This document shows, piece after piece, positions 1 to 32,000 of a stretch of DNA of 32,000 bases. Each line of letters opens with the position of its first letter. The first letter of the stretch is position 1. Location of the stretch: assembly GCA_016699205.1 (NCBI GenBank), contig CP064964.1, forward strand, positions 660,001-692,000. Direction: 5' to 3'. The notes beneath the pieces were generated by a model that was not told where the DNA came from, did no database searches, and worked only from the letters and a program-made list of their open reading frames with translations. This stretch comes from Candidatus Saccharimonadota bacterium (GTDB lineage Bacteria > Patescibacteriota > Patescibacteriia > 2-12-FULL-60-25). Made by a program: the position numbers and the translations under genes.

Positions 1-2519
1 CAGGCCTCGTCAATTCCAATCTCATCCCAGCCGCTGATCTTGCGTTCTCGCTTGGAAACGCTACCAATCGCTGGAATGCGAATCTTGGGAACGTGACGAG
101 TACTTCGGTCACGACCACCAATCTCTTTGCGACCAATGCCTTCGTCGATACCCTCGGCGTCACCACCTTCAGCGCCTCTTCGGGCACGATCACGAACTTC
201 CTGTTTGCCAATGCCACGGGTACCAATCTCTTTGTCACGAACTTCAATGCCGGTACTGGATCGATCAACAATTTCACCAGCAACTCTTCGACGATTACGA
301 ACCTCTTCTCGCCCGCGGCCACGTTCACGTCTTCCTCGATCGTGAACCTCACCGCCACGACCGCGACCATCACGAACTTGGTCCTTGGTTCACCGCTCAA
401 TCTCACCAATATCACCTGGGTGAATGCGACGGGTACCAATACGACTTCAACGAATCTCTTTGCCACCACCTTCGGCTTCACGAATGCCACGGGCGACTCG
501 CTCACCTCGAACATCGCCACCATCAACACCCTCACCTCGGTGAATGGTTCGATTACGACGCTCACTTCCACTTCCGGCACCATCGCCACCTTCAACTTTG
601 AGAATGCCACCGGTTCCTCCCTCTACGCCTCTACGATCCAGGCGACGACGGTGTCTTCGACGGCCGTGTTCGTCAACGGCGTTGCGGTGTGTCTCGCTTC
701 CGGCACCAACTGCCCGACAGGAACCACGCCAAATCTCCAGACCGTCACGAATGCCGGCAATACGACGACGAATGCCATCCAGTTTGCGGGCGGTACTTCC
801 ACGGCCGACTTTGTCTTCAATACCTCGGCCACGGTCAACGGTATCTTCACGGCCAACGGTCAGAGCAATCTCCAGAACGTTCTGTTTACGAATGCGACGG
901 GCATCCTTGTTCGTCTCCTCCTTACGGCCACCAACGGCACCATCGATACCTTGGTCTCGACCAATGGCACGATCACTTCCTTGTCGGCAGTCTCCGTCAC
1001 GACCACGAACCTGCTCGCTGCCTCCACCACGGTCACGGGCACGCTCACGGCAAACAATGCGACGGCGACCACACTGCAAGCCAATATCGCCACCTTCGCT
1101 ACGGCCACTGTTTCAGGCCAGGCTATCTGTCTCTCCAATGGCGTTGGCTGTCCTTCGACTTCGGCTGAAGCCGACACCCTCGCCTCGGTGACGAACCGTG
1201 GAGCCTTTGCGACTTCAAGCGTCACCTTGTTTGGCGGCCTCACGGTTTCTGACCTCACGGCCACGGGTACCACTTCTCTCCAGAACACGACCATCAGCAA
1301 TGGCACAACCACCAACTTCGCGGTCACAGGCCTCGTCAATTCCAATCTCATCCCAGCCGCTGATCTTGCGTTCTCGCTTGGAAACGCTACCAATCGCTGG
1401 AATGCGAATCTTGGGAACGTGACGAGTACTTCGGTCACGACCACCAATCTCTTTGCGACCAATGCCTTCGTCGATACCCTTGGCGTCACCACCTTCAGCG
1501 CCTCTTCCGGCACGATCACGAACTTCCTGTTTGCCAATGCCACGGGTACCAATCTCTTTGTCACGAACTTCAATGCCGGTACTGGATCGATCAACAATTT
1601 CACCAGCAACTCTTCGACGATTACGAACCTCTTCTCGCCCGCGGCCACGTTCACGTCTTCCTCGATCGTGAACCTCACCGCCACGACCGCGACCATCACG
1701 AACTTGGTCCTTGGTTCACCGCTCAATCTCACCAATATCACCTGGGTGAATGCGACGGGTACCAATACGACTTCAACGAATCTCTTTGCCACCACCTTCG
1801 GCTTCACGAATGCCACGGGCGACTCGCTCACCTCGAACATCGCCACCATCAACACCCTCACCTCGGTGAATGGTTCGATTACGACGCTCACTTCCACTTC
1901 CGGCACCATCGCCACCTTCAACTTTGAGAATGCCACCGGTTCCTCCCTCTACGCCAACACGATCCAGGCGACGACGGTGTCTTCGACGGCCGTGTTCGTC
2001 AACGGCGTTGCTGTGTGTCTCGCTTCCGGCACCAACTGTCCGACAGGAACCACGCCAAATCTCCAGACCGTGACGAATGCCGGCAATACGACGACGCGTG
2101 CCATCCAGTTTGCTGGCGGTACTTCCACGGCGGACTTTGTCTTCAATACCTCGGCCACGGTCAACGGTATCTTCACGGCCAACGGTCAGAGCAATCTCCA
2201 GAACGTTCTGTTTACGAATGCGACGGGTCGTCCCTGTTCGTCTCCCTCCTTACGGCCACCAACGGCACCATCGATACCTTGGTCTCGACCAATGGCACGA
2301 TCACTTCCTTGTCGGCAGTCTCCGTCACGACCACGAACCTGCTCGCTGCCTCCACCACGGTCACGGGCACGCTCACGGCAAACAATGCGACGGCGACCAC
2401 ACTGCAAGCCAATATCGCCACCTTCGCTACGGCCACTGTTTCAGGCCAGGCTATCTGTCTCTCCAATGGCGTTGGCTGTCCTTCGACTTCGGCTGAAGCC
2501 GACACCCTCGCCTCGGTGA
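1..2519 (+). CDS. Gene 1 (giant repetitive secreted fibre/adhesin-like protein), ORF fragment 1 of 6; the 5' end lies upstream of the window
   Basis: Frame 0 is open from nt 3. Nt 3-92 translate to GLVNSNLIPAADLAFSLGNATNRWNANLGN, the peptide that precedes VTSTSVTTTNLF in every later repeat unit, so the GTG at 93 in the track is not a real start. After about 2228 the frame-0 translation becomes Pro/Arg/Ser-rich nonsense (GRPCSSPSLRPP...). The family sequence (GSSLFVSLLTATNGTIDTL...) continues in frame 2. Confidence 0.85.
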   Translation, partial: GLVNSNLIPAADLAFSLGNATNRWNANLGNVTSTSVTTTNLFATNAFVDTLGVTTFSASSGTITNFLFANATGTNLFVTNFNAGTGSINNFTSNSSTITNLFSPAATFTSSSIVNLTATTATITNLVLGSPLNLTNITWVNATGTNTTSTNLFATTFGFTNATGDSLTSNIATINTLTSVNGSITTLTSTSGTIATFNFENATGSSLYASTIQATTVSSTAVFVNGVAVCLASGTNCPTGTTPNLQTVTNAGNTTTNAIQFAGGTSTADFVFNTSATVNGIFTANGQSNLQNVLFTNATGILVRLLLTATNGTIDTLVSTNGTITSLSAVSVTTTNLLAASTTVTGTLTANNATATTLQANIATFATATVSGQAICLSNGVGCPSTSAEADTLASVTNRGAFATSSVTLFGGLTVSDLTATGTTSLQNTTISNGTTTNFAVTGLVNSNLIPAADLAFSLGNATNRWNANLGNVTSTSVTTTNLFATNAFVDTLGVTTFSASSGTITNFLFANATGTNLFVTNFNAGTGSINNFTSNSSTITNLFSPAATFTSSSIVNLTATTATITNLVLGSPLNLTNITWVNATGTNTTSTNLFATTFGFTNATGDSLTSNIATINTLTSVNGSITTLTSTSGTIATFNFENATGSSLYANTIQATTVSSTAVFVNGVAVCLASGTNCPTGTTPNLQTVTNAGNTTTRAIQFAGGTSTADFVFNTSATVNGIFTANGQSNLQNVLFTNATGRPCSSPSLRPPTAPSIPWSRPMARSLPCRQSPSRPRTCSLPPPRSRARSRQTMRRRPHCKPISPPSLRPLFQARLSVSPMALAVLRLRLKPTPSPR

Positions 2520-4525
2520 CGAACCGTGGAGCCTTTGCGACTTCAAGCGTCACCTTGTTTGGCGGCCTCACGGTTTCTGACCTCACGGCCACGGGTACCA
2601 CTTCTCTCCAGAACACGACCATCAGCAATGGCACAACCACCAACTTCGCGGTTACGGGTGCCGTCAATTCCAATCTCATCCCAGCCGCTGATCTTGCGTT
2701 CTCGCTTGGAAACGCCACCAATCGCTGGAATGCGAATCTTGGGAACGTGACTTCGACTTCGGTCACGACCACCAATCTCTTTGCGACCAATGCCTTCGTC
2801 GATACCCTTGGCGTCACCACCTTCAGCGCCTCTTCCGGCACGATCACGAACTTCCTGTTTGCCAATGCCACGGGTACCAATCTCTTTGTCACGAACTTCA
2901 ATGCCGGTACTGGATCGATCAACAATTTCACCAGCAACTCTTCGACGATTACGAACCTCTTCTCGCCCGCGGCCACGTTCACGTCTTCCTCGATCGTGAA
3001 CCTCACCGCCACGACCGCGACCATCACGAACTTGGTCCTTGGTTCACCGCTCAATCTCACCAATATCACCTGGGTGAATGCGACGGGTACCAATACGACT
3101 TCAACGAATCTCTTTGCCACCACCTTCGGCTTCACGAATGCCACGGGCGACTCGCTCACCTCGAACATCGCCACCATCAACACCCTCACCTCGGTGAATG
3201 GTTCGATTACGACGCTCACTTCCACTTCCGGCACCATCGCCACCTTCAACTTTGAGAATGCCACCGGTTCCTCCCTCTACGCCAACACGATCCAGGCGAC
3301 GACGGTGTCTTCGACGGCCGTGTTCGTCAACGGCGTTGCTGTGTGTCTCGCTTCCGGCACCAACTGTCCGACAGGAACCACGCCAAATCTCCAGACCGTC
3401 ACGAATGCCGGCAATACGACGACGCGTGCCATCCAGTTTGCTGGCGGTACTTCCACGGCCGACTTTGTCTTCAATACCTCGGCCACGGTCAACGGTATCT
3501 TCACGGCCAACGGTCAGAGCAATCTCCAGAACGTTCTGTTTACGAATGCGACGGGCAATTCCTTGTTCGTCTCCCTCCTTACGGCCACCAACGGCACCAT
3601 CGATACCTTGGTCTCGACCAATGGCACGATCACTTCCTTGTCGGCAGTCTCCGTCACGACCACGAACCTGCTCGCTGCCTCCACCACGGTCACGGGCACG
3701 CTCACGGCAAACAATGCGACGGCGACCACACTGCAAGCCAATATCGCCACCTTCGCTACGGCCACTGTTTCAGGCCAGGCTATCTGTCTCTCCAATGGCG
3801 TTGGCTGTCCTTCGACTTCGGCTGAAGCCGACACCCTCGCCTCGGTGACGAACCGTGGAGCCTTTGCGACTTCAAGCGTCACCTTGTTTGGCGGCCTCAC
3901 GGTTTCTGACCTCACGGCCACGGGTACCACTTCTCTCCAGAACACGACCATCAGCAATGGCACCACGACCAACTTTGCCGTCACAGGCCTCGTCAATTCC
4001 AATCTCATCCCAGCCGCTGATCTTGCGTTCTCGCTTGGAAACGCTACCAATCGCTGGAATGCGAATCTTGGGAACGTGACGAGTACTTCGGTCACGACCA
4101 CCAATCTCTTTGCGACCAATGCCTTCGTCGATACCCTCGGCGTCACCACCTTCAGCGCCTCTTCGGGCACGATCACGAACTTCCTGTTTGCCAATGCCAC
4201 GGGTACCAATCTCTTTGTCACGAACTTCAATGCCGGTACTGGATCGATCAACAATTTCACCAGCAACTCTTCGACGATTACGAACCTCTTCTCGCCCGCG
4301 GCCACGTTCACGTCTTCCTCGATCGTGAACCTCACCGCCACGACCGCGACCATCACGAACTTGGTCCTTGGTTCACCGCTCAATCTCACCAATATCACCT
4401 GGGTGAATGCGACGGGTACCAATACGACTTCAACGAATCTCTTTGCCACCACCTTCGGCTTCACGAATGCCACGGGCGACTCGCTCACCTCGAACATCGC
4501 CACCATCAACACCTCACCTCGGTGA
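2015..4525 (+). CDS. Gene 1, ORF fragment 2 of 6 (meaningful coding about 2228-4513)
   Basis: Frame 2. The first 71 or so aa of the track ORF (MSRFRHQLSDRNH...) are out-of-frame shadow. From SSLFVSLLTATNG onward the translation matches the repeat-unit peptide. The ORF ends ...SNIATINTSPR-stop because one C is missing: the other units read acaccctcacc, whereas 4509-4518 reads acacctcacc. Confidence 0.85.
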   Translation: MSRFRHQLSDRNHAKSPDRDECRQYDDACHPVCWRYFHGGLCLQYLGHGQRYLHGQRSEQSPERSVYECDGSSLFVSLLTATNGTIDTLVSTNGTITSLSAVSVTTTNLLAASTTVTGTLTANNATATTLQANIATFATATVSGQAICLSNGVGCPSTSAEADTLASVTNRGAFATSSVTLFGGLTVSDLTATGTTSLQNTTISNGTTTNFAVTGAVNSNLIPAADLAFSLGNATNRWNANLGNVTSTSVTTTNLFATNAFVDTLGVTTFSASSGTITNFLFANATGTNLFVTNFNAGTGSINNFTSNSSTITNLFSPAATFTSSSIVNLTATTATITNLVLGSPLNLTNITWVNATGTNTTSTNLFATTFGFTNATGDSLTSNIATINTLTSVNGSITTLTSTSGTIATFNFENATGSSLYANTIQATTVSSTAVFVNGVAVCLASGTNCPTGTTPNLQTVTNAGNTTTRAIQFAGGTSTADFVFNTSATVNGIFTANGQSNLQNVLFTNATGNSLFVSLLTATNGTIDTLVSTNGTITSLSAVSVTTTNLLAASTTVTGTLTANNATATTLQANIATFATATVSGQAICLSNGVGCPSTSAEADTLASVTNRGAFATSSVTLFGGLTVSDLTATGTTSLQNTTISNGTTTNFAVTGLVNSNLIPAADLAFSLGNATNRWNANLGNVTSTSVTTTNLFATNAFVDTLGVTTFSASSGTITNFLFANATGTNLFVTNFNAGTGSINNFTSNSSTITNLFSPAATFTSSSIVNLTATTATITNLVLGSPLNLTNITWVNATGTNTTSTNLFATTFGFTNATGDSLTSNIATINTSPR

Positions 4526-7500
4526 ATGGTTCGATTACGACGCTCACTTCCACTTCCGGCACCATCGCCACCTTCAACTTTGAGAATGCCACCGGTTCCT
4601 CCCTCTACGCCAACACGATCCAGGCGACGACGGTGTCTTCGACGGCCGTGTTCGTCAACGGCGTTGCGGTGTGTCTCGCTTCCGGCACCAACTGTCCGAC
4701 AGGAACCACGCCAAATCTCCAGACCGTGACGAATGCCGGCAATACGACGACGCGTGCCATCCAGTTTGCTGGCGGTACTTCCACGGCGGACTTTGTCTTC
4801 AATACCTCGGCCACGGTCAACGGTATCTTCACGGCCAACGGTCAGAGCAATCTCCAGAACGTTTCGTTCTTGAATGCCACTGGTTCGTCCCTCTTCGTCT
4901 CCCTCCTTACGGCCACCAACGGCACCATCGATACCTTGGTCTCGACCAATGGCACGATCACTTCCTTGTCGGCAGTCTCCGTCACGACCACGAACCTGCT
5001 CGCTGCCTCCACCACGGTCACGGGCACGCTCACGGCAAACAATGCGACGGCGACCACACTGCAAGCCAATATCGCCACCTTTGCCACGGCCACTGTCTCA
5101 GGCCAGGCTATCTGTCTCTCCAATGGCGTTGGCTGTCCTTCGACTTCGGCTGAAGCCGACACCCTCGCCTCGGTGACCAACCGTGGAGCCTTTGCGACTT
5201 CAAGCGTCACCCTGTTTGGCGGCCTCACCACTTCCGACCTCACGGCCACGGGTACCACTTCTCTCCAGAACACGACGATCACCAATGGCACCACGACCAA
5301 CTTTGCCGTCACAGGCCTCGTCAATTCCAACCTCATCCCAGCCGCTGATCTTGCGTTCTCGCTTGGAAACGCCACCAATCGCTGGAATGCGAATCTTGGG
5401 AACGTGACTTCGACTTCGGTCACGACCACCAATCTCTTTGCGACCAATGCCTTCGTCGATACCCTCGGCGTTACCACCTTCAGCGCCTCTTCCGGCACGA
5501 TCACGAACTTCCTGTTTGCCAATGCCACGGGTACCAATCTCTTTGTCACGAACTTCAATGCCGGTACTGGATCGATCAACAATTTCACCAGCAACTCTTC
5601 GACGATTACGAACCTCTTCTCGCCCGCGGCCACGTTCACGTCTTCCTCGATCGTGAACCTCACCGCCACGACCGCGACCATCACGAACTTGGTCCTTGGT
5701 TCACCGCTCAATCTCACCAATATCACCTGGGTGAATGCGACGGGTACCAATACGACTTCAACGAATCTCTTTGCCACCACCTTCGGCTTCACGAATGCCA
5801 CGGGCGACTCGCTCACCTCGAACATCGCCACCATCAACACCCTCACCTCGGTGAATGGTTCGATTACGACGCTCACTTCCACTTCCGGCACCATCGCCAC
5901 CTTCAACTTTGAGAATGCCACCGGTTCCTCCCTCTACGCCTCTACGATCCAGGCGACGACGGTGTCTTCGACGGCCGTGTTCGTCAACGGCGTTGCGGTG
6001 TGTCTCGCTTCCGGCACCAACTGTCCGACAGGAACCACGCCAAATCTCCAGACCGTGACGAATGCCGGCAATACGACGACGCGTGCCATCCAGTTTGCTG
6101 GCGGTACTTCCACGGCGGACTTTGTCTTCAATACCTCGGCCACGGTCAACGGTATCTTCACGGCCAACGGTCAGAGCAATCTCCAGAACGTTCTGTTTAC
6201 GAATGCGACGGGCAATTCCTTGTTCGTCTCCCTCCTTACGGCCACCAACGGCACCATCGATACCTTGGTCTCGACCAATGGCACGATTACTTCCTTGTCG
6301 GCAGTCTCCGTCACGACCACCAACCTTTTGGCCGCTTCCACCACGGTCACGGGCACGCTCACGGCAAACAATGCGACGGCGACCACGCTTCAGGCCAACA
6401 TCGCCACCTTCGCTACGGCCACTGTCTCAGGCCAGGCTATCTGTCTCTCCAATGGCGTTGGCTGTCCTTCGACTTCGGCTGAAGCCGACACCCTCGCCTC
6501 GGTGACCAACCGTGGAGCCTTTGCGACTTCAAGCGTCACCCTGTTTGGCGGCCTCACCACTTCCGACCTCACGGCCACGGGTACCACTTCTCTCCAGAAC
6601 ACGACGATCACCAATGGCACCACCACCAACTTCGCCGTCACAGGCCTCGTCAATTCCAACCTCATCCCAGCCGCTGATCTTGCGTTCTCGCTTGGAAACG
6701 CTACCAATCGCTGGAATGCGAATCTTGGGAACGTGACGAGTACTTCGGTCACGACCACCAATCTCTTTGCGACCAATGCCTTCGTCGATACCCTTGGCGT
6801 CACCACCTTCAGCGCCTCTTCCGGCACGATCACGAACTTCCTGTTTGCCAATGCCACGGGTACCAATCTCTTTGTCACGAACTTCAATGCCGGTACTGGA
6901 TCGATCAACAATTTCACCAGCAACTCTTCGACGATTACGAACCTCTTCTCGCCCGCGGCCACGTTCACGTCTTCCTCGATCGTGAACCTCACCGCCACGA
7001 CCGCGACCATCACGAACTTGGTCCTTGGTTCACCGCTCAATCTCACCAATATCACCTGGGTGAATGCGACGGGTACCAATACGACTTCAACGAATCTCTT
7101 TGCCACCACCTTCGGCTTTACCAATGCGACGGGCGACTCGCTCACTTCGAACATCGCCACCATCAACACCCTCACTTCGGTGAATGGTTCGATCACGACG
7201 CTCACTTCCACTTCCGGCACCATCGCCACCTTCAACTTTGAGAATGCCACCGGTTCCTCCCTCTACGCCAACACGATCCAGGCGACGACGGTGTCTTCGA
7301 CGGCCGTGTTCGTCAACGGCGTTGCCGTGTGTCTCGCCTCCGGCACCAACTGTCCGGCTGCTTCCGGCCTCGACACCCTCCAGTCGGTCACCGCACGCGG
7401 CAGCTTCACGACCACCACCGCCCAGTTCTTTGGCGGCTTTGTGGCAGCTTCCTCTTCTGTCACAGGAACCTTTGCTGTTGCCGGAACAAGCACCCTTTTG

Positions 7501-10500
7501 CGCGATGTCTATGTCGGTACCTCTACCTACGATGTTTTCCTCAACTCCGACTTTGTCCTCGATGGCAATGATCTCTTTGCCGCTGACAATATTGGTTCGG
7601 TTTCCTCGATCTTCTCCAATGGCATGCTCGTTACCGGAGAAACCGGTCCTACCTTGTTTGGAGACGGATTCATCAATCAGACCGATGGTGCACTCGTTAT
7701 TTCGGCCAACAGCTCATTCTTGACCCAACCATCCATCAGCATCATTGCCGGTGATTTTACATCCGGTCTTGCCGGTGACGTGAATATCCTGGCTGGCAAC
7801 GGTCTTGGCGGAAACCCGGCTGGAAATATCTACCTCACGCCAGGCGACTCCCTTGGACAGCCGGGACATCTCTATCTCAATGCTGCAGGCACTTCCAATC
7901 AACCGCAATTCCGCTTTGAATCCATCGGTGGAGGCATGGTGAGCTTAGAGGCTCCGAATACCGCTAACACCGAGAGCTTTGTCCTTCCATTTGCGGATGG
8001 AGCTTCTTCTACTGTCATTGGTACCAATGGCACTGGAATTCTTACCTTTGTCTCTGTTTGTTTGACGGATGGTACCAACTGTCCGGCTTCTTCTGGCCTC
8101 GACACCCTCCAGTCGGTCACTGCGCGCGGCAGCTTCACGACCACCACTGCCCAGTTCTTTGGCGGGTTTGTGGCCGCAAGTTCGAGTGTGACGGGGACGT
8201 TTGTCGTGGTTGGCTCTACCTCGCTCCGCAATGTCGACTTCACAACGGCTACCGGTACCTCGGTCACCACGACTAATCTCTTTGCGACTTTGGGTAGCTT
8301 TACGACTGCTACCGCAACTAATGCGAATATCAACATTCTTACTGCCGCAACCGGTACTGTCTCTAGCCTCAACTTCCGCAATGCGACTGGTACGTTCTTG
8401 TTTGCCTCAACAGGTACGTTCGCAACGGTCACTTCATCGTTCTTGTATGCCAATACGGCTAACTTTGCGACGGCTACCGTTTCCGGTGTCGGTATCTGTT
8501 TGAGCAATGGCGTTGGTTGTCCGGCTGCTGGTTCGGTAGCAGTGTCTTTGGACTCGGCTTATGATGGTCCGTCGGGTAGTGGTTCTGGTCGTACCATCTT
8601 TGCAGATAATGGTGCAGTTAACATTATTGTTCCAACAACGGGTACTTCACCCGGCCTTGTGATTAATCATCAGGAGGATTCTAGTTTTGTGAATGCGGTT
8701 GAAATCTACTCAACTGGTACAAATCTCGCTCTTTTTGTTCAACGTAATAACAGTAACTTTGATACGAATTCTGCACGTTTTATTAACACGAATCCAGGCG
8801 GTTCCTCTATTACGGTCGAATCTAGCGATACATATCTTTCTTTCTTGGCAAACCGCACACTTTCTGGAGGTACAAGTGTCATCTCTTCACTGTCATCAAC
8901 TGGTGTTGCTCAAGGACTTAATTTTAATGCGCGTTCATTTGATTTCCGTACAGCACCTGACGGAATTACACAGTTTAGCGCGTTGTCCATGCTTCAGAGC
9001 GGAGCTACCACATTTAATACCTCAAGTACTGAGAGCGCTACGGCTTGGAAAGTTAATAATTTTGGGTCCGGTCCATCGCTTGAGGTATTTGATGGTGGTA
9101 ATGCGCTTTCGGATAATACGTCCTTCATGATTGATGATAATGGAGACGTCGGAATTGGTTTAAACCCGGGTGAAGTCAAGTTAAGCGTCCTTTCGAGCCG
9201 CGCTACAACTACAGCTGTTGCTCGATTTAGCAGCACAAGTTCTGCTGATTTTGATCTTTTTGTTGCAACCGGTACTCCTGAAGGTAATACATCCGGTTCT
9301 CCTGGTGACTTGGCTGTAGATACCAGAGATGGTCGACTATTTGTTAAAACAACAGGCGGCTCAACGGGATGGCTTTCAGTCTGTCTCTCCGACGGCACCA
9401 ACTGTCCGGCTGCTTCCGGCCTCGACACCCTCCAGTCGGTCACCGCACGCGGCAGCTTCACGACCACCACCGCCCAGTTCTTTGGCGGCTTTGTGGCAGC
9501 TTCCTCTTCTGTCACAGGAACCTTTGCTGTTGCCGGAACAAGCACCCTTTTGCGCGATGTCTATGTCGGTACCTCTACCTACAGCGTTACCCTCAACTCC
9601 GACTTTGTCCTCGATGGCAATGATCTCTTTGCCGCTGACAATATTGGTTCGGTTTCCTCGATCTTCTCCAATGGCATGCTCGTTACCGGAGAAACCGGTC
9701 CTACCTTGTTTGGAGACGGATTCATCAATCAGACCGATGGTGCACTCGTTATTTCGGCCAACAGCTCATTCTTGACCCAACCATCCATCAGCATCATTGC
9801 CGGTGATTTTACATCCGGTCTTGCCGGTGACGTGAATATCCTGGCTGGCAACGGTCTTGGCGGAAACCCGGCTGGAAATATCTACCTCACGCCAGGCGAC
9901 TCCCTTGGACAGCCGGGACATCTCTATCTCAATGCTGCAGGCACTTCCAATCAACCCCAATTCCGCTTTGAATCCATCGGTGGAGGCATGGTGAGCTTAG
10001 AGGCTCCGAATACCGCTAACACCGAGAGCTTTGTCCTTCCATTTGCGGATGGAGCTTCTTCTACTGTCATTGGTACCAATGGCACTGGAATTCTTACCTT
10101 TGTCTCTGTTTGTTTGACGGATGGTACCAACTGTCCGGCTTCTTCTGGTCTCGACACCCTTCAGTCCGTTACGGCTCGAGGCTCCTTCACGACCACCACC
10201 GCCCAGTTCTTTGGCGGGTTTGTGGCAGCTTCATCCTCGGTCACAGGTACCTTTGTCGTCGTCGGTTCTACCTCGCTCCGCAATGTCGACTTCACAACGG
10301 CTACCGGTACTTCGGTCACCACCACCAACCTCTTTGCGACGTTGGGTAGCTTTACGACCGCTACGGCAACCAATGCGAATATCAACATTCTCTCTGCGGC
10401 AACCGGTACGGTTTCTAATCTCAACTTCCGCAATGCGACTGGTACGTTCTTGTTTGCCTCAACAGGTACATTCGCAACAGTCACTTCATCGTTCTTGTAT

Positions 10501-12885
10501 GCCAATACGGCTAACTTTGCCACAGCTACCGTTTCCGGTGTCGGTATCTGTTTGAGCAATGGCGTTGGCTGTCCGGCAAGCGGTTCCTCTAATGACACGC
10601 TGTTAACGATTACGAATCGCGGTGCGATCGCCACGAGCACGTTTACACTTTACGGCGGTTTTGTCGCGGCAAGCTCGAGTGTGACGGGCACTTTGAATGT
10701 CGTGGGTAGTTTGAATGTGTTTGGAGGAACTTCTAGCCGTATCGCTTTTGAAGCGCCCCTCGAACAGTACGTGACGGCTACTACCCCGTTTACAACCATG
10801 GCAACTACGTACGTTGGTAATGATCCGAGAGTTGTTGTCGTTCAGGGTAACTATGCATATATCATGAGCAACACTCCACAGCTGCATATTGTGGATGTCT
10901 CTAATCCGAGCGCACCAATCCTGATGTCGACCACGACACTTTCTGGTGGTAGTTCTTGGAGTGATTTGGTTGTTTCCGGTGATTATGTCTACACGGTTGA
11001 TTTTGGAGGCACCATGAACGTTGTTGACGTTTCAAATCCACGAAGACCGTTGGTTACGGATACGCTTTCCTTAAGTGGCCCTGGCGAGATTGAAGTTGCA
11101 GGGAGATATGCTTATGTCGCTGAATGGAGCAGCAGCCGCATTGCCGTTATCGATATCTCGGATCCTTATAATATTTCCGTTCTTTCACAGACAGCGTCTG
11201 ACCTCGAGGCTTGGGGGATGGAGGTTCAGGGCGATTATGTGTATACCTCTGCTTACGGTAGCGGGCCGTTCAATGTCTATAACGTATCAGATCCTAATAC
11301 GGTACGCCGCGTTGGTACCACCGGTGCACTCTCTAGCTTAAGTAATGAGGTGCCGCTTCGTGTGCAGGGAAGCTATGCGTATCTTGGAAGTGCCGCCTCT
11401 AACTATTTCTACGTAATCGATATCTCTAATGCGACAGGACCAACCGTGATTTTTCAAGGTGCGGTCACGAGCACGTCGATATCTAATTATAAGTACTTTT
11501 CCGTCAACGGAGATTACGTGTATGTCTCTGAGGATGGCACTGGAGAAATGCATGTTATCGATATTTCCAACCCTCGTTACCCACGATACGTAAAGACCCA
11601 CACCTATTCTCCAACGACTAACTTCGGTATTGATGTTGCTGGTCGATATGCTTACGTCTTACATCAGGGCGCCAGTGACTCGATGTCGATCATTAAGGTT
11701 GGTGGTTCAGAAACAAATGCTTTGCTCGCGCATAGCTTTGAGGCAGGCACGTTGAATGTTCTCGGAATTGCTGATTTTCAGAATTTTGTCTCTATCCGTA
11801 CAGGTCTTTCTGTCGGTTCGGCTGGCATCAATAGTTTTGGTTCGTTAAATGTTTACGCAACAAATACAACGAGTACGTTTTATGGCGCGGTCTCTACGAG
11901 TCGTTTGATGGTCGGAGGGTATGCTGTTTGTCTTTCTAACGGTACCAACTGTCCAGCTGCATCTGGTCTCGACACCCTTCAGTCTGTTACGGCTCGCGGC
12001 AGCTTTACGACTACCACCGCCCAGTTCTTTGGCGGTTTTGTGGCCGCATCCTCTTCCGTTACAGGTACGTTCCGCGTCATTGGTTCTTCGATAGTGAACG
12101 GTACGTCGACTGTTACGGGTTCGTCATCGTTTAACGGTGTCGACTTTGTCCGGGCTACCGGTACCTCGGTCACCACCACCAACCTCTTTGCGACGAATGC
12201 TTTGTTTACCGGTGCCACAGGAACAACCGTTACTTCTAGCCAGGTCTTCTGGAATAATGCCACGGGCGCAAGACTCTTTGTTTATGGAGCAACGTTTAAT
12301 GATGCGACGTCAAGCAACTTCTTTGTCAATACCATGCTCGGATTTACGAGTGCGACCGGTGTTTCTTTGAACGTAAATGGCTTTACAGCTGCAACGGCAT
12401 CCATTGCTGGTCTCAACTTCCGTAATGCTACGGGTGTAAATCTTTTTACGACCAATGTCACAACGACCAATTTGTCGGTTCTTGGAACATTCTCCGCGAC
12501 AAATCTTGCATGGACAAATGCAACCGGTACGTTTTTGACTGTCACAACGAGTACCCAGACCTTCTCGAGTATTCGATACGTTTCTTCATCTCAGCTAAAT
12601 GTAAATACAGCGGTTCTCATGCGCATGGGTCAGGCGTCATCCGTCGGTTCACCTACCGAGGTGTTTGTTTCCGGCCGCTACGCGTATGTCAATTCAGCTG
12701 CTTTTGCTGACATCAACATCTACGATATCTCTGATCCGAATGCACCAACCTCGGTTTCATCGATTCAGATGCCTGGCGGAAACTCGGGTAATGCCTATGT
12801 TGTTGGAGATTATCTGTACACGGGCGATCAAGGCACGCAGCTTCGTATTTACGATATTAGCAATCGAAGAGATCCTCGGTTGTGA
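4522..12885 (+). CDS. Gene 1, ORF fragment 3 of 6 (2787 aa in track): end of the tandem array, two 1.18-kb modules, a knob-like module and LVIVD propellers 1 and 2 (part)
   Basis: Frame 1. The track start GTG at 4522 is the internal Val of ...TLTSVNGSITT... as found in all sister units. This is a long uninterrupted ORF with family repeats throughout. It terminates DISNRRDPRL-stop in the middle of an LVIVD blade, which continues in frame 0. Confidence 0.9.
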   Translation: MNGSITTLTSTSGTIATFNFENATGSSLYANTIQATTVSSTAVFVNGVAVCLASGTNCPTGTTPNLQTVTNAGNTTTRAIQFAGGTSTADFVFNTSATVNGIFTANGQSNLQNVSFLNATGSSLFVSLLTATNGTIDTLVSTNGTITSLSAVSVTTTNLLAASTTVTGTLTANNATATTLQANIATFATATVSGQAICLSNGVGCPSTSAEADTLASVTNRGAFATSSVTLFGGLTTSDLTATGTTSLQNTTITNGTTTNFAVTGLVNSNLIPAADLAFSLGNATNRWNANLGNVTSTSVTTTNLFATNAFVDTLGVTTFSASSGTITNFLFANATGTNLFVTNFNAGTGSINNFTSNSSTITNLFSPAATFTSSSIVNLTATTATITNLVLGSPLNLTNITWVNATGTNTTSTNLFATTFGFTNATGDSLTSNIATINTLTSVNGSITTLTSTSGTIATFNFENATGSSLYASTIQATTVSSTAVFVNGVAVCLASGTNCPTGTTPNLQTVTNAGNTTTRAIQFAGGTSTADFVFNTSATVNGIFTANGQSNLQNVLFTNATGNSLFVSLLTATNGTIDTLVSTNGTITSLSAVSVTTTNLLAASTTVTGTLTANNATATTLQANIATFATATVSGQAICLSNGVGCPSTSAEADTLASVTNRGAFATSSVTLFGGLTTSDLTATGTTSLQNTTITNGTTTNFAVTGLVNSNLIPAADLAFSLGNATNRWNANLGNVTSTSVTTTNLFATNAFVDTLGVTTFSASSGTITNFLFANATGTNLFVTNFNAGTGSINNFTSNSSTITNLFSPAATFTSSSIVNLTATTATITNLVLGSPLNLTNITWVNATGTNTTSTNLFATTFGFTNATGDSLTSNIATINTLTSVNGSITTLTSTSGTIATFNFENATGSSLYANTIQATTVSSTAVFVNGVAVCLASGTNCPAASGLDTLQSVTARGSFTTTTAQFFGGFVAASSSVTGTFAVAGTSTLLRDVYVGTSTYDVFLNSDFVLDGNDLFAADNIGSVSSIFSNGMLVTGETGPTLFGDGFINQTDGALVISANSSFLTQPSISIIAGDFTSGLAGDVNILAGNGLGGNPAGNIYLTPGDSLGQPGHLYLNAAGTSNQPQFRFESIGGGMVSLEAPNTANTESFVLPFADGASSTVIGTNGTGILTFVSVCLTDGTNCPASSGLDTLQSVTARGSFTTTTAQFFGGFVAASSSVTGTFVVVGSTSLRNVDFTTATGTSVTTTNLFATLGSFTTATATNANINILTAATGTVSSLNFRNATGTFLFASTGTFATVTSSFLYANTANFATATVSGVGICLSNGVGCPAAGSVAVSLDSAYDGPSGSGSGRTIFADNGAVNIIVPTTGTSPGLVINHQEDSSFVNAVEIYSTGTNLALFVQRNNSNFDTNSARFINTNPGGSSITVESSDTYLSFLANRTLSGGTSVISSLSSTGVAQGLNFNARSFDFRTAPDGITQFSALSMLQSGATTFNTSSTESATAWKVNNFGSGPSLEVFDGGNALSDNTSFMIDDNGDVGIGLNPGEVKLSVLSSRATTTAVARFSSTSSADFDLFVATGTPEGNTSGSPGDLAVDTRDGRLFVKTTGGSTGWLSVCLSDGTNCPAASGLDTLQSVTARGSFTTTTAQFFGGFVAASSSVTGTFAVAGTSTLLRDVYVGTSTYSVTLNSDFVLDGNDLFAADNIGSVSSIFSNGMLVTGETGPTLFGDGFINQTDGALVISANSSFLTQPSISIIAGDFTSGLAGDVNILAGNGLGGNPAGNIYLTPGDSLGQPGHLYLNAAGTSNQPQFRFESIGGGMVSLEAPNTANTESFVLPFADGASSTVIGTNGTGILTFVSVCLTDGTNCPASSGLDTLQSVTARGSFTTTTAQFFGGFVAASSSVTGTFVVVGSTSLRNVDFTTATGTSVTTTNLFATLGSFTTATATNANINILSAATGTVSNLNFRNATGTFLFASTGTFATVTSSFLYANTANFATATVSGVGICLSNGVGCPASGSSNDTLLTITNRGAIATSTFTLYGGFVAASSSVTGTLNVVGSLNVFGGTSSRIAFEAPLEQYVTATTPFTTMATTYVGNDPRVVVVQGNYAYIMSNTPQLHIVDVSNPSAPILMSTTTLSGGSSWSDLVVSGDYVYTVDFGGTMNVVDVSNPRRPLVTDTLSLSGPGEIEVAGRYAYVAEWSSSRIAVIDISDPYNISVLSQTASDLEAWGMEVQGDYVYTSAYGSGPFNVYNVSDPNTVRRVGTTGALSSLSNEVPLRVQGSYAYLGSAASNYFYVIDISNATGPTVIFQGAVTSTSISNYKYFSVNGDYVYVSEDGTGEMHVIDISNPRYPRYVKTHTYSPTTNFGIDVAGRYAYVLHQGASDSMSIIKVGGSETNALLAHSFEAGTLNVLGIADFQNFVSIRTGLSVGSAGINSFGSLNVYATNTTSTFYGAVSTSRLMVGGYAVCLSNGTNCPAASGLDTLQSVTARGSFTTTTAQFFGGFVAASSSVTGTFRVIGSSIVNGTSTVTGSSSFNGVDFVRATGTSVTTTNLFATNALFTGATGTTVTSSQVFWNNATGARLFVYGATFNDATSSNFFVNTMLGFTSATGVSLNVNGFTAATASIAGLNFRNATGVNLFTTNVTTTNLSVLGTFSATNLAWTNATGTFLTVTTSTQTFSSIRYVSSSQLNVNTAVLMRMGQASSVGSPTEVFVSGRYAYVNSAAFADINIYDISDPNAPTSVSSIQMPGGNSGNAYVVGDYLYTGDQGTQLRIYDISNRRDPRL
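7342..8525 (+). repeat. Dispersed direct repeat, copy A (1184 bp) of an intragenic module
   Basis: It matches 9394-10577 at a constant offset of 2052 (for example, the minus-strand shadow ORFs 7714-7908 and 9766-9960). The match is near-identical up to about 8094, with only a handful of differences seen, and is clearly more diverged from 8095 to 8525. Confidence 0.9.
9394..10577 (+). repeat. Dispersed direct repeat, copy B
   Basis: See copy A. Both ends of the similarity fall in Cys-loop codons (ggcaccaactgtccgg at the 5' end, gg(t/c)tgtccggc at the 3' end). Confidence 0.9.
10756..11712 (+). other. LVIVD-type 7-blade beta-propeller 1 (gene 1)
   Basis: It has seven blades with the core [VI]-x-G-x-Y-[AVL]-Y-[VIT]...[IV]-[IV]-D-[IV]-S-[ND]-P-x-x-P: VQGNYAYIM, VSGDYVYTV, VAGRYAYVA, VQGDYVYTS, VQGSYAYLG, VNGDYVYVS, VAGRYAYVL. 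The pattern matches the LVIVD repeat family of bacterial/archaeal surface proteins (Pfam LVIVD; recalled, not searched). Confidence 0.75.
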
Positions 12886-13472
12886 GCCAGCTTACCGGAC
12901 CTACTTGCGAAGATTGTATTGTTTCAGGCCGTTATCTTTATAGCGTAGATACAAACTCCTTTGACATTGTTGACATAACAAATGCAACGGCTCCTCGAAG
13001 AGTATTCTCAACTACCACTTCGAACGGTGAGAAAGTGAGAGTCCAGGGTAGCTATGCCTATGCGATTCTGGGTGGAAATAGTGTCCGCGTTTTTGATGTA
13101 ACAAACGCTACCAGCCCGATACAGATTGCTTCCATTGCCCTTACTTCGCCGTCAGCATTGGCTGTTTCGGGGCGGTTCCTCTATGTAAATAACAGTACCG
13201 CTGTTCGTGTGTACGATATCGCTGATCCGAATAATCCGACATTATTGGGCTCAGTTGCTATCGGCAATACTCCGGGCGAGATTGATGTAGCAGGAAAATA
13301 TCTTTATATAACGCATAATGATTTGTCTGTAGTTGATGTTTCGAGTTCGACGAATCCACGCATCGTGATTCAGGATTTATCGCTCGGTAGTAACGGTATC
13401 GATGTGTATGGCCGCTATGGTGTCGTTGGTATTAGTGGAGGTATTCAAATAATTGATTTTGGAGGTCTTGAA
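12640..13472 (+). other. LVIVD-type 7-blade propeller 2 (gene 1; spans the frame break at 12879)
   Basis: Blades: VSGRYAYVN, VVGDYLYTG, VSGRYLYSV, VQGSYAYAI, VSGRFLYVN, VAGKYLYIT, VYGRYGVVG. Each is followed by x-[IV]-x-D-[IV]-[ST]-N/D-x-x-x-P. Confidence 0.75.
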
Positions 13473-14099
13473 ACGCATGCGGCACGCATTGGGGCCCTGG
13501 AAGTCGGTTCAATTACGGGTTGGAACGATGCTGATTTTGGAGGCACGCTTCGTGTAGGGACATCGCTTCAAGTTGGTCGCCAGGGCATTTTTACATTAGG
13601 TTCGCTTGCTGTAGGTGCGACAAATACCACATCAACTATTGAGTACGCGGTCTCATCCACGCGCGGTGAGTTTTCGGGAGGATTGAGTGTTGGCGGTGTG
13701 TCTGTCTGTTTATCAAATGGAACAAACTGCCCTGCTGGCAGCGGAACAGACACCCTCCAGTCGGTCACCGCACGCGGCAGCTTCACGACCACCACCGCCC
13801 AGTTCTTTGGCGGCTTTGTGGCAGCTTCCTCTTCTGTCACAGGAACCTTTGCTGTTGCCGGAACAAGCACCTTTTGCGCGATGTCTATGTCGGTACCTCT
13901 ACCTACGATGTTTTCCTCAACTCCGACTTTGTCCTCGATGGCAATGATCTCTTTGCCGCTGACAATATTGGTTCGGTTTCTTCGATCTTCTCCAATGGCA
14001 TGCTTGTTACCGGAGAAACCGGTCCTACCTTGTTTGGAGACGGATTCATCAATCAGACCGATGGTGCACTCGTTATTTCGGCCAACAGCTCATTCTTGA
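12882..14099 (+). CDS. Gene 1, ORF fragment 4 of 6 (meaningful coding about 12879-13870): rest of LVIVD propeller 2, linker and junction box
   Basis: Frame 0. (V)VSQLTGPTCEDCIVSGRYLYSVDTNSFDIVDITNATAP completes the blade interrupted at 12885. After 13870 the frame-0 product turns into nonsense (FCAMSMSVPLPT...). The family sequence LLRDVYVGTSTYDVF continues in frame 2. Confidence 0.85.
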   Translation: MSQLTGPTCEDCIVSGRYLYSVDTNSFDIVDITNATAPRRVFSTTTSNGEKVRVQGSYAYAILGGNSVRVFDVTNATSPIQIASIALTSPSALAVSGRFLYVNNSTAVRVYDIADPNNPTLLGSVAIGNTPGEIDVAGKYLYITHNDLSVVDVSSSTNPRIVIQDLSLGSNGIDVYGRYGVVGISGGIQIIDFGGLETHAARIGALEVGSITGWNDADFGGTLRVGTSLQVGRQGIFTLGSLAVGATNTTSTIEYAVSSTRGEFSGGLSVGGVSVCLSNGTNCPAGSGTDTLQSVTARGSFTTTTAQFFGGFVAASSSVTGTFAVAGTSTFCAMSMSVPLPTMFSSTPTLSSMAMISLPLTILVRFLRSSPMACLLPEKPVLPCLETDSSIRPMVHSLFRPTAHS

Positions 14100-14470
14100 C
14101 CCAACCATCCATCAGCATCATTGCCGGTGATTTTACATCCGGTCTTGCCGGTGACGTGAATATCCTGGCTGGCAACGGTCTTGGCGGAAACCCGGCTGGA
14201 AATATCTACCTCACGCCAGGCGACTCCTTGGACAGCCGGGACATCTCTATCTCAATGCTGCAGGCACTTCCAATCAACCGCAATTCCGCTTTGAATCCAT
14301 CGGTGGAGGCATGGTGAGCTTAGAGGCTCCGAATACCGCTAACACCGAGAGCTTTGTCCTTCCATTTGCGGATGGAGCTTCTTCTACTGTCATTGGTACC
14401 AATGGCACTGGAATTCTTACCTTTGTCTCTGTTTGTTTGACGGATGGTACCAACTGTCCGGCTTCTTCTG
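13749..14470 (+). repeat. Dispersed direct repeat, copy C (partial; corresponds to A 7375-8096), carrying two of the frame-breaking 1-nt losses
   Basis: gacaccctccagtcggtcaccgcacgcggc...ccaactgtccggcttcttctggc is near-identical to copies A and B, apart from cc for ccc at 13870 and 14226 and a few substitutions. It diverges immediately after tcttctggc. Confidence 0.9.
13874..14317 (+). CDS. Gene 1, ORF fragment 5 of 6 (meaningful coding about 13871-14226)
   Basis: Frame 2. (L)LRDVYVGTSTYDVFLNSDFVLDGNDLFAADNIGSV...NIYLTPGDS is the same peptide encoded at 7497-7852 and 9549-9904. After 14226 it becomes DSRDISIS..., while GQPGHLYLNAAGTSNQPQFRF continues in frame 1. Confidence 0.8.
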   Translation: MRDVYVGTSTYDVFLNSDFVLDGNDLFAADNIGSVSSIFSNGMLVTGETGPTLFGDGFINQTDGALVISANSSFLTQPSISIIAGDFTSGLAGDVNILAGNGLGGNPAGNIYLTPGDSLDSRDISISMLQALPINRNSALNPSVEAW

Positions 14471-17400
14471 GCGGAGCCGACCTTAACTGGACCTTCAACC
14501 TCGCTGGAGACTTTGTGCGCAATGCGACCGGAACAACTGACATCGCCATTGGTTCTTCCACCCTCGGCAATGCTCCGTTTGTTTTCCTTAACAACACAAC
14601 CACTTCACGCTTCCTGATCGGCCAGAACTCCTCGACCGGAGCTGGAGCTGATCTCGTGATTGGAGCCACAACCTCAAGCGGCATGAATACGCTCTTCCAG
14701 CTCACTGGCGATGATCTCTTTGTGGCTGGCAATATCGGGTCTGCTTCCAGCGTGTATACCAATGGCGCGTTTATTGCTGGACCTGGATCTACGTACTATG
14801 GCAATGGTTACATCAACAAGAATGATGGATCGCTGAGGCTCTCAGCAAGCCTTGGCATTGTTGCTTCAAGTCGCCTTGATGCTCGATACCTAAATCGCTG
14901 GTTTCTTTCGCCGCTCTTGAAGACGGCTGTGAATGGCGGCAAGAGTGTTCGTGTTCCTGTCGGCAACTCTCCTACAAGCGCTGCTTTTGATGGCAGTCAT
15001 ATGTGGGTTGTGAATGCTGCTTCTAACAACGTTTCCAAGATTGATATTACGACCAATACCGTTGTTGCGACGACGACGGTTGGAACAAATCCTGTTGATA
15101 TTGCTTTTGACGGTACGTACATGTGGGTGGTCAACCAATCTTTTGGCAACGTTTCCAAGATTGATATTACGACCAATACCGTTGTTGCGACGACGACGGT
15201 TGGAACAGGTCCTAATGCTGTTGCCTTTGACGGAACACACATGTGGGTAGCTAACACAGGCTCTAACAACGTTTCCAAGATTGATATTACGACCAATACC
15301 GTTGTTGCGACGACGACGGTTGGAGCAGGTCCTAGCGGCATCGCGTTTGATGGCAGTCACATGTGGGTTGCGAATACTACTTCCGCTAATGCGAACAAGA
15401 TTGAGATCGTAAATAATACCGTTGTTGCGACGACGACGGTTGGAACAGGTGCTCTAGGCATCGCGTTTGATGGCAGTCACATGTGGGTTGCGAATCAAAC
15501 ACAAGATACCATCTCTAAAATTGATATCTCAACCAATACCGTTGTTGCGACGACGACCGGAGCGTCTCCTAATAGTCTCGCGTTTGATGGCACCCATATG
15601 TGGGTGACGAAGGGTATCGCAGCTGATGTTATAAAGATTGATGTTAATACCAACGCTGCTGTTGTCGTTACATCAACAGGTTCATTAGCTCCAAATGGCA
15701 TTGCGTTTGATGGCACCCATATGTGGGTGACGAACGGTGGTAACAATAATGTCATCAAGCTTCCTGTTGGTGGTGGGAATGGAGCGAATATGAACTTTGG
15801 CGTGAATCTTGTTCCTACGTCTAATGACACTTTTGATCTTGGTACGTCTGCGCTTGAATTTAGAAATGGTTTCTTTAGCGGAACCGTCTCTACGACCAAT
15901 GTTACCGTCGGAGGATTCAATGTTTGTCTCTCTAACGGTACCAACTGTCCTGCGTCTTCCGGCACCGAAACCCTCCAGTCGGTCACCGCACGCGGTAGCT
16001 TTACGACAACAACTGCCCAGTTCTTTGGAGGCTTTGTAGCTGCTTCATCGAGTGTGACCGGCACGTTGAATGTTGTTGGAAGTTTGAATGTCCTCGGCCG
16101 GTCGACGAATCGAGTGGTGTTTGAAACGCCTCTTGAACAGTACGTCACCGCAACAACAATGTTTACGACCATGTCGACATCAACGCTTGGAGACGATCCA
16201 AACAAGGTCATTGTTCAGGGTAACTATGCCTATATTCTTGCAAGCATCGGCACACCTCGTTTGTTGATCGCGGATGTGACCAATCCTTCTGTCGTTCAGA
16301 ATATTTCTACAACAACTTTGACTGGCGGTTCTAGCTGGGTAGATCTCGCGGTATCCGGTGACTATGCGTATACCGTTGACTATGCTGGAAACTTTAACGT
16401 CATTGATGTTTCGAACCGTAAAACTCCGCGACAGGTTTCTAACATTAATACGCTTTCAGGCCCGGGTGAGGTGGAAGTGGTCGGTAGCTATGCGTATATC
16501 ACTGAGTGGAATGGTGGGCGTATTGCCATCATTGATATTTCAAGCTCGACAAATCCCGTAATCGTCGGTCAGGGCCCAGCTGATATTTTTCCTTGGGGTA
16601 TCGAGATTCAAGGCAAGTATGCTTATACGATCGGTTACTATGCCTCTGAGCCATTTAGCATCTATGACGTATCAAGTTCTACGAATCCTGTTCGTCTTGC
16701 AAGCACGGCAGCTTTAAGCAATTTGGGCGGTAATGGCCAAGACCCGTTGCGAGTTCAGGGTCGATACGCTTATGTTGGCAGCTCTGCGTCCAATAATTTT
16801 TACGTGATTGATATCGTTAGCTCAACGAATCCGATCATTGTGTTCCAGGGTGCCGTTACGAGTACGGCCATCTCTAATTTCCGCGGCATGTCCGTGAACG
16901 GTGACTACGCCTATGTTTCAGAAGATGGTGCGGGAGAGATGCATGTCATTGACCTCTCCAATCCGCGCTACCCGCGTTATGCAAAGACACATGCATACGC
17001 TCCGCATACTTCTAACAAGGGCATCGATGTTGCGGGCCGCTATGCCTATGTCTTGCATGATGGATCTTCCGATGCCATGTCGGTTATCCGTATTGGCGGC
17101 ATGGAGACGAATGCCTTGCTTGCCCATAGCATGGAAGTTGGAACGTTGAATGTCCTTAGTACTGCTGACTTCCAGAACTTTGTCACGATTGGAACGGGTT
17201 TGTATGTCGGAAATTCTGGTATTCGCAGCGAAGGCGCTATCACGGTTGGTGGTGTAAAGGTCTGTCTTGAGGACGGAACAAATTGTCCTGGTGGTTCATC
17301 TGGTGGTTCTGACACGCTTCAGTCTGTTACCGCTCGCGGTTCGTTTACAACGACAACGGTTCAACTGTATGGCGGTTTCACAGCCTCTTCCGGTACGGTC

Positions 17401-20400
17401 ACGAGCACGCTCCAGGTTGGCGGACTTCTTACTTTCACGACGGCTTGGAGCCCATCGGGAACCATTGCTGTTGTCGGTAGCACGAGCACGCCGAGTGGTG
17501 CGTTTGAGGCTGTGATGCAGGGCAAGTATGTCTATACAACGACGAATAGTGCAACGAATGGTTTATATGTTACGGACGTATCCAATCCATATAAACCGCG
17601 CACCGTTGGCCATTTAAGTCTGTTTGATGATTCGAATGATTTTGATGTTTCTGGACGTTATGCCTATGTGGCTGATTCTGCGTCCAATATTTTGACTATT
17701 GATATCTCTAATCCGGCCCGACCGTTTGTTGCTGCAACGACAACGCTCTCTGCCGCTGCAATAACGGATATCGATGTTGTTGGCCCTTATCTCTATGAGC
17801 TTCAAGTCAGCTCCAACTTTCTCGATATCTATGACATCTCCAATCCGCTTGATATGCGATTGGTTGGCCGTGTCGACCATGGCTCGATTGGTGCGGATGA
17901 ACTGCGTGTTGTTGATGGCTATGCATATATCCATACGCAAGTAAATGGTATCGAGATCATTGATGTTAAGGATCCTTCGAAGCCAGTAATTGTCGATACG
18001 CTCGATTACACAGCGAATGCGTTCCGCGGCTTTGACGTATCTGGTGCTTACCTCTACGCACTCGCTAACGACACCTTGCATATTCTTGATATTTCTAACC
18101 CCACGAATGCCCGGGTAGTTTCAACCTCGACCGGTTTTAGCGCGTCCGGAAATGGCGCGGTGCGTATTGCAGGTAATACGCTTTACGTTGGAAATGACAA
18201 TAACTTCCACATCGTTGATGTCTCAAGTTCAACCAGACCGATTGTTCGAAACAGTGGGGCCGTGGGTACAGGTAGCGGTATCGTCTCGATCATTCCAAGC
18301 GGCCGCTTTGTCATCGTTCAGGCGGAAGAGCTCAATGTTGTCGATGTTGGTGGAATCGATGTGAGCGGAGCAAGGATTGGCGGAGCGTATATCGGCCAGG
18401 CGTATATCGCGGAGAACGTCACGGTTGGCCAGAACGCATCTATTCAAGGTGGTTTGAATGTAGGCATGAATGGCATCATGTCGCTTGGCGCGATTGGCGT
18501 GATGGCAACCAATACGACATCGACCTTCTGGGGCACGGTATCCACTACCCGTCTCTTTGTAAGCGGACGCGAGGTCTGTTTGGCTGACGGTACGAGCTGT
18601 TCATTCTCTGGCGGTTATGGAGCTGACGTAAACTGGATTTACAGTGCTTCTGGTGACTTCATGCGCACAACAACCGGCTCTACCGATGTCATCATTGGTA
18701 ACACCACTATTGCGACCGCTCCATTCCGCTTTGACGTTCAGACAACATCCAGTCGTCTCATTATCGGTCAGAATTCCAACGACCAAACCCGCGCCGACCT
18801 CGTGATCGGTGCCACGACTTCAAGCGGCATGAACACCGCGTTCCAGCTCACGGGTGATGATCTCTTTGTGGCTGGCAATATCGGTTCGGCATCGAGCGTG
18901 TATACCAATGGCGCCTTTATTGCAGGCAGCGGATCGACTTTGTATGGAGATGGATATATTGCCCGTACCACTGGCGACATCGTCGTGAGTGCTTCATCGA
19001 ATGTCTTTAGACCAAGTGCAAACAACACATTGAACCTCGGATCGGTCACAAGCTCATTCCGCAATATCTACGCGTCAGGAACTATTGCGTTTGGAACAGC
19101 AAGCGGATCGGCTCTCAACCTTGTTAACCCTGTCTTTACTCTTGCGACCAGCTCCAATTTCACCACGTTCCCGACCGGAGTCGCTGTCCGCAACAATATC
19201 GCCTATCTCGCCGACAGCAACTTTGTTGCACTCGACGTATCCAATCCTTCTAATCCGACCCTCATCTCAACCCTCGCTTCCGTGAATGCTAGCGACCTCA
19301 CGCTTGCCGGGGACTATGCCTATGTGGCTGCTGATGGTCTCAAGATTATCGACATTTCCCGACCGGGCCGTCCGGTTCAGGTCGGCTATTACGCTAACGG
19401 TCTCGGCAGCACCAAACCTGTTATCTCCGGCCAGTATGCCTATATGGGAGGCCAGGATTTCCAGATCGTTGATATCTCAAGTCCGACAGCTCCGACGTCT
19501 ACGGCGATTGTTACCCTTACAGGTTCTGTCGGAGGCGTTGATGTACAGGGCAAGTTTGCTTACGTTGCTAATGATACGACCTTCCGTATCTACGACATCA
19601 CGGACCCTTCCAATCCAACGGCAACTGGTACGCTCGGCGGCTTTAACAACCTTGGAACGGTGATCGTGTCTGGCCAATATGCCTACGTGGTTAATGATGG
19701 AGCCGATGTTGTTTCCATCGATATTTCGAACCCGGCTGCTCCGGTGTCACTCGATACCTATTCACCTGTCATTTCGCTTCAATTGAATGACATTACTCTT
19801 TCTGGCCGCTATCTCTACCTCTCCAAGCATGTTGATGGCATTGAAGTCCTTGATATTACTGATCCAAATGGCCTCATCAAGATCGCTGAATACAATACTC
19901 CGGGTGCCGCTTTTGGCATGATGATTTCTGGCAAGTACCTCTATGTGGCCGACTTTGGAAGCGGTCTCGCTATTCTTGATCTTGGTGGCGCCGATATCTC
20001 GAGTGCCAAGATCGGATCGCTTGAGATGGGCTCGGGTCAGGTTCTTAACAACCTCGATATCGGCGGACGTCTCAATGTGGCTGGAGGTATTCTTGCCGGT
20101 ATTGAAGGCGTGTTCTCACGAGGTCCGCTGGTTGGGTCATCGGTTATTGTGGGGGCGACAAGCTTTGCTACTTCGTCACGAACATCCCTTCTCGGCACGA
20201 CGGCTAACCTGTCCGTTCACAATGAGGTTGCCGTTATCTCACAAGGATTTGTTACTCCTGAGCTTCGCCTGTATGACGTTTCTCAACCTAAAAATCCGAC
20301 TTTGCTCTCATCAATTCTTGCCTCAACTGCAGGTAGTGAAGTGATTATCAAGGGAGATTATGTGTACGAAGTCGATACCACGATCCGAGCCATCGATGTT

Positions 20401-23400
20401 TCCAGTCCTTCGTATCCGGTTGTCGTTGCCTCAACTACCCTTTTAGCTCCTTATTCAGCATTCATCAGCGGACCTTACTTGTATGCCGCGCAAGATGCTG
20501 GTTTAGCCATCTTTGATATTTCAGATTCTCAATCTATCGAGTATCTCGATACGGCACCACTTCCGAACGTAGGACTTGTTGGCAGCAACCAGCGCAATGG
20601 TCTCTATGTCCGCGAACGCTTTGCCTATGTCACTGATATTGGTGCTGATAACTTCCACATTGTCGACATTCACGATCCGTATAATGCGACTTCCGTTGGT
20701 TATATCACTGGTTTTAGCAATCCGCAGGAAGTAGTTGTAAGCGAGGGCTATGCCTATGTGGTCGAGAGCTCGAGTAGTGAACTTAATGTAATTAATATTT
20801 CATCTTCTACCGGGCCGTTTATTGCTCGAACCATCTCTTCCGTGCAAGCTGGACCAACCGATCTTGCTTTGGCAGGTAACTATCTGTTTGTTGGAGGTTC
20901 GAGCGGCGTAACCGTCTTTGACGTTTCAAGCTCCACCAATCCACTTCAGGTCGCTACGGTACGCGCCGGAAGTGTTGTTGATCTTCAAATTGAAGGTAAG
21001 ACATTGCATGTTACGACGGCTAGCAACTATCTCATGTACGATATTCCGGGTCTTGTTGCCCCCGCCATGCTCGTCGGTTCCGTCCAGGCAGGCACAGGTT
21101 TGATTGAAAATGACTTCACGATCGGCAATCAGCTGTATGTCGGTGGAGGCATTCATGCCGGAGGCAGCATCATGGCACGCGGTTCCATCAGTGCCTCTGA
21201 TATCGATGTTTCCGGATTTGGTTCCGCAACAGCCGTACGTACCGTCCGTGTTGCCAGCCAATCAGTATATGCCGCCGGCGACTATGTCTATACGACGAAT
21301 GATGCGAGTACGCGCGTCCATCAGATTTCTATTGCCAACCCAGAGTTCGCAACCAATACGGCGGCTGGCGTGCTTTCCTCTGCAAGCGGACGCGACTTGT
21401 TTGTGGCTGGCGGCTATCTCTATGTCGCTCAAGGCACCAACGGCCTTGCGATCTTCAGTACGGAGAATGCTACCGGCGTTCTCAGACAGATCAGTACAAC
21501 CACCGGTCTTGGAACGGCTCATGAGGTATTTGTCTCCGGCCGCTATGCATATATTGCTGCGCTTGGTACGGGTGTGGAAGTGGTTGATGTCGGCAATCCG
21601 TATACTCCTGTCCTGAAGGAGACCTTTGATGGCAGCGGTACGAATTCCTCCCAAGGCGTTTATCTCCAGGACCGCTATCTCTATGTCGGTGATGGTGCTG
21701 ACGGTTTGCGTATTCTTGATGCCTCGGATCCGGTCGATCTCCGCCAGATCGGTATTCTTAATACGGCCGGTTCTGCAGAAAAGGTGTTCGTGTCAGAAGG
21801 CATCGCTTATGTCACGGATGATACCAACGGTCTTGTGATCGTCGATGTCTCCAACCCGGCAAGCCCTCGACTGCTCTCAACGGTTCCCCCGATTTCTAGT
21901 GGAAATATTTCCAATGTCACGAAAGCAGGTGACTATCTGTATGTGACATCGGATACGGGTTTGGGCAGCGTTGATAACTTCCGTGTCTTTGATGTTTCGA
22001 GTTCCACGCGTCCGGTTCTTGTGTGGGGCTTCAATGGTCCGGGGTCTCCGGCTGGGGTGGATGTGAAGGGACGCTATGCGTATGTCGGTGATGGCGAGCT
22101 CTTGCATGTGATCCGTTTACCGGGTGTTGACGCTCCTTCTGCGAATATCGGCTCTTTGTTTACGGGTCAATTGAATGTGGCCGAAGGTGCTGATATCGGC
22201 AGCTATCTCAATGTGAAGACGGGGCTCAGTGTCGGCAATGGCGGTATTCAGGTTCAGGGTCCTTCCACGATCACTGGTTCTTCCACGGATGCTATCCTCC
22301 GCGTTCGCAATGCCTACAACTCAAGTACCACGCCATATACGGCATGGGGTATCTTGGTTGATTCGATTGCTGTTTCACCTTCTTTCAACGTTCCTCCAGC
22401 TAACCGTGATTCTTGGTCGATGTATATCGATTATTCTTCTTCATCCAACCGTGGCGGTCTCTGTGTTGATGATGCAATCACTGGCGGCGGTTGTCCGATT
22501 TCCAACATTGGCGGCCGCTCGATCATGACGGATGCAGGTATCACGGCGAATGCCTTTGACTTGGCTGAGCGTTACTCGGTATCTGGTACGGCTGAAGGCG
22601 GAGATCTCCTTGTTCTTGAAACATCGACATCTACGATGGTTACGAAGCATTCGGGCACGATGTATGATCCGAAACTCATCGGTATCGTCTCCTTGAATCC
22701 TGGATTTGAACTCGGCTGGTTCAATCCTTCCAGTACCGATGTCGCTGTTGCCCTTACGGGCCGCGTTCCGACCAAGATCTCGATGAACAATGGTCCGGTT
22801 CAGATTGGCGATCCTCTTACGTCTTCCGATGTCCCTGGCTATGCCATGAAGGCGACGAAGCCGGGTATGATTATTGGTCACGCGCTTCAGAGCGCCTCTG
22901 CGACGGGTACGGCTGAGGTATTCGTTGCTGTCGGGTATTGGGCGGGATCCATCTTTAATACGGATGGTACGGTTGCTCTCCAGACCGATGACCTTACGAT
23001 CGATGCCGTGTCGATCGCTAGCTCAACTAATATCGCTGTTGATTCGTGGGGTCTCTCGTTCCGCGGTGCCGCATGGGATGAAGCTTCTTCAACGGTTGTC
23101 ACGAGCAGCTTTACCCTTTTGAACGATGTCATTACTGCTTCTAGCTCGATGTTCACGATTCAGAATACGAGTGGGACCTCGGTCTTCTCCATCGATGAGT
23201 TTGGTAAGGCGACGATTAACGGCGACCTCTCGATTGCCGGCAAGCTCTATCCTTCTGCCCGCGGCACGGTCCAGAGTGAGTACTACATCTTCTTGGATGA
23301 CATGCTTGGTCCGACATCGACCTACATGTCTACCAATGCTGATGGTTGGCAGTCGGAAGGTTCGTATGACTTGGCTGAACGTTATGTGTCTGAGCAGCCG

Positions 23401-24261
23401 CTGATTGAAGGTGAATTGGTGACGGTAAGCAGCGAGGGCGGACTCGCTATTGAGCGCGCTAGCGGCAACCAGAAGCCGTTCATGGGAATTGTCTCGACCA
23501 AGCCGGGCTTTGTTCTTGGCAAGCACTCGACGAGCACGTATCCGGTGGCGTTGGCTGGACGTGTTCCGACCAAGGTTTCGGATGCCAATGGTCCGATTGC
23601 TATCGGTGATCAGCTTACGGCTTCTGCTGACAATGCCGGTATCGCGGTTAAGGCTACGGGTGCCGGATATGTGGTCGGTATGGCTCTTGAGGCTTATCCG
23701 GGCGGCGACGATGACATGATCGAGGTGTTTGTACAGCCGGGTTGGACCAATGGTGATGGTTCAGTGATGCCGTCAGCTCCTTCATCGGGTGGCGGATCGA
23801 GCGCTCCGGCTGGAGTCACGACGGTTAAGCGCGGATTCGGTGATATCGCTGCCGGCGGAACTAAAGTGACCATCGAGTTTGATTCCATCGGTGCTTATCC
23901 GAATATCCAGGTAACGCAGTATGCCGGAGTTGAGGGCGGCTGGTATCTCAACAATGTGACGGACCATGGATTCGAGATCGTCTTGAATCAGGTTCAGTCC
24001 CATGATGTCCGCTTCGCCTGGAGAGTCGAGCCGACTCAAGCAGGGGAACAGGTCTACTATTCGGACAATACGCATGGCGCTATCGACTACCTGACCGGCA
24101 TTGGTCCGGGTACAGGAGTCGGGACCACGAGCTCGGATCCAGGTACTGATCCTGGGACCAGCTCGGGAACTGACCCGGGTACAGATCCAGGCTCCGGCAG
24201 CTCGACTGACCCCGGCACCGACCCAGGATCAGGCAGCTCAACAGACCCAGGCGCCCCTTAA
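14311..24261 (+). CDS. Gene 1, ORF fragment 6 of 6 (3316 aa in track; meaningful coding from about 14227): YVTN-like propeller, LVIVD propellers 3-7 and the C-terminal region
   Basis: Frame 1. The ATG at 14311 is the internal Met of ...ESIGGGMVSLEAPNTANTESF, which is also present at 7936 and 9988. The ORF is uninterrupted to the TAA at 24259-24261 and is followed by an intrinsic terminator. Confidence 0.9.
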   Translation: MVSLEAPNTANTESFVLPFADGASSTVIGTNGTGILTFVSVCLTDGTNCPASSGGADLNWTFNLAGDFVRNATGTTDIAIGSSTLGNAPFVFLNNTTTSRFLIGQNSSTGAGADLVIGATTSSGMNTLFQLTGDDLFVAGNIGSASSVYTNGAFIAGPGSTYYGNGYINKNDGSLRLSASLGIVASSRLDARYLNRWFLSPLLKTAVNGGKSVRVPVGNSPTSAAFDGSHMWVVNAASNNVSKIDITTNTVVATTTVGTNPVDIAFDGTYMWVVNQSFGNVSKIDITTNTVVATTTVGTGPNAVAFDGTHMWVANTGSNNVSKIDITTNTVVATTTVGAGPSGIAFDGSHMWVANTTSANANKIEIVNNTVVATTTVGTGALGIAFDGSHMWVANQTQDTISKIDISTNTVVATTTGASPNSLAFDGTHMWVTKGIAADVIKIDVNTNAAVVVTSTGSLAPNGIAFDGTHMWVTNGGNNNVIKLPVGGGNGANMNFGVNLVPTSNDTFDLGTSALEFRNGFFSGTVSTTNVTVGGFNVCLSNGTNCPASSGTETLQSVTARGSFTTTTAQFFGGFVAASSSVTGTLNVVGSLNVLGRSTNRVVFETPLEQYVTATTMFTTMSTSTLGDDPNKVIVQGNYAYILASIGTPRLLIADVTNPSVVQNISTTTLTGGSSWVDLAVSGDYAYTVDYAGNFNVIDVSNRKTPRQVSNINTLSGPGEVEVVGSYAYITEWNGGRIAIIDISSSTNPVIVGQGPADIFPWGIEIQGKYAYTIGYYASEPFSIYDVSSSTNPVRLASTAALSNLGGNGQDPLRVQGRYAYVGSSASNNFYVIDIVSSTNPIIVFQGAVTSTAISNFRGMSVNGDYAYVSEDGAGEMHVIDLSNPRYPRYAKTHAYAPHTSNKGIDVAGRYAYVLHDGSSDAMSVIRIGGMETNALLAHSMEVGTLNVLSTADFQNFVTIGTGLYVGNSGIRSEGAITVGGVKVCLEDGTNCPGGSSGGSDTLQSVTARGSFTTTTVQLYGGFTASSGTVTSTLQVGGLLTFTTAWSPSGTIAVVGSTSTPSGAFEAVMQGKYVYTTTNSATNGLYVTDVSNPYKPRTVGHLSLFDDSNDFDVSGRYAYVADSASNILTIDISNPARPFVAATTTLSAAAITDIDVVGPYLYELQVSSNFLDIYDISNPLDMRLVGRVDHGSIGADELRVVDGYAYIHTQVNGIEIIDVKDPSKPVIVDTLDYTANAFRGFDVSGAYLYALANDTLHILDISNPTNARVVSTSTGFSASGNGAVRIAGNTLYVGNDNNFHIVDVSSSTRPIVRNSGAVGTGSGIVSIIPSGRFVIVQAEELNVVDVGGIDVSGARIGGAYIGQAYIAENVTVGQNASIQGGLNVGMNGIMSLGAIGVMATNTTSTFWGTVSTTRLFVSGREVCLADGTSCSFSGGYGADVNWIYSASGDFMRTTTGSTDVIIGNTTIATAPFRFDVQTTSSRLIIGQNSNDQTRADLVIGATTSSGMNTAFQLTGDDLFVAGNIGSASSVYTNGAFIAGSGSTLYGDGYIARTTGDIVVSASSNVFRPSANNTLNLGSVTSSFRNIYASGTIAFGTASGSALNLVNPVFTLATSSNFTTFPTGVAVRNNIAYLADSNFVALDVSNPSNPTLISTLASVNASDLTLAGDYAYVAADGLKIIDISRPGRPVQVGYYANGLGSTKPVISGQYAYMGGQDFQIVDISSPTAPTSTAIVTLTGSVGGVDVQGKFAYVANDTTFRIYDITDPSNPTATGTLGGFNNLGTVIVSGQYAYVVNDGADVVSIDISNPAAPVSLDTYSPVISLQLNDITLSGRYLYLSKHVDGIEVLDITDPNGLIKIAEYNTPGAAFGMMISGKYLYVADFGSGLAILDLGGADISSAKIGSLEMGSGQVLNNLDIGGRLNVAGGILAGIEGVFSRGPLVGSSVIVGATSFATSSRTSLLGTTANLSVHNEVAVISQGFVTPELRLYDVSQPKNPTLLSSILASTAGSEVIIKGDYVYEVDTTIRAIDVSSPSYPVVVASTTLLAPYSAFISGPYLYAAQDAGLAIFDISDSQSIEYLDTAPLPNVGLVGSNQRNGLYVRERFAYVTDIGADNFHIVDIHDPYNATSVGYITGFSNPQEVVVSEGYAYVVESSSSELNVINISSSTGPFIARTISSVQAGPTDLALAGNYLFVGGSSGVTVFDVSSSTNPLQVATVRAGSVVDLQIEGKTLHVTTASNYLMYDIPGLVAPAMLVGSVQAGTGLIENDFTIGNQLYVGGGIHAGGSIMARGSISASDIDVSGFGSATAVRTVRVASQSVYAAGDYVYTTNDASTRVHQISIANPEFATNTAAGVLSSASGRDLFVAGGYLYVAQGTNGLAIFSTENATGVLRQISTTTGLGTAHEVFVSGRYAYIAALGTGVEVVDVGNPYTPVLKETFDGSGTNSSQGVYLQDRYLYVGDGADGLRILDASDPVDLRQIGILNTAGSAEKVFVSEGIAYVTDDTNGLVIVDVSNPASPRLLSTVPPISSGNISNVTKAGDYLYVTSDTGLGSVDNFRVFDVSSSTRPVLVWGFNGPGSPAGVDVKGRYAYVGDGELLHVIRLPGVDAPSANIGSLFTGQLNVAEGADIGSYLNVKTGLSVGNGGIQVQGPSTITGSSTDAILRVRNAYNSSTTPYTAWGILVDSIAVSPSFNVPPANRDSWSMYIDYSSSSNRGGLCVDDAITGGGCPISNIGGRSIMTDAGITANAFDLAERYSVSGTAEGGDLLVLETSTSTMVTKHSGTMYDPKLIGIVSLNPGFELGWFNPSSTDVAVALTGRVPTKISMNNGPVQIGDPLTSSDVPGYAMKATKPGMIIGHALQSASATGTAEVFVAVGYWAGSIFNTDGTVALQTDDLTIDAVSIASSTNIAVDSWGLSFRGAAWDEASSTVVTSSFTLLNDVITASSSMFTIQNTSGTSVFSIDEFGKATINGDLSIAGKLYPSARGTVQSEYYIFLDDMLGPTSTYMSTNADGWQSEGSYDLAERYVSEQPLIEGELVTVSSEGGLAIERASGNQKPFMGIVSTKPGFVLGKHSTSTYPVALAGRVPTKVSDANGPIAIGDQLTASADNAGIAVKATGAGYVVGMALEAYPGGDDDMIEVFVQPGWTNGDGSVMPSAPSSGGGSSAPAGVTTVKRGFGDIAAGGTKVTIEFDSIGAYPNIQVTQYAGVEGGWYLNNVTDHGFEIVLNQVQSHDVRFAWRVEPTQAGEQVYYSDNTHGAIDYLTGIGPGTGVGTTSSDPGTDPGTSSGTDPGTDPGSGSSTDPGTDPGSGSSTDPGAP
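14962..15778 (+). repeat. Seven tandem 120-nt (40-aa) units encoding a YVTN-like/NHL-like 7-blade beta-propeller
   Basis: The phasing is exactly 120 nt: atgtgggt recurs at 15001, 15121, 15241, 15361 and 15481. A 57-nt core (aacgtttccaagattgatattacgaccaataccgttgttgcgacgacgacggttgga) is exact in units 1-3. The peptide pattern G-x-x-P-x-x-[IVA]AFDG[ST][HY]MWV-x-N-x(4)-V-x-KID-x-x-TN-x-VV-x-TT resembles the 40-residue YVTN-family propeller repeat. That assignment is from memory of the family consensus and was not searched. Confidence 0.8.
16128..17106 (+). other. LVIVD-type 7-blade propeller 3 (gene 1; diverged paralogue of propeller 1)
   Basis: It begins PLEQYVTATTMFTTMSTSTLGDDPNKVIVQGNYAYIL and ends ...SVIRIGGME. 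It is colinear with propeller 1 blade by blade. Confidence 0.75.
17450..18360 (+). other. LVIVD-type 7-blade propeller 4 (gene 1)
   Basis: Blades: MQGKYVYTT, VSGRYAYVA, VVGPYLYEL, VVDGYAYIH, VSGAYLYAL, IAGNTLYVG, PSGRFVIVQ. Confidence 0.7.
19120..19995 (+). other. LVIVD-type 7-blade propeller 5 (gene 1); the identical copy in gene 2 is at 28921-29796
   Basis: Blades: VRNNIAYLA, LAGDYAYVA, ISGQYAYMG, VQGKFAYVA, VSGQYAYVV, LSGRYLYLS, ISGKYLYVA. Confidence 0.75.
20181..21057 (+). other. LVIVD-type 7-blade propeller 6 (gene 1), the variable cassette
   Basis: Blades: HNEVAVISQ, IKGDYVYEV, ISGPYLYAA, VRERFAYVT, VSEGYAYVV, LAGNYLFVG, IEGKTLHVT. It is bounded on both sides by sequence identical to gene 2. 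Confidence 0.75.
21235..22131 (+). other. LVIVD-type 7-blade propeller 7 (gene 1); the identical copy in gene 2 is at 31042-31938
   Basis: Blades: AAGDYVYTT, VAGGYLYVA, VSGRYAYIA, LQDRYLYVG, VSEGIAYVT, KAGDYLYVT, VKGRYAYVG. Confidence 0.75.
22558..22940 (+). other. C-terminal module DLAERY-1 (about 125 aa, unknown function)
   Basis: DLAERYSVSGTAEGGDLLVLE...KLIGIVSLNPGFELG...VALTGRVPTKISMNNGPVQIGDPLTSSDVPGYAMKATKPGMIIGHALQS...AEVFVAVGYW. It is colinear with the second copy at 23368-23750. Confidence 0.6.
23368..23750 (+). other. C-terminal module DLAERY-2 (a diverged duplicate of 22558-22940)
   Basis: DLAERYVSEQPLIEGELVTVS...PFMGIVSTKPGFVLG...VALAGRVPTKVSDANGPIAIGDQLTASADNAGIAVKATGAGYVVGMALEA...MIEVFVQPGWT. 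Confidence 0.6.
23820..24070 (+). other. Small C-terminal beta-rich domain, possibly H-type-lectin-like (weak call)
   Basis: VKRGFGDIAAGGTKVTIEFDSIGAYPNIQVTQYAGVEGGWYLNNVTDHGFEIVLNQVQSHDVRFAWRVE. The spacing 'V-x-[VI]-x-F...P-x-[VI]-x-V[TS]...N-V-T-x-x-G-F-x-I...F-x-W-x-[AV]' recalls my memory of the H-type lectin domain pattern. This is unverified. Confidence 0.3.
24121..24258 (+). repeat. Low-complexity (S/G)-TDPG microrepeat forming the extreme C-terminus of gene 1
   Basis: GTTSSDPGTDPGTSSGTDPGTDPGSGSSTDPGTDPGSGSSTDPGAP-stop. The 12-aa unit TDPGTDPGSGSS occurs twice in tandem. Confidence 0.85.
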
Positions 24262-24338
24262 ACCATAAATAGCTCTCTCATATATATAAGCATATGTAGT
24301 ACATCAATAATCCGGTCTTTCCCCAAAGACTTTTAATG

Positions 24339-24377
24339 AAAAGCCTGCCCCAAGACCACAGGGCAGGCTTTTTGCTT
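24339..24377 (+). terminator. Rho-independent terminator of gene 1
   Basis: There is a perfect GC-rich stem, gcctgccc (24343-24350) / gggcaggc (24361-24368), extended by A:T pairs (aaaa/tttt). The loop is 10 nt (caagaccaca), followed by a T-run (ttttt g ctt). It lies 78 nt after the TAA stop. A weaker hairpin, gtcttt-cccc-aaagac + tttt, lies just upstream at 24315-24334. Confidence 0.8.
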
Positions 24378-24424
24378 AAGTACACTTCTTAACAGTTTAT
24401 CCACAGCTTTTTATACTTATTATT

Positions 24425-24506
24425 TTAACTTTAGCTTAGCCATTTTTTACTATATATAGAGCATAAATTCACATAATCGCTTTCTATAAAGCGAAATTTA
24501 TAGAAT
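24425..24506 (+). promoter_or_regulatory. Candidate promoter region for gene 2 in the AT-rich spacer (low confidence)
   Basis: There are two sigma70-like possibilities. One is TTAACT (24425-24430), a 17-nt spacer, then TACTAT (24448-24453). The other is TAGAAT (24501-24506) without a good -35. A 9-bp inverted repeat, ttctataaa (24482-24490) / tttatagaa (24497-24505), overlaps the second -10-like hexamer. I found no clear Shine-Dalgarno sequence within 15 nt of ATG 24556. Confidence 0.25.
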
Positions 24507-24555
24507 AGTAGAGGCTTTTGTTTTCGCACTAGAAAGCAGATTCCACAGCGTTGAC

Positions 24556-24639
24556 ATGCCCCGTTCCCTTCGTCCTTTTTTGATCGCTTTCACCCTCCTT
24601 CTTGGTGGGTTGTTTCTGTCTTCCTCGGCTGTCTTGGCT
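24556..24639 (+). other. Predicted Sec-type signal peptide of gene 2 (28 aa; likely cleavage after VLA)
   Basis: MPRSLRPFLIAFTLLLGGLFLSSSAVLA|APQ. It has a basic n-region (R3, R6), a hydrophobic core and small residues at -3/-1 (A-V-L-A). The cleavage site is judged by eye only. Confidence 0.7.
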
Positions 24640-27600
24640 GCTCCTCAGATCAACAATCAGATCAACTACCAAGCCCGCCTCATGGATAGCTCTGGCTTCC
24701 CGGTGGCTGATGGAAACTACTCCGTCTATCTTTCGTTATACGACGCATCGACTGCAGGTACTCGTCTTTGGACAGCGACCGGTACCTTGGCGACTCCAAC
24801 GCCGCTCACCGTGAATGTCCAGAATGGTCTCTTCACCGTTCTTCTTGGCGATACGTCTGCTGCAGGGGGAAGTCAGAACACGCTCGATACCGTGAACTGG
24901 AACTCCGACCAGCTCTACCTTGGCGTCACTATCAACGCTGATGCTGAAATGAGCCCTCGAAAGCGCTTTGCTTCTGCTCCTCAGGCTTTCAATGCCAGAC
25001 AATTGCAGGGGATGTATGCCTCGAGTACGGCATCCGGGGGGCAAACACTCTTCACCCTCAATCAAACCCAGAACGATGCCGCTACGGGAACCCGTTCCAC
25101 TCTCGATGTTCGATCCAATGGAACCTCTAACTCCAATGACTTCTTGATTCGAGGCATCAATGATGCAAACGCGGTCGTCTTTTCCATCAATCGCCAAGGA
25201 TCAGTCACGTCTACCAATGTTTTTGTCAGTGGCCTGACAAGTTCCACCAACCTGAACGCCAACATCGCTTCCTTTGCGACCGCAACCGTTGCCGGACAGG
25301 GGATTTGTCTCTCCAATGGACAGTTCTGTTCCACGGGATCAGTCGCTGAAGCCGATACGCTTCAGACCGTATCCAATCGCGGAAGCTTTACCACCACCAC
25401 CCTTACCTTGTTTGGCGGGCTTACAACTTCCAACATCACAGCGACGGGTACTCTTAACGTGACGGGTGCTTCAACGCTTGCCGGAGTTACGTTTACGAAT
25501 GCGACGGGCATCAATGCAACGACAACCAATTTGTTTGCAGCGAATCTTCTTTACACGGCGTCGACGGGTACTTCTGCCTTTGTTTCCTCTTTTGGCTTTA
25601 CGACGGCTTCCGGTACCAGCTTCACGGCAAATATCGGTACGTTTGCAACGGCGACCGTGGCAGGACGAGGCGTCTGTCTTTCTGATGGTACTTTCTGTCC
25701 CGCATCGACAACGATTGAGTCTGACACGCTGCTTACTGTATCCAACCGCGGTTCCATTGCTACTTCAACATTGACGCTTTTTGGCGGGTTTGTGGCTGCG
25801 AGCTCGAGTGTGACGGGGACGTTGAATATTTCCGGGTCACTTTCTGTTACTGGAACCTCCAATCTTCAATCCGTTCACTTCACTCATGCGACGGGTACGA
25901 GCGTGACATCGACGAACGTTACGGCCAACATCGCTTCCTTTGCGACAGCGACCGTGGCGGGTCAGGGGATTTGTCTCTCCAATGGCGTGGGTTGTGTGCC
26001 GGCGGCAGGTGAAACCGATACACTTGCCATAGTTACCAACCGTGGTTCATTTGCGACAACTACGGTTACACTTTTTGGTGGACTTACAGTCTCAAACATT
26101 ATTGCGACTGGTACCTTGAACGTGAGCGGGGTGTCTTCTTTAGCTGGTCTTACATTTACGAATGCGACGGGTGTAAACGCTACGACGACGGGATACCTCT
26201 CTTTCAATGTCGCAAGCGGCACAACGTTACTAGCTAATGCACTTAATTTTGGTTCAGGTGCGGGAGGCTCGCTCAATATCACGACAGCGCTTACGGTTAA
26301 CGGTGTTAACGTGTGTTTGCAGGACAATACGAACTGTCCGGTATCGGGAGGGAGTGCTAGCGATGGCAACTGGGTATTCAACTCGAGTACGCAGCAGCTC
26401 TATCAGGTTACGACGACGCTTGATGTCCTGATTGGCGGTTCAAGCCAGCCAAGCTCGCCATTTGTTTTCCTGAATAACACTACTGATTCCCGTTTGGTGG
26501 TCGGTGGCGGAACAGCCTTGGCCGATGTGGTTATTGGCGCGGCGACATCAAGCGGTTTGAATACGGCTTTCCAGTTAACGGGGGACGACTTATTTGTTCA
26601 GGGAAATATTGGATCTGTTTCTTCCGTGTATACAAATGGCGCCTTTATTGCCGGAAGCGGATCAACAGTTTTTGGCAACGGCTATATCAACAAGAATGAT
26701 GGCAATCTCACGATTGATGCTTCTGGAGGTTTCATAACGCCTTCTGTCGATCTAGCCGTAAGTCTTGGATCGGTGACGAACCGTTATAATGGCGTGTTTG
26801 GTAATACAACAAGTACTCACACGACAACGACTAGCTCATTTGTATCGACAATGGGTTTTCAGTCGGCGACAGGTCTAACGCTCATTGCTAATACGGCCAC
26901 GTTTGCCACGGCCACTGTTTCAGGCCAGGCGATCTGTCTATTTAATGGTGTTGGTTGTCCCGTCAACAACGCGCTAACAGAAACCCTTCAGTCTGTTACG
27001 GCCCGCGGCAGCTTCACGACCACCACAGCTCAGTTCTTTGGCGGTTTTGTCGCTGCTTCCTCGAGTGTTACTGGTACGTTTGGGGTTGCAGGATTTTTGA
27101 ATGTAACTGGTTCTATGGACGTTGCTCTTACGGCAACTTCAAATCCTGTCTCGATTAAAGTTTCTTTTCCGAATGCAAATGATCGATCGAGCGGCTTGTC
27201 TATTTCTACTGTCGGGTCTTCAACGGGCTTAATTGCTCAAAAGATTCGAGCTTTTGGTCAGGATTTAAGCGCATTCGCGTTCACTGACGACATTACTGAT
27301 CCTGTTTCAGCGAGTGGCGCATTGGCGTATTACAGTCATACTAGCAATGCCTTTGCTCTTAGTTTGTTGGAGGCTGGTTTATCGATGTCTGATCTCACTC
27401 TCTACAATACGAACAATGGTGGAACCCAAAGTCGTGCCGCGGTAGAGATTAAGAATAATGCCGGTGTTTCATCTACGGCTGCTCTCAGACTGGCTAATGA
27501 CATCGATTCGGCCGGAATCGTACAACATGTCGGCGTTGGTTGTCCTGAGGGCCTTGTGTATGCAGAGCCTGGAAGTATTTTCTTCAACAATGGAGGCACG

Positions 27601-30600
27601 ACCGCGGGTACTCAAGCATATCTTAAAACTGCTGACGCTGGTTCGAATGGTTGGGTGGGTATCGTGACTTTGGACATGCTTGCATCTGGCCTCGACACCC
27701 TCCAGTCGGTCACCGCACGCGGCAGCTTCACGACCACTACGGCCCAGTTCTTTGGAGGGTTTGTAGCTGCTTCCTCCTCCGTCACGGGTACGTTTGCCGT
27801 TGTTGGTACAAGCACCCTTTTGCGCGATGTCTATGTCGGTACCTCTACCTACGATGTTTTCCTGAACTCCGACTTTGTCCTTGATGGCAATGATCTGTTT
27901 GCCGCCGACAATATTGGTTCGGTTTCCTCGATCTTCTCCAATGGCATGCTCGTTACCGGAGAAACTGATCCAACTTTATTTGGAAATGGATTTATTAAGG
28001 ATATTGGCGCTTTGGTTATCTCGACTCAATACGATTTCTTTAATCAACCATCCATTACTCTTCGAGCTAGTGATACCGTCTCTGCTCCCGCTGGTGATAT
28101 CAATATTCGAGCGGGTGACGCGAGCGGTGGCCCTCCGGCGGGTAATATCTATTTAACTCCTGGAGATGCTGATTTTGGTAACCCTGGTCATCTATATTTC
28201 CAGCCAGTCACAGGATCTTCTAATACTCCTCAGTTCCGCTTTACTTCTGTTGGCGGCGGCTTTATCAGTCTTGAATCTCCAAGTACTTCCAACTCTGTCA
28301 ATTTTGTCTTGCCGTTTGCCGATGGAGCTTCTTCTACCGTTATCGGAACAAATGGTTCTGGTGCGCTTACCTTTGTCTCTGTCTGTCTGACGGATGGGAC
28401 GAATTGTCCGGCAGGGATCGGATCTGATCTTAATTGGACCTTTAATCTTGCCAGTGATTTTGTACGTAATGCGACGGCTACAACGGATATTGCCATCGGT
28501 TCATCGACGATCGGCAATGCGCCATTCGCCTTCTTGAATAACACGACGACTTCACGTTTGCTGATCGGACAGAATACGACAACCGGAGCCCGCGCCGACC
28601 TCGTGATCGGTGCCACGACTTCAAGCGGCATGAACACCGCGTTCCAGCTCACGGGTGATGATCTCTTTGTGGCTGGCAATATCGGTTCGGCATCGAGCGT
28701 GTATACCAATGGCGCCTTTATTGCAGGCAGCGGATCGACTTTGTATGGAGATGGATATATTGCCCGTACCACTGGCGACATCGTCGTGAGTGCTTCATCG
28801 AATGTCTTTAGACCAAGTGCAAACAACACATTGAACCTCGGATCGGTCACAAGCTCATTCCGCAATATCTACGCGTCAGGAACTATTGCGTTTGGAACAG
28901 CAAGCGGATCGGCTCTCAACCTTGTTAACCCTGTCTTTACTCTTGCGACCAGCTCCAATTTCACCACGTTCCCGACCGGAGTCGCTGTCCGCAACAATAT
29001 CGCCTATCTCGCCGACAGCAACTTTGTTGCACTCGACGTATCCAATCCTTCTAATCCGACCCTCATCTCAACCCTCGCTTCCGTGAATGCTAGCGACCTC
29101 ACGCTTGCCGGGGACTATGCCTATGTGGCTGCTGATGGTCTCAAGATTATCGACATTTCCCGACCGGGCCGTCCGGTTCAGGTCGGCTATTACGCTAACG
29201 GTCTCGGCAGCACCAAACCTGTTATCTCCGGCCAGTATGCCTATATGGGAGGCCAGGATTTCCAGATCGTTGATATCTCAAGTCCGACAGCTCCGACGTC
29301 TACGGCGATTGTTACCCTTACAGGTTCTGTCGGAGGCGTTGATGTACAGGGCAAGTTTGCTTACGTTGCTAATGATACGACCTTCCGTATCTACGACATC
29401 ACGGACCCTTCCAATCCAACGGCAACTGGTACGCTCGGCGGCTTTAACAACCTTGGAACGGTGATCGTGTCTGGCCAATATGCCTACGTGGTTAATGATG
29501 GAGCCGATGTTGTTTCCATCGATATTTCGAACCCGGCTGCTCCGGTGTCACTCGATACCTATTCACCTGTCATTTCGCTTCAATTGAATGACATTACTCT
29601 TTCTGGCCGCTATCTCTACCTCTCCAAGCATGTTGATGGCATTGAAGTCCTTGATATTACTGATCCAAATGGCCTCATCAAGATCGCTGAATACAATACT
29701 CCGGGTGCCGCTTTTGGCATGATGATTTCTGGCAAGTACCTCTATGTGGCCGACTTTGGAAGCGGTCTCGCTATTCTTGATCTTGGTGGCGCCGATATCT
29801 CGAGTGCCAAGATCGGATCGCTTGAGATGGGCTCGGGTCAGGTTCTTAACAACCTCGATATCGGCGGACGTCTCAATGTGGCTGGAGGTATTCTTGCCGG
29901 TATTGAAGGCGTGTTCTCACGAGGTCCGCTGGTTGGGTCATCGGTTATTGTGGGGGCGACAAGCTTTGCTACTTCGTCACGTACAGGTATCTCGAGTAAC
30001 GGCAAGCAGATCGCCGTACATAATGGGATTACAGCCATTTATGACGGTGAACTTATTACCTCGTCTCAGCTTGTCTATAATATTTCTGACCCGGTGGTTC
30101 CGGTAAATATTGCAAATATTCTTGCTGCAAATGATGTAGGAGATCTTGTATTTAAAAATGATTACCTTTACCAGGTTGGCGCAACGATTAACGTGTACGA
30201 CATATCAAGTCCATCAAGTCTTGAGCTCGTTGCGACATCTACTGGTAATGCGCCTTATGCCGCTTTTCTCTCAGGTGGTTATCTCTATGTTACTCGAGAT
30301 GCGAGATTGGCTATTTATGATATTTCTGATGCTACGCGTCTAACTGAACTAGGGACCGCGCAGCTCCCGTGTACTCTTTGTCTTGTTGGCAGCAACCAGA
30401 CGAATGGCTTGTATGTGAAAGAGCGCTATGCATACATGACGGATATTGGAACCGATAATTTTTATATTATCGATGTAAGTGATCCGTATTCACCGACGCA
30501 TACTTCCTATATTTCGGGTTTTAGTAATCCTCAAGGTGTCGTTGCAGAAGGGAACTATGCTTATATGGTTGAAAGCGGCTCCAATGAACTTACTATCATT

Positions 30601-32000
30601 AACATCGCCTCTTCAACGGAGCCTTTTGTTGCTCGTTCCGTGCCATCGAGTCAGTCTGCACCTACTGAGGTCGCACTTTCAGGCAACTATCTCTATGTCG
30701 GAGGCTCGACAGGAGTAGCGGTTTTTGATGTTTCAAGCTCCACTAATCCATTCTTAGTGACAACGCTTGCATCGGGTAGTGTTCAAGATATGCAGGTTGA
30801 GGGCAATCAGTTACATGTTGGTACAGCAAGCGCCTATTTCATCTATGAGATGCCAAGTATTACTGCCCCCGCCATGCTCGTCGGTTCCGTCCAGGCAGGC
30901 ACAGGTTTGATTGAAAATGACTTCACGATCGGCAATCAGCTGTATGTCGGTGGAGGCATTCATGCCGGAGGCAGCATCATGGCACGCGGTTCCATCAGTG
31001 CCTCTGATATCGATGTTTCCGGATTTGGTTCCGCAACAGCCGTACGTACCGTCCGTGTTGCCAGCCAATCAGTATATGCCGCCGGCGACTATGTCTATAC
31101 GACGAATGATGCGAGTACGCGCGTCCATCAGATTTCTATTGCCAACCCAGAGTTCGCAACCAATACGGCGGCTGGCGTGCTTTCCTCTGCAAGCGGACGC
31201 GACTTGTTTGTGGCTGGCGGCTATCTCTATGTCGCTCAAGGCACCAACGGCCTTGCGATCTTCAGTACGGAGAATGCTACCGGCGTTCTCAGACAGATCA
31301 GTACAACCACCGGTCTTGGAACGGCTCATGAGGTATTTGTCTCCGGCCGCTATGCATATATTGCTGCGCTTGGTACGGGTGTGGAAGTGGTTGATGTCGG
31401 CAATCCGTATACTCCTGTCCTGAAGGAGACCTTTGATGGCAGCGGTACGAATTCCTCCCAAGGCGTTTATCTCCAGGACCGCTATCTCTATGTCGGTGAT
31501 GGTGCTGACGGTTTGCGTATTCTTGATGCCTCGGATCCGGTCGATCTCCGCCAGATCGGTATTCTTAATACGGCCGGTTCTGCAGAAAAGGTGTTCGTGT
31601 CAGAAGGCATCGCTTATGTCACGGATGATACCAACGGTCTTGTGATCGTCGATGTCTCCAACCCGGCAAGCCCTCGACTGCTCTCAACGGTTCCCCCGAT
31701 TTCTAGTGGAAATATTTCCAATGTCACGAAAGCAGGTGACTATCTGTATGTGACATCGGATACGGGTTTGGGCAGCGTTGATAACTTCCGTGTCTTTGAT
31801 GTTTCGAGTTCCACGCGTCCGGTTCTTGTGTGGGGCTTCAATGGTCCGGGGTCTCCGGCTGGGGTGGATGTGAAGGGACGCTATGCGTATGTCGGTGATG
31901 GCGAGCTCTTGCATGTGATCCGTTTACCGGGTGTTGACGCTCCTTCTGCGAATATCGGCTCTTTGTTTACGGGTCAATTGAATGTGGCCGAAGGTGCTGA
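24556..32000 (+). CDS. Gene 2: paralogous giant repetitive secreted fibre/adhesin-like protein with an N-terminal signal peptide; the 3' end lies beyond the window (at least 2481 codons visible)
   Basis: This gene is not in the supplied track because it has no stop in the window. I translated frame 1 by hand from the ATG at 24556 and met no stop. Every + strand track ORF in 24556-32000 is in frame 0 or 2. An in-frame TAA at 24487-24489 closes the frame upstream, and ATG 24556 is the first canonical start. The product begins MPRSLRPFLIAFTLLLGGLFLSSSAVLAAPQINNQINYQARL... It then shows the same Cys-loop, junction-box, stalk and LVIVD modules as gene 1, in the same frame as the identical gene 1 segments (offsets 9801 and 9807 are both multiples of 3). 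Confidence 0.9.
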   Translation, partial: MPRSLRPFLIAFTLLLGGLFLSSSAVLAAPQINNQINYQARLMDSSGFPVADGNYSVYLSLYDASTAGTRLWTATGTLATPTPLTVNVQNGLFTVLLGDTSAAGGSQNTLDTVNWNSDQLYLGVTINADAEMSPRKRFASAPQAFNARQLQGMYASSTASGGQTLFTLNQTQNDAATGTRSTLDVRSNGTSNSNDFLIRGINDANAVVFSINRQGSVTSTNVFVSGLTSSTNLNANIASFATATVAGQGICLSNGQFCSTGSVAEADTLQTVSNRGSFTTTTLTLFGGLTTSNITATGTLNVTGASTLAGVTFTNATGINATTTNLFAANLLYTASTGTSAFVSSFGFTTASGTSFTANIGTFATATVAGRGVCLSDGTFCPASTTIESDTLLTVSNRGSIATSTLTLFGGFVAASSSVTGTLNISGSLSVTGTSNLQSVHFTHATGTSVTSTNVTANIASFATATVAGQGICLSNGVGCVPAAGETDTLAIVTNRGSFATTTVTLFGGLTVSNIIATGTLNVSGVSSLAGLTFTNATGVNATTTGYLSFNVASGTTLLANALNFGSGAGGSLNITTALTVNGVNVCLQDNTNCPVSGGSASDGNWVFNSSTQQLYQVTTTLDVLIGGSSQPSSPFVFLNNTTDSRLVVGGGTALADVVIGAATSSGLNTAFQLTGDDLFVQGNIGSVSSVYTNGAFIAGSGSTVFGNGYINKNDGNLTIDASGGFITPSVDLAVSLGSVTNRYNGVFGNTTSTHTTTTSSFVSTMGFQSATGLTLIANTATFATATVSGQAICLFNGVGCPVNNALTETLQSVTARGSFTTTTAQFFGGFVAASSSVTGTFGVAGFLNVTGSMDVALTATSNPVSIKVSFPNANDRSSGLSISTVGSSTGLIAQKIRAFGQDLSAFAFTDDITDPVSASGALAYYSHTSNAFALSLLEAGLSMSDLTLYNTNNGGTQSRAAVEIKNNAGVSSTAALRLANDIDSAGIVQHVGVGCPEGLVYAEPGSIFFNNGGTTAGTQAYLKTADAGSNGWVGIVTLDMLASGLDTLQSVTARGSFTTTTAQFFGGFVAASSSVTGTFAVVGTSTLLRDVYVGTSTYDVFLNSDFVLDGNDLFAADNIGSVSSIFSNGMLVTGETDPTLFGNGFIKDIGALVISTQYDFFNQPSITLRASDTVSAPAGDINIRAGDASGGPPAGNIYLTPGDADFGNPGHLYFQPVTGSSNTPQFRFTSVGGGFISLESPSTSNSVNFVLPFADGASSTVIGTNGSGALTFVSVCLTDGTNCPAGIGSDLNWTFNLASDFVRNATATTDIAIGSSTIGNAPFAFLNNTTTSRLLIGQNTTTGARADLVIGATTSSGMNTAFQLTGDDLFVAGNIGSASSVYTNGAFIAGSGSTLYGDGYIARTTGDIVVSASSNVFRPSANNTLNLGSVTSSFRNIYASGTIAFGTASGSALNLVNPVFTLATSSNFTTFPTGVAVRNNIAYLADSNFVALDVSNPSNPTLISTLASVNASDLTLAGDYAYVAADGLKIIDISRPGRPVQVGYYANGLGSTKPVISGQYAYMGGQDFQIVDISSPTAPTSTAIVTLTGSVGGVDVQGKFAYVANDTTFRIYDITDPSNPTATGTLGGFNNLGTVIVSGQYAYVVNDGADVVSIDISNPAAPVSLDTYSPVISLQLNDITLSGRYLYLSKHVDGIEVLDITDPNGLIKIAEYNTPGAAFGMMISGKYLYVADFGSGLAILDLGGADISSAKIGSLEMGSGQVLNNLDIGGRLNVAGGILAGIEGVFSRGPLVGSSVIVGATSFATSSRTGISSNGKQIAVHNGITAIYDGELITSSQLVYNISDPVVPVNIANILAANDVGDLVFKNDYLYQVGATINVYDISSPSSLELVATSTGNAPYAAFLSGGYLYVTRDARLAIYDISDATRLTELGTAQLPCTLCLVGSNQTNGLYVKERYAYMTDIGTDNFYIIDVSDPYSPTHTSYISGFSNPQGVVAEGNYAYMVESGSNELTIINIASSTEPFVARSVPSSQSAPTEVALSGNYLYVGGSTGVAVFDVSSSTNPFLVTTLASGSVQDMQVEGNQLHVGTASAYFIYEMPSITAPAMLVGSVQAGTGLIENDFTIGNQLYVGGGIHAGGSIMARGSISASDIDVSGFGSATAVRTVRVASQSVYAAGDYVYTTNDASTRVHQISIANPEFATNTAAGVLSSASGRDLFVAGGYLYVAQGTNGLAIFSTENATGVLRQISTTTGLGTAHEVFVSGRYAYIAALGTGVEVVDVGNPYTPVLKETFDGSGTNSSQGVYLQDRYLYVGDGADGLRILDASDPVDLRQIGILNTAGSAEKVFVSEGIAYVTDDTNGLVIVDVSNPASPRLLSTVPPISSGNISNVTKAGDYLYVTSDTGLGSVDNFRVFDVSSSTRPVLVWGFNGPGSPAGVDVKGRYAYVGDGELLHVIRLPGVDAPSANIGSLFTGQLNVAEGA
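27684..28405 (+). repeat. Diverged gene 2 homologue of the same module (copy D)
   Basis: The first ~290 nt or so (27684 to about 27975) are close to copies A-C (GLDTLQSVTARGSFTTTTAQFFGGFVAASSSVTGTFAVVGTSTLLRDVYVGTSTYDVFLNSDFVLDGNDLFAADNIGSVSSIFSNGMLVTGET). The remainder is recognisably homologous at the protein level but has many changes (...NIYLTPGDADFGNPGHLYFQPVTGSSNTPQFRFTSVGGG...VCLTDGTNCP). Confidence 0.8.
28589..32000 (+). repeat. Gene 2 copy of the 3.4-kb duplication (cassette 29982-30864, 883 nt); it runs off the window
   Basis: See the partner feature at 18788-22193. Confidence 0.9.
29982..30864 (+). other. LVIVD-type 7-blade propeller 6' (gene 2), the alternative allele of the variable cassette
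   Basis: My hand translation: SRTGISSNGKQIAVHNGITAIYDGELITSSQLVYNISDPVVPVNIANILAANDVGDLVFKNDYLYQVGATINVYDISSPSSLELVATSTGNAPYAAFLSGGYLYVTRDARLAIYDISDATRLTELGTAQLPCTLCLVGSNQTNGLYVKERYAYMTDIGTDNFYIIDVSDPYSPTHTSYISGFSNPQGVVAEGNYAYMVESGSNELTIINIASSTEPFVARSVPSSQSAPTEVALSGNYLYVGGSTGVAVFDVSSSTNPFLVTTLASGSVQDMQVEGNQLHVGTASAYFIYEMPSIT. It is colinear with gene 1 propeller 6, but by eye only about half of the residues are identical. Confidence 0.75.

Follow-up and report, generated by a model that had tools for sequence, protein, structure and literature searches.

Gene 1 of this Candidatus Uhrbacteria (Patescibacteria/CPR) genome has, in its C-terminal part, two tandem domains of the phi29 gp12 type (Peptidase_G2), which is the new observation here. 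Most of the window, that is, the whole 32,000-nucleotide stretch of DNA that was analysed, is taken up by this gene. It is probably a functional gene of at least ~9,060 codons encoding a Sec-exported, giant modular fibre with an autochaperone at its C-terminus, and the breaks in its reading frame would then be miscalls. Little is understood of the way in which ultra-small CPR/Patescibacteria locate and keep hold of a host, a question on which gene 1 may bear.

As deposited, the coding sequence consists of six overlapping open stretches on the + strand: 3-2519 (frame 3), 1928-4525 (frame 2), 4021-12885 (frame 1), 12861-14099 (frame 3), 13670-14317 (frame 2) and 14155-24261 (frame 1). The switches between them all go in the same direction, each corresponding to 1 missing base. 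When one base is added per site, nt 3-24258 read as 8,087 codons with zero internal stops, in keeping with the initial annotation, which had bridged five 1-nt frame losses to obtain a single ORF of about 8,085 codons. Its placement of the start upstream of the window is also correct. The N-terminus is known from a protein record, QQR60425.1 (IPH19_03350), and not from DNA; this piece has one stalk unit in addition to a truncated signal peptide and a conserved N-terminal domain. Its C-terminal end is the same out-of-frame tail, and at least one further frame break lies upstream of the window. Together, the window and this piece give a lower bound of ~9,060 codons, or ~27 kb, for the whole gene.

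In GenBank, where the source is a Candidatus Uhrbacteria MAG with a contig of 1,082,254 bp, gene 1 is annotated in pieces, as separate proteins that end in out-of-frame garbage. QQR60428.1 is 100% identical to the ORF at 12882-14099 (stop included), and QQR60427.1 is a candidate for 4522-12885, matched by length. The 4-nt stop/start overlaps at 4522-4525 and 12882-12885 could be taken for gene boundaries, but are coincidental, as a base has been lost a few nt upstream in each. Antisense ORFs in the window gave no Pfam match and the window gave no Rfam match; the count of only two genes in 32 kb stands. The first of these and the sites at which its sequence is disturbed are as follows, all on the + strand:

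1-24261 (+): gene 1, 3' part, 8,087 codons after five 1-nt bridges, TAA at 24259-24261, 5' end upstream of the window
903-916 (+): garbled patch in stalk copy 1, three single-base losses that cancel out (AA to A, TT to T, CCC to CC)
2229-2230 (+): FS1, GGTTCG read as GGTCG, at the same variable repeat spot as the garbled patch
4511-4512 (+): FS2, CCCT read as CCT (ACACCCTC to ACACCTC)
12875-12876 (+): FS3, GATCCCTCGG read as GATCCTCGG, inside LVIVD propeller 2, placed from the blade pattern only
13869-13870 (+): FS4, CCCT read as CCT (GCACCCTTTT to GCACCTTTT)
14225-14226 (+): FS5, CCCT read as CCT (GACTCCCTTGG to GACTCCTTGG)

All five breaks are shortened homopolymers of 2-3 bases, and four of the five change CCCT to CCT. 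FS1, FS2, FS4 and FS5 are each visible against intact sister repeats within the window, while FS3 has no close sister copy. FS4 and FS5 are also visible against L048, a contig from a related strain, which has CCC at both sites. The flanks of the breaks keep 96-100% identity with the sister copies and do not decay. Further support came from intact proteins encoded elsewhere, to which the bridged peptides align without gaps: 94% (FS1) and 96% (FS2) to P0231, and 97.5-99% to P0226. The garbled patch, which reads ILVRLLL where the sister copies have NSLFVSLL, lies at the most variable position of the stalk repeat.

L048 is 98.9% identical to the window over a shared 7.8 kb, with no indels; its gene in the position of gene 1 is unbroken, encodes 7,099 aa and stops where gene 1 stops. 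Over 10 kb, L047, a contig from a second assembly of that strain, differs from L048 only in three homopolymer calls, CCCTC versus CCTC among them; these calls split a 3,167-aa gene, the neighbour of the 7,099-aa gene, into four ORFs. Because a ~99% identical strain is unbroken and L047 and L048 differ only by homopolymer calls, the five breaks are most likely homopolymer-length miscalls of a long-read consensus and not biology, as far as sequence comparison can tell. The IPH-type locus tags are presumably those of a Nanopore activated-sludge MAG study. Long-read homopolymer errors can thus hide giant genes, with CCCT versus CCT seen at four of five breaks and in an independent assembly pair, and the public annotation is corrected from a string of hypothetical proteins to one gene of at least 27 kb. 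Programmed frameshifting and phase variation were considered separately and ruled out, as the sites have no slippery heptamer and runs of only 2-3 bases.

Intact relatives with the same layout are P0135 (5,119 aa), P0131 (6,814 aa) and P0231 (7,602 aa); the last, from an independent assembly, has five tandem stalk units and agrees end to end. Elsewhere, a scan of genome contigs for relatives of gene 1 gave a best identity of only ≤52%, and a 51-nt exact pattern from the stalk repeat had no match in a metagenome contig collection. The ORFs of the window likewise had no exact counterpart in an index of gene positions. Sec-type signal peptides are found in the family members gene 2, P0131 and P0231. 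The L048 locus has three giant paralogues in tandem, and locus tags suggest the same at the gene 1 locus. Colinearity with L048 runs from the end of gene 1 through the spacer into gene 2, and the gene list of L048 then has a counterpart of gene 3.

24556-32000 (+): gene 2, a paralogue of gene 1 that continues beyond the window, with a signal peptide (MPRSLRPFLIAFTLLLGGLFLSSSAVLA/AP)

The orthologue of gene 2 in L048 is 3,167 aa long. Two segments of gene 2 also occur in gene 1, one of 1.4 kb (99.2% identity) and one of 1.3 kb (95.5%).

The window part of gene 1 begins with a repetitive stalk, followed by modules that recur between the propellers:

1-7340 (+): stalk array of a 1,329-nt (443-aa) Thr/Asn-rich unit, 5.5 copies at 96-100% identity
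7351-8061 (+): module B, ~237 aa between two junctions, no family match
9403-10113 and 13728-14436 (+): further copies of module B
8518-9384 (+): module C, ~289 aa, ending ...GTPEG..GDLAVD..LFVKT..GW, no family match
14455-14949 (+): F-N module (...DLNW..., ...TGDDLFVAGNIGSASSVYTNG...), no family match
18598-19134 (+): second copy of the F-N module, AlphaFold model of low confidence

There are two C-x6-C junctions per 443-aa unit. With one or more further copies upstream of the window, the stalk has at least 6.5 units as assembled, although the copy number of a 1.3-kb repeat with 96-100% identity may be affected by mis-assembly. Several features of the stalk had been noted from the sequence at the outset. 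The C-x6-C junctions are confirmed, with 22 in the window part of the gene, as is the near-absence of charged residues (D+E 2.0%, K+R 0.7%). The repeat of roughly 11 residues needs correction, the measured micro-period being ~10 residues, and the GG-x-[ED] linker said to follow every propeller does so after five of them, with a variant after two others. The AlphaFold model of the linker has low confidence. None of the stalk unit, modules B and C, the F-N module and the N-terminal domains had a match in Pfam, NCBIfam or PHROGs. The C-x6-C junction, searched as a profile, had no relative in the PDB and matched a PHROG tail-fibre family only weakly. A glycosylation reading of the stalk was dropped, as the 188 N-x-S/T sequons observed are not enriched over the 173 ± 11 expected from composition.

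The eight propellers are as follows:

10798-11715 (+): LVIVD propeller 1, 7 blade motifs
12643-13475 (+): LVIVD propeller 2, 7 blade motifs, crosses FS3
14950-15822 (+): YNCE/YVTN-type propeller, 7 FDG[ST][HY]MWV blades, 120-nt DNA period
16180-17112 (+): LVIVD propeller 3, 7 blade motifs
17485-18363 (+): LVIVD propeller 4, Pfam match and 7 blade motifs
19135-20001 (+): LVIVD propeller 5, modelled with 28 strands and 7 blades, pLDDT above 90
20215-21080 (+): LVIVD propeller 6, Pfam match and 7 blade motifs
21250-22137 (+): LVIVD propeller 7, Pfam match and 7 blade motifs

The seven LVIVD propellers and the one YVTN-like propeller of the initial annotation, with seven blades each, agree with both family and structure searches. 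PF08309 (LVIVD) matched at 92-302 bits against a gathering score of 20.2 in four submitted pieces that cover six of the seven modules; propeller 3, which was outside the Pfam scan, is called from its blade motifs. The blades of propeller 2 were counted in the translation, the motif regex having caught only part of them. PF21783 (YNCE) matched at 51.7 bits against a gathering score of 27.1. Propeller 5, the one of the seven for which an AlphaFold model was made, has 7-bladed WD40 proteins as its best PDB matches (TM 0.68-0.71, rmsd 2.7-3.0). In these matches far above the cut-offs and in the modelled 7-bladed fold, gene 1 resembles other LVIVD (PF08309) and YNCE/YVTN (PF21783) surface proteins, but here eight propellers are placed in one chain on a repetitive stalk.

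The C-terminal cassette follows propeller 7:

22558-22950 (+): IMC-1, first Peptidase_G2-like intramolecular chaperone/autocleavage domain, starting F/DLAERY
23368-23760 (+): IMC-2, second Peptidase_G2-like domain, starting Y/DLAERY
23827-24081 (+): small beta-sandwich domain, pLDDT ~90
24085-24258 (+): low-complexity Gly/Thr/Ser/Asp/Pro tail ending ...STDPGAP, no LPXTG and no hydrophobic helix

The two IMC domains are homologous to the autochaperone/autocleavage domain of phi29 gp12, with a homology that is transitive or at the profile level. Searched directly, the window's own domains have no match to PF11962 at E up to 0.1. Seven homologues that were scanned pass the cut-off of 25 with 25.7-37.1 bits, and their PF11962-matched regions align to both window domains (E 1e-9 to 1e-54). 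A profile of 35 domains, both window copies among them, matches phi29 gp12 itself (3gqh_A, E = 1.8e-6), residues 689-744 of 6qz9_A (E = 1.8e-5), 3suc_A (2.6e-4) and the chaperone domain of the Dpo31 tailspike (1.6e-4). The structural evidence is consistent: AlphaFold models both IMC domains with pLDDT mostly 80-94, and Foldseek relates the IMC model to 3suc with probability 1.0 (E = 1e-2). Fold matches to viral preneck appendage proteins reach E = 1e-9 with TM 0.62-0.69, and PA5oct-like jumbo-phage virion proteins are ~35% identical. IMC-2 alone also matches Phage_cement_2 weakly. Peptidase_S74 (PF13884) has no match in the window and is present in some relatives of the gene 1 product. The complete C-terminal model also has H-type-lectin structures as fold matches, which are not tied to the beta-sandwich domain.

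Both domains open with a D-x-A-E motif, of which the D, A and E are the same in all 35 aligned sequences. Across 30 homologues, conservation of the D and E is complete in IMC-2 and at least 90% in IMC-1. The D aligns on residue 1 of 3gqh_A, the released gp12 fragment that starts DFAEYFES, and on residue 692 of 6qz9_A. In phi29, the D and E at the gp12 cleavage site are catalytic. No sortase/LPXTG, PEP-CTERM or transmembrane anchor is found at the C-terminus, in agreement with the earlier observation that a classical anchor is lacking there; the tail is a low-complexity sequence of Gly, Thr, Ser, Asp and Pro. From the gp12 chaperone homology and the position of D-x-A-E on the gp12 cleavage site, it would follow that the C-terminus of gene 1 is a folding module and not an anchor, with trimerisation and cleavage as putative activities. 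In the literature, nothing was found on LVIVD in CPR, on intramolecular chaperones in Patescibacteria or on Peptidase_G2.

The order of parts suggests how the protein may work. The signal peptide and conserved N-terminal domain, upstream of the window, would be followed by the stalk units (at least 6.5) joined by C-x6-C junctions, then by a mixed region of uncharacterised modules with the seven LVIVD propellers and the YNCE propeller, and finally by the two tandem Peptidase_G2 IMC domains, the beta-sandwich and the tail. After export, the C-terminal chaperone domains may start the folding of the beta-rich fibre, which would probably be trimeric, and they would then probably be cut off before the invariant D-x-A-E. 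The N-terminal end would remain at the cell, and the propellers may be the ligand-binding heads through which the fibre attaches to matrix or to the cell of a host or prey. The fibre would be diversified by changes in the number of repeats and by module exchange among the tandem paralogues. Near-identical modules in different paralogues, together with the variable stalk copy number, suggest such a mechanism, which could be followed in time-series metagenomes.

A wider proposal is offered tentatively, being possible rather than probable: in Uhrbacteria and other Patescibacteria that share the cassette, the apparatus for cell contact may consist of giant trimeric fibres encoded by the cell itself, which are folded by a duplicated autochaperone of the phage-tailspike type and diversified by module exchange among tandem paralogues and by stalk-repeat number. 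If true, these bacteria would have a host-recognition system related to phage receptor-binding proteins, scaled up about tenfold and occupying ~4% of a 1-Mb genome. The 1.08-Mb genome appears to devote ~44 kb to three tandem giant surface genes, a size estimated from the related strain. The phage-type autochaperone would be a first testable handle on the folding and maturation of such proteins.

The closest known system is the C-terminal autochaperone of the phi29 gp12 pre-neck appendage (PF11962; 3gqh, 3suc, 6qz9), which shares with gene 1 the profile homology (E = 1.8e-6), the beta fold, D-x-A-E at the domain start on the residue that opens the released fragment, and a C-terminal position on a long beta-rich fibrous protein. 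In contrast, the gene 1 product is cellular, Sec-exported and more than 10x larger. It has two tandem copies ~140 aa apart, followed by a beta-sandwich and a low-complexity tail; its domains fall below the Pfam cut-off alone, and cleavage, ATP-dependent release and trimerisation are only putative here. Bdellovibrio has mosaic adhesive trimer fibres (Bd2439; 8ol4, 8onf), which are possibly analogous as they serve a bacterium that attaches to other bacteria. The fold matches to them have low probability (~0.2) and the size class is very different. The logic of Peptidase_S74-type proteins (K1F endosialidase, T5 pb1) is the same and some relatives of gene 1 carry PF13884, but the fold and catalytic residues differ and the window has no S74 match. 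In fibres and spikes of that type, a trimeric beta fibre is made to fold by its C-terminal domain, which afterwards removes itself by auto-cleavage (PMC4690869); the same work covers the phi29 case and the general concept of the intramolecular chaperone. The giant genes of Omnitrophota and the propeller-string giant proteins of Oscillospiraceae, as far as the consulted parts of their description go, encode extracellular proteins longer than 7,000 aa, for which contact with other cells has been proposed (bioRxiv 10.1101/2023.11.21.568195). They too are very long and have repeated beta modules that include 7-bladed propellers, but they belong to another phylum, have another stalk and use RCC1 where LVIVD and YNCE are found here. 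In those parts of the preprint, a phage-type C-terminal chaperone is not mentioned and CPR bacteria come up only in connection with predation.

Other explanations concern the integrity of the gene and the nature of its product. Were the frameshifts real, gene 1 would be a recently inactivated pseudogene or the set of shorter genes that GenBank annotates as separate proteins. Five breaks in 24 kb, with at least one more upstream, would fit this, and random error would not readily give three losses that cancel out within 14 nt. However, every break is a homopolymer contraction, four in the CCCT context, the bridged frame has neither stop codons nor other decay, and the annotated pieces terminate in out-of-frame garbage. 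The ~99% identical strain has an intact 7,099-aa gene, and the same type of break is an assembly difference between two otherwise identical contigs. The garbled patch and FS1 occur at the variable repeat spot, where mis-mapping of polishing reads would be expected. Strain and assembly comparisons thus point to artefact, and real, fixed frameshifts are quite improbable. It is also rather unlikely that the size and architecture are partly produced by assembly, either by over-counting of tandem copies or by joining of paralogues through their 95-99% identical segments. The 1.3-kb repeats are indeed 96-100% identical, segments of 1.3-1.4 kb are held in common with gene 2, consensus errors cluster at variable repeat positions, and the gene of the closest strain is ~2,000 aa shorter (7,099 aa). 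Against this, the contig is 1.08 Mb long and diagnostic substitutions distinguish the copies, in a consistent order. P0231, assembled independently, has five tandem units and the same layout, and L048 is colinear with the window from the end of gene 1 across the spacer into gene 2.

An intact gene could also encode a monomeric surface adhesin or S-layer-like beta-solenoid, in which the G2-like domains are non-catalytic and of the cement/beta-tulip type. We regard this as doubtful, while giving it real weight. Phage cement and head-fibre proteins that do not cleave have this fold as well (6qyy), IMC-2 alone resembles Phage_cement_2 weakly, and the domains are duplicated and not terminal. In phage, the chaperone is single and terminal, whereas here there are two copies and then ~170 more residues. 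Propellers are monomeric domains, and such globular modules would be unusual along a supposedly trimeric shaft. Nonetheless, the invariant D-x-A-E sits on the gp12 cleavage site in the alignment, and by sequence it is the chaperone domains of gp12 and Dpo31 that match best, rather than cement proteins. In addition, some relatives have a Peptidase_S74 chaperone domain, which may take the place of the G2 type. That the region is a prophage or tailocin and gene 1 a phage tail fibre is scarcely credible, in spite of the phage-type chaperone domains, weak PHROG matches and the resemblance to jumbo-phage virion proteins. The downstream flank in L048 is cellular and free of phage genes (TPR protein, AHSA1, HTH protein, LysM-M23 peptidase, ComM-like, LspA and DksA-like), and the family members gene 2, P0131 and P0231 have Sec-type signal peptides. 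A search of viral contigs gave no close relatives, and most of the 46 genome loci are titled as Patescibacteria-type, some being labelled as other taxa. Moreover, known tail fibres are far shorter than 9,000 aa. The giant, chaperone-ended cellular fibre remains the preferred reading of gene 1.

The AT-rich spacer between gene 1 and gene 2 has two candidate signals:

24332-24380 (+): intrinsic-terminator-like hairpin between an A-run and a T-run, 3' of gene 1, -22.6 kcal/mol, z = -4.7
24389-24417 (+): promoter-like site (TTAACA, 17 nt, TATACT), a consensus match only

The loop of the hairpin is ~10 nt, above the limit of 8 in a simple terminator scan, which therefore missed it.

Gene 1, the giant gene whose 3′ part occupies nt 1–24261, is one reading frame. 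On the forward strand, six long, overlapping open stretches lie across it and a seventh follows its stop codon:

3–2519, forward strand, first open stretch
1928–4525, forward strand, second open stretch
4021–12885, forward strand, third open stretch
12861–14099, forward strand, fourth open stretch
13670–14317, forward strand, fifth open stretch
14155–24261, forward strand, sixth open stretch
24490 to past the window end, forward strand, seventh open stretch

The first six follow the frame order 3, 2, 1, 3, 2, 1, which means that every switch is one missing base. When five bases are put back, nt 3–24258 read as 8,087 residues with zero internal stops, ending at TAA 24259–24261; this bears out the single ORF of about 8,085 codons proposed in the initial annotation. 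Alignment of the stalk copies shows that one T of TT is missing at ~nt 2229 (copy 2) and one C of CCC at ~nt 4511 (copy 4). In a second repeat family (7322–8097, 9374–10149 and 13699–14472), it is the third copy that lacks one C of CCC at 13869 and another at 14225. The remaining break, at ~nt 12875, is without a sister copy; here, restoring GATCCCTCGG produces the expected blade of an LVIVD propeller.

Judged from the sequence, the breaks are almost certainly consensus errors. All losses fall in runs of 2–3 bases, with CCCT read as CCT at four of the five, and the sequence past each break shows no sign of decay. The bridged peptides align gap-free through intact external proteins, namely P0231 (94–96%) and P0226 (97.5–99%). 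Further support comes from L048, a JGI contig of a related strain, which carries an unbroken 7,099-aa gene with the same end point as gene 1 and whose paralogue has CCC at breaks 4 and 5. L048 matches window 24236–32000 at 98.9% identity with zero indels. A second JGI contig of that strain from another sample, L047, is identical to L048 over 10 kb (1–10000) apart from three homopolymer-length calls, A2/A1, A4/A3 and CCCTC/CCTC, and these alone leave one of the two contigs with four ORFs in place of a single 3,167-aa gene. CCCT/CCT is apparently a recurrent error context, perhaps one tied to methylation.

In stalk copy 1, three single-base losses within 14 nt (903–916) cancel one another, so that ILVRLLL replaces NSLFVSLL. 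This patch and break 1 (region 2223–2235 of copy 2) fall on the same single spot, where two alleles, NSLFV and SSLFV, exist among the copies, which fits polishing having mixed reads of different copies. A long-read assembly would be implied by tandem 1.3-kb units of 96–100% identity within a 1.08-Mb contig, and the IPH-type locus tags presumably belong to a Nanopore activated-sludge MAG study.

The GenBank records hold gene 1 in pieces. The 405-aa ORF at 12882–14096, its out-of-frame tail included, is 100% identical to QQR60428.1, whose contig is 1,082,254 bp long. QQR60427.1 (IPH19_03360; 2,787 aa) is putatively window ORF 4522–12885, as it has the same length and was the top match in the stalk-unit search. 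QQR60425.1 (IPH19_03350; 926 aa) begins with a truncated signal peptide, followed by a conserved N-terminal domain, MTFGIFGAQSASAAIPKVINYQSRL..., that runs on into a stalk unit different from every window copy, and it ends in the same out-of-frame peptide as the window after break 1. This layout and the shared tail identify it as the N-terminal piece of gene 1, cut by one more homopolymer loss, and place the N-terminus upstream of the window, as had been anticipated. The whole gene would then span at least 530 + 443 + 8,087 = ~9,060 codons, a sum that assumes zero extra stalk copies between QQR60425.1 and the window.

The stalk, nt 1–7340, repeats a unit of 1,329 nt (443 codons) in tandem, with copies 96–100% identical and spaced by 1326, 1328, 1329, 1328 and 1329 nt. 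Its composition (Thr 23.8%, Asn 12.5%, D+E 2.0%, K+R 0.7%) agrees with the description of a Thr/Asn-rich segment nearly devoid of acidic and basic residues. The finer repetition is also real, although its measured period is ~10 residues and not the ~11 first given. Twenty-two C-x6-C junctions (consensus VCLxNGTNCP) occur along the protein. The conserved junction peptide said to follow them, ..TLQxVTxRGxxTTxx.xFxGG, is present after most, whereas a minority lead into a ..D.NW.. module. The combined C-x6-C and TLQxVTxRGxxTT..GG junction (e.g., 7330–7480) is without a solved relative; 4 of 26 junction variants weakly match PHROG 9729, “tail fiber protein” (best E = 0.002). The stalk repeats (window 1–7000) have a GC content of 0.57 and a GC skew of about −0.25, compared with 0.50 and near 0 elsewhere, and this leaves long stop-free antisense ORFs there. 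With both strands checked, antisense ORFs of up to 516 aa gave no family match, and no RNA families are present in the window.

The propeller folds are shown by family matches, blade counts and a structural model. In the Pfam scan, four submitted pieces, which hold six of the seven LVIVD modules, match LVIVD (92–302 bits) and one piece matches YNCE (51.7 bits). LVIVD propeller 3, which lies outside the scanned pieces, is called from seven blade motifs of its own and from the propeller alignment, whose consensus has seven blades. Every propeller has seven blade motifs, by regex count or by reading of the translation, in keeping with the seven LVIVD and one YVTN-like propellers, seven blades each, of the initial annotation. 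In an AlphaFold model of aa 6194–6770, pLDDT exceeds 90 at aa ~6380–6663, where 28 strands are predicted to form seven blades of four, closing strand included; confidence is low for the F-N module and the linker. The best PDB matches of this modelled LVIVD propeller are seven-bladed WD40 propellers. Neither the stalk nor the C-terminus gave a family match, and the same holds for module B with its three copies, module C and both copies of the F-N module. Several modules are closed by ..G[ST]PEG.v.A..GS[IL][YF]...g......[YL].K......GW.., found at 9200–9384 (the end of module C) and in the relatives P0131 and P0226. This motif may resemble the C-terminal domain of minor tail proteins from actinophages; the tools gave no match for it.

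A collection of 5.8 billion proteins contains 133 relatives of the last 690 aa, and those with a named source are mostly Candidatus Uhrbacteria or other Patescibacteria. Relatives also lie at 46 genome loci, most with titles of Patescibacteria-group organisms and some labelled as other taxa, in ORFs of ~1,000 to > 3,900 aa. Seven scanned relatives score above the Pfam threshold of PF11962 (Peptidase_G2, IMC autoproteolytic cleavage domain), and PF13884 (Peptidase_S74) occurs in a few. The regions matched by PF11962 align to two separate segments of gene 1, aa ~7516–7650 and ~7791–7920 (E 1e-9 to 1e-54). A profile of 35 such domains, the window's two included, matches phi29 gp12 as the released C-terminal fragment (3gqh_A, E = 1.8e-6), the full-length protein (6qz9_A, residues 689–744, E = 1.8e-5) and the premature form (3suc_A, E = 2.6e-4), as well as chaperone domain D4 of tailspike Dpo31 (E = 1.6e-4). 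Here, the invariant D of D-x-A-E lines up with the first residue of DFAEYFES, the start of the released gp12 fragment. At the level of sequence, these comparisons show the domains to be homologous to the gp12 autochaperone, with the cleavage-site motif kept.

The C-terminal AlphaFold model has a mean pLDDT of 71.6, with both chaperone domains mostly at 80–94. Its PDB matches are 3suc together with cement and head-fibre proteins of phages. In BFVD, models of viral “preneck appendage protein” are matched at E = 1e-9 and TM 0.62–0.69, and 72 viral proteins reach E <= 1e-3. In addition, PA5oct-like jumbo-phage virion proteins have ~35% identity to the gene 1 C-terminus. In phages, a chaperone domain of this class is released by cleavage once it has folded the trimeric beta fibre (PMC4690869). 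By analogy, the C-terminus is probably an assembly module, which would explain the absence of a C-terminal anchor. A confidently modelled small beta-sandwich (23827–24081) follows the second chaperone domain, and H-type lectin structures (Helix pomatia agglutinin, SLL-2) are among the fold matches of the whole C-terminal model.

Folding may start at the C-terminus, into a trimer, with cleavage before D-L-A-E, at D7520 and D7791 in the 8,087-aa reading. The N-terminal end would stay at the cell and the propellers would bind ligands on a host or prey cell. Predicted export signals are present in gene 2, the downstream paralogue, and in the family, and a truncated one in the N-terminal piece of gene 1. 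Three points count against this mechanism: the chaperone domain is present twice and does not end the protein, it is unusual for a trimeric shaft to bear monomeric propellers, and cement proteins, which do not cleave, also have a related fold.

The sequences are public, annotated as fragments or hypothetical proteins. Literature searches for LVIVD proteins in CPR bacteria and for intramolecular chaperones in Patescibacteria found nothing, and the accessible part of a giant-gene preprint (bioRxiv 10.1101/2023.11.21.568195) mentions CPR bacteria only in regard to predation. Giant propeller-string proteins and chaperone-assisted fibres are already known separately. What is new is the combination of both in one gene, with a length of at least 9,000 codons and carried by a genome of ~1 Mb.

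Few sequences carry the stalk unit: 97 representatives out of 1.84 billion, some of them intact proteins of 4,272–6,814 aa. P0231 (7,602 aa) belongs to the 90% cluster of QQR60425.1. Both P0131 (6,814 aa) and P0231 are laid out like gene 1: a signal peptide comes first, then the ..INYQ.RL.. N-terminal domain, a stalk with its junctions, propellers, two D-[LF]-A-E domains ~270 aa apart, a beta-sandwich and lastly a low-complexity tail. P0231 has five stalk units versus at least 6.5 in gene 1.

L048 carries three giant genes in tandem, of 7,099, 3,167 and 2,492 aa; gene 2 is the orthologue of the second, and IPH19_03385 and IPH19_03390 are the counterpart of the third. The downstream region (17561–27479) encodes a TPR protein of 823 aa, a pair of AHSA1 proteins, one HTH regulator, a LysM + M23 peptidase, a ComM-like Mg-chelatase ATPase, signal peptidase II and a DksA-type zinc finger. 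These are ordinary genes of a cell, with no phage genes among them, and genes dedicated to secretion or glycosylation were not seen on this downstream side in the related strain. Genes 1 and 2 share two indel-free segments, 18763–20184/28564–29985 (1.4 kb, 99.2%) and 20873–22193/30680–32000 (1.3 kb, 95.5%), and differ elsewhere, which suggests recent module exchange or gene conversion between the tandem paralogues. After the gene 1 stop, a strong hairpin (24332–24380; −22.6 kcal/mol, z = −4.7) flanked by A and T runs could be a two-way terminator. A promoter-like TTAACA-17-TATACT (24389–24417) lies in the AT-rich spacer ahead of gene 2, whose start codon is ATG 24556 and whose product begins with a typical signal peptide.

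Follow-up and report, generated by a model that had tools for sequence, protein, structure and literature searches.

Mosaic evolution of fibers and adhesins is already known, and the locus described here is a variant on it. Conserved DNA motifs at the flanks of tailspike receptor-binding domains are known from PMC10408124, which also lists earlier work from 1998 (ref. 61 therein), and short conserved stretches bordering dissimilar modules have been proposed as recombination hotspots that make mosaic fibers. The window, by which we mean the whole stretch of 32,000 nt analyzed here, is similar to these phage mosaics in that conserved short borders coincide with the edges of exchanged segments. 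It differs from them in that the exchanges are among paralogous modules, within and between genes of one small bacterial genome, and not between phage genomes, and in that protein constraint accounts for most of the conservation of the stretch.

The T4-like cyanophage fibers (e.g., S-MbCM7 / ACG-2014h) are, like the window proteins, modular and rich in Thr, Ser, Asn, and Gly. The cyanophage fiber YP_009008310.1 carries [ES]ADTLxx[VI]TxRGxTT at successive module starts (TAESDTLATVAARGATTT, TAEADTLDTITARGSTTN, and FTEADTLDSVTGRGATTT), as the window proteins do. However, the cyanophage copies have no cysteines, and GYLT[AS] stands ahead of them in place of the loop with two cysteines (C-x6-C) found in the window. 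The window proteins also differ from these fibers in being chromosomal, in their predicted signal peptide, in being 3 to 10 times longer, and in containing LVIVD propellers.

Two further systems share single aspects with the locus. The adhesin of Mobiluncus mulieris is likewise a very large extracellular protein with repeated modules that each have an intramolecular covalent bond of their own, and the bond types of giant Gram-positive adhesins include disulfides (PMC10619420). Its modules are, however, Ig-like domains, and the bonds, of the ester, isopeptide, or thioester type, are internal to each domain (PMC10619420), whereas the putative bond in the window would close a tiny loop at the module end, and the modules are fiber-like and of unknown fold. 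In polymorphic toxin systems, a conserved peptide motif is located ahead of exchangeable C-terminal cassettes, where variable modules recombine (PMC3482391), as in the window, but the window has no toxin or immunity genes, and its swaps are internal and multiple rather than restricted to the C-terminal tip.

Results

The window encodes two giant proteins of the same architecture (Table 1). Gene 1 is not one clean open reading frame (ORF), and five single-base frame corrections, near positions 2229, 4513, 12877, 13872, and 14231, were used to stitch it. The repeats disrupt long-read assemblies and gene calling, and the frame errors split gene 1 into several ORFs. The N terminus of gene 2 is signal-peptide-like (MPRSLRPFLIAFTLLLGGLFLSSSAVLAAPQ), and such N termini support the prediction that the proteins are exported. 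The only Pfam domains in the two genes are LVIVD, YNCE-like, and Beta_propel, and in each of the three long ORFs LVIVD (PF08309) exceeded its gathering score (E values of 5e-38 to 1e-127). The LVIVD matches sit in propeller modules between the junctions, as we call a C-x6-C loop followed by a linker and a box, and cover neither loop nor box. Gene 1 opens with a tandem array in which each unit has two such junctions and which terminates within the loop at 7327-7356. The units are 97 to 99% identical inside the genome, compared to 85 to 93% identity to the units of a related genome.

A regular-expression search of the three plus frames for [VI]CL-x-[SDN]-[GN]-x-x-C[PSV] gave exactly the 28 matches counted in the initial annotation, of which gene 1 has 22 and gene 2 the other 6, each starting with its V/I codon at the first position of a loop or junction in Table 1. 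All 28 are in the coding frame path, and the minus frames contained none. No match appeared in 1,000 residue shuffles. The loops and boxes are real, conserved, and far above chance. The spacing C-x6-C was observed 28 times compared to 0.39 expected, with no more than 3 in any single shuffle, and the motif pairs hold 56 of the 63 cysteines (44/48 in gene 1 and 12/15 in gene 2), in agreement with the claim that nearly all cysteines are paired in this way. The census of boxes gave 19 copies of [DE]TL..[VI][TS].RG and 5 PNLQTVTNAGN variants. The alpha box consists of 33 residues (DTLQSVTARGSFTTTTAQFFGGFVAASSSVTGT), the first being D or E and the rest being identical in 9 copies. The positions first given for the boxes need adjustment, however, since they are those of the second Cys, approximately 21 nt ahead of the D of DTLQ.

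Table 1. Genes, repeats, modules, and junctions in the window
Feature	Position	Strand	Description
Gene 1	1..24261	+	Giant secreted (predicted) fiber/beta-propeller protein, at least 8087 aa stitched; N terminus outside the window
Gene 2	24556..32000	+	Architecture as gene 1; continues past the window end
Tandem array	1..7356	+	Roughly 5.5 units, each 1326-1329 nt long (443 aa), 97-99% mutual identity
Junction	687..827	+	Loop VCLASGTNCP, linker, gamma-type box PNLQTVTNAGNTTT
Gamma-type junction, equivalent copies	2013-2153, 3341-3481, 4669-4809, 5998-6138	+	
Junction	1125..1271	+	Loop ICLSNGVGCP, linker STSAEA, beta-type box DTLASVTNRGAFATSSVTLFGG
Beta-type array junction, equivalent copies	2453-2599, 3782-3928, 5110-5256, 6439-6585	+	
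Junction	7327..7470	+	Last array loop VCLASGTNCP, linker AASGL, alpha box DTLQSVTARGSFTTTTAQFFGGFVAASSSVTGT
Repeat copy A	7342..8525	+	Module A1 and short fiber module A2; both edges within Cys loops
Module A1	7372-8097	+	Knob-like, 242 aa
Module A2	8101-8523	+	Short fiber
Junction	8056..8199	+	Loop VCLTDGTNCP, linker ASSGL, alpha box
Loop without box	8494..8523	+	ICLSNGVGCP, then SVAVSLDSAYDG module
Junction	9379..9522	+	Loop VCLSDGTNCP, alpha box; 5' edge of copy B (9393/9394)
Repeat copy B	9394..10577	+	
Junction	10108..10251	+	Loop VCLTDGTNCP, alpha box
Junction	10546..10692	+	Loop ICLSNGVGCP, linker ASGSSN, box DTLLTITNRG
Junction	11926..12069	+	Loop VCLSNGTNCP, alpha box; after LVIVD propeller
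Junction	13704..13847	+	Loop VCLSNGTNCP, alpha box
Copy C of module A1	13749..14472	+	99.4% identity to 7372-8097; from box start to linker past next loop
Loop without box	14431..14460	+	VCLTDGTNCP, then delta module ADLNWTFNLAGDFVRNAT
Junction	15922..16065	+	Loop VCLSNGTNCP, alpha box
Junction	17260..17409	+	Loop VCLEDGTNCP, linker GGSSGGS, diverged alpha-like box
Loop	18574..18603	+	VCLADGTSCS, then delta-type module
Junction, gene 2	25303..25452	+	Loop ICLSNGQFCS, beta-type box
Junction, gene 2	25672..25821	+	Loop VCLSDGTFCP, box; inside AlphaFold2-modeled 25642-26136 (165 aa)
Junction, gene 2	25969..26115	+	Loop ICLSNGVGCV, beta-type box
Loop, gene 2	26311..26340	+	VCLQDNTNCP, then delta-like module
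Junction, gene 2	26932..27078	+	Loop ICLFNGVGCP, alpha box
Alpha box without Cys loop	27694..27792	+	Cys-less variant GWVGIVTLDMLASGL ahead
Copy D of module A1	27694-28411	+	Begins with alpha box; 67-93% identity to A
Loop, gene 2	28381..28410	+	VCLTDGTNCP, then delta module

The loop and box recur in a family of 232 representative protein clusters at an E value of ≤1e-3, with up to 30 copies per protein. Among the ten best hits, which were looked up, five have an organism name, all of them Patescibacteria/Uhrbacteria, and these are annotated as hypothetical proteins except for P0011, a "YVTN family beta-propeller protein." Column conservation in 262 instances from outside the window is high both in the cap and loop (C, 99%; L, 96%; G, 97%; C, 99%) and in the box (L, 93%; G, 99%; T, 92%; GG, 98 and 97%). 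C-x6-C is by far the most common Cys spacing across the family, both cysteines are present in 412 instances, neither is present in 4, and only one is present in 1, a frameshifted fragment. These counts support the view that the cysteines behave as pairs. Family-wide, 65% of the loops have a box after them and 67% of the boxes have a loop before them, with a linker of 4 to 8 residues between the two; the elements are separable, and the earlier description of loop and box as one "junction box" does not hold.

Searches with the tandem unit and junction-containing modules against Pfam, NCBIfam, and PHROGs found no family for the loop or box, the sole matches being choice_anch_B, far under the cutoff, and phrog_16267, of unknown function, for the tandem unit. 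Searches of PDB sequences with the profile and with stretches of 703 and 1,315 aa produced no credible match, Rfam yielded no family, module A1 retrieved only 4 hits in a word-index protein search, and a scan of metagenomes for the SVAVSLDSAYDG module was negative. No Pfam hit to the domains of trimeric autotransporter adhesins (YadA-type anchor, head, stalk, and neck) was obtained in the 8,606 aa scanned, and the host, a CPR bacterium, probably has no outer membrane. N-x-S/T sequons were not enriched over composition, and repeat periodicity gave weak signals only, at lags of about 5 and 10. Readings of the cysteine motif as a lipobox or a metal-binding site were ruled out on context. In the literature that we searched, neither the motif nor giant proteins of Uhrbacteria were described.

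The box is linked to phage tail fibers by several matches of different strengths. The PHROGs family phrog_9729 ("tail fiber protein") matched weakly in 3 of 17 loop-plus-box segments (best E value, 0.0055) and gave no hit from whole modules of 410 to 600 aa. YP_009008310.1, the annotated tail fiber of Synechococcus phage S-MbCM7, is phrog_9729 (E value, 7e-122), and a box HMM built from the window matches all three motif copies in it; the module-start motif [ES]ADTLxxVTxRGxTT occurs 19 times in the window and 3 times in this protein. Alignment of the box with the phage set by hhalign gave a probability of 96% and an E value of 4.6e-9 over 38 columns, a score that is partly circular since the phage set was selected by motif. 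Box-like motifs without cysteines were present on 16 IMG/VR contigs, where, unlike in the window, V-x-G-x-x-V-L-T-G-E precedes the box and there is no C-x6-C loop. A tblastn search of INPHARED phages with a window junction and one IMG/VR fiber gave no match. The genomic context is not that of a phage: the window, part of a bacterial contig of 1.08 Mb, contains only the two giant genes, which have a signal-peptide-like start, and neither the called neighbor genes of L001-L003 nor four upstream ORFs of L001 that were run against Pfam had a phage-related annotation.

AlphaFold2 modeled a loop-box-module-loop-box segment (25642-26136; 28-sequence alignment) as an extended monomer with almost no secondary structure (pLDDT, 70; pTM, 0.31), the linker being the part of lowest confidence. 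A Foldseek search of this model against the PDB returned 0 matches, and the model of the A1 knob (18-sequence alignment; pLDDT, 51) was unusable. The low-confidence linker agrees with the separability of the elements. The models, being extended or poor, provide no direct support for a disulfide.

Phage tail fibers are trimeric, and collagen III and the FACIT collagens have interchain cystine knots at the ends of their triple helices. By analogy, the window proteins could be trimeric fibers in which the cysteines bond neighboring chains and a ring of three disulfides staples the trimer in register at each module end. The strict pairing of the cysteines and the similarity of the box to phage tail fibers would agree with such an arrangement, as would an extended monomer model of moderate confidence, a typical result for chains that need to oligomerize in order to fold. 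The likeness to collagen knots lies in two closely spaced cysteines that border a fibrous segment, but the window proteins lack Gly-X-Y repeats, their cysteines are spaced by six residues and not by zero to four, and the trimer is a candidate only. The six-residue spacing, the conserved Gly, and a small hairpin before the loop fit an intrachain loop equally well, and beta-propellers of 400 residues in the chain are awkward for a strict trimer. We regard bonds between chains as rather unlikely.

The four breakpoints reported in the initial annotation are correct to 1 to 2 nt. The tandem array ends at 7352-7356, the identity between copies A and B starts at 7341/9393 and ends at 8525/10577, and the near-identity of copies A, B, and C ends in the linker (8096-8097/10148-10149/14471-14472), while that of copy C to copy A begins exactly at the box start, at 13749. 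The junction at 7327-7470 is chimeric, being array-like up to 7352-7356 and copy B-like from 7341 on, and the joint between the array and copy A is a clean crossover in a 15-nt run (GGCACCAACTGTCCG) identical in both parents. Copy B is approximately 98% identical to copy A up to 10226 (8174 in A; high stringency) and approximately 94% identical at 10267-10577, and starting in the linker, at position 10148 (8097 in A), the differences are synonymous changes clustered in the alpha box. The cluster, between A2 and B2, is tight and has the look of a conversion patch derived from a different copy of the box. The A1 tracts have their 5' edges where the first, nucleotide-conserved half of the box begins, a region with identical runs of 20 to 44 nt. 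Altogether, the edges listed at junctions are 7341-7356, 7372/13749/27694, 8096-8097/10148/14472, 8525/10577, 10117, 10598, and 15941-15950.

The last three of these edges come from a comparison with L003, a paralogous gene in a related genome, and all fall in a loop or box. A tract of 99% identity starts at 10117, within a loop; identity to L003 stops at 10598, after the first 4 nt of the box DTLLTITNRG; and a shared tract of 94% identity ends at 15941-15950, within a loop. The neighboring gene P0152/P0151 has the same modules in another order and switches exactly at PASGSSN|DTLQ and CPASSG|VADLNW. Two JGI samples (L002 and L003) and, in the same genome, protein P0152 independently show the module order B2-A1-delta. 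The view of loops and boxes as module borders is borne out, since they are located where module types change, and swaps for unrelated modules, in the window and the L003 paralogue, have their edges within the loop or linker or in the opening codons of the box.

Not all edges behave in this way. The tracts of 100% identity between genes 1 and 2 have three edges (18788, 20180, and 21057) at 184 to 2,459 nt from the nearest loop, and the edges at 7643/27965 and 25507 are likewise off loops. The four breakpoints at loops are thus a selected subset, and the claimed clustering is true of these but not of other recent tract edges. Of 62 endpoint clusters, counted from endpoints that are not independent, 17 fall in junction zones compared to 7.7% expected (P = 3e-6), but when the endpoints are collapsed by hand into events, approximately 5 of 25 do so, and the enrichment is marginal (approximately 0.04 by hand calculation).

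At the nucleotide level, the codon identity of the alpha box is 55% compared to 33% expected as a raw contrast, an excess that shared ancestry alone might produce. The excess is moderate and confined to codons 1 to 23, with the second half of the box being near chance, and the codons of the loop vary freely at degenerate positions, without conservation beyond codon usage. Only the first 23 codons thus exceed what the protein constraint gives, and the conservation of the box acts mainly at the protein level. A PHI-like recombination test on the boxes gave a borderline P value of 0.054, or 0.23 with an eighth copy added. That the boxes are the homology substrate for module shuffling is plausible but unproven.

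Much of what is seen is also accounted for if selection favors breakpoints at domain borders. If breaks occur anywhere and only those that respect domain borders survive, the DNA of the box would have no role in the exchange. The free variation of the loop nucleotides, the near-chance codon identity in the second half of the alpha box, and the nonsignificant PHI-like test all fit this explanation, as do the tolerance of any linker of 4 to 8 residues and conversion tracts between homologous regions that end anywhere. It does not, however, account well for the clean crossover between the array and copy A in a run shared by both parents, for A1 5' edges at the nucleotide-conserved half of the box with its identical runs of 20 to 44 nt, or for the A2/B2 cluster that resembles a converted patch. 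We find selection without any role of the box DNA to be a real possibility, although on balance a doubtful one.

There are at least five assembly frame errors in the repeats, and fine-scale identity patterns may partly be consensus artifacts. In a stronger form, the near-identical tracts and sharp edges would themselves stem from misassembly or from short-read polishing across copies in a long-read metagenome assembly. Three of the five one-base frame errors are CCC→CC, the related contig from JGI likewise has a shifted frame and stops partway through the array, and tracts of 100% identity adjoin regions of 90%. However, the order B2-A1-delta was obtained independently in L002, L003, and P0152, every edge preserves the reading frame and falls at the one protein motif, and the motif family is present in 232 unrelated clusters, which makes this explanation very unlikely.

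The surface proteins of CPR bacteria are known targets of diversity-generating retroelements (DGRs), and it could be envisaged that the repeats are template/variable pairs of such an element or the ends of another mobile element. The window has no reverse transcriptase or transposase ORF but only the two giant genes, the box differences are synonymous third-position changes of all kinds and not adenine-specific mismatches, and no Rfam family was hit. Targeted diversification of this type is disfavored to the point of being negligible.

Discussion

We conclude that the feature is probably a conserved join of structural modules in giant secreted tail-fiber-like surface proteins of a Candidatus Uhrbacteria (Patescibacteria/CPR) bacterium and that most of the recent duplications and swaps of modules start or stop at such joins. 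The join has three separable parts. The first, V-x-G-x-x-V-C-L-x-[ND]-G-x-x-C-P, caps the C-terminal end of the module upstream, and its cysteines would be linked by a disulfide, making a closed extracellular loop of eight residues. The second is a short linker of variable length and composition, and the third is the N-terminal start of a fiber-type module, [DE]TLxxV[TS]xRGxxTT...GG, resembling the module-start motif of cyanophages. These elements are almost the only sequence common to otherwise unrelated modules (knobs, short fibers, and beta-propellers), and homology between paralogues therefore begins and ends there.

Unequal recombination and gene conversion among the copies have probably expanded a 443-residue unit into the tandem array, brought module A1 to three places in gene 1, with related copies in gene 2 and in the neighboring gene, and arranged the same modules differently from gene to gene. 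When an unrelated module takes the place of another, the edge of the exchange falls within the loop or linker or at the very start of the box. The short identical runs in loops and boxes (15 to 44 nt) may guide such exchanges, and selection would retain only in-frame joins at module borders. A bolder version, in which loop and box are, in Uhrbacteria and related CPR bacteria, a dedicated cassette-border system that reshuffles phage-derived fiber, knob, and propeller modules through short-homology recombination and the cysteines staple the module ends, possibly between chains, seems unlikely to us.

CPR bacteria, whose genomes are tiny, probably live attached to other cells. The window alone devotes at least 32 kb to two giant secreted fiber proteins, which may serve attachment, and together with P0152 and P0008, which have the same junctions, this comes to >4% of a 1.08-Mb genome. 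The loop and box form a previously undescribed family of 232 clusters without a Pfam, NCBIfam, or PDB relative and with a link to phage tail-fiber modules. The junctions offer a simple rule for dividing unannotated giant proteins into modules, and the motif may help to rejoin the fragments of giant genes broken by frame errors. If the junctions guide recombination, the locus would be a compact case of modular surface-protein diversification in an uncultured lineage, and if they are indeed a cassette-border system, the giant fiber genes would continually vary the specificity of attachment to the host, just as phages vary their tail fibers.

Results

Junctions between modules. The two giant genes of the window, a fibre/beta-propeller gene (gene 1) and a second gene of the same architecture (gene 2), carry module junctions made of a C-x6-C loop ([VI]CL-x-[SDN]-[GN]-x-x-C[PSV]), a spacer and a box ([DE]TL..[VI][TS].RG). 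The regular expression of the initial annotation returns exactly 28 loops, 22 in gene 1 and 6 in gene 2, within a few bases of where they had been placed, and all 28 lie in the coding frame path. No loop motif was found in the minus frames of the window or in 1000 residue shuffles, and C-x6-C was observed 28 times against 0.39 expected from such shuffles. Nearly all cysteines do lie in loop pairs (44 of 48 in gene 1 and 12 of 15 in gene 2). The box follows 19 loops or loop-less sites and the variant PNLQTVTNAGN five more; nine copies of the 33-residue alpha box, DTLQSVTARGSFTTTTAQFFGGFVAASSSVTGT, are identical except for D/E at residue 1.

Alignment A2, a profile built on 17 copies from the window, recovered a family of 232 proteins at E ≤ 1e-3 (114 of them at E ≤ 1e-10) among 1.84 billion representative protein sequences; the largest number of copies in a single protein is 30, in one of 6814 residues. 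Among the best 10 of the 232 matches, all five with an organism name are Patescibacteria/Uhrbacteria, and seven of the eight that are named are called "hypothetical protein," the other (P0011) being a "YVTN family beta-propeller protein." The motif also occurs in two further giant genes of the window's own genome, and no relatives of the junction were found in Pfam, NCBIfam or PDB. The consensus of 262 distinct non-window copies is V-x-G-x-x-V-C-L-x-[ND]-G-[TV]-[NG]-C-P, linker, [DP]-T-L-x-x-V-[TS]-x-x-G-x-x-x-T...G-G, with both loop cysteines 99% conserved, and six residues is by far the commonest Cys-to-Cys spacing in family proteins. Distinct family copies have both cysteines (412), neither (4) or one only (1, a frameshifted fragment); the four Cys-less copies are of the variant "GWVGIAT.D.L," which also precedes the box at 27694. 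This all-or-none pattern is the main argument that the two cysteines act as a pair, from which we infer, most simply, a disulfide; more tentatively, the bond would be intrachain and close an eight-residue loop.

Loop and box had been taken as a single "junction box," and the family counts separate them. A box lies within 16 residues of 65% of 440 family loops, the rest leading into other modules such as "DLNWTFNLAGDFVRNAT" or "LQAAYDG," and 67% of 439 family boxes have a loop upstream; the spacer from second Cys to box is 4 to 8 residues and variable in composition. An autonomous connector was not seen: the AlphaFold2 model of 25642-26136 (loop-box-module-loop-box, 28-sequence alignment) has no compact connector and is an extended chain almost without secondary structure (pLDDT 70, pTM 0.31), with no fold match in PDB. 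Its confidence is highest in the loops (75-84) and lowest in the spacers after them (below 56; residues 23-28 below 50). The model of the knob-like module A1 (pLDDT 51) was too poor for use. Given this separability, the variable spacer and the model confidences, our reading is that the upstream module ends in the loop, its C-terminal cap, that one common module type, the fibre type, begins at its N-terminus with the box, and that the true module border is the spacer between the two. "LQAAYDG"-type continuations after loops are present in other family members, and a scan of a JGI metagenome collection found nothing related to the module ("SVAVSLDSAYDGPSGSGSGRTIFADNGAV...") that follows the loop at 8494.

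Repeat edges. Edges were taken from a high-stringency self-comparison of the window and from comparison with contigs L001 and L003 of a related genome (Table). The four breakpoints first proposed are correct to 1-2 nt, and two of them, the array end and the A/B identity start, are one chimeric joint whose parents share the 15-nt run GGCACCAACTGTCCG. The tabulated edges from the array end down to the two tracts shared with the related genome's paralogous gene, P0151, all lie within a loop, a spacer or the opening codons of a box. Gene 1 has module A1 three times, at 99%; gene 2 has it in diverged form, and the neighbouring gene has a further copy, every one bounded by box and loop. In P0152 of the window's own genome and its related-genome counterpart P0151, window modules are reordered (A2-like, a short fibre module; A1; then delta, which follows some loops without a box, plus propeller), and at the protein level the switches fall exactly at "CPASGSSN|DTLQ" and "CPASSG|VADLNW."

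Edges and other features of the window
Feature	Position	Partner position	Observation
Gene 1 (+)	1..24261		frame path from upstream of base 1 to stop at ~24259
Gene 2 (+)	24556..32000		frame path from ~24556 past window end
Tandem array	1-7356		GC ~0.57, GC skew ~-0.25; downstream ~0.50, ~0
Array end	7352-7356
A/B identity	7341-8525	9393-10577	ends directly after Cys-Pro
A/C tract start	7372	13749	99.4%; exactly at box start
A/D tract start	7366	27688
A/B/C near-identity end	8096-8097	10148-10149; 14471-14472	in spacer
Tract shared with paralogous gene, related genome	10117-10598		99%; starts within loop, ends 4 nt into box
Tract shared with same paralogous gene	13749-15950		94%; starts at box, ends within loop
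Gene 1/gene 2 tract	18788-20180	28589-29981	100%; LVIVD-propeller part
Gene 1/gene 2 tract	21057-22193	30864-32000	100%; LVIVD-propeller part
Region between these tracts	20575-21057		~90%
Other edges	7643; 25507	27965 (of 7643)	off junctions
Module after loop at 8494	8521-9378
Gene 1 frame changes	near 2229, 4513 (4526 region), 12877, 13872, 14231
Propeller-blade repeats	14970-15557		four to five of 120 nt (40 aa)
Duplicated ~300-aa unit	~22500-23700		gene 1 C-terminus
36-nt repeat	24168-24252		gene 1 end
Intergenic region	24259-24555		hairpin, T run
Sigma-70-like site	24389-24417		the one in the intergenic region
Common head	24556-25507	L003 2998-3952; L001 5654 onward	gene 2; neighbouring gene; start of gene 1

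The proposal that edges are enriched at boxes holds in part. Junction zones make up 5.5% of the window (7.7% with padding) and take 17 of 62 endpoint clusters (binomial P = 3e-6), but the clusters are non-independent, since each repeat contributes both its partners and tandem equivalents count separately, and many array endpoints are only local mismatch patches; collapsed by hand, about 5 of some 25 events remain, a marginal excess (~0.04, likewise by hand). The edges of the 100%-identical gene 1/gene 2 tracts, which come from recent gene conversion or else from an artefact of polishing, lie 184 to 2459 nt from the nearest loop. A fair statement is that edges swapping one module type for an unrelated one are all at junctions and that conversion tracts homologous on both sides end anywhere. 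The array units share 97-99% identity within the window's genome versus 85-93% with those of the related genome, which indicates that the array was homogenised or recently expanded within each lineage.

Conservation of the junction DNA beyond the protein constraint is likewise mixed. All degenerate positions of the loop codons vary (six codons for Leu, four each for Gly, Thr and Pro), and only Cys is nearly fixed, as TGT, which these genes prefer in general. In the alpha box, identical residues use the same codon 55% of the time across six independent lineages, where codon usage predicts 33%; the excess is in codons 1-23 (~0.65 versus 0.37, hand calculation), and codons 24-33 are near chance (~0.33 versus 0.26). 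Since all 33 residues are identical, the main force is purifying selection at the protein level. Pairs of independent boxes share longest exact in-register runs of 6-44 nt (median, 17), in sub-blocks that differ from pair to pair, and a PHI-like test for a box mosaic was borderline (P = 0.054; 0.23 with an eighth copy). What separates short fibre modules A2 and B2 is a set of synonymous changes packed closely together within the box alone, which looks like a small conversion patch.

Reading frame and gene content. The + strand of the window is almost wholly coding by ORF analysis, but gene 1 is not one clean ORF, and its five frame changes break it in gene callers (P0010, 2787 aa; P0001, 405 aa; others). 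The protein is smooth across each change once one base is restored, and three of the five are CCC to CC inside otherwise near-identical repeat copies. They are probably uncorrected homopolymer errors of long-read assembly left in repeats; that the same changes mark a real pseudogene is the less probable reading. A similar frame problem is present in the related JGI contig. Stitched across these presumed errors, gene 1 encodes at least 8087 residues, and gene 2 encodes 2503 within the window; both proteins are Thr/Ser/Asn/Gly-rich with few charged residues. All Pfam matches (LVIVD, YNCE-like, Beta_propel) are to beta-propeller modules and fall in the C-terminal two thirds. The blade repeats are YNCE/YVTN-like ("NNVSKIDITTNTVVATTTVG..P..IAFDG.HMWV"), the duplicated C-terminal unit is without known family ("GIVS.NPGF.LG...ALTGRVPTK.S..NGP..IGD.LT.S"), and the 36-nt repeat encodes DPGTDPGSGSST.

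Gene 2 opens with a signal-peptide-like sequence, and so does the gene 1 orthologue of L001. With an N-terminal "INYQ[AS]RL..SG" domain this forms a common head, also found in family members P0006 and P0013, and the neighbouring-gene copy of the related genome (L003) is 96% identical in DNA to that of gene 2; it looks like a head common to the entire family, serving in export and anchoring. In the intergenic region a run of Ts follows a GC-rich hairpin (GCCTGCCC...GGGCAGGCTTTTT); the hairpin was found by eye and is outside the loop limit of the automated scan. The source contig is 1,082,254 bp, metagenome-assembled as "Candidatus Uhrbacteria bacterium." L001 (JGI 3300056825, 1,114,843-bp contig, positions 1-13053) ends within the same tandem array, as would fit a circular genome broken there during assembly, and gene order in the related genome suggests three adjacent giant genes spanning contig ends.

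Discussion

Three of the 17 window copies weakly matched phrog_9729, "tail fiber protein." An IMG/VR scan found the box in 16 viral contigs, some with the V-x-G-x-x-V element upstream and all 16 without the cysteines (e.g., "GLFVSGVPVLTGENNPAEADTLQSVTTRGNSTSTS"), and tblastn with one of them reached a protein of S-MbCM7 that is annotated as the tail fibre of this T4-like cyanophage and is a phrog_9729 member (E 7e-122). Successive modules of this fibre begin with the motif ("TAESDTLATVAARGATTT," "TAEADTLDTITARGSTTN," "FTEADTLDSVTGRGATTT"), and the window box HMM matches all three. Profile-profile comparison of window and phage copies gave 96% probability (E 4.6e-9, 38 box columns), a partly circular score since the phage set was itself found by means of the motif. 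Phage fibres and window proteins share the box at module heads, but the phage copies lack the C-x6-C cysteines; judged by these matches, the box would be phage-fibre-like, the bacterial form of the motif that starts phage tail-fibre modules, and the loop seems to have been added specifically in the Patescibacteria proteins.

Conserved border motifs that coincide with exchange points are also known from phage receptor-binding proteins, Tetart et al. 1998 reportedly being an example. In mosaic proteins of this kind, conserved motifs flanking variable modules coincide with exchange points (PMC10408124), a behaviour matched by the window's junctions and similar to that of repeat-rich bacterial adhesins. 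The window genes combine cap, spacer and module start with strict cysteine pairing, combinatorial module order and exchange edges at junctions. With moderate confidence, we propose that the junctions would be the sole homology between unlike modules, so that unlike neighbours could start or resolve ectopic recombination, or gene conversion, there, and, with similar confidence, that selection would retain only in-frame joins within the tolerant spacer. Homology guidance and selection both point to the junctions, and the present data fit either.

In conclusion, the novelty lies in the Cys-loop cap, in the family itself, which is unannotated and so far restricted to Patescibacteria, and in the scale of module reuse within a 1.08-Mb genome. 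The product might be a fibre that folds only on oligomerisation and, again tentatively, may help this bacterium, with its small genome, to attach to other cells.

Follow-up and report, generated by a model that had tools for sequence, protein, structure and literature searches.

Two giant genes lying in tandem in a Candidatus Saccharimonadota bacterium share long stretches without a single base difference, and between these stretches lies a segment in which they differ strongly. The locus therefore raises the question of how one segment came to be so different, or its surroundings so identical. We analysed a stretch of 32,000 nucleotides (hereafter, the window), in which the two paralogous reading frames are 9.8 kb apart on one contig, the assembly being taken as correct. 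The initial annotation had proposed that exactly one domain was replaced in otherwise identical genes, by cassette replacement or gene conversion, or else that one propeller was under diversifying selection while its flanks were homogenised.

Pairwise comparison of the two copies gave two identical tracts, separated by a divergent block (Table 1). In tract 1, 1393 of 1393 nt are identical (18788-20180 versus 28589-29981, offset 9801), and the blastn HSP around it covers 18763-20184 versus 28564-29985. In tract 2, 1136 of 1136 nt are identical (21058-22193 versus 30865-32000, offset 9807); the length of this tract is at least 1136 nt, as the partner copy runs off the window at 32000. The number of differences over both flanking tracts is 0 in 2529 nt, and tract 1 is identical at 285 of 285 four-fold sites, versus 35% (28% expected) in the divergent block. 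The block (877 nt in the upstream gene and 883 nt in gene 2) has 355 mismatches in 877 aligned columns, corresponding to 59.5% nucleotide identity, and its longest shared run is 18 nt. The protein alignment is collinear, with only two one-residue indels and 53% identity overall, or 30% in the first 50 codons. In 30-nt windows, the identity drops at 20181 from 1.0 to 0.27, and at 21057 it climbs from 0.7-0.8 back to 1.0. The tracts and their offsets, the heavy divergence with about half of the residues matching and a poorer start, and the step-like borders without gradual decay were thus all as first annotated.

Table 1. Positions of the features in the 32,000-nt window
Feature	Position	Strand	Basis or remark
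Identical tract 1, upstream giant gene	18788..20180	+	100% over 1393 nt to 28589-29981; contains the stalk-module conserved core, propeller 'P5' (~19147-19989, HMM-located) and the following linker 'L5'
Identical tract 1, gene 2 copy	28589..29981	+	Pairwise identity and blastn
Divergent block, allele 1: complete seven-bladed LVIVD beta-propeller 'P6'	20181..21057	+	Pfam, AlphaFold2, Foldseek
Divergent block, allele 2: same propeller	29982..30864	+	6 nt longer; Pfam LVIVD
Identical tract 2, upstream giant gene: linker 'L6' and propeller 'P7' (~21148-22131)	21058..22193	+	Identity, HMM
Identical tract 2, gene 2 copy	30865..32000	+	Cut by window end
'Gene 1', open frame of 3316 codons	14311..24261	+	ORF list; LVIVD E = 1e-127
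Gene 2, open to window end	24556..32000	+	Own start, signal-peptide-like N-terminus; LVIVD E = 4e-91
Terminator-like hairpin followed by U-run, between the genes	24337..24374	+	Folding energy -23.5 kcal/mol

The genes are not identical otherwise, however. Upstream of 18788, the protein identity between them varies from 18 to 87%, and the region just before tract 1 (18508-18786) is 49% identical, with silent sites that are also saturated. The divergence there equals or exceeds that of the block. In addition, gene 2 is a patchwork of modules, the best matches of which are scattered over several different places in the upstream gene. The description of one domain replaced in otherwise identical genes therefore cannot be kept; the anomaly is the identical flanks, rather than the divergent block.

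The block corresponds to a folded domain. The Pfam LVIVD model (PF08309; gathering cut-off, 20.2 bits) matched allele 1 with 68.1 bits (E = 4e-19) and allele 2 with 84.5 bits (E = 3e-24). Structure modelling covered allele 1 only. With its flanks (window 19996-21315), AlphaFold2 gave 27 strands arranged as seven blades, with a pLDDT of about 90 or more over residues ~69-349 and of less than 50 over residues 1-60 and 354-414. The best PDB matches of this model in Foldseek were seven-bladed WD40 propellers (probability 1.00). The divergent block spans residues 62/63-354 of the modelled query; thus, its edges are within about 7 residues of the folded propeller, and the proposal that the block is precisely one domain holds for the modelled allele. 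As for the seven LVIVD blades assigned to both versions, the LVIVD match stands for both alleles and the seven-blade model for allele 1, with which allele 2 aligns collinearly. Allele 2 bears a pair of cysteines (PCTLC) in a long loop between blades 3 and 4.

We then considered the age of the block. Its dN is 0.39 and its dS about 2 (saturated), giving a dN/dS of about 0.2; the third-position identity is 39%, and ts/tv is 0.72. All 12 substitution types are present among the mismatches, and those involving A number 81 and 102 in either allele, without adenine bias. The substitutions were compared by strands, loops, blades, and family conservation: strands are 51% and loops 55% identical, and the identity stays at 44-59% irrespective of the family-level conservation of the column. 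The first two blades evolve fast, with 28% and 43% identity. As the flanks have no differences and the silent sites of the block are saturated, the block and the flanks are of very different ages. The block shows simple old divergence, with even substitutions and dN/dS well below 1, the very outcome that the initial annotation had set against its own reading, and diversifying selection on this propeller is contradicted by the same values. Judging from these sequences, the block is old and has not evolved fast, and what happened recently is that the flanks were homogenised; the divergence of the block looks like the background divergence of the paralogs and would be nothing special. Both versions appear to be under purifying selection, so that both are predicted to be functional.

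These values also bear on the possibility that a recent duplication was followed by hypervariation targeted to one propeller, whether by positive selection or by a diversity-generating retroelement. Only the general shape, a variable block flanked by conserved sequence, agrees with such a process. The saturated silent sites, the low dN/dS, the two codon indels, the even spread of substitutions, irrespective of strand or loop and of column conservation, and the full set of substitution types without adenine bias all argue against it, as does the absence of a reverse transcriptase and a template repeat from the window and of the flanking repeats typical of site-specific systems. We therefore regard hypervariation as very improbable. 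A diversity-generating retroelement target in particular was ruled out by the 12 mismatch types, the codon indels, and the lack of a reverse-transcriptase gene in the window, where the giant genes are the only ones. A search for recombination sites of shufflon or integron-type exchange gave only weak, chance-level repeats and none at 20181, 21057, 29982, or 30864; a shufflon or site-specific cassette system was ruled out by this lack of border repeats.

The reading frame called gene 1 most probably represents the 3' portion of a far longer gene, which would begin ahead of the window and be interrupted by -1 frameshifts. The N-terminus at 14311 has no signal peptide and sits in the middle of a module, and the region 13749-14472 is 99.4% identical to the in-frame region 7372-8097, apart from two 1-nt deletions. 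The first numbering of the domain as propeller 6 rests on the ATG at 14311, which is probably not the true start. Gene 2 begins with MPRSLRPFLIAFTLLLGGLFLSSSAVLAAPQ..., a signal-peptide-like sequence, and its N-terminal 548 amino acid residues match proteins of Candidatus Uhrbacteria and Patescibacteria with 35-76% identity. The N-terminal halves of the two giant proteins differ far more than does the divergent propeller, which the initial annotation had named as the candidate specificity determinant of a variable surface fibre. Tandem units of 1326-1329 nt in the locus are 97-98% identical, and further blocks are 95.3%, 96.4%, and 99.4% identical; from such values, other apparently recent homogenisation is abundant across the locus. 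The stalk, N-terminal, and C-terminal regions and the 1327-nt repeat unit gave no Pfam, NCBIfam, or PDB sequence match above the curated cut-off, and the AlphaFold2 model of the stalk module containing the 18788 junction was unusable (pLDDT 35).

Database searches gave uncharacterised Patescibacteria proteins of 3000-6900 amino acid residues as the nearest relatives (about 30-36% identity), and three relatives have a single giant gene at the syntenic locus. In relatives, a TPR gene comes next. The giant genes of the relatives were considered as a guide to the ancestral allele and were rejected: all of their propellers have about 26-37% identity with the one allele and with the other, so that orthologues cannot be designated.

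The two copies are kept apart by unique sequence: the end of one gene, the terminator hairpin, a spacer rich in AT, and the start of the next gene, with its signal peptide. A simple tandem duplication was ruled out on this basis. The hairpin has a z of -4.5, with 0 of 200 shuffles as stable; its 10-nt loop is the probable reason why the consensus terminator scan did not report it. The same region is relevant to whether an assembler or polisher working in repeats produced the identical stretches or the tandem arrangement, for example through strain chimerism or through polishing with short reads that made near-identical copies the same. Repeats are extremely abundant in the locus, and its five -1 frameshifts are in the most repetitive part of the contig; those that can be checked against sister copies sit at CCC runs, and hence consensus errors do exist. 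However, the reading frames of both copies are long and unbroken (no frameshift over 17.7 kb), with the unique sequence between them, and the propeller of each allele is complete and continues in frame into both flanks. Polishing may turn 99% identity into 100% but cannot make a step from 60% to 100% at the edge of a domain. An assembly artefact is thus improbable.

The explanation that we favour, with moderate confidence, is interlocus gene conversion between the tandem paralogs in which one propeller was left unconverted. The products of the tandem genes would be giant secreted proteins with several LVIVD propellers, made by a Patescibacteria-like bacterium, and the 3' parts of the genes would have been homogenised very recently through homologous recombination between the copies, leaving the difference-free tracts of 1393 nt and at least 1136 nt. 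The one complete seven-bladed propeller between the tracts would have escaped and retained the ancient divergence of the paralogs. The diverged propeller would not offer identity long enough for strand exchange, and products mixing blades of two 53%-identical propellers would probably be selected against; the tracts may end at the domain edges because of this heterology (shared runs of at most 18 nt) together with the selection against chimeric propellers. We infer the recombination mechanism, the heterology barrier, and the selection against chimeras.

Several observations agree with conversion. The hallmark is present, namely identity that includes silent sites, with abrupt borders, in otherwise diverged genes. 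The mosaic has step-like borders that coincide with the edges of the folded propeller, and the initial annotation had named the right class of event in gene conversion or cassette replacement. On its left, tract 1 begins together with an island of conserved sequence that four or more stalk modules have in common (72-79% nucleotide identity), and homology-guided exchange would be expected to resolve at such a place. GC3 is 0.595 in homogenised segments versus 0.468 (p = 3.5e-4), with equal GC at codon positions 1 and 2; allele 1 has a GC3 of 0.41, allele 2 of 0.36, and the flanks of 0.52-0.53. Though a correlation at a single locus, this contrast would be compatible with GC-biased gene conversion confined to the flanks.

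Other points count against an unconverted island. Two difference-free tracts need either one event or frequent conversion. A single event must skip 880 nt, and heteroduplex repair cannot do so across 60% identity. The flanks had presumably diverged before the conversion, and the start of the exchange at 20180 and 21058 is then unexplained. Furthermore, of the three junctions in view, only two coincide with domain edges; the one at 18788 is inside a stalk module.

Another possible, though rather unlikely, course is the import of a cassette: one recent duplication or conversion made the 3' regions identical, and one propeller was then swapped for a divergent allele by homologous recombination in the identical linkers, the donor being a third paralog elsewhere or another strain (through DNA uptake). 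The sharp borders would be the places where donor and recipient begin to differ. Such an import accounts for exactly zero differences in both flanks and yields domain-precise borders without selection, and modules in the locus have demonstrably been moved around. However, neither the alleles nor the flanks occur a third time in the 32,000-nt window, and the public collections searched gave no related allele above 36% identity. The two alleles are the mutual best match (53%), other propellers in the window being at most 33% identical and those of 150 public giant homologues at most 36% identical to either allele; the alleles thus appear to be paralogs from a duplication in this lineage. A word-indexed search of 5.8 billion proteins with the linker, allele 1, and linker gave a best match of only 27% identity. 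In an exhaustive HMMER search of 1.84 billion representatives, 490 matches were below 1e-30, all with at most 36% identity, and no further allele was found among them. The exact 46-mer of the left flank had zero matches in first scans of metagenome contigs and of genome contigs. In addition, the low GC3 of the unconverted sequence is common to both alleles, rather than restricted to one, and the donor itself would need identical linkers around a saturated propeller, so that the problem is merely moved.

It is also conceivable, but doubtful, that the propeller is an exchangeable module, drawn from a population library of deeply diverged alleles between conserved linkers and swapped into giant attachment fibres, with the alleles kept by other strains or as silent copies beyond the window and the recombination at the linkers. 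If so, swaps would change the host surface bound by the episymbiotic cell.

As it stands, the locus illustrates a known evolutionary process and no new mechanism, as an ordinary product of recombination between gene copies. It offers a clean natural example of recombination tract ends that coincide with a structural domain, and it shows giant genes evolving as mosaics of modules, in which recombination keeps most of the sequence identical and one folded domain different. Patescibacteria live attached to other microbes, and their host recognition is, to our knowledge, largely unknown. Giant secreted multi-propeller proteins are plausible candidates for attachment devices, and the divergent propeller, together with the very different N-terminal halves, would be the place to seek functional differences between the fibres.

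LVIVD-repeat proteins (PF08309) were reportedly first described in surface proteins of Methanosarcina acetivorans (PMC2447325). The proteins studied here resemble such cell-surface proteins in the repeat family, the beta-propeller, and their secreted or surface nature; unlike the earlier ones, they have several propellers strung on stalk modules and are thousands of residues long.

The closest parallel in arrangement is babA/babB/babC of Helicobacter pylori, also paralogous surface genes in one genome; the bab adhesin genes are reported to have near-identical ends and a divergent middle kept within each paralog. The bab products are beta-barrel outer-membrane proteins of about 700 amino acid residues, and their genes are at dispersed loci, whereas the genes described here are in tandem and encode more than 2500-8000 residues. 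Here, the unconverted island would be one internal beta-propeller among several, the N-terminal halves are not homogenised, and the case is known from sequence alone.

In Neisseria pilE/pilS, Borrelia vlsE, Anaplasma msp2, and Treponema tprK, a variable segment is bounded by conserved recombination homology; these antigenic-variation systems have one expression site and silent partial cassettes, and the variation is in short surface loops with many recent non-synonymous changes. Our locus shares with them a variable segment between conserved sequence. It differs in having two full-length, expressed-looking genes, a whole domain of 290 amino acid residues, ancient divergence, and purifying selection. 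Within the window, silent-cassette variation of the pilE/pilS type was rejected, as neither copy has a broken frame, gene 2 is equipped with a start and a signal peptide of its own, and no further copy is present there; recent, exposed non-synonymous changes of that type are also not seen, given the dN/dS and the similar identities of strands and loops.

The theory of Walsh, and of Teshima and Innan, is said to predict that conversion keeps paralogs identical save for an island, the divergence of which blocks conversion. We know of no description of this type of escape for giant Patescibacteria surface proteins. That theory is a general population-genetic model, and in the present locus the island is delimited by a structural domain.

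The two tandem giant LVIVD-propeller genes (the upstream gene, "gene 1", open frame 14311-24261; gene 2, 24556-32000) share two tracts without a single difference. By direct comparison, all 1393 positions of tract 1 (18788-20180 versus 28589-29981) matched, as did all 1136 of tract 2 (21058-22193 versus 30865-32000, reaching the window end), exactly where the initial annotation had placed them. Between the tracts lies a block of 877 nt in the first copy (allele 1, 20181-21057) and 883 nt in the second (allele 2, 29982-30864), with 355 mismatches in 877 aligned columns. At the protein level the block is 53% identical; codons 1-50 have 30% and the middle part 60-66%. In 30-nt windows, nucleotide identity fell from 1.0 to 0.27 at 20181 and rose from 0.7-0.8 to 1.0 at 21057; the borders are steps with no gradient, and the gradual decay that a sliding-window comparison might have revealed is absent. 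Perfect identity over 2.5 kb adjoining 60% identity cannot be due to chance. Misassembly of the copies is unlikely. The most repetitive region of the contig does carry -1 frameshifts, but each copy sits inside a long uninterrupted frame, the stretch between the copies is unique and holds a regular gene end and gene start, and polishing could not raise identity abruptly from 60% to 100% at a domain border.

The block corresponds to propeller P6. Both alleles match the LVIVD repeat profile, and P6 is a member of this family, originally recognised in surface proteins of archaea (PMC2447325). A structure was predicted with AlphaFold2 for window positions 19996-21315 (linker, allele 1, and linker), the input alignment combining propellers from the window with remote homologues. 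Residues ~69-349 were modelled at pLDDT ~90 or above as 27 strands forming seven blades, and the flanks (residues 1-60 and 354-414) had pLDDT < 50. As the block spans residues 62/63-354 of the query, it coincides with the predicted folded domain to within ~7 residues on either side, in agreement with the one-domain span initially proposed. The PDB folds closest to the allele 1 model were seven-bladed WD40 propellers. In the alignment, allele 2 is collinear with allele 1, from which the fold was modelled, and differs in length by two one-residue indels. In the long low-confidence loop joining blades 3 and 4, allele 2 carries two cysteines (LPCTLCLVG, ~30370-30385; LP-NVGLVG in the aligned allele 1, ~20565).

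The block is an old divergence under purifying selection, with no recent diversification. The Nei-Gojobori method gave dN = 0.39 and dS ~2.0, several sub-windows being saturated and not computable. Third-position identity was 39%, and four-fold sites at conserved residues were 35% identical versus a composition expectation of 28%; in tract 1, 285/285 four-fold sites were identical. Transversions (206) outnumbered transitions (149). Divergence is as high in the segment immediately preceding tract 1 (18508-18786; 49% amino acid identity, saturated). Between the alleles, strand residues were 51% identical and loop residues 55%, and identity was 44-59% whatever the family-wide conservation of a column; blades 1 and 2 were the most diverged (28% and 43% identity), and blades 3-6 had 59-68%. 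Saturated silent sites and evenly spread substitutions thus indicate old divergence, the outcome that the initial annotation had itself set against its suggestion of diversifying selection on one propeller. Positive diversifying selection is contradicted by the dN and dS values and the four-fold saturation, a diversity-generating retroelement by the saturated silent sites and the substitution spectrum (all 12 types present), and a site-specific cassette system by a repeat search that gave only weak, chance-level repeats and none at the block borders.

The alleles are each other's closest relatives; no other propeller in the window exceeds 33% identity to either allele, and among public giant proteins the top 150 reach no more than 36%. 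Judged by these mutual best matches, they are paralogs born in this lineage, not distant imports. An exhaustive profile search gave 490 representatives below 1e-30, which are 3000-6900 residues long and contain many units of a propeller plus linker; the named ones are from Patescibacteria. Three relatives' loci (L002, L003, and L004) each have one giant LVIVD gene (3285-5683 aa) in a conserved neighbourhood, followed by a gene for a TPR protein of ~800 aa. An fn3-like ~1000-aa gene and ribosomal S20 are nearby in two or all three loci, and PolA and T4SS_pilin (PF18895) genes in L002 and L003. Since these relatives have a single giant gene, the tandem pair is a lineage-specific duplication. An alternative is that P6 was swapped in through the identical linkers, the donor being a different strain or a third paralog. 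Such an import, which we consider unlikely, explains the zero-difference flanks and sharp borders well, but no third copy was found in the window, further P6 alleles were found in none of the public protein, genome, and metagenome collections searched, and the donor would have to carry an equally puzzling structure.

The simplest reading is that the recent event was homogenisation of the flanks, not a change in the block. Interlocus gene conversion, through homologous recombination of one tandem copy with the other, would have homogenised the stalk core, propeller P5, and linker L5 on one side and linker L6 and propeller P7 on the other, with P6 retaining the ancestral paralog divergence. The stepped borders at domain edges support this general class of recombination mosaic, which had been proposed initially. 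The longest shared run inside the block is 18 nt, probably too short for efficient strand exchange, which fits P6 having been left unconverted. A heterology barrier and selection against chimeric propellers may together account for the domain-precise tract ends. On the left, tract 1 ends where a conserved island, present in four or more stalk modules (72-79% nucleotide identity), begins; this fits homology-guided exchange, which would be expected to resolve there. Among non-redundant 300-nt coding windows across the whole window (one copy per repeat family), GC3 was higher in homogenised than in unique segments (0.595 versus 0.468; Mann-Whitney p = 3.5e-4), with no difference at codon positions 1 and 2. 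GC3 was 0.41 in allele 1 and 0.36 in allele 2 versus 0.52-0.53 in the flanks, a pattern that resembles the expectation of GC-biased conversion confined to the flanks. Zero differences in both tracts are awkward for two independent rare events, and suggest that conversion is frequent and still going on, or that the propeller was replaced after a single event.

The genes had been described as otherwise identical, which overstates their similarity: in the full alignment, protein identity upstream of 18788 is 18-87%. The best match of gene 2 27676-28395 is upstream gene 7360-8070, and that of 28396-28635 is 14446-14688 (85% amino acid identity); only from 28589 does gene 2 pair with 18788 onward, at 100%. 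By these matches, gene 2 appears as a patchwork of modules. The stalk segment 27676-27915 (DTLQSVTARGSFTTTTAQFFGG...) has 98.7% protein identity to 7360-7593 within a DNA match of only ~76%, which points to strong purifying selection on the DTLQSVTARGSFTTTTAQFFGG motif. Further recent homogenisation in the window is seen in the tandem units of 1326-1329 nt (97-98% identity) and in separate blocks with 95.3%, 96.4%, and 99.4% identity, versus only 68-82% for internal repeats in the relatives' giant genes. On the + strand, the 1326-1329-nt units are rich in C (GC skew ~-0.25, GC3 0.70-0.78), and their 442-aa product had no Pfam match.

Upstream of gene 2 there are a stop codon and an AT-rich spacer, in which a strong hairpin is followed by a U-run. 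The consensus terminator scan did not call this hairpin, probably because of its 10-nt loop. Gene 2 residues 1-548 have 35-76% identity to proteins of Candidatus Uhrbacteria and other Patescibacteria. The annotated start of gene 1, ATG 14311, is probably false, because the N-terminus falls midway through a stalk module and 13749-14472 is 99.4% identical to the in-frame 7372-8097 except for two 1-nt deletions in CCC runs. This ~726-nt module has three copies (also 9376-10148; 96-99.4% identical) bordered just past the conserved Cys loop CLxDGTNCPxxSG, and one copy runs across the seeming "intergenic gap" as well as the ATG. The long + strand frames shift 2>1>0>2>>0 through five changes, each -1; wherever sister copies allowed a check, the lost base was one C of CCC before T (ACCCTT, TCCCTT, ACCCTC). 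The pattern hints at consensus errors made systematically in long-read assembly, with real pseudogenisation as an alternative; if they are errors, one gene of >8000 codons extends from before position 1 to 24261. The YNCE-like domain, made of tandem units of roughly 120 nt (70-75% identical), is a second propeller type beside LVIVD in the upstream gene's protein. Sequence searches of Pfam, NCBIfam, and PDB gave no match to the C-terminal region of that gene's product, which is 39% identical to the C-terminus of a relative's protein (P0082); a ~110-aa segment is duplicated within it (…DLAERY…G(I)VS..PGF.LG…A(L)(A/T)GRVPTK…NGP..IGD.LT.S…), and its tail is Thr/Asp/Pro/Gly/Ser-rich.

Features of the two giant genes and their surroundings
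Feature	Position	Details
Tandem units of 1326-1329 nt	1-7356	~five and a half head-to-tail copies, 97-98% mutual identity
-1 frame changes	~2015-2519, ~4511-4525, ~12882, ~13869, ~14225	+ strand
YNCE-like (YVTN-type) beta-propeller	14982-15738	Pfam PF21783, E = 1.3e-14
Upstream gene, C-terminal ~710 residues	22129-24258	internal duplication and biased tail
AT-rich intergenic spacer	24262-24555	contains hairpin and promoter-like site
Hairpin and U-run	24337-24374	-23.5 kcal/mol
Single promoter-like site	24389-24417	10/12 matches
Gene 2 start	24556	signal-peptide-like N-terminus

Within the window, the hallmarks of silent-cassette antigenic variation, diversity-generating retroelements, and shufflons are lacking. 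The nearest described analogue is the bab family of paralogous adhesin genes in H. pylori, reported to have near-identical ends and a divergent, paralog-specific middle, with gene conversion occurring between the loci (PMC4552749). The present locus is unlike bab in the organism, in the type and size of the protein, and in having its genes in tandem, and its unconverted island is one complete internal propeller. It is a new instance of an evolutionary process already known, within a poorly studied protein family.
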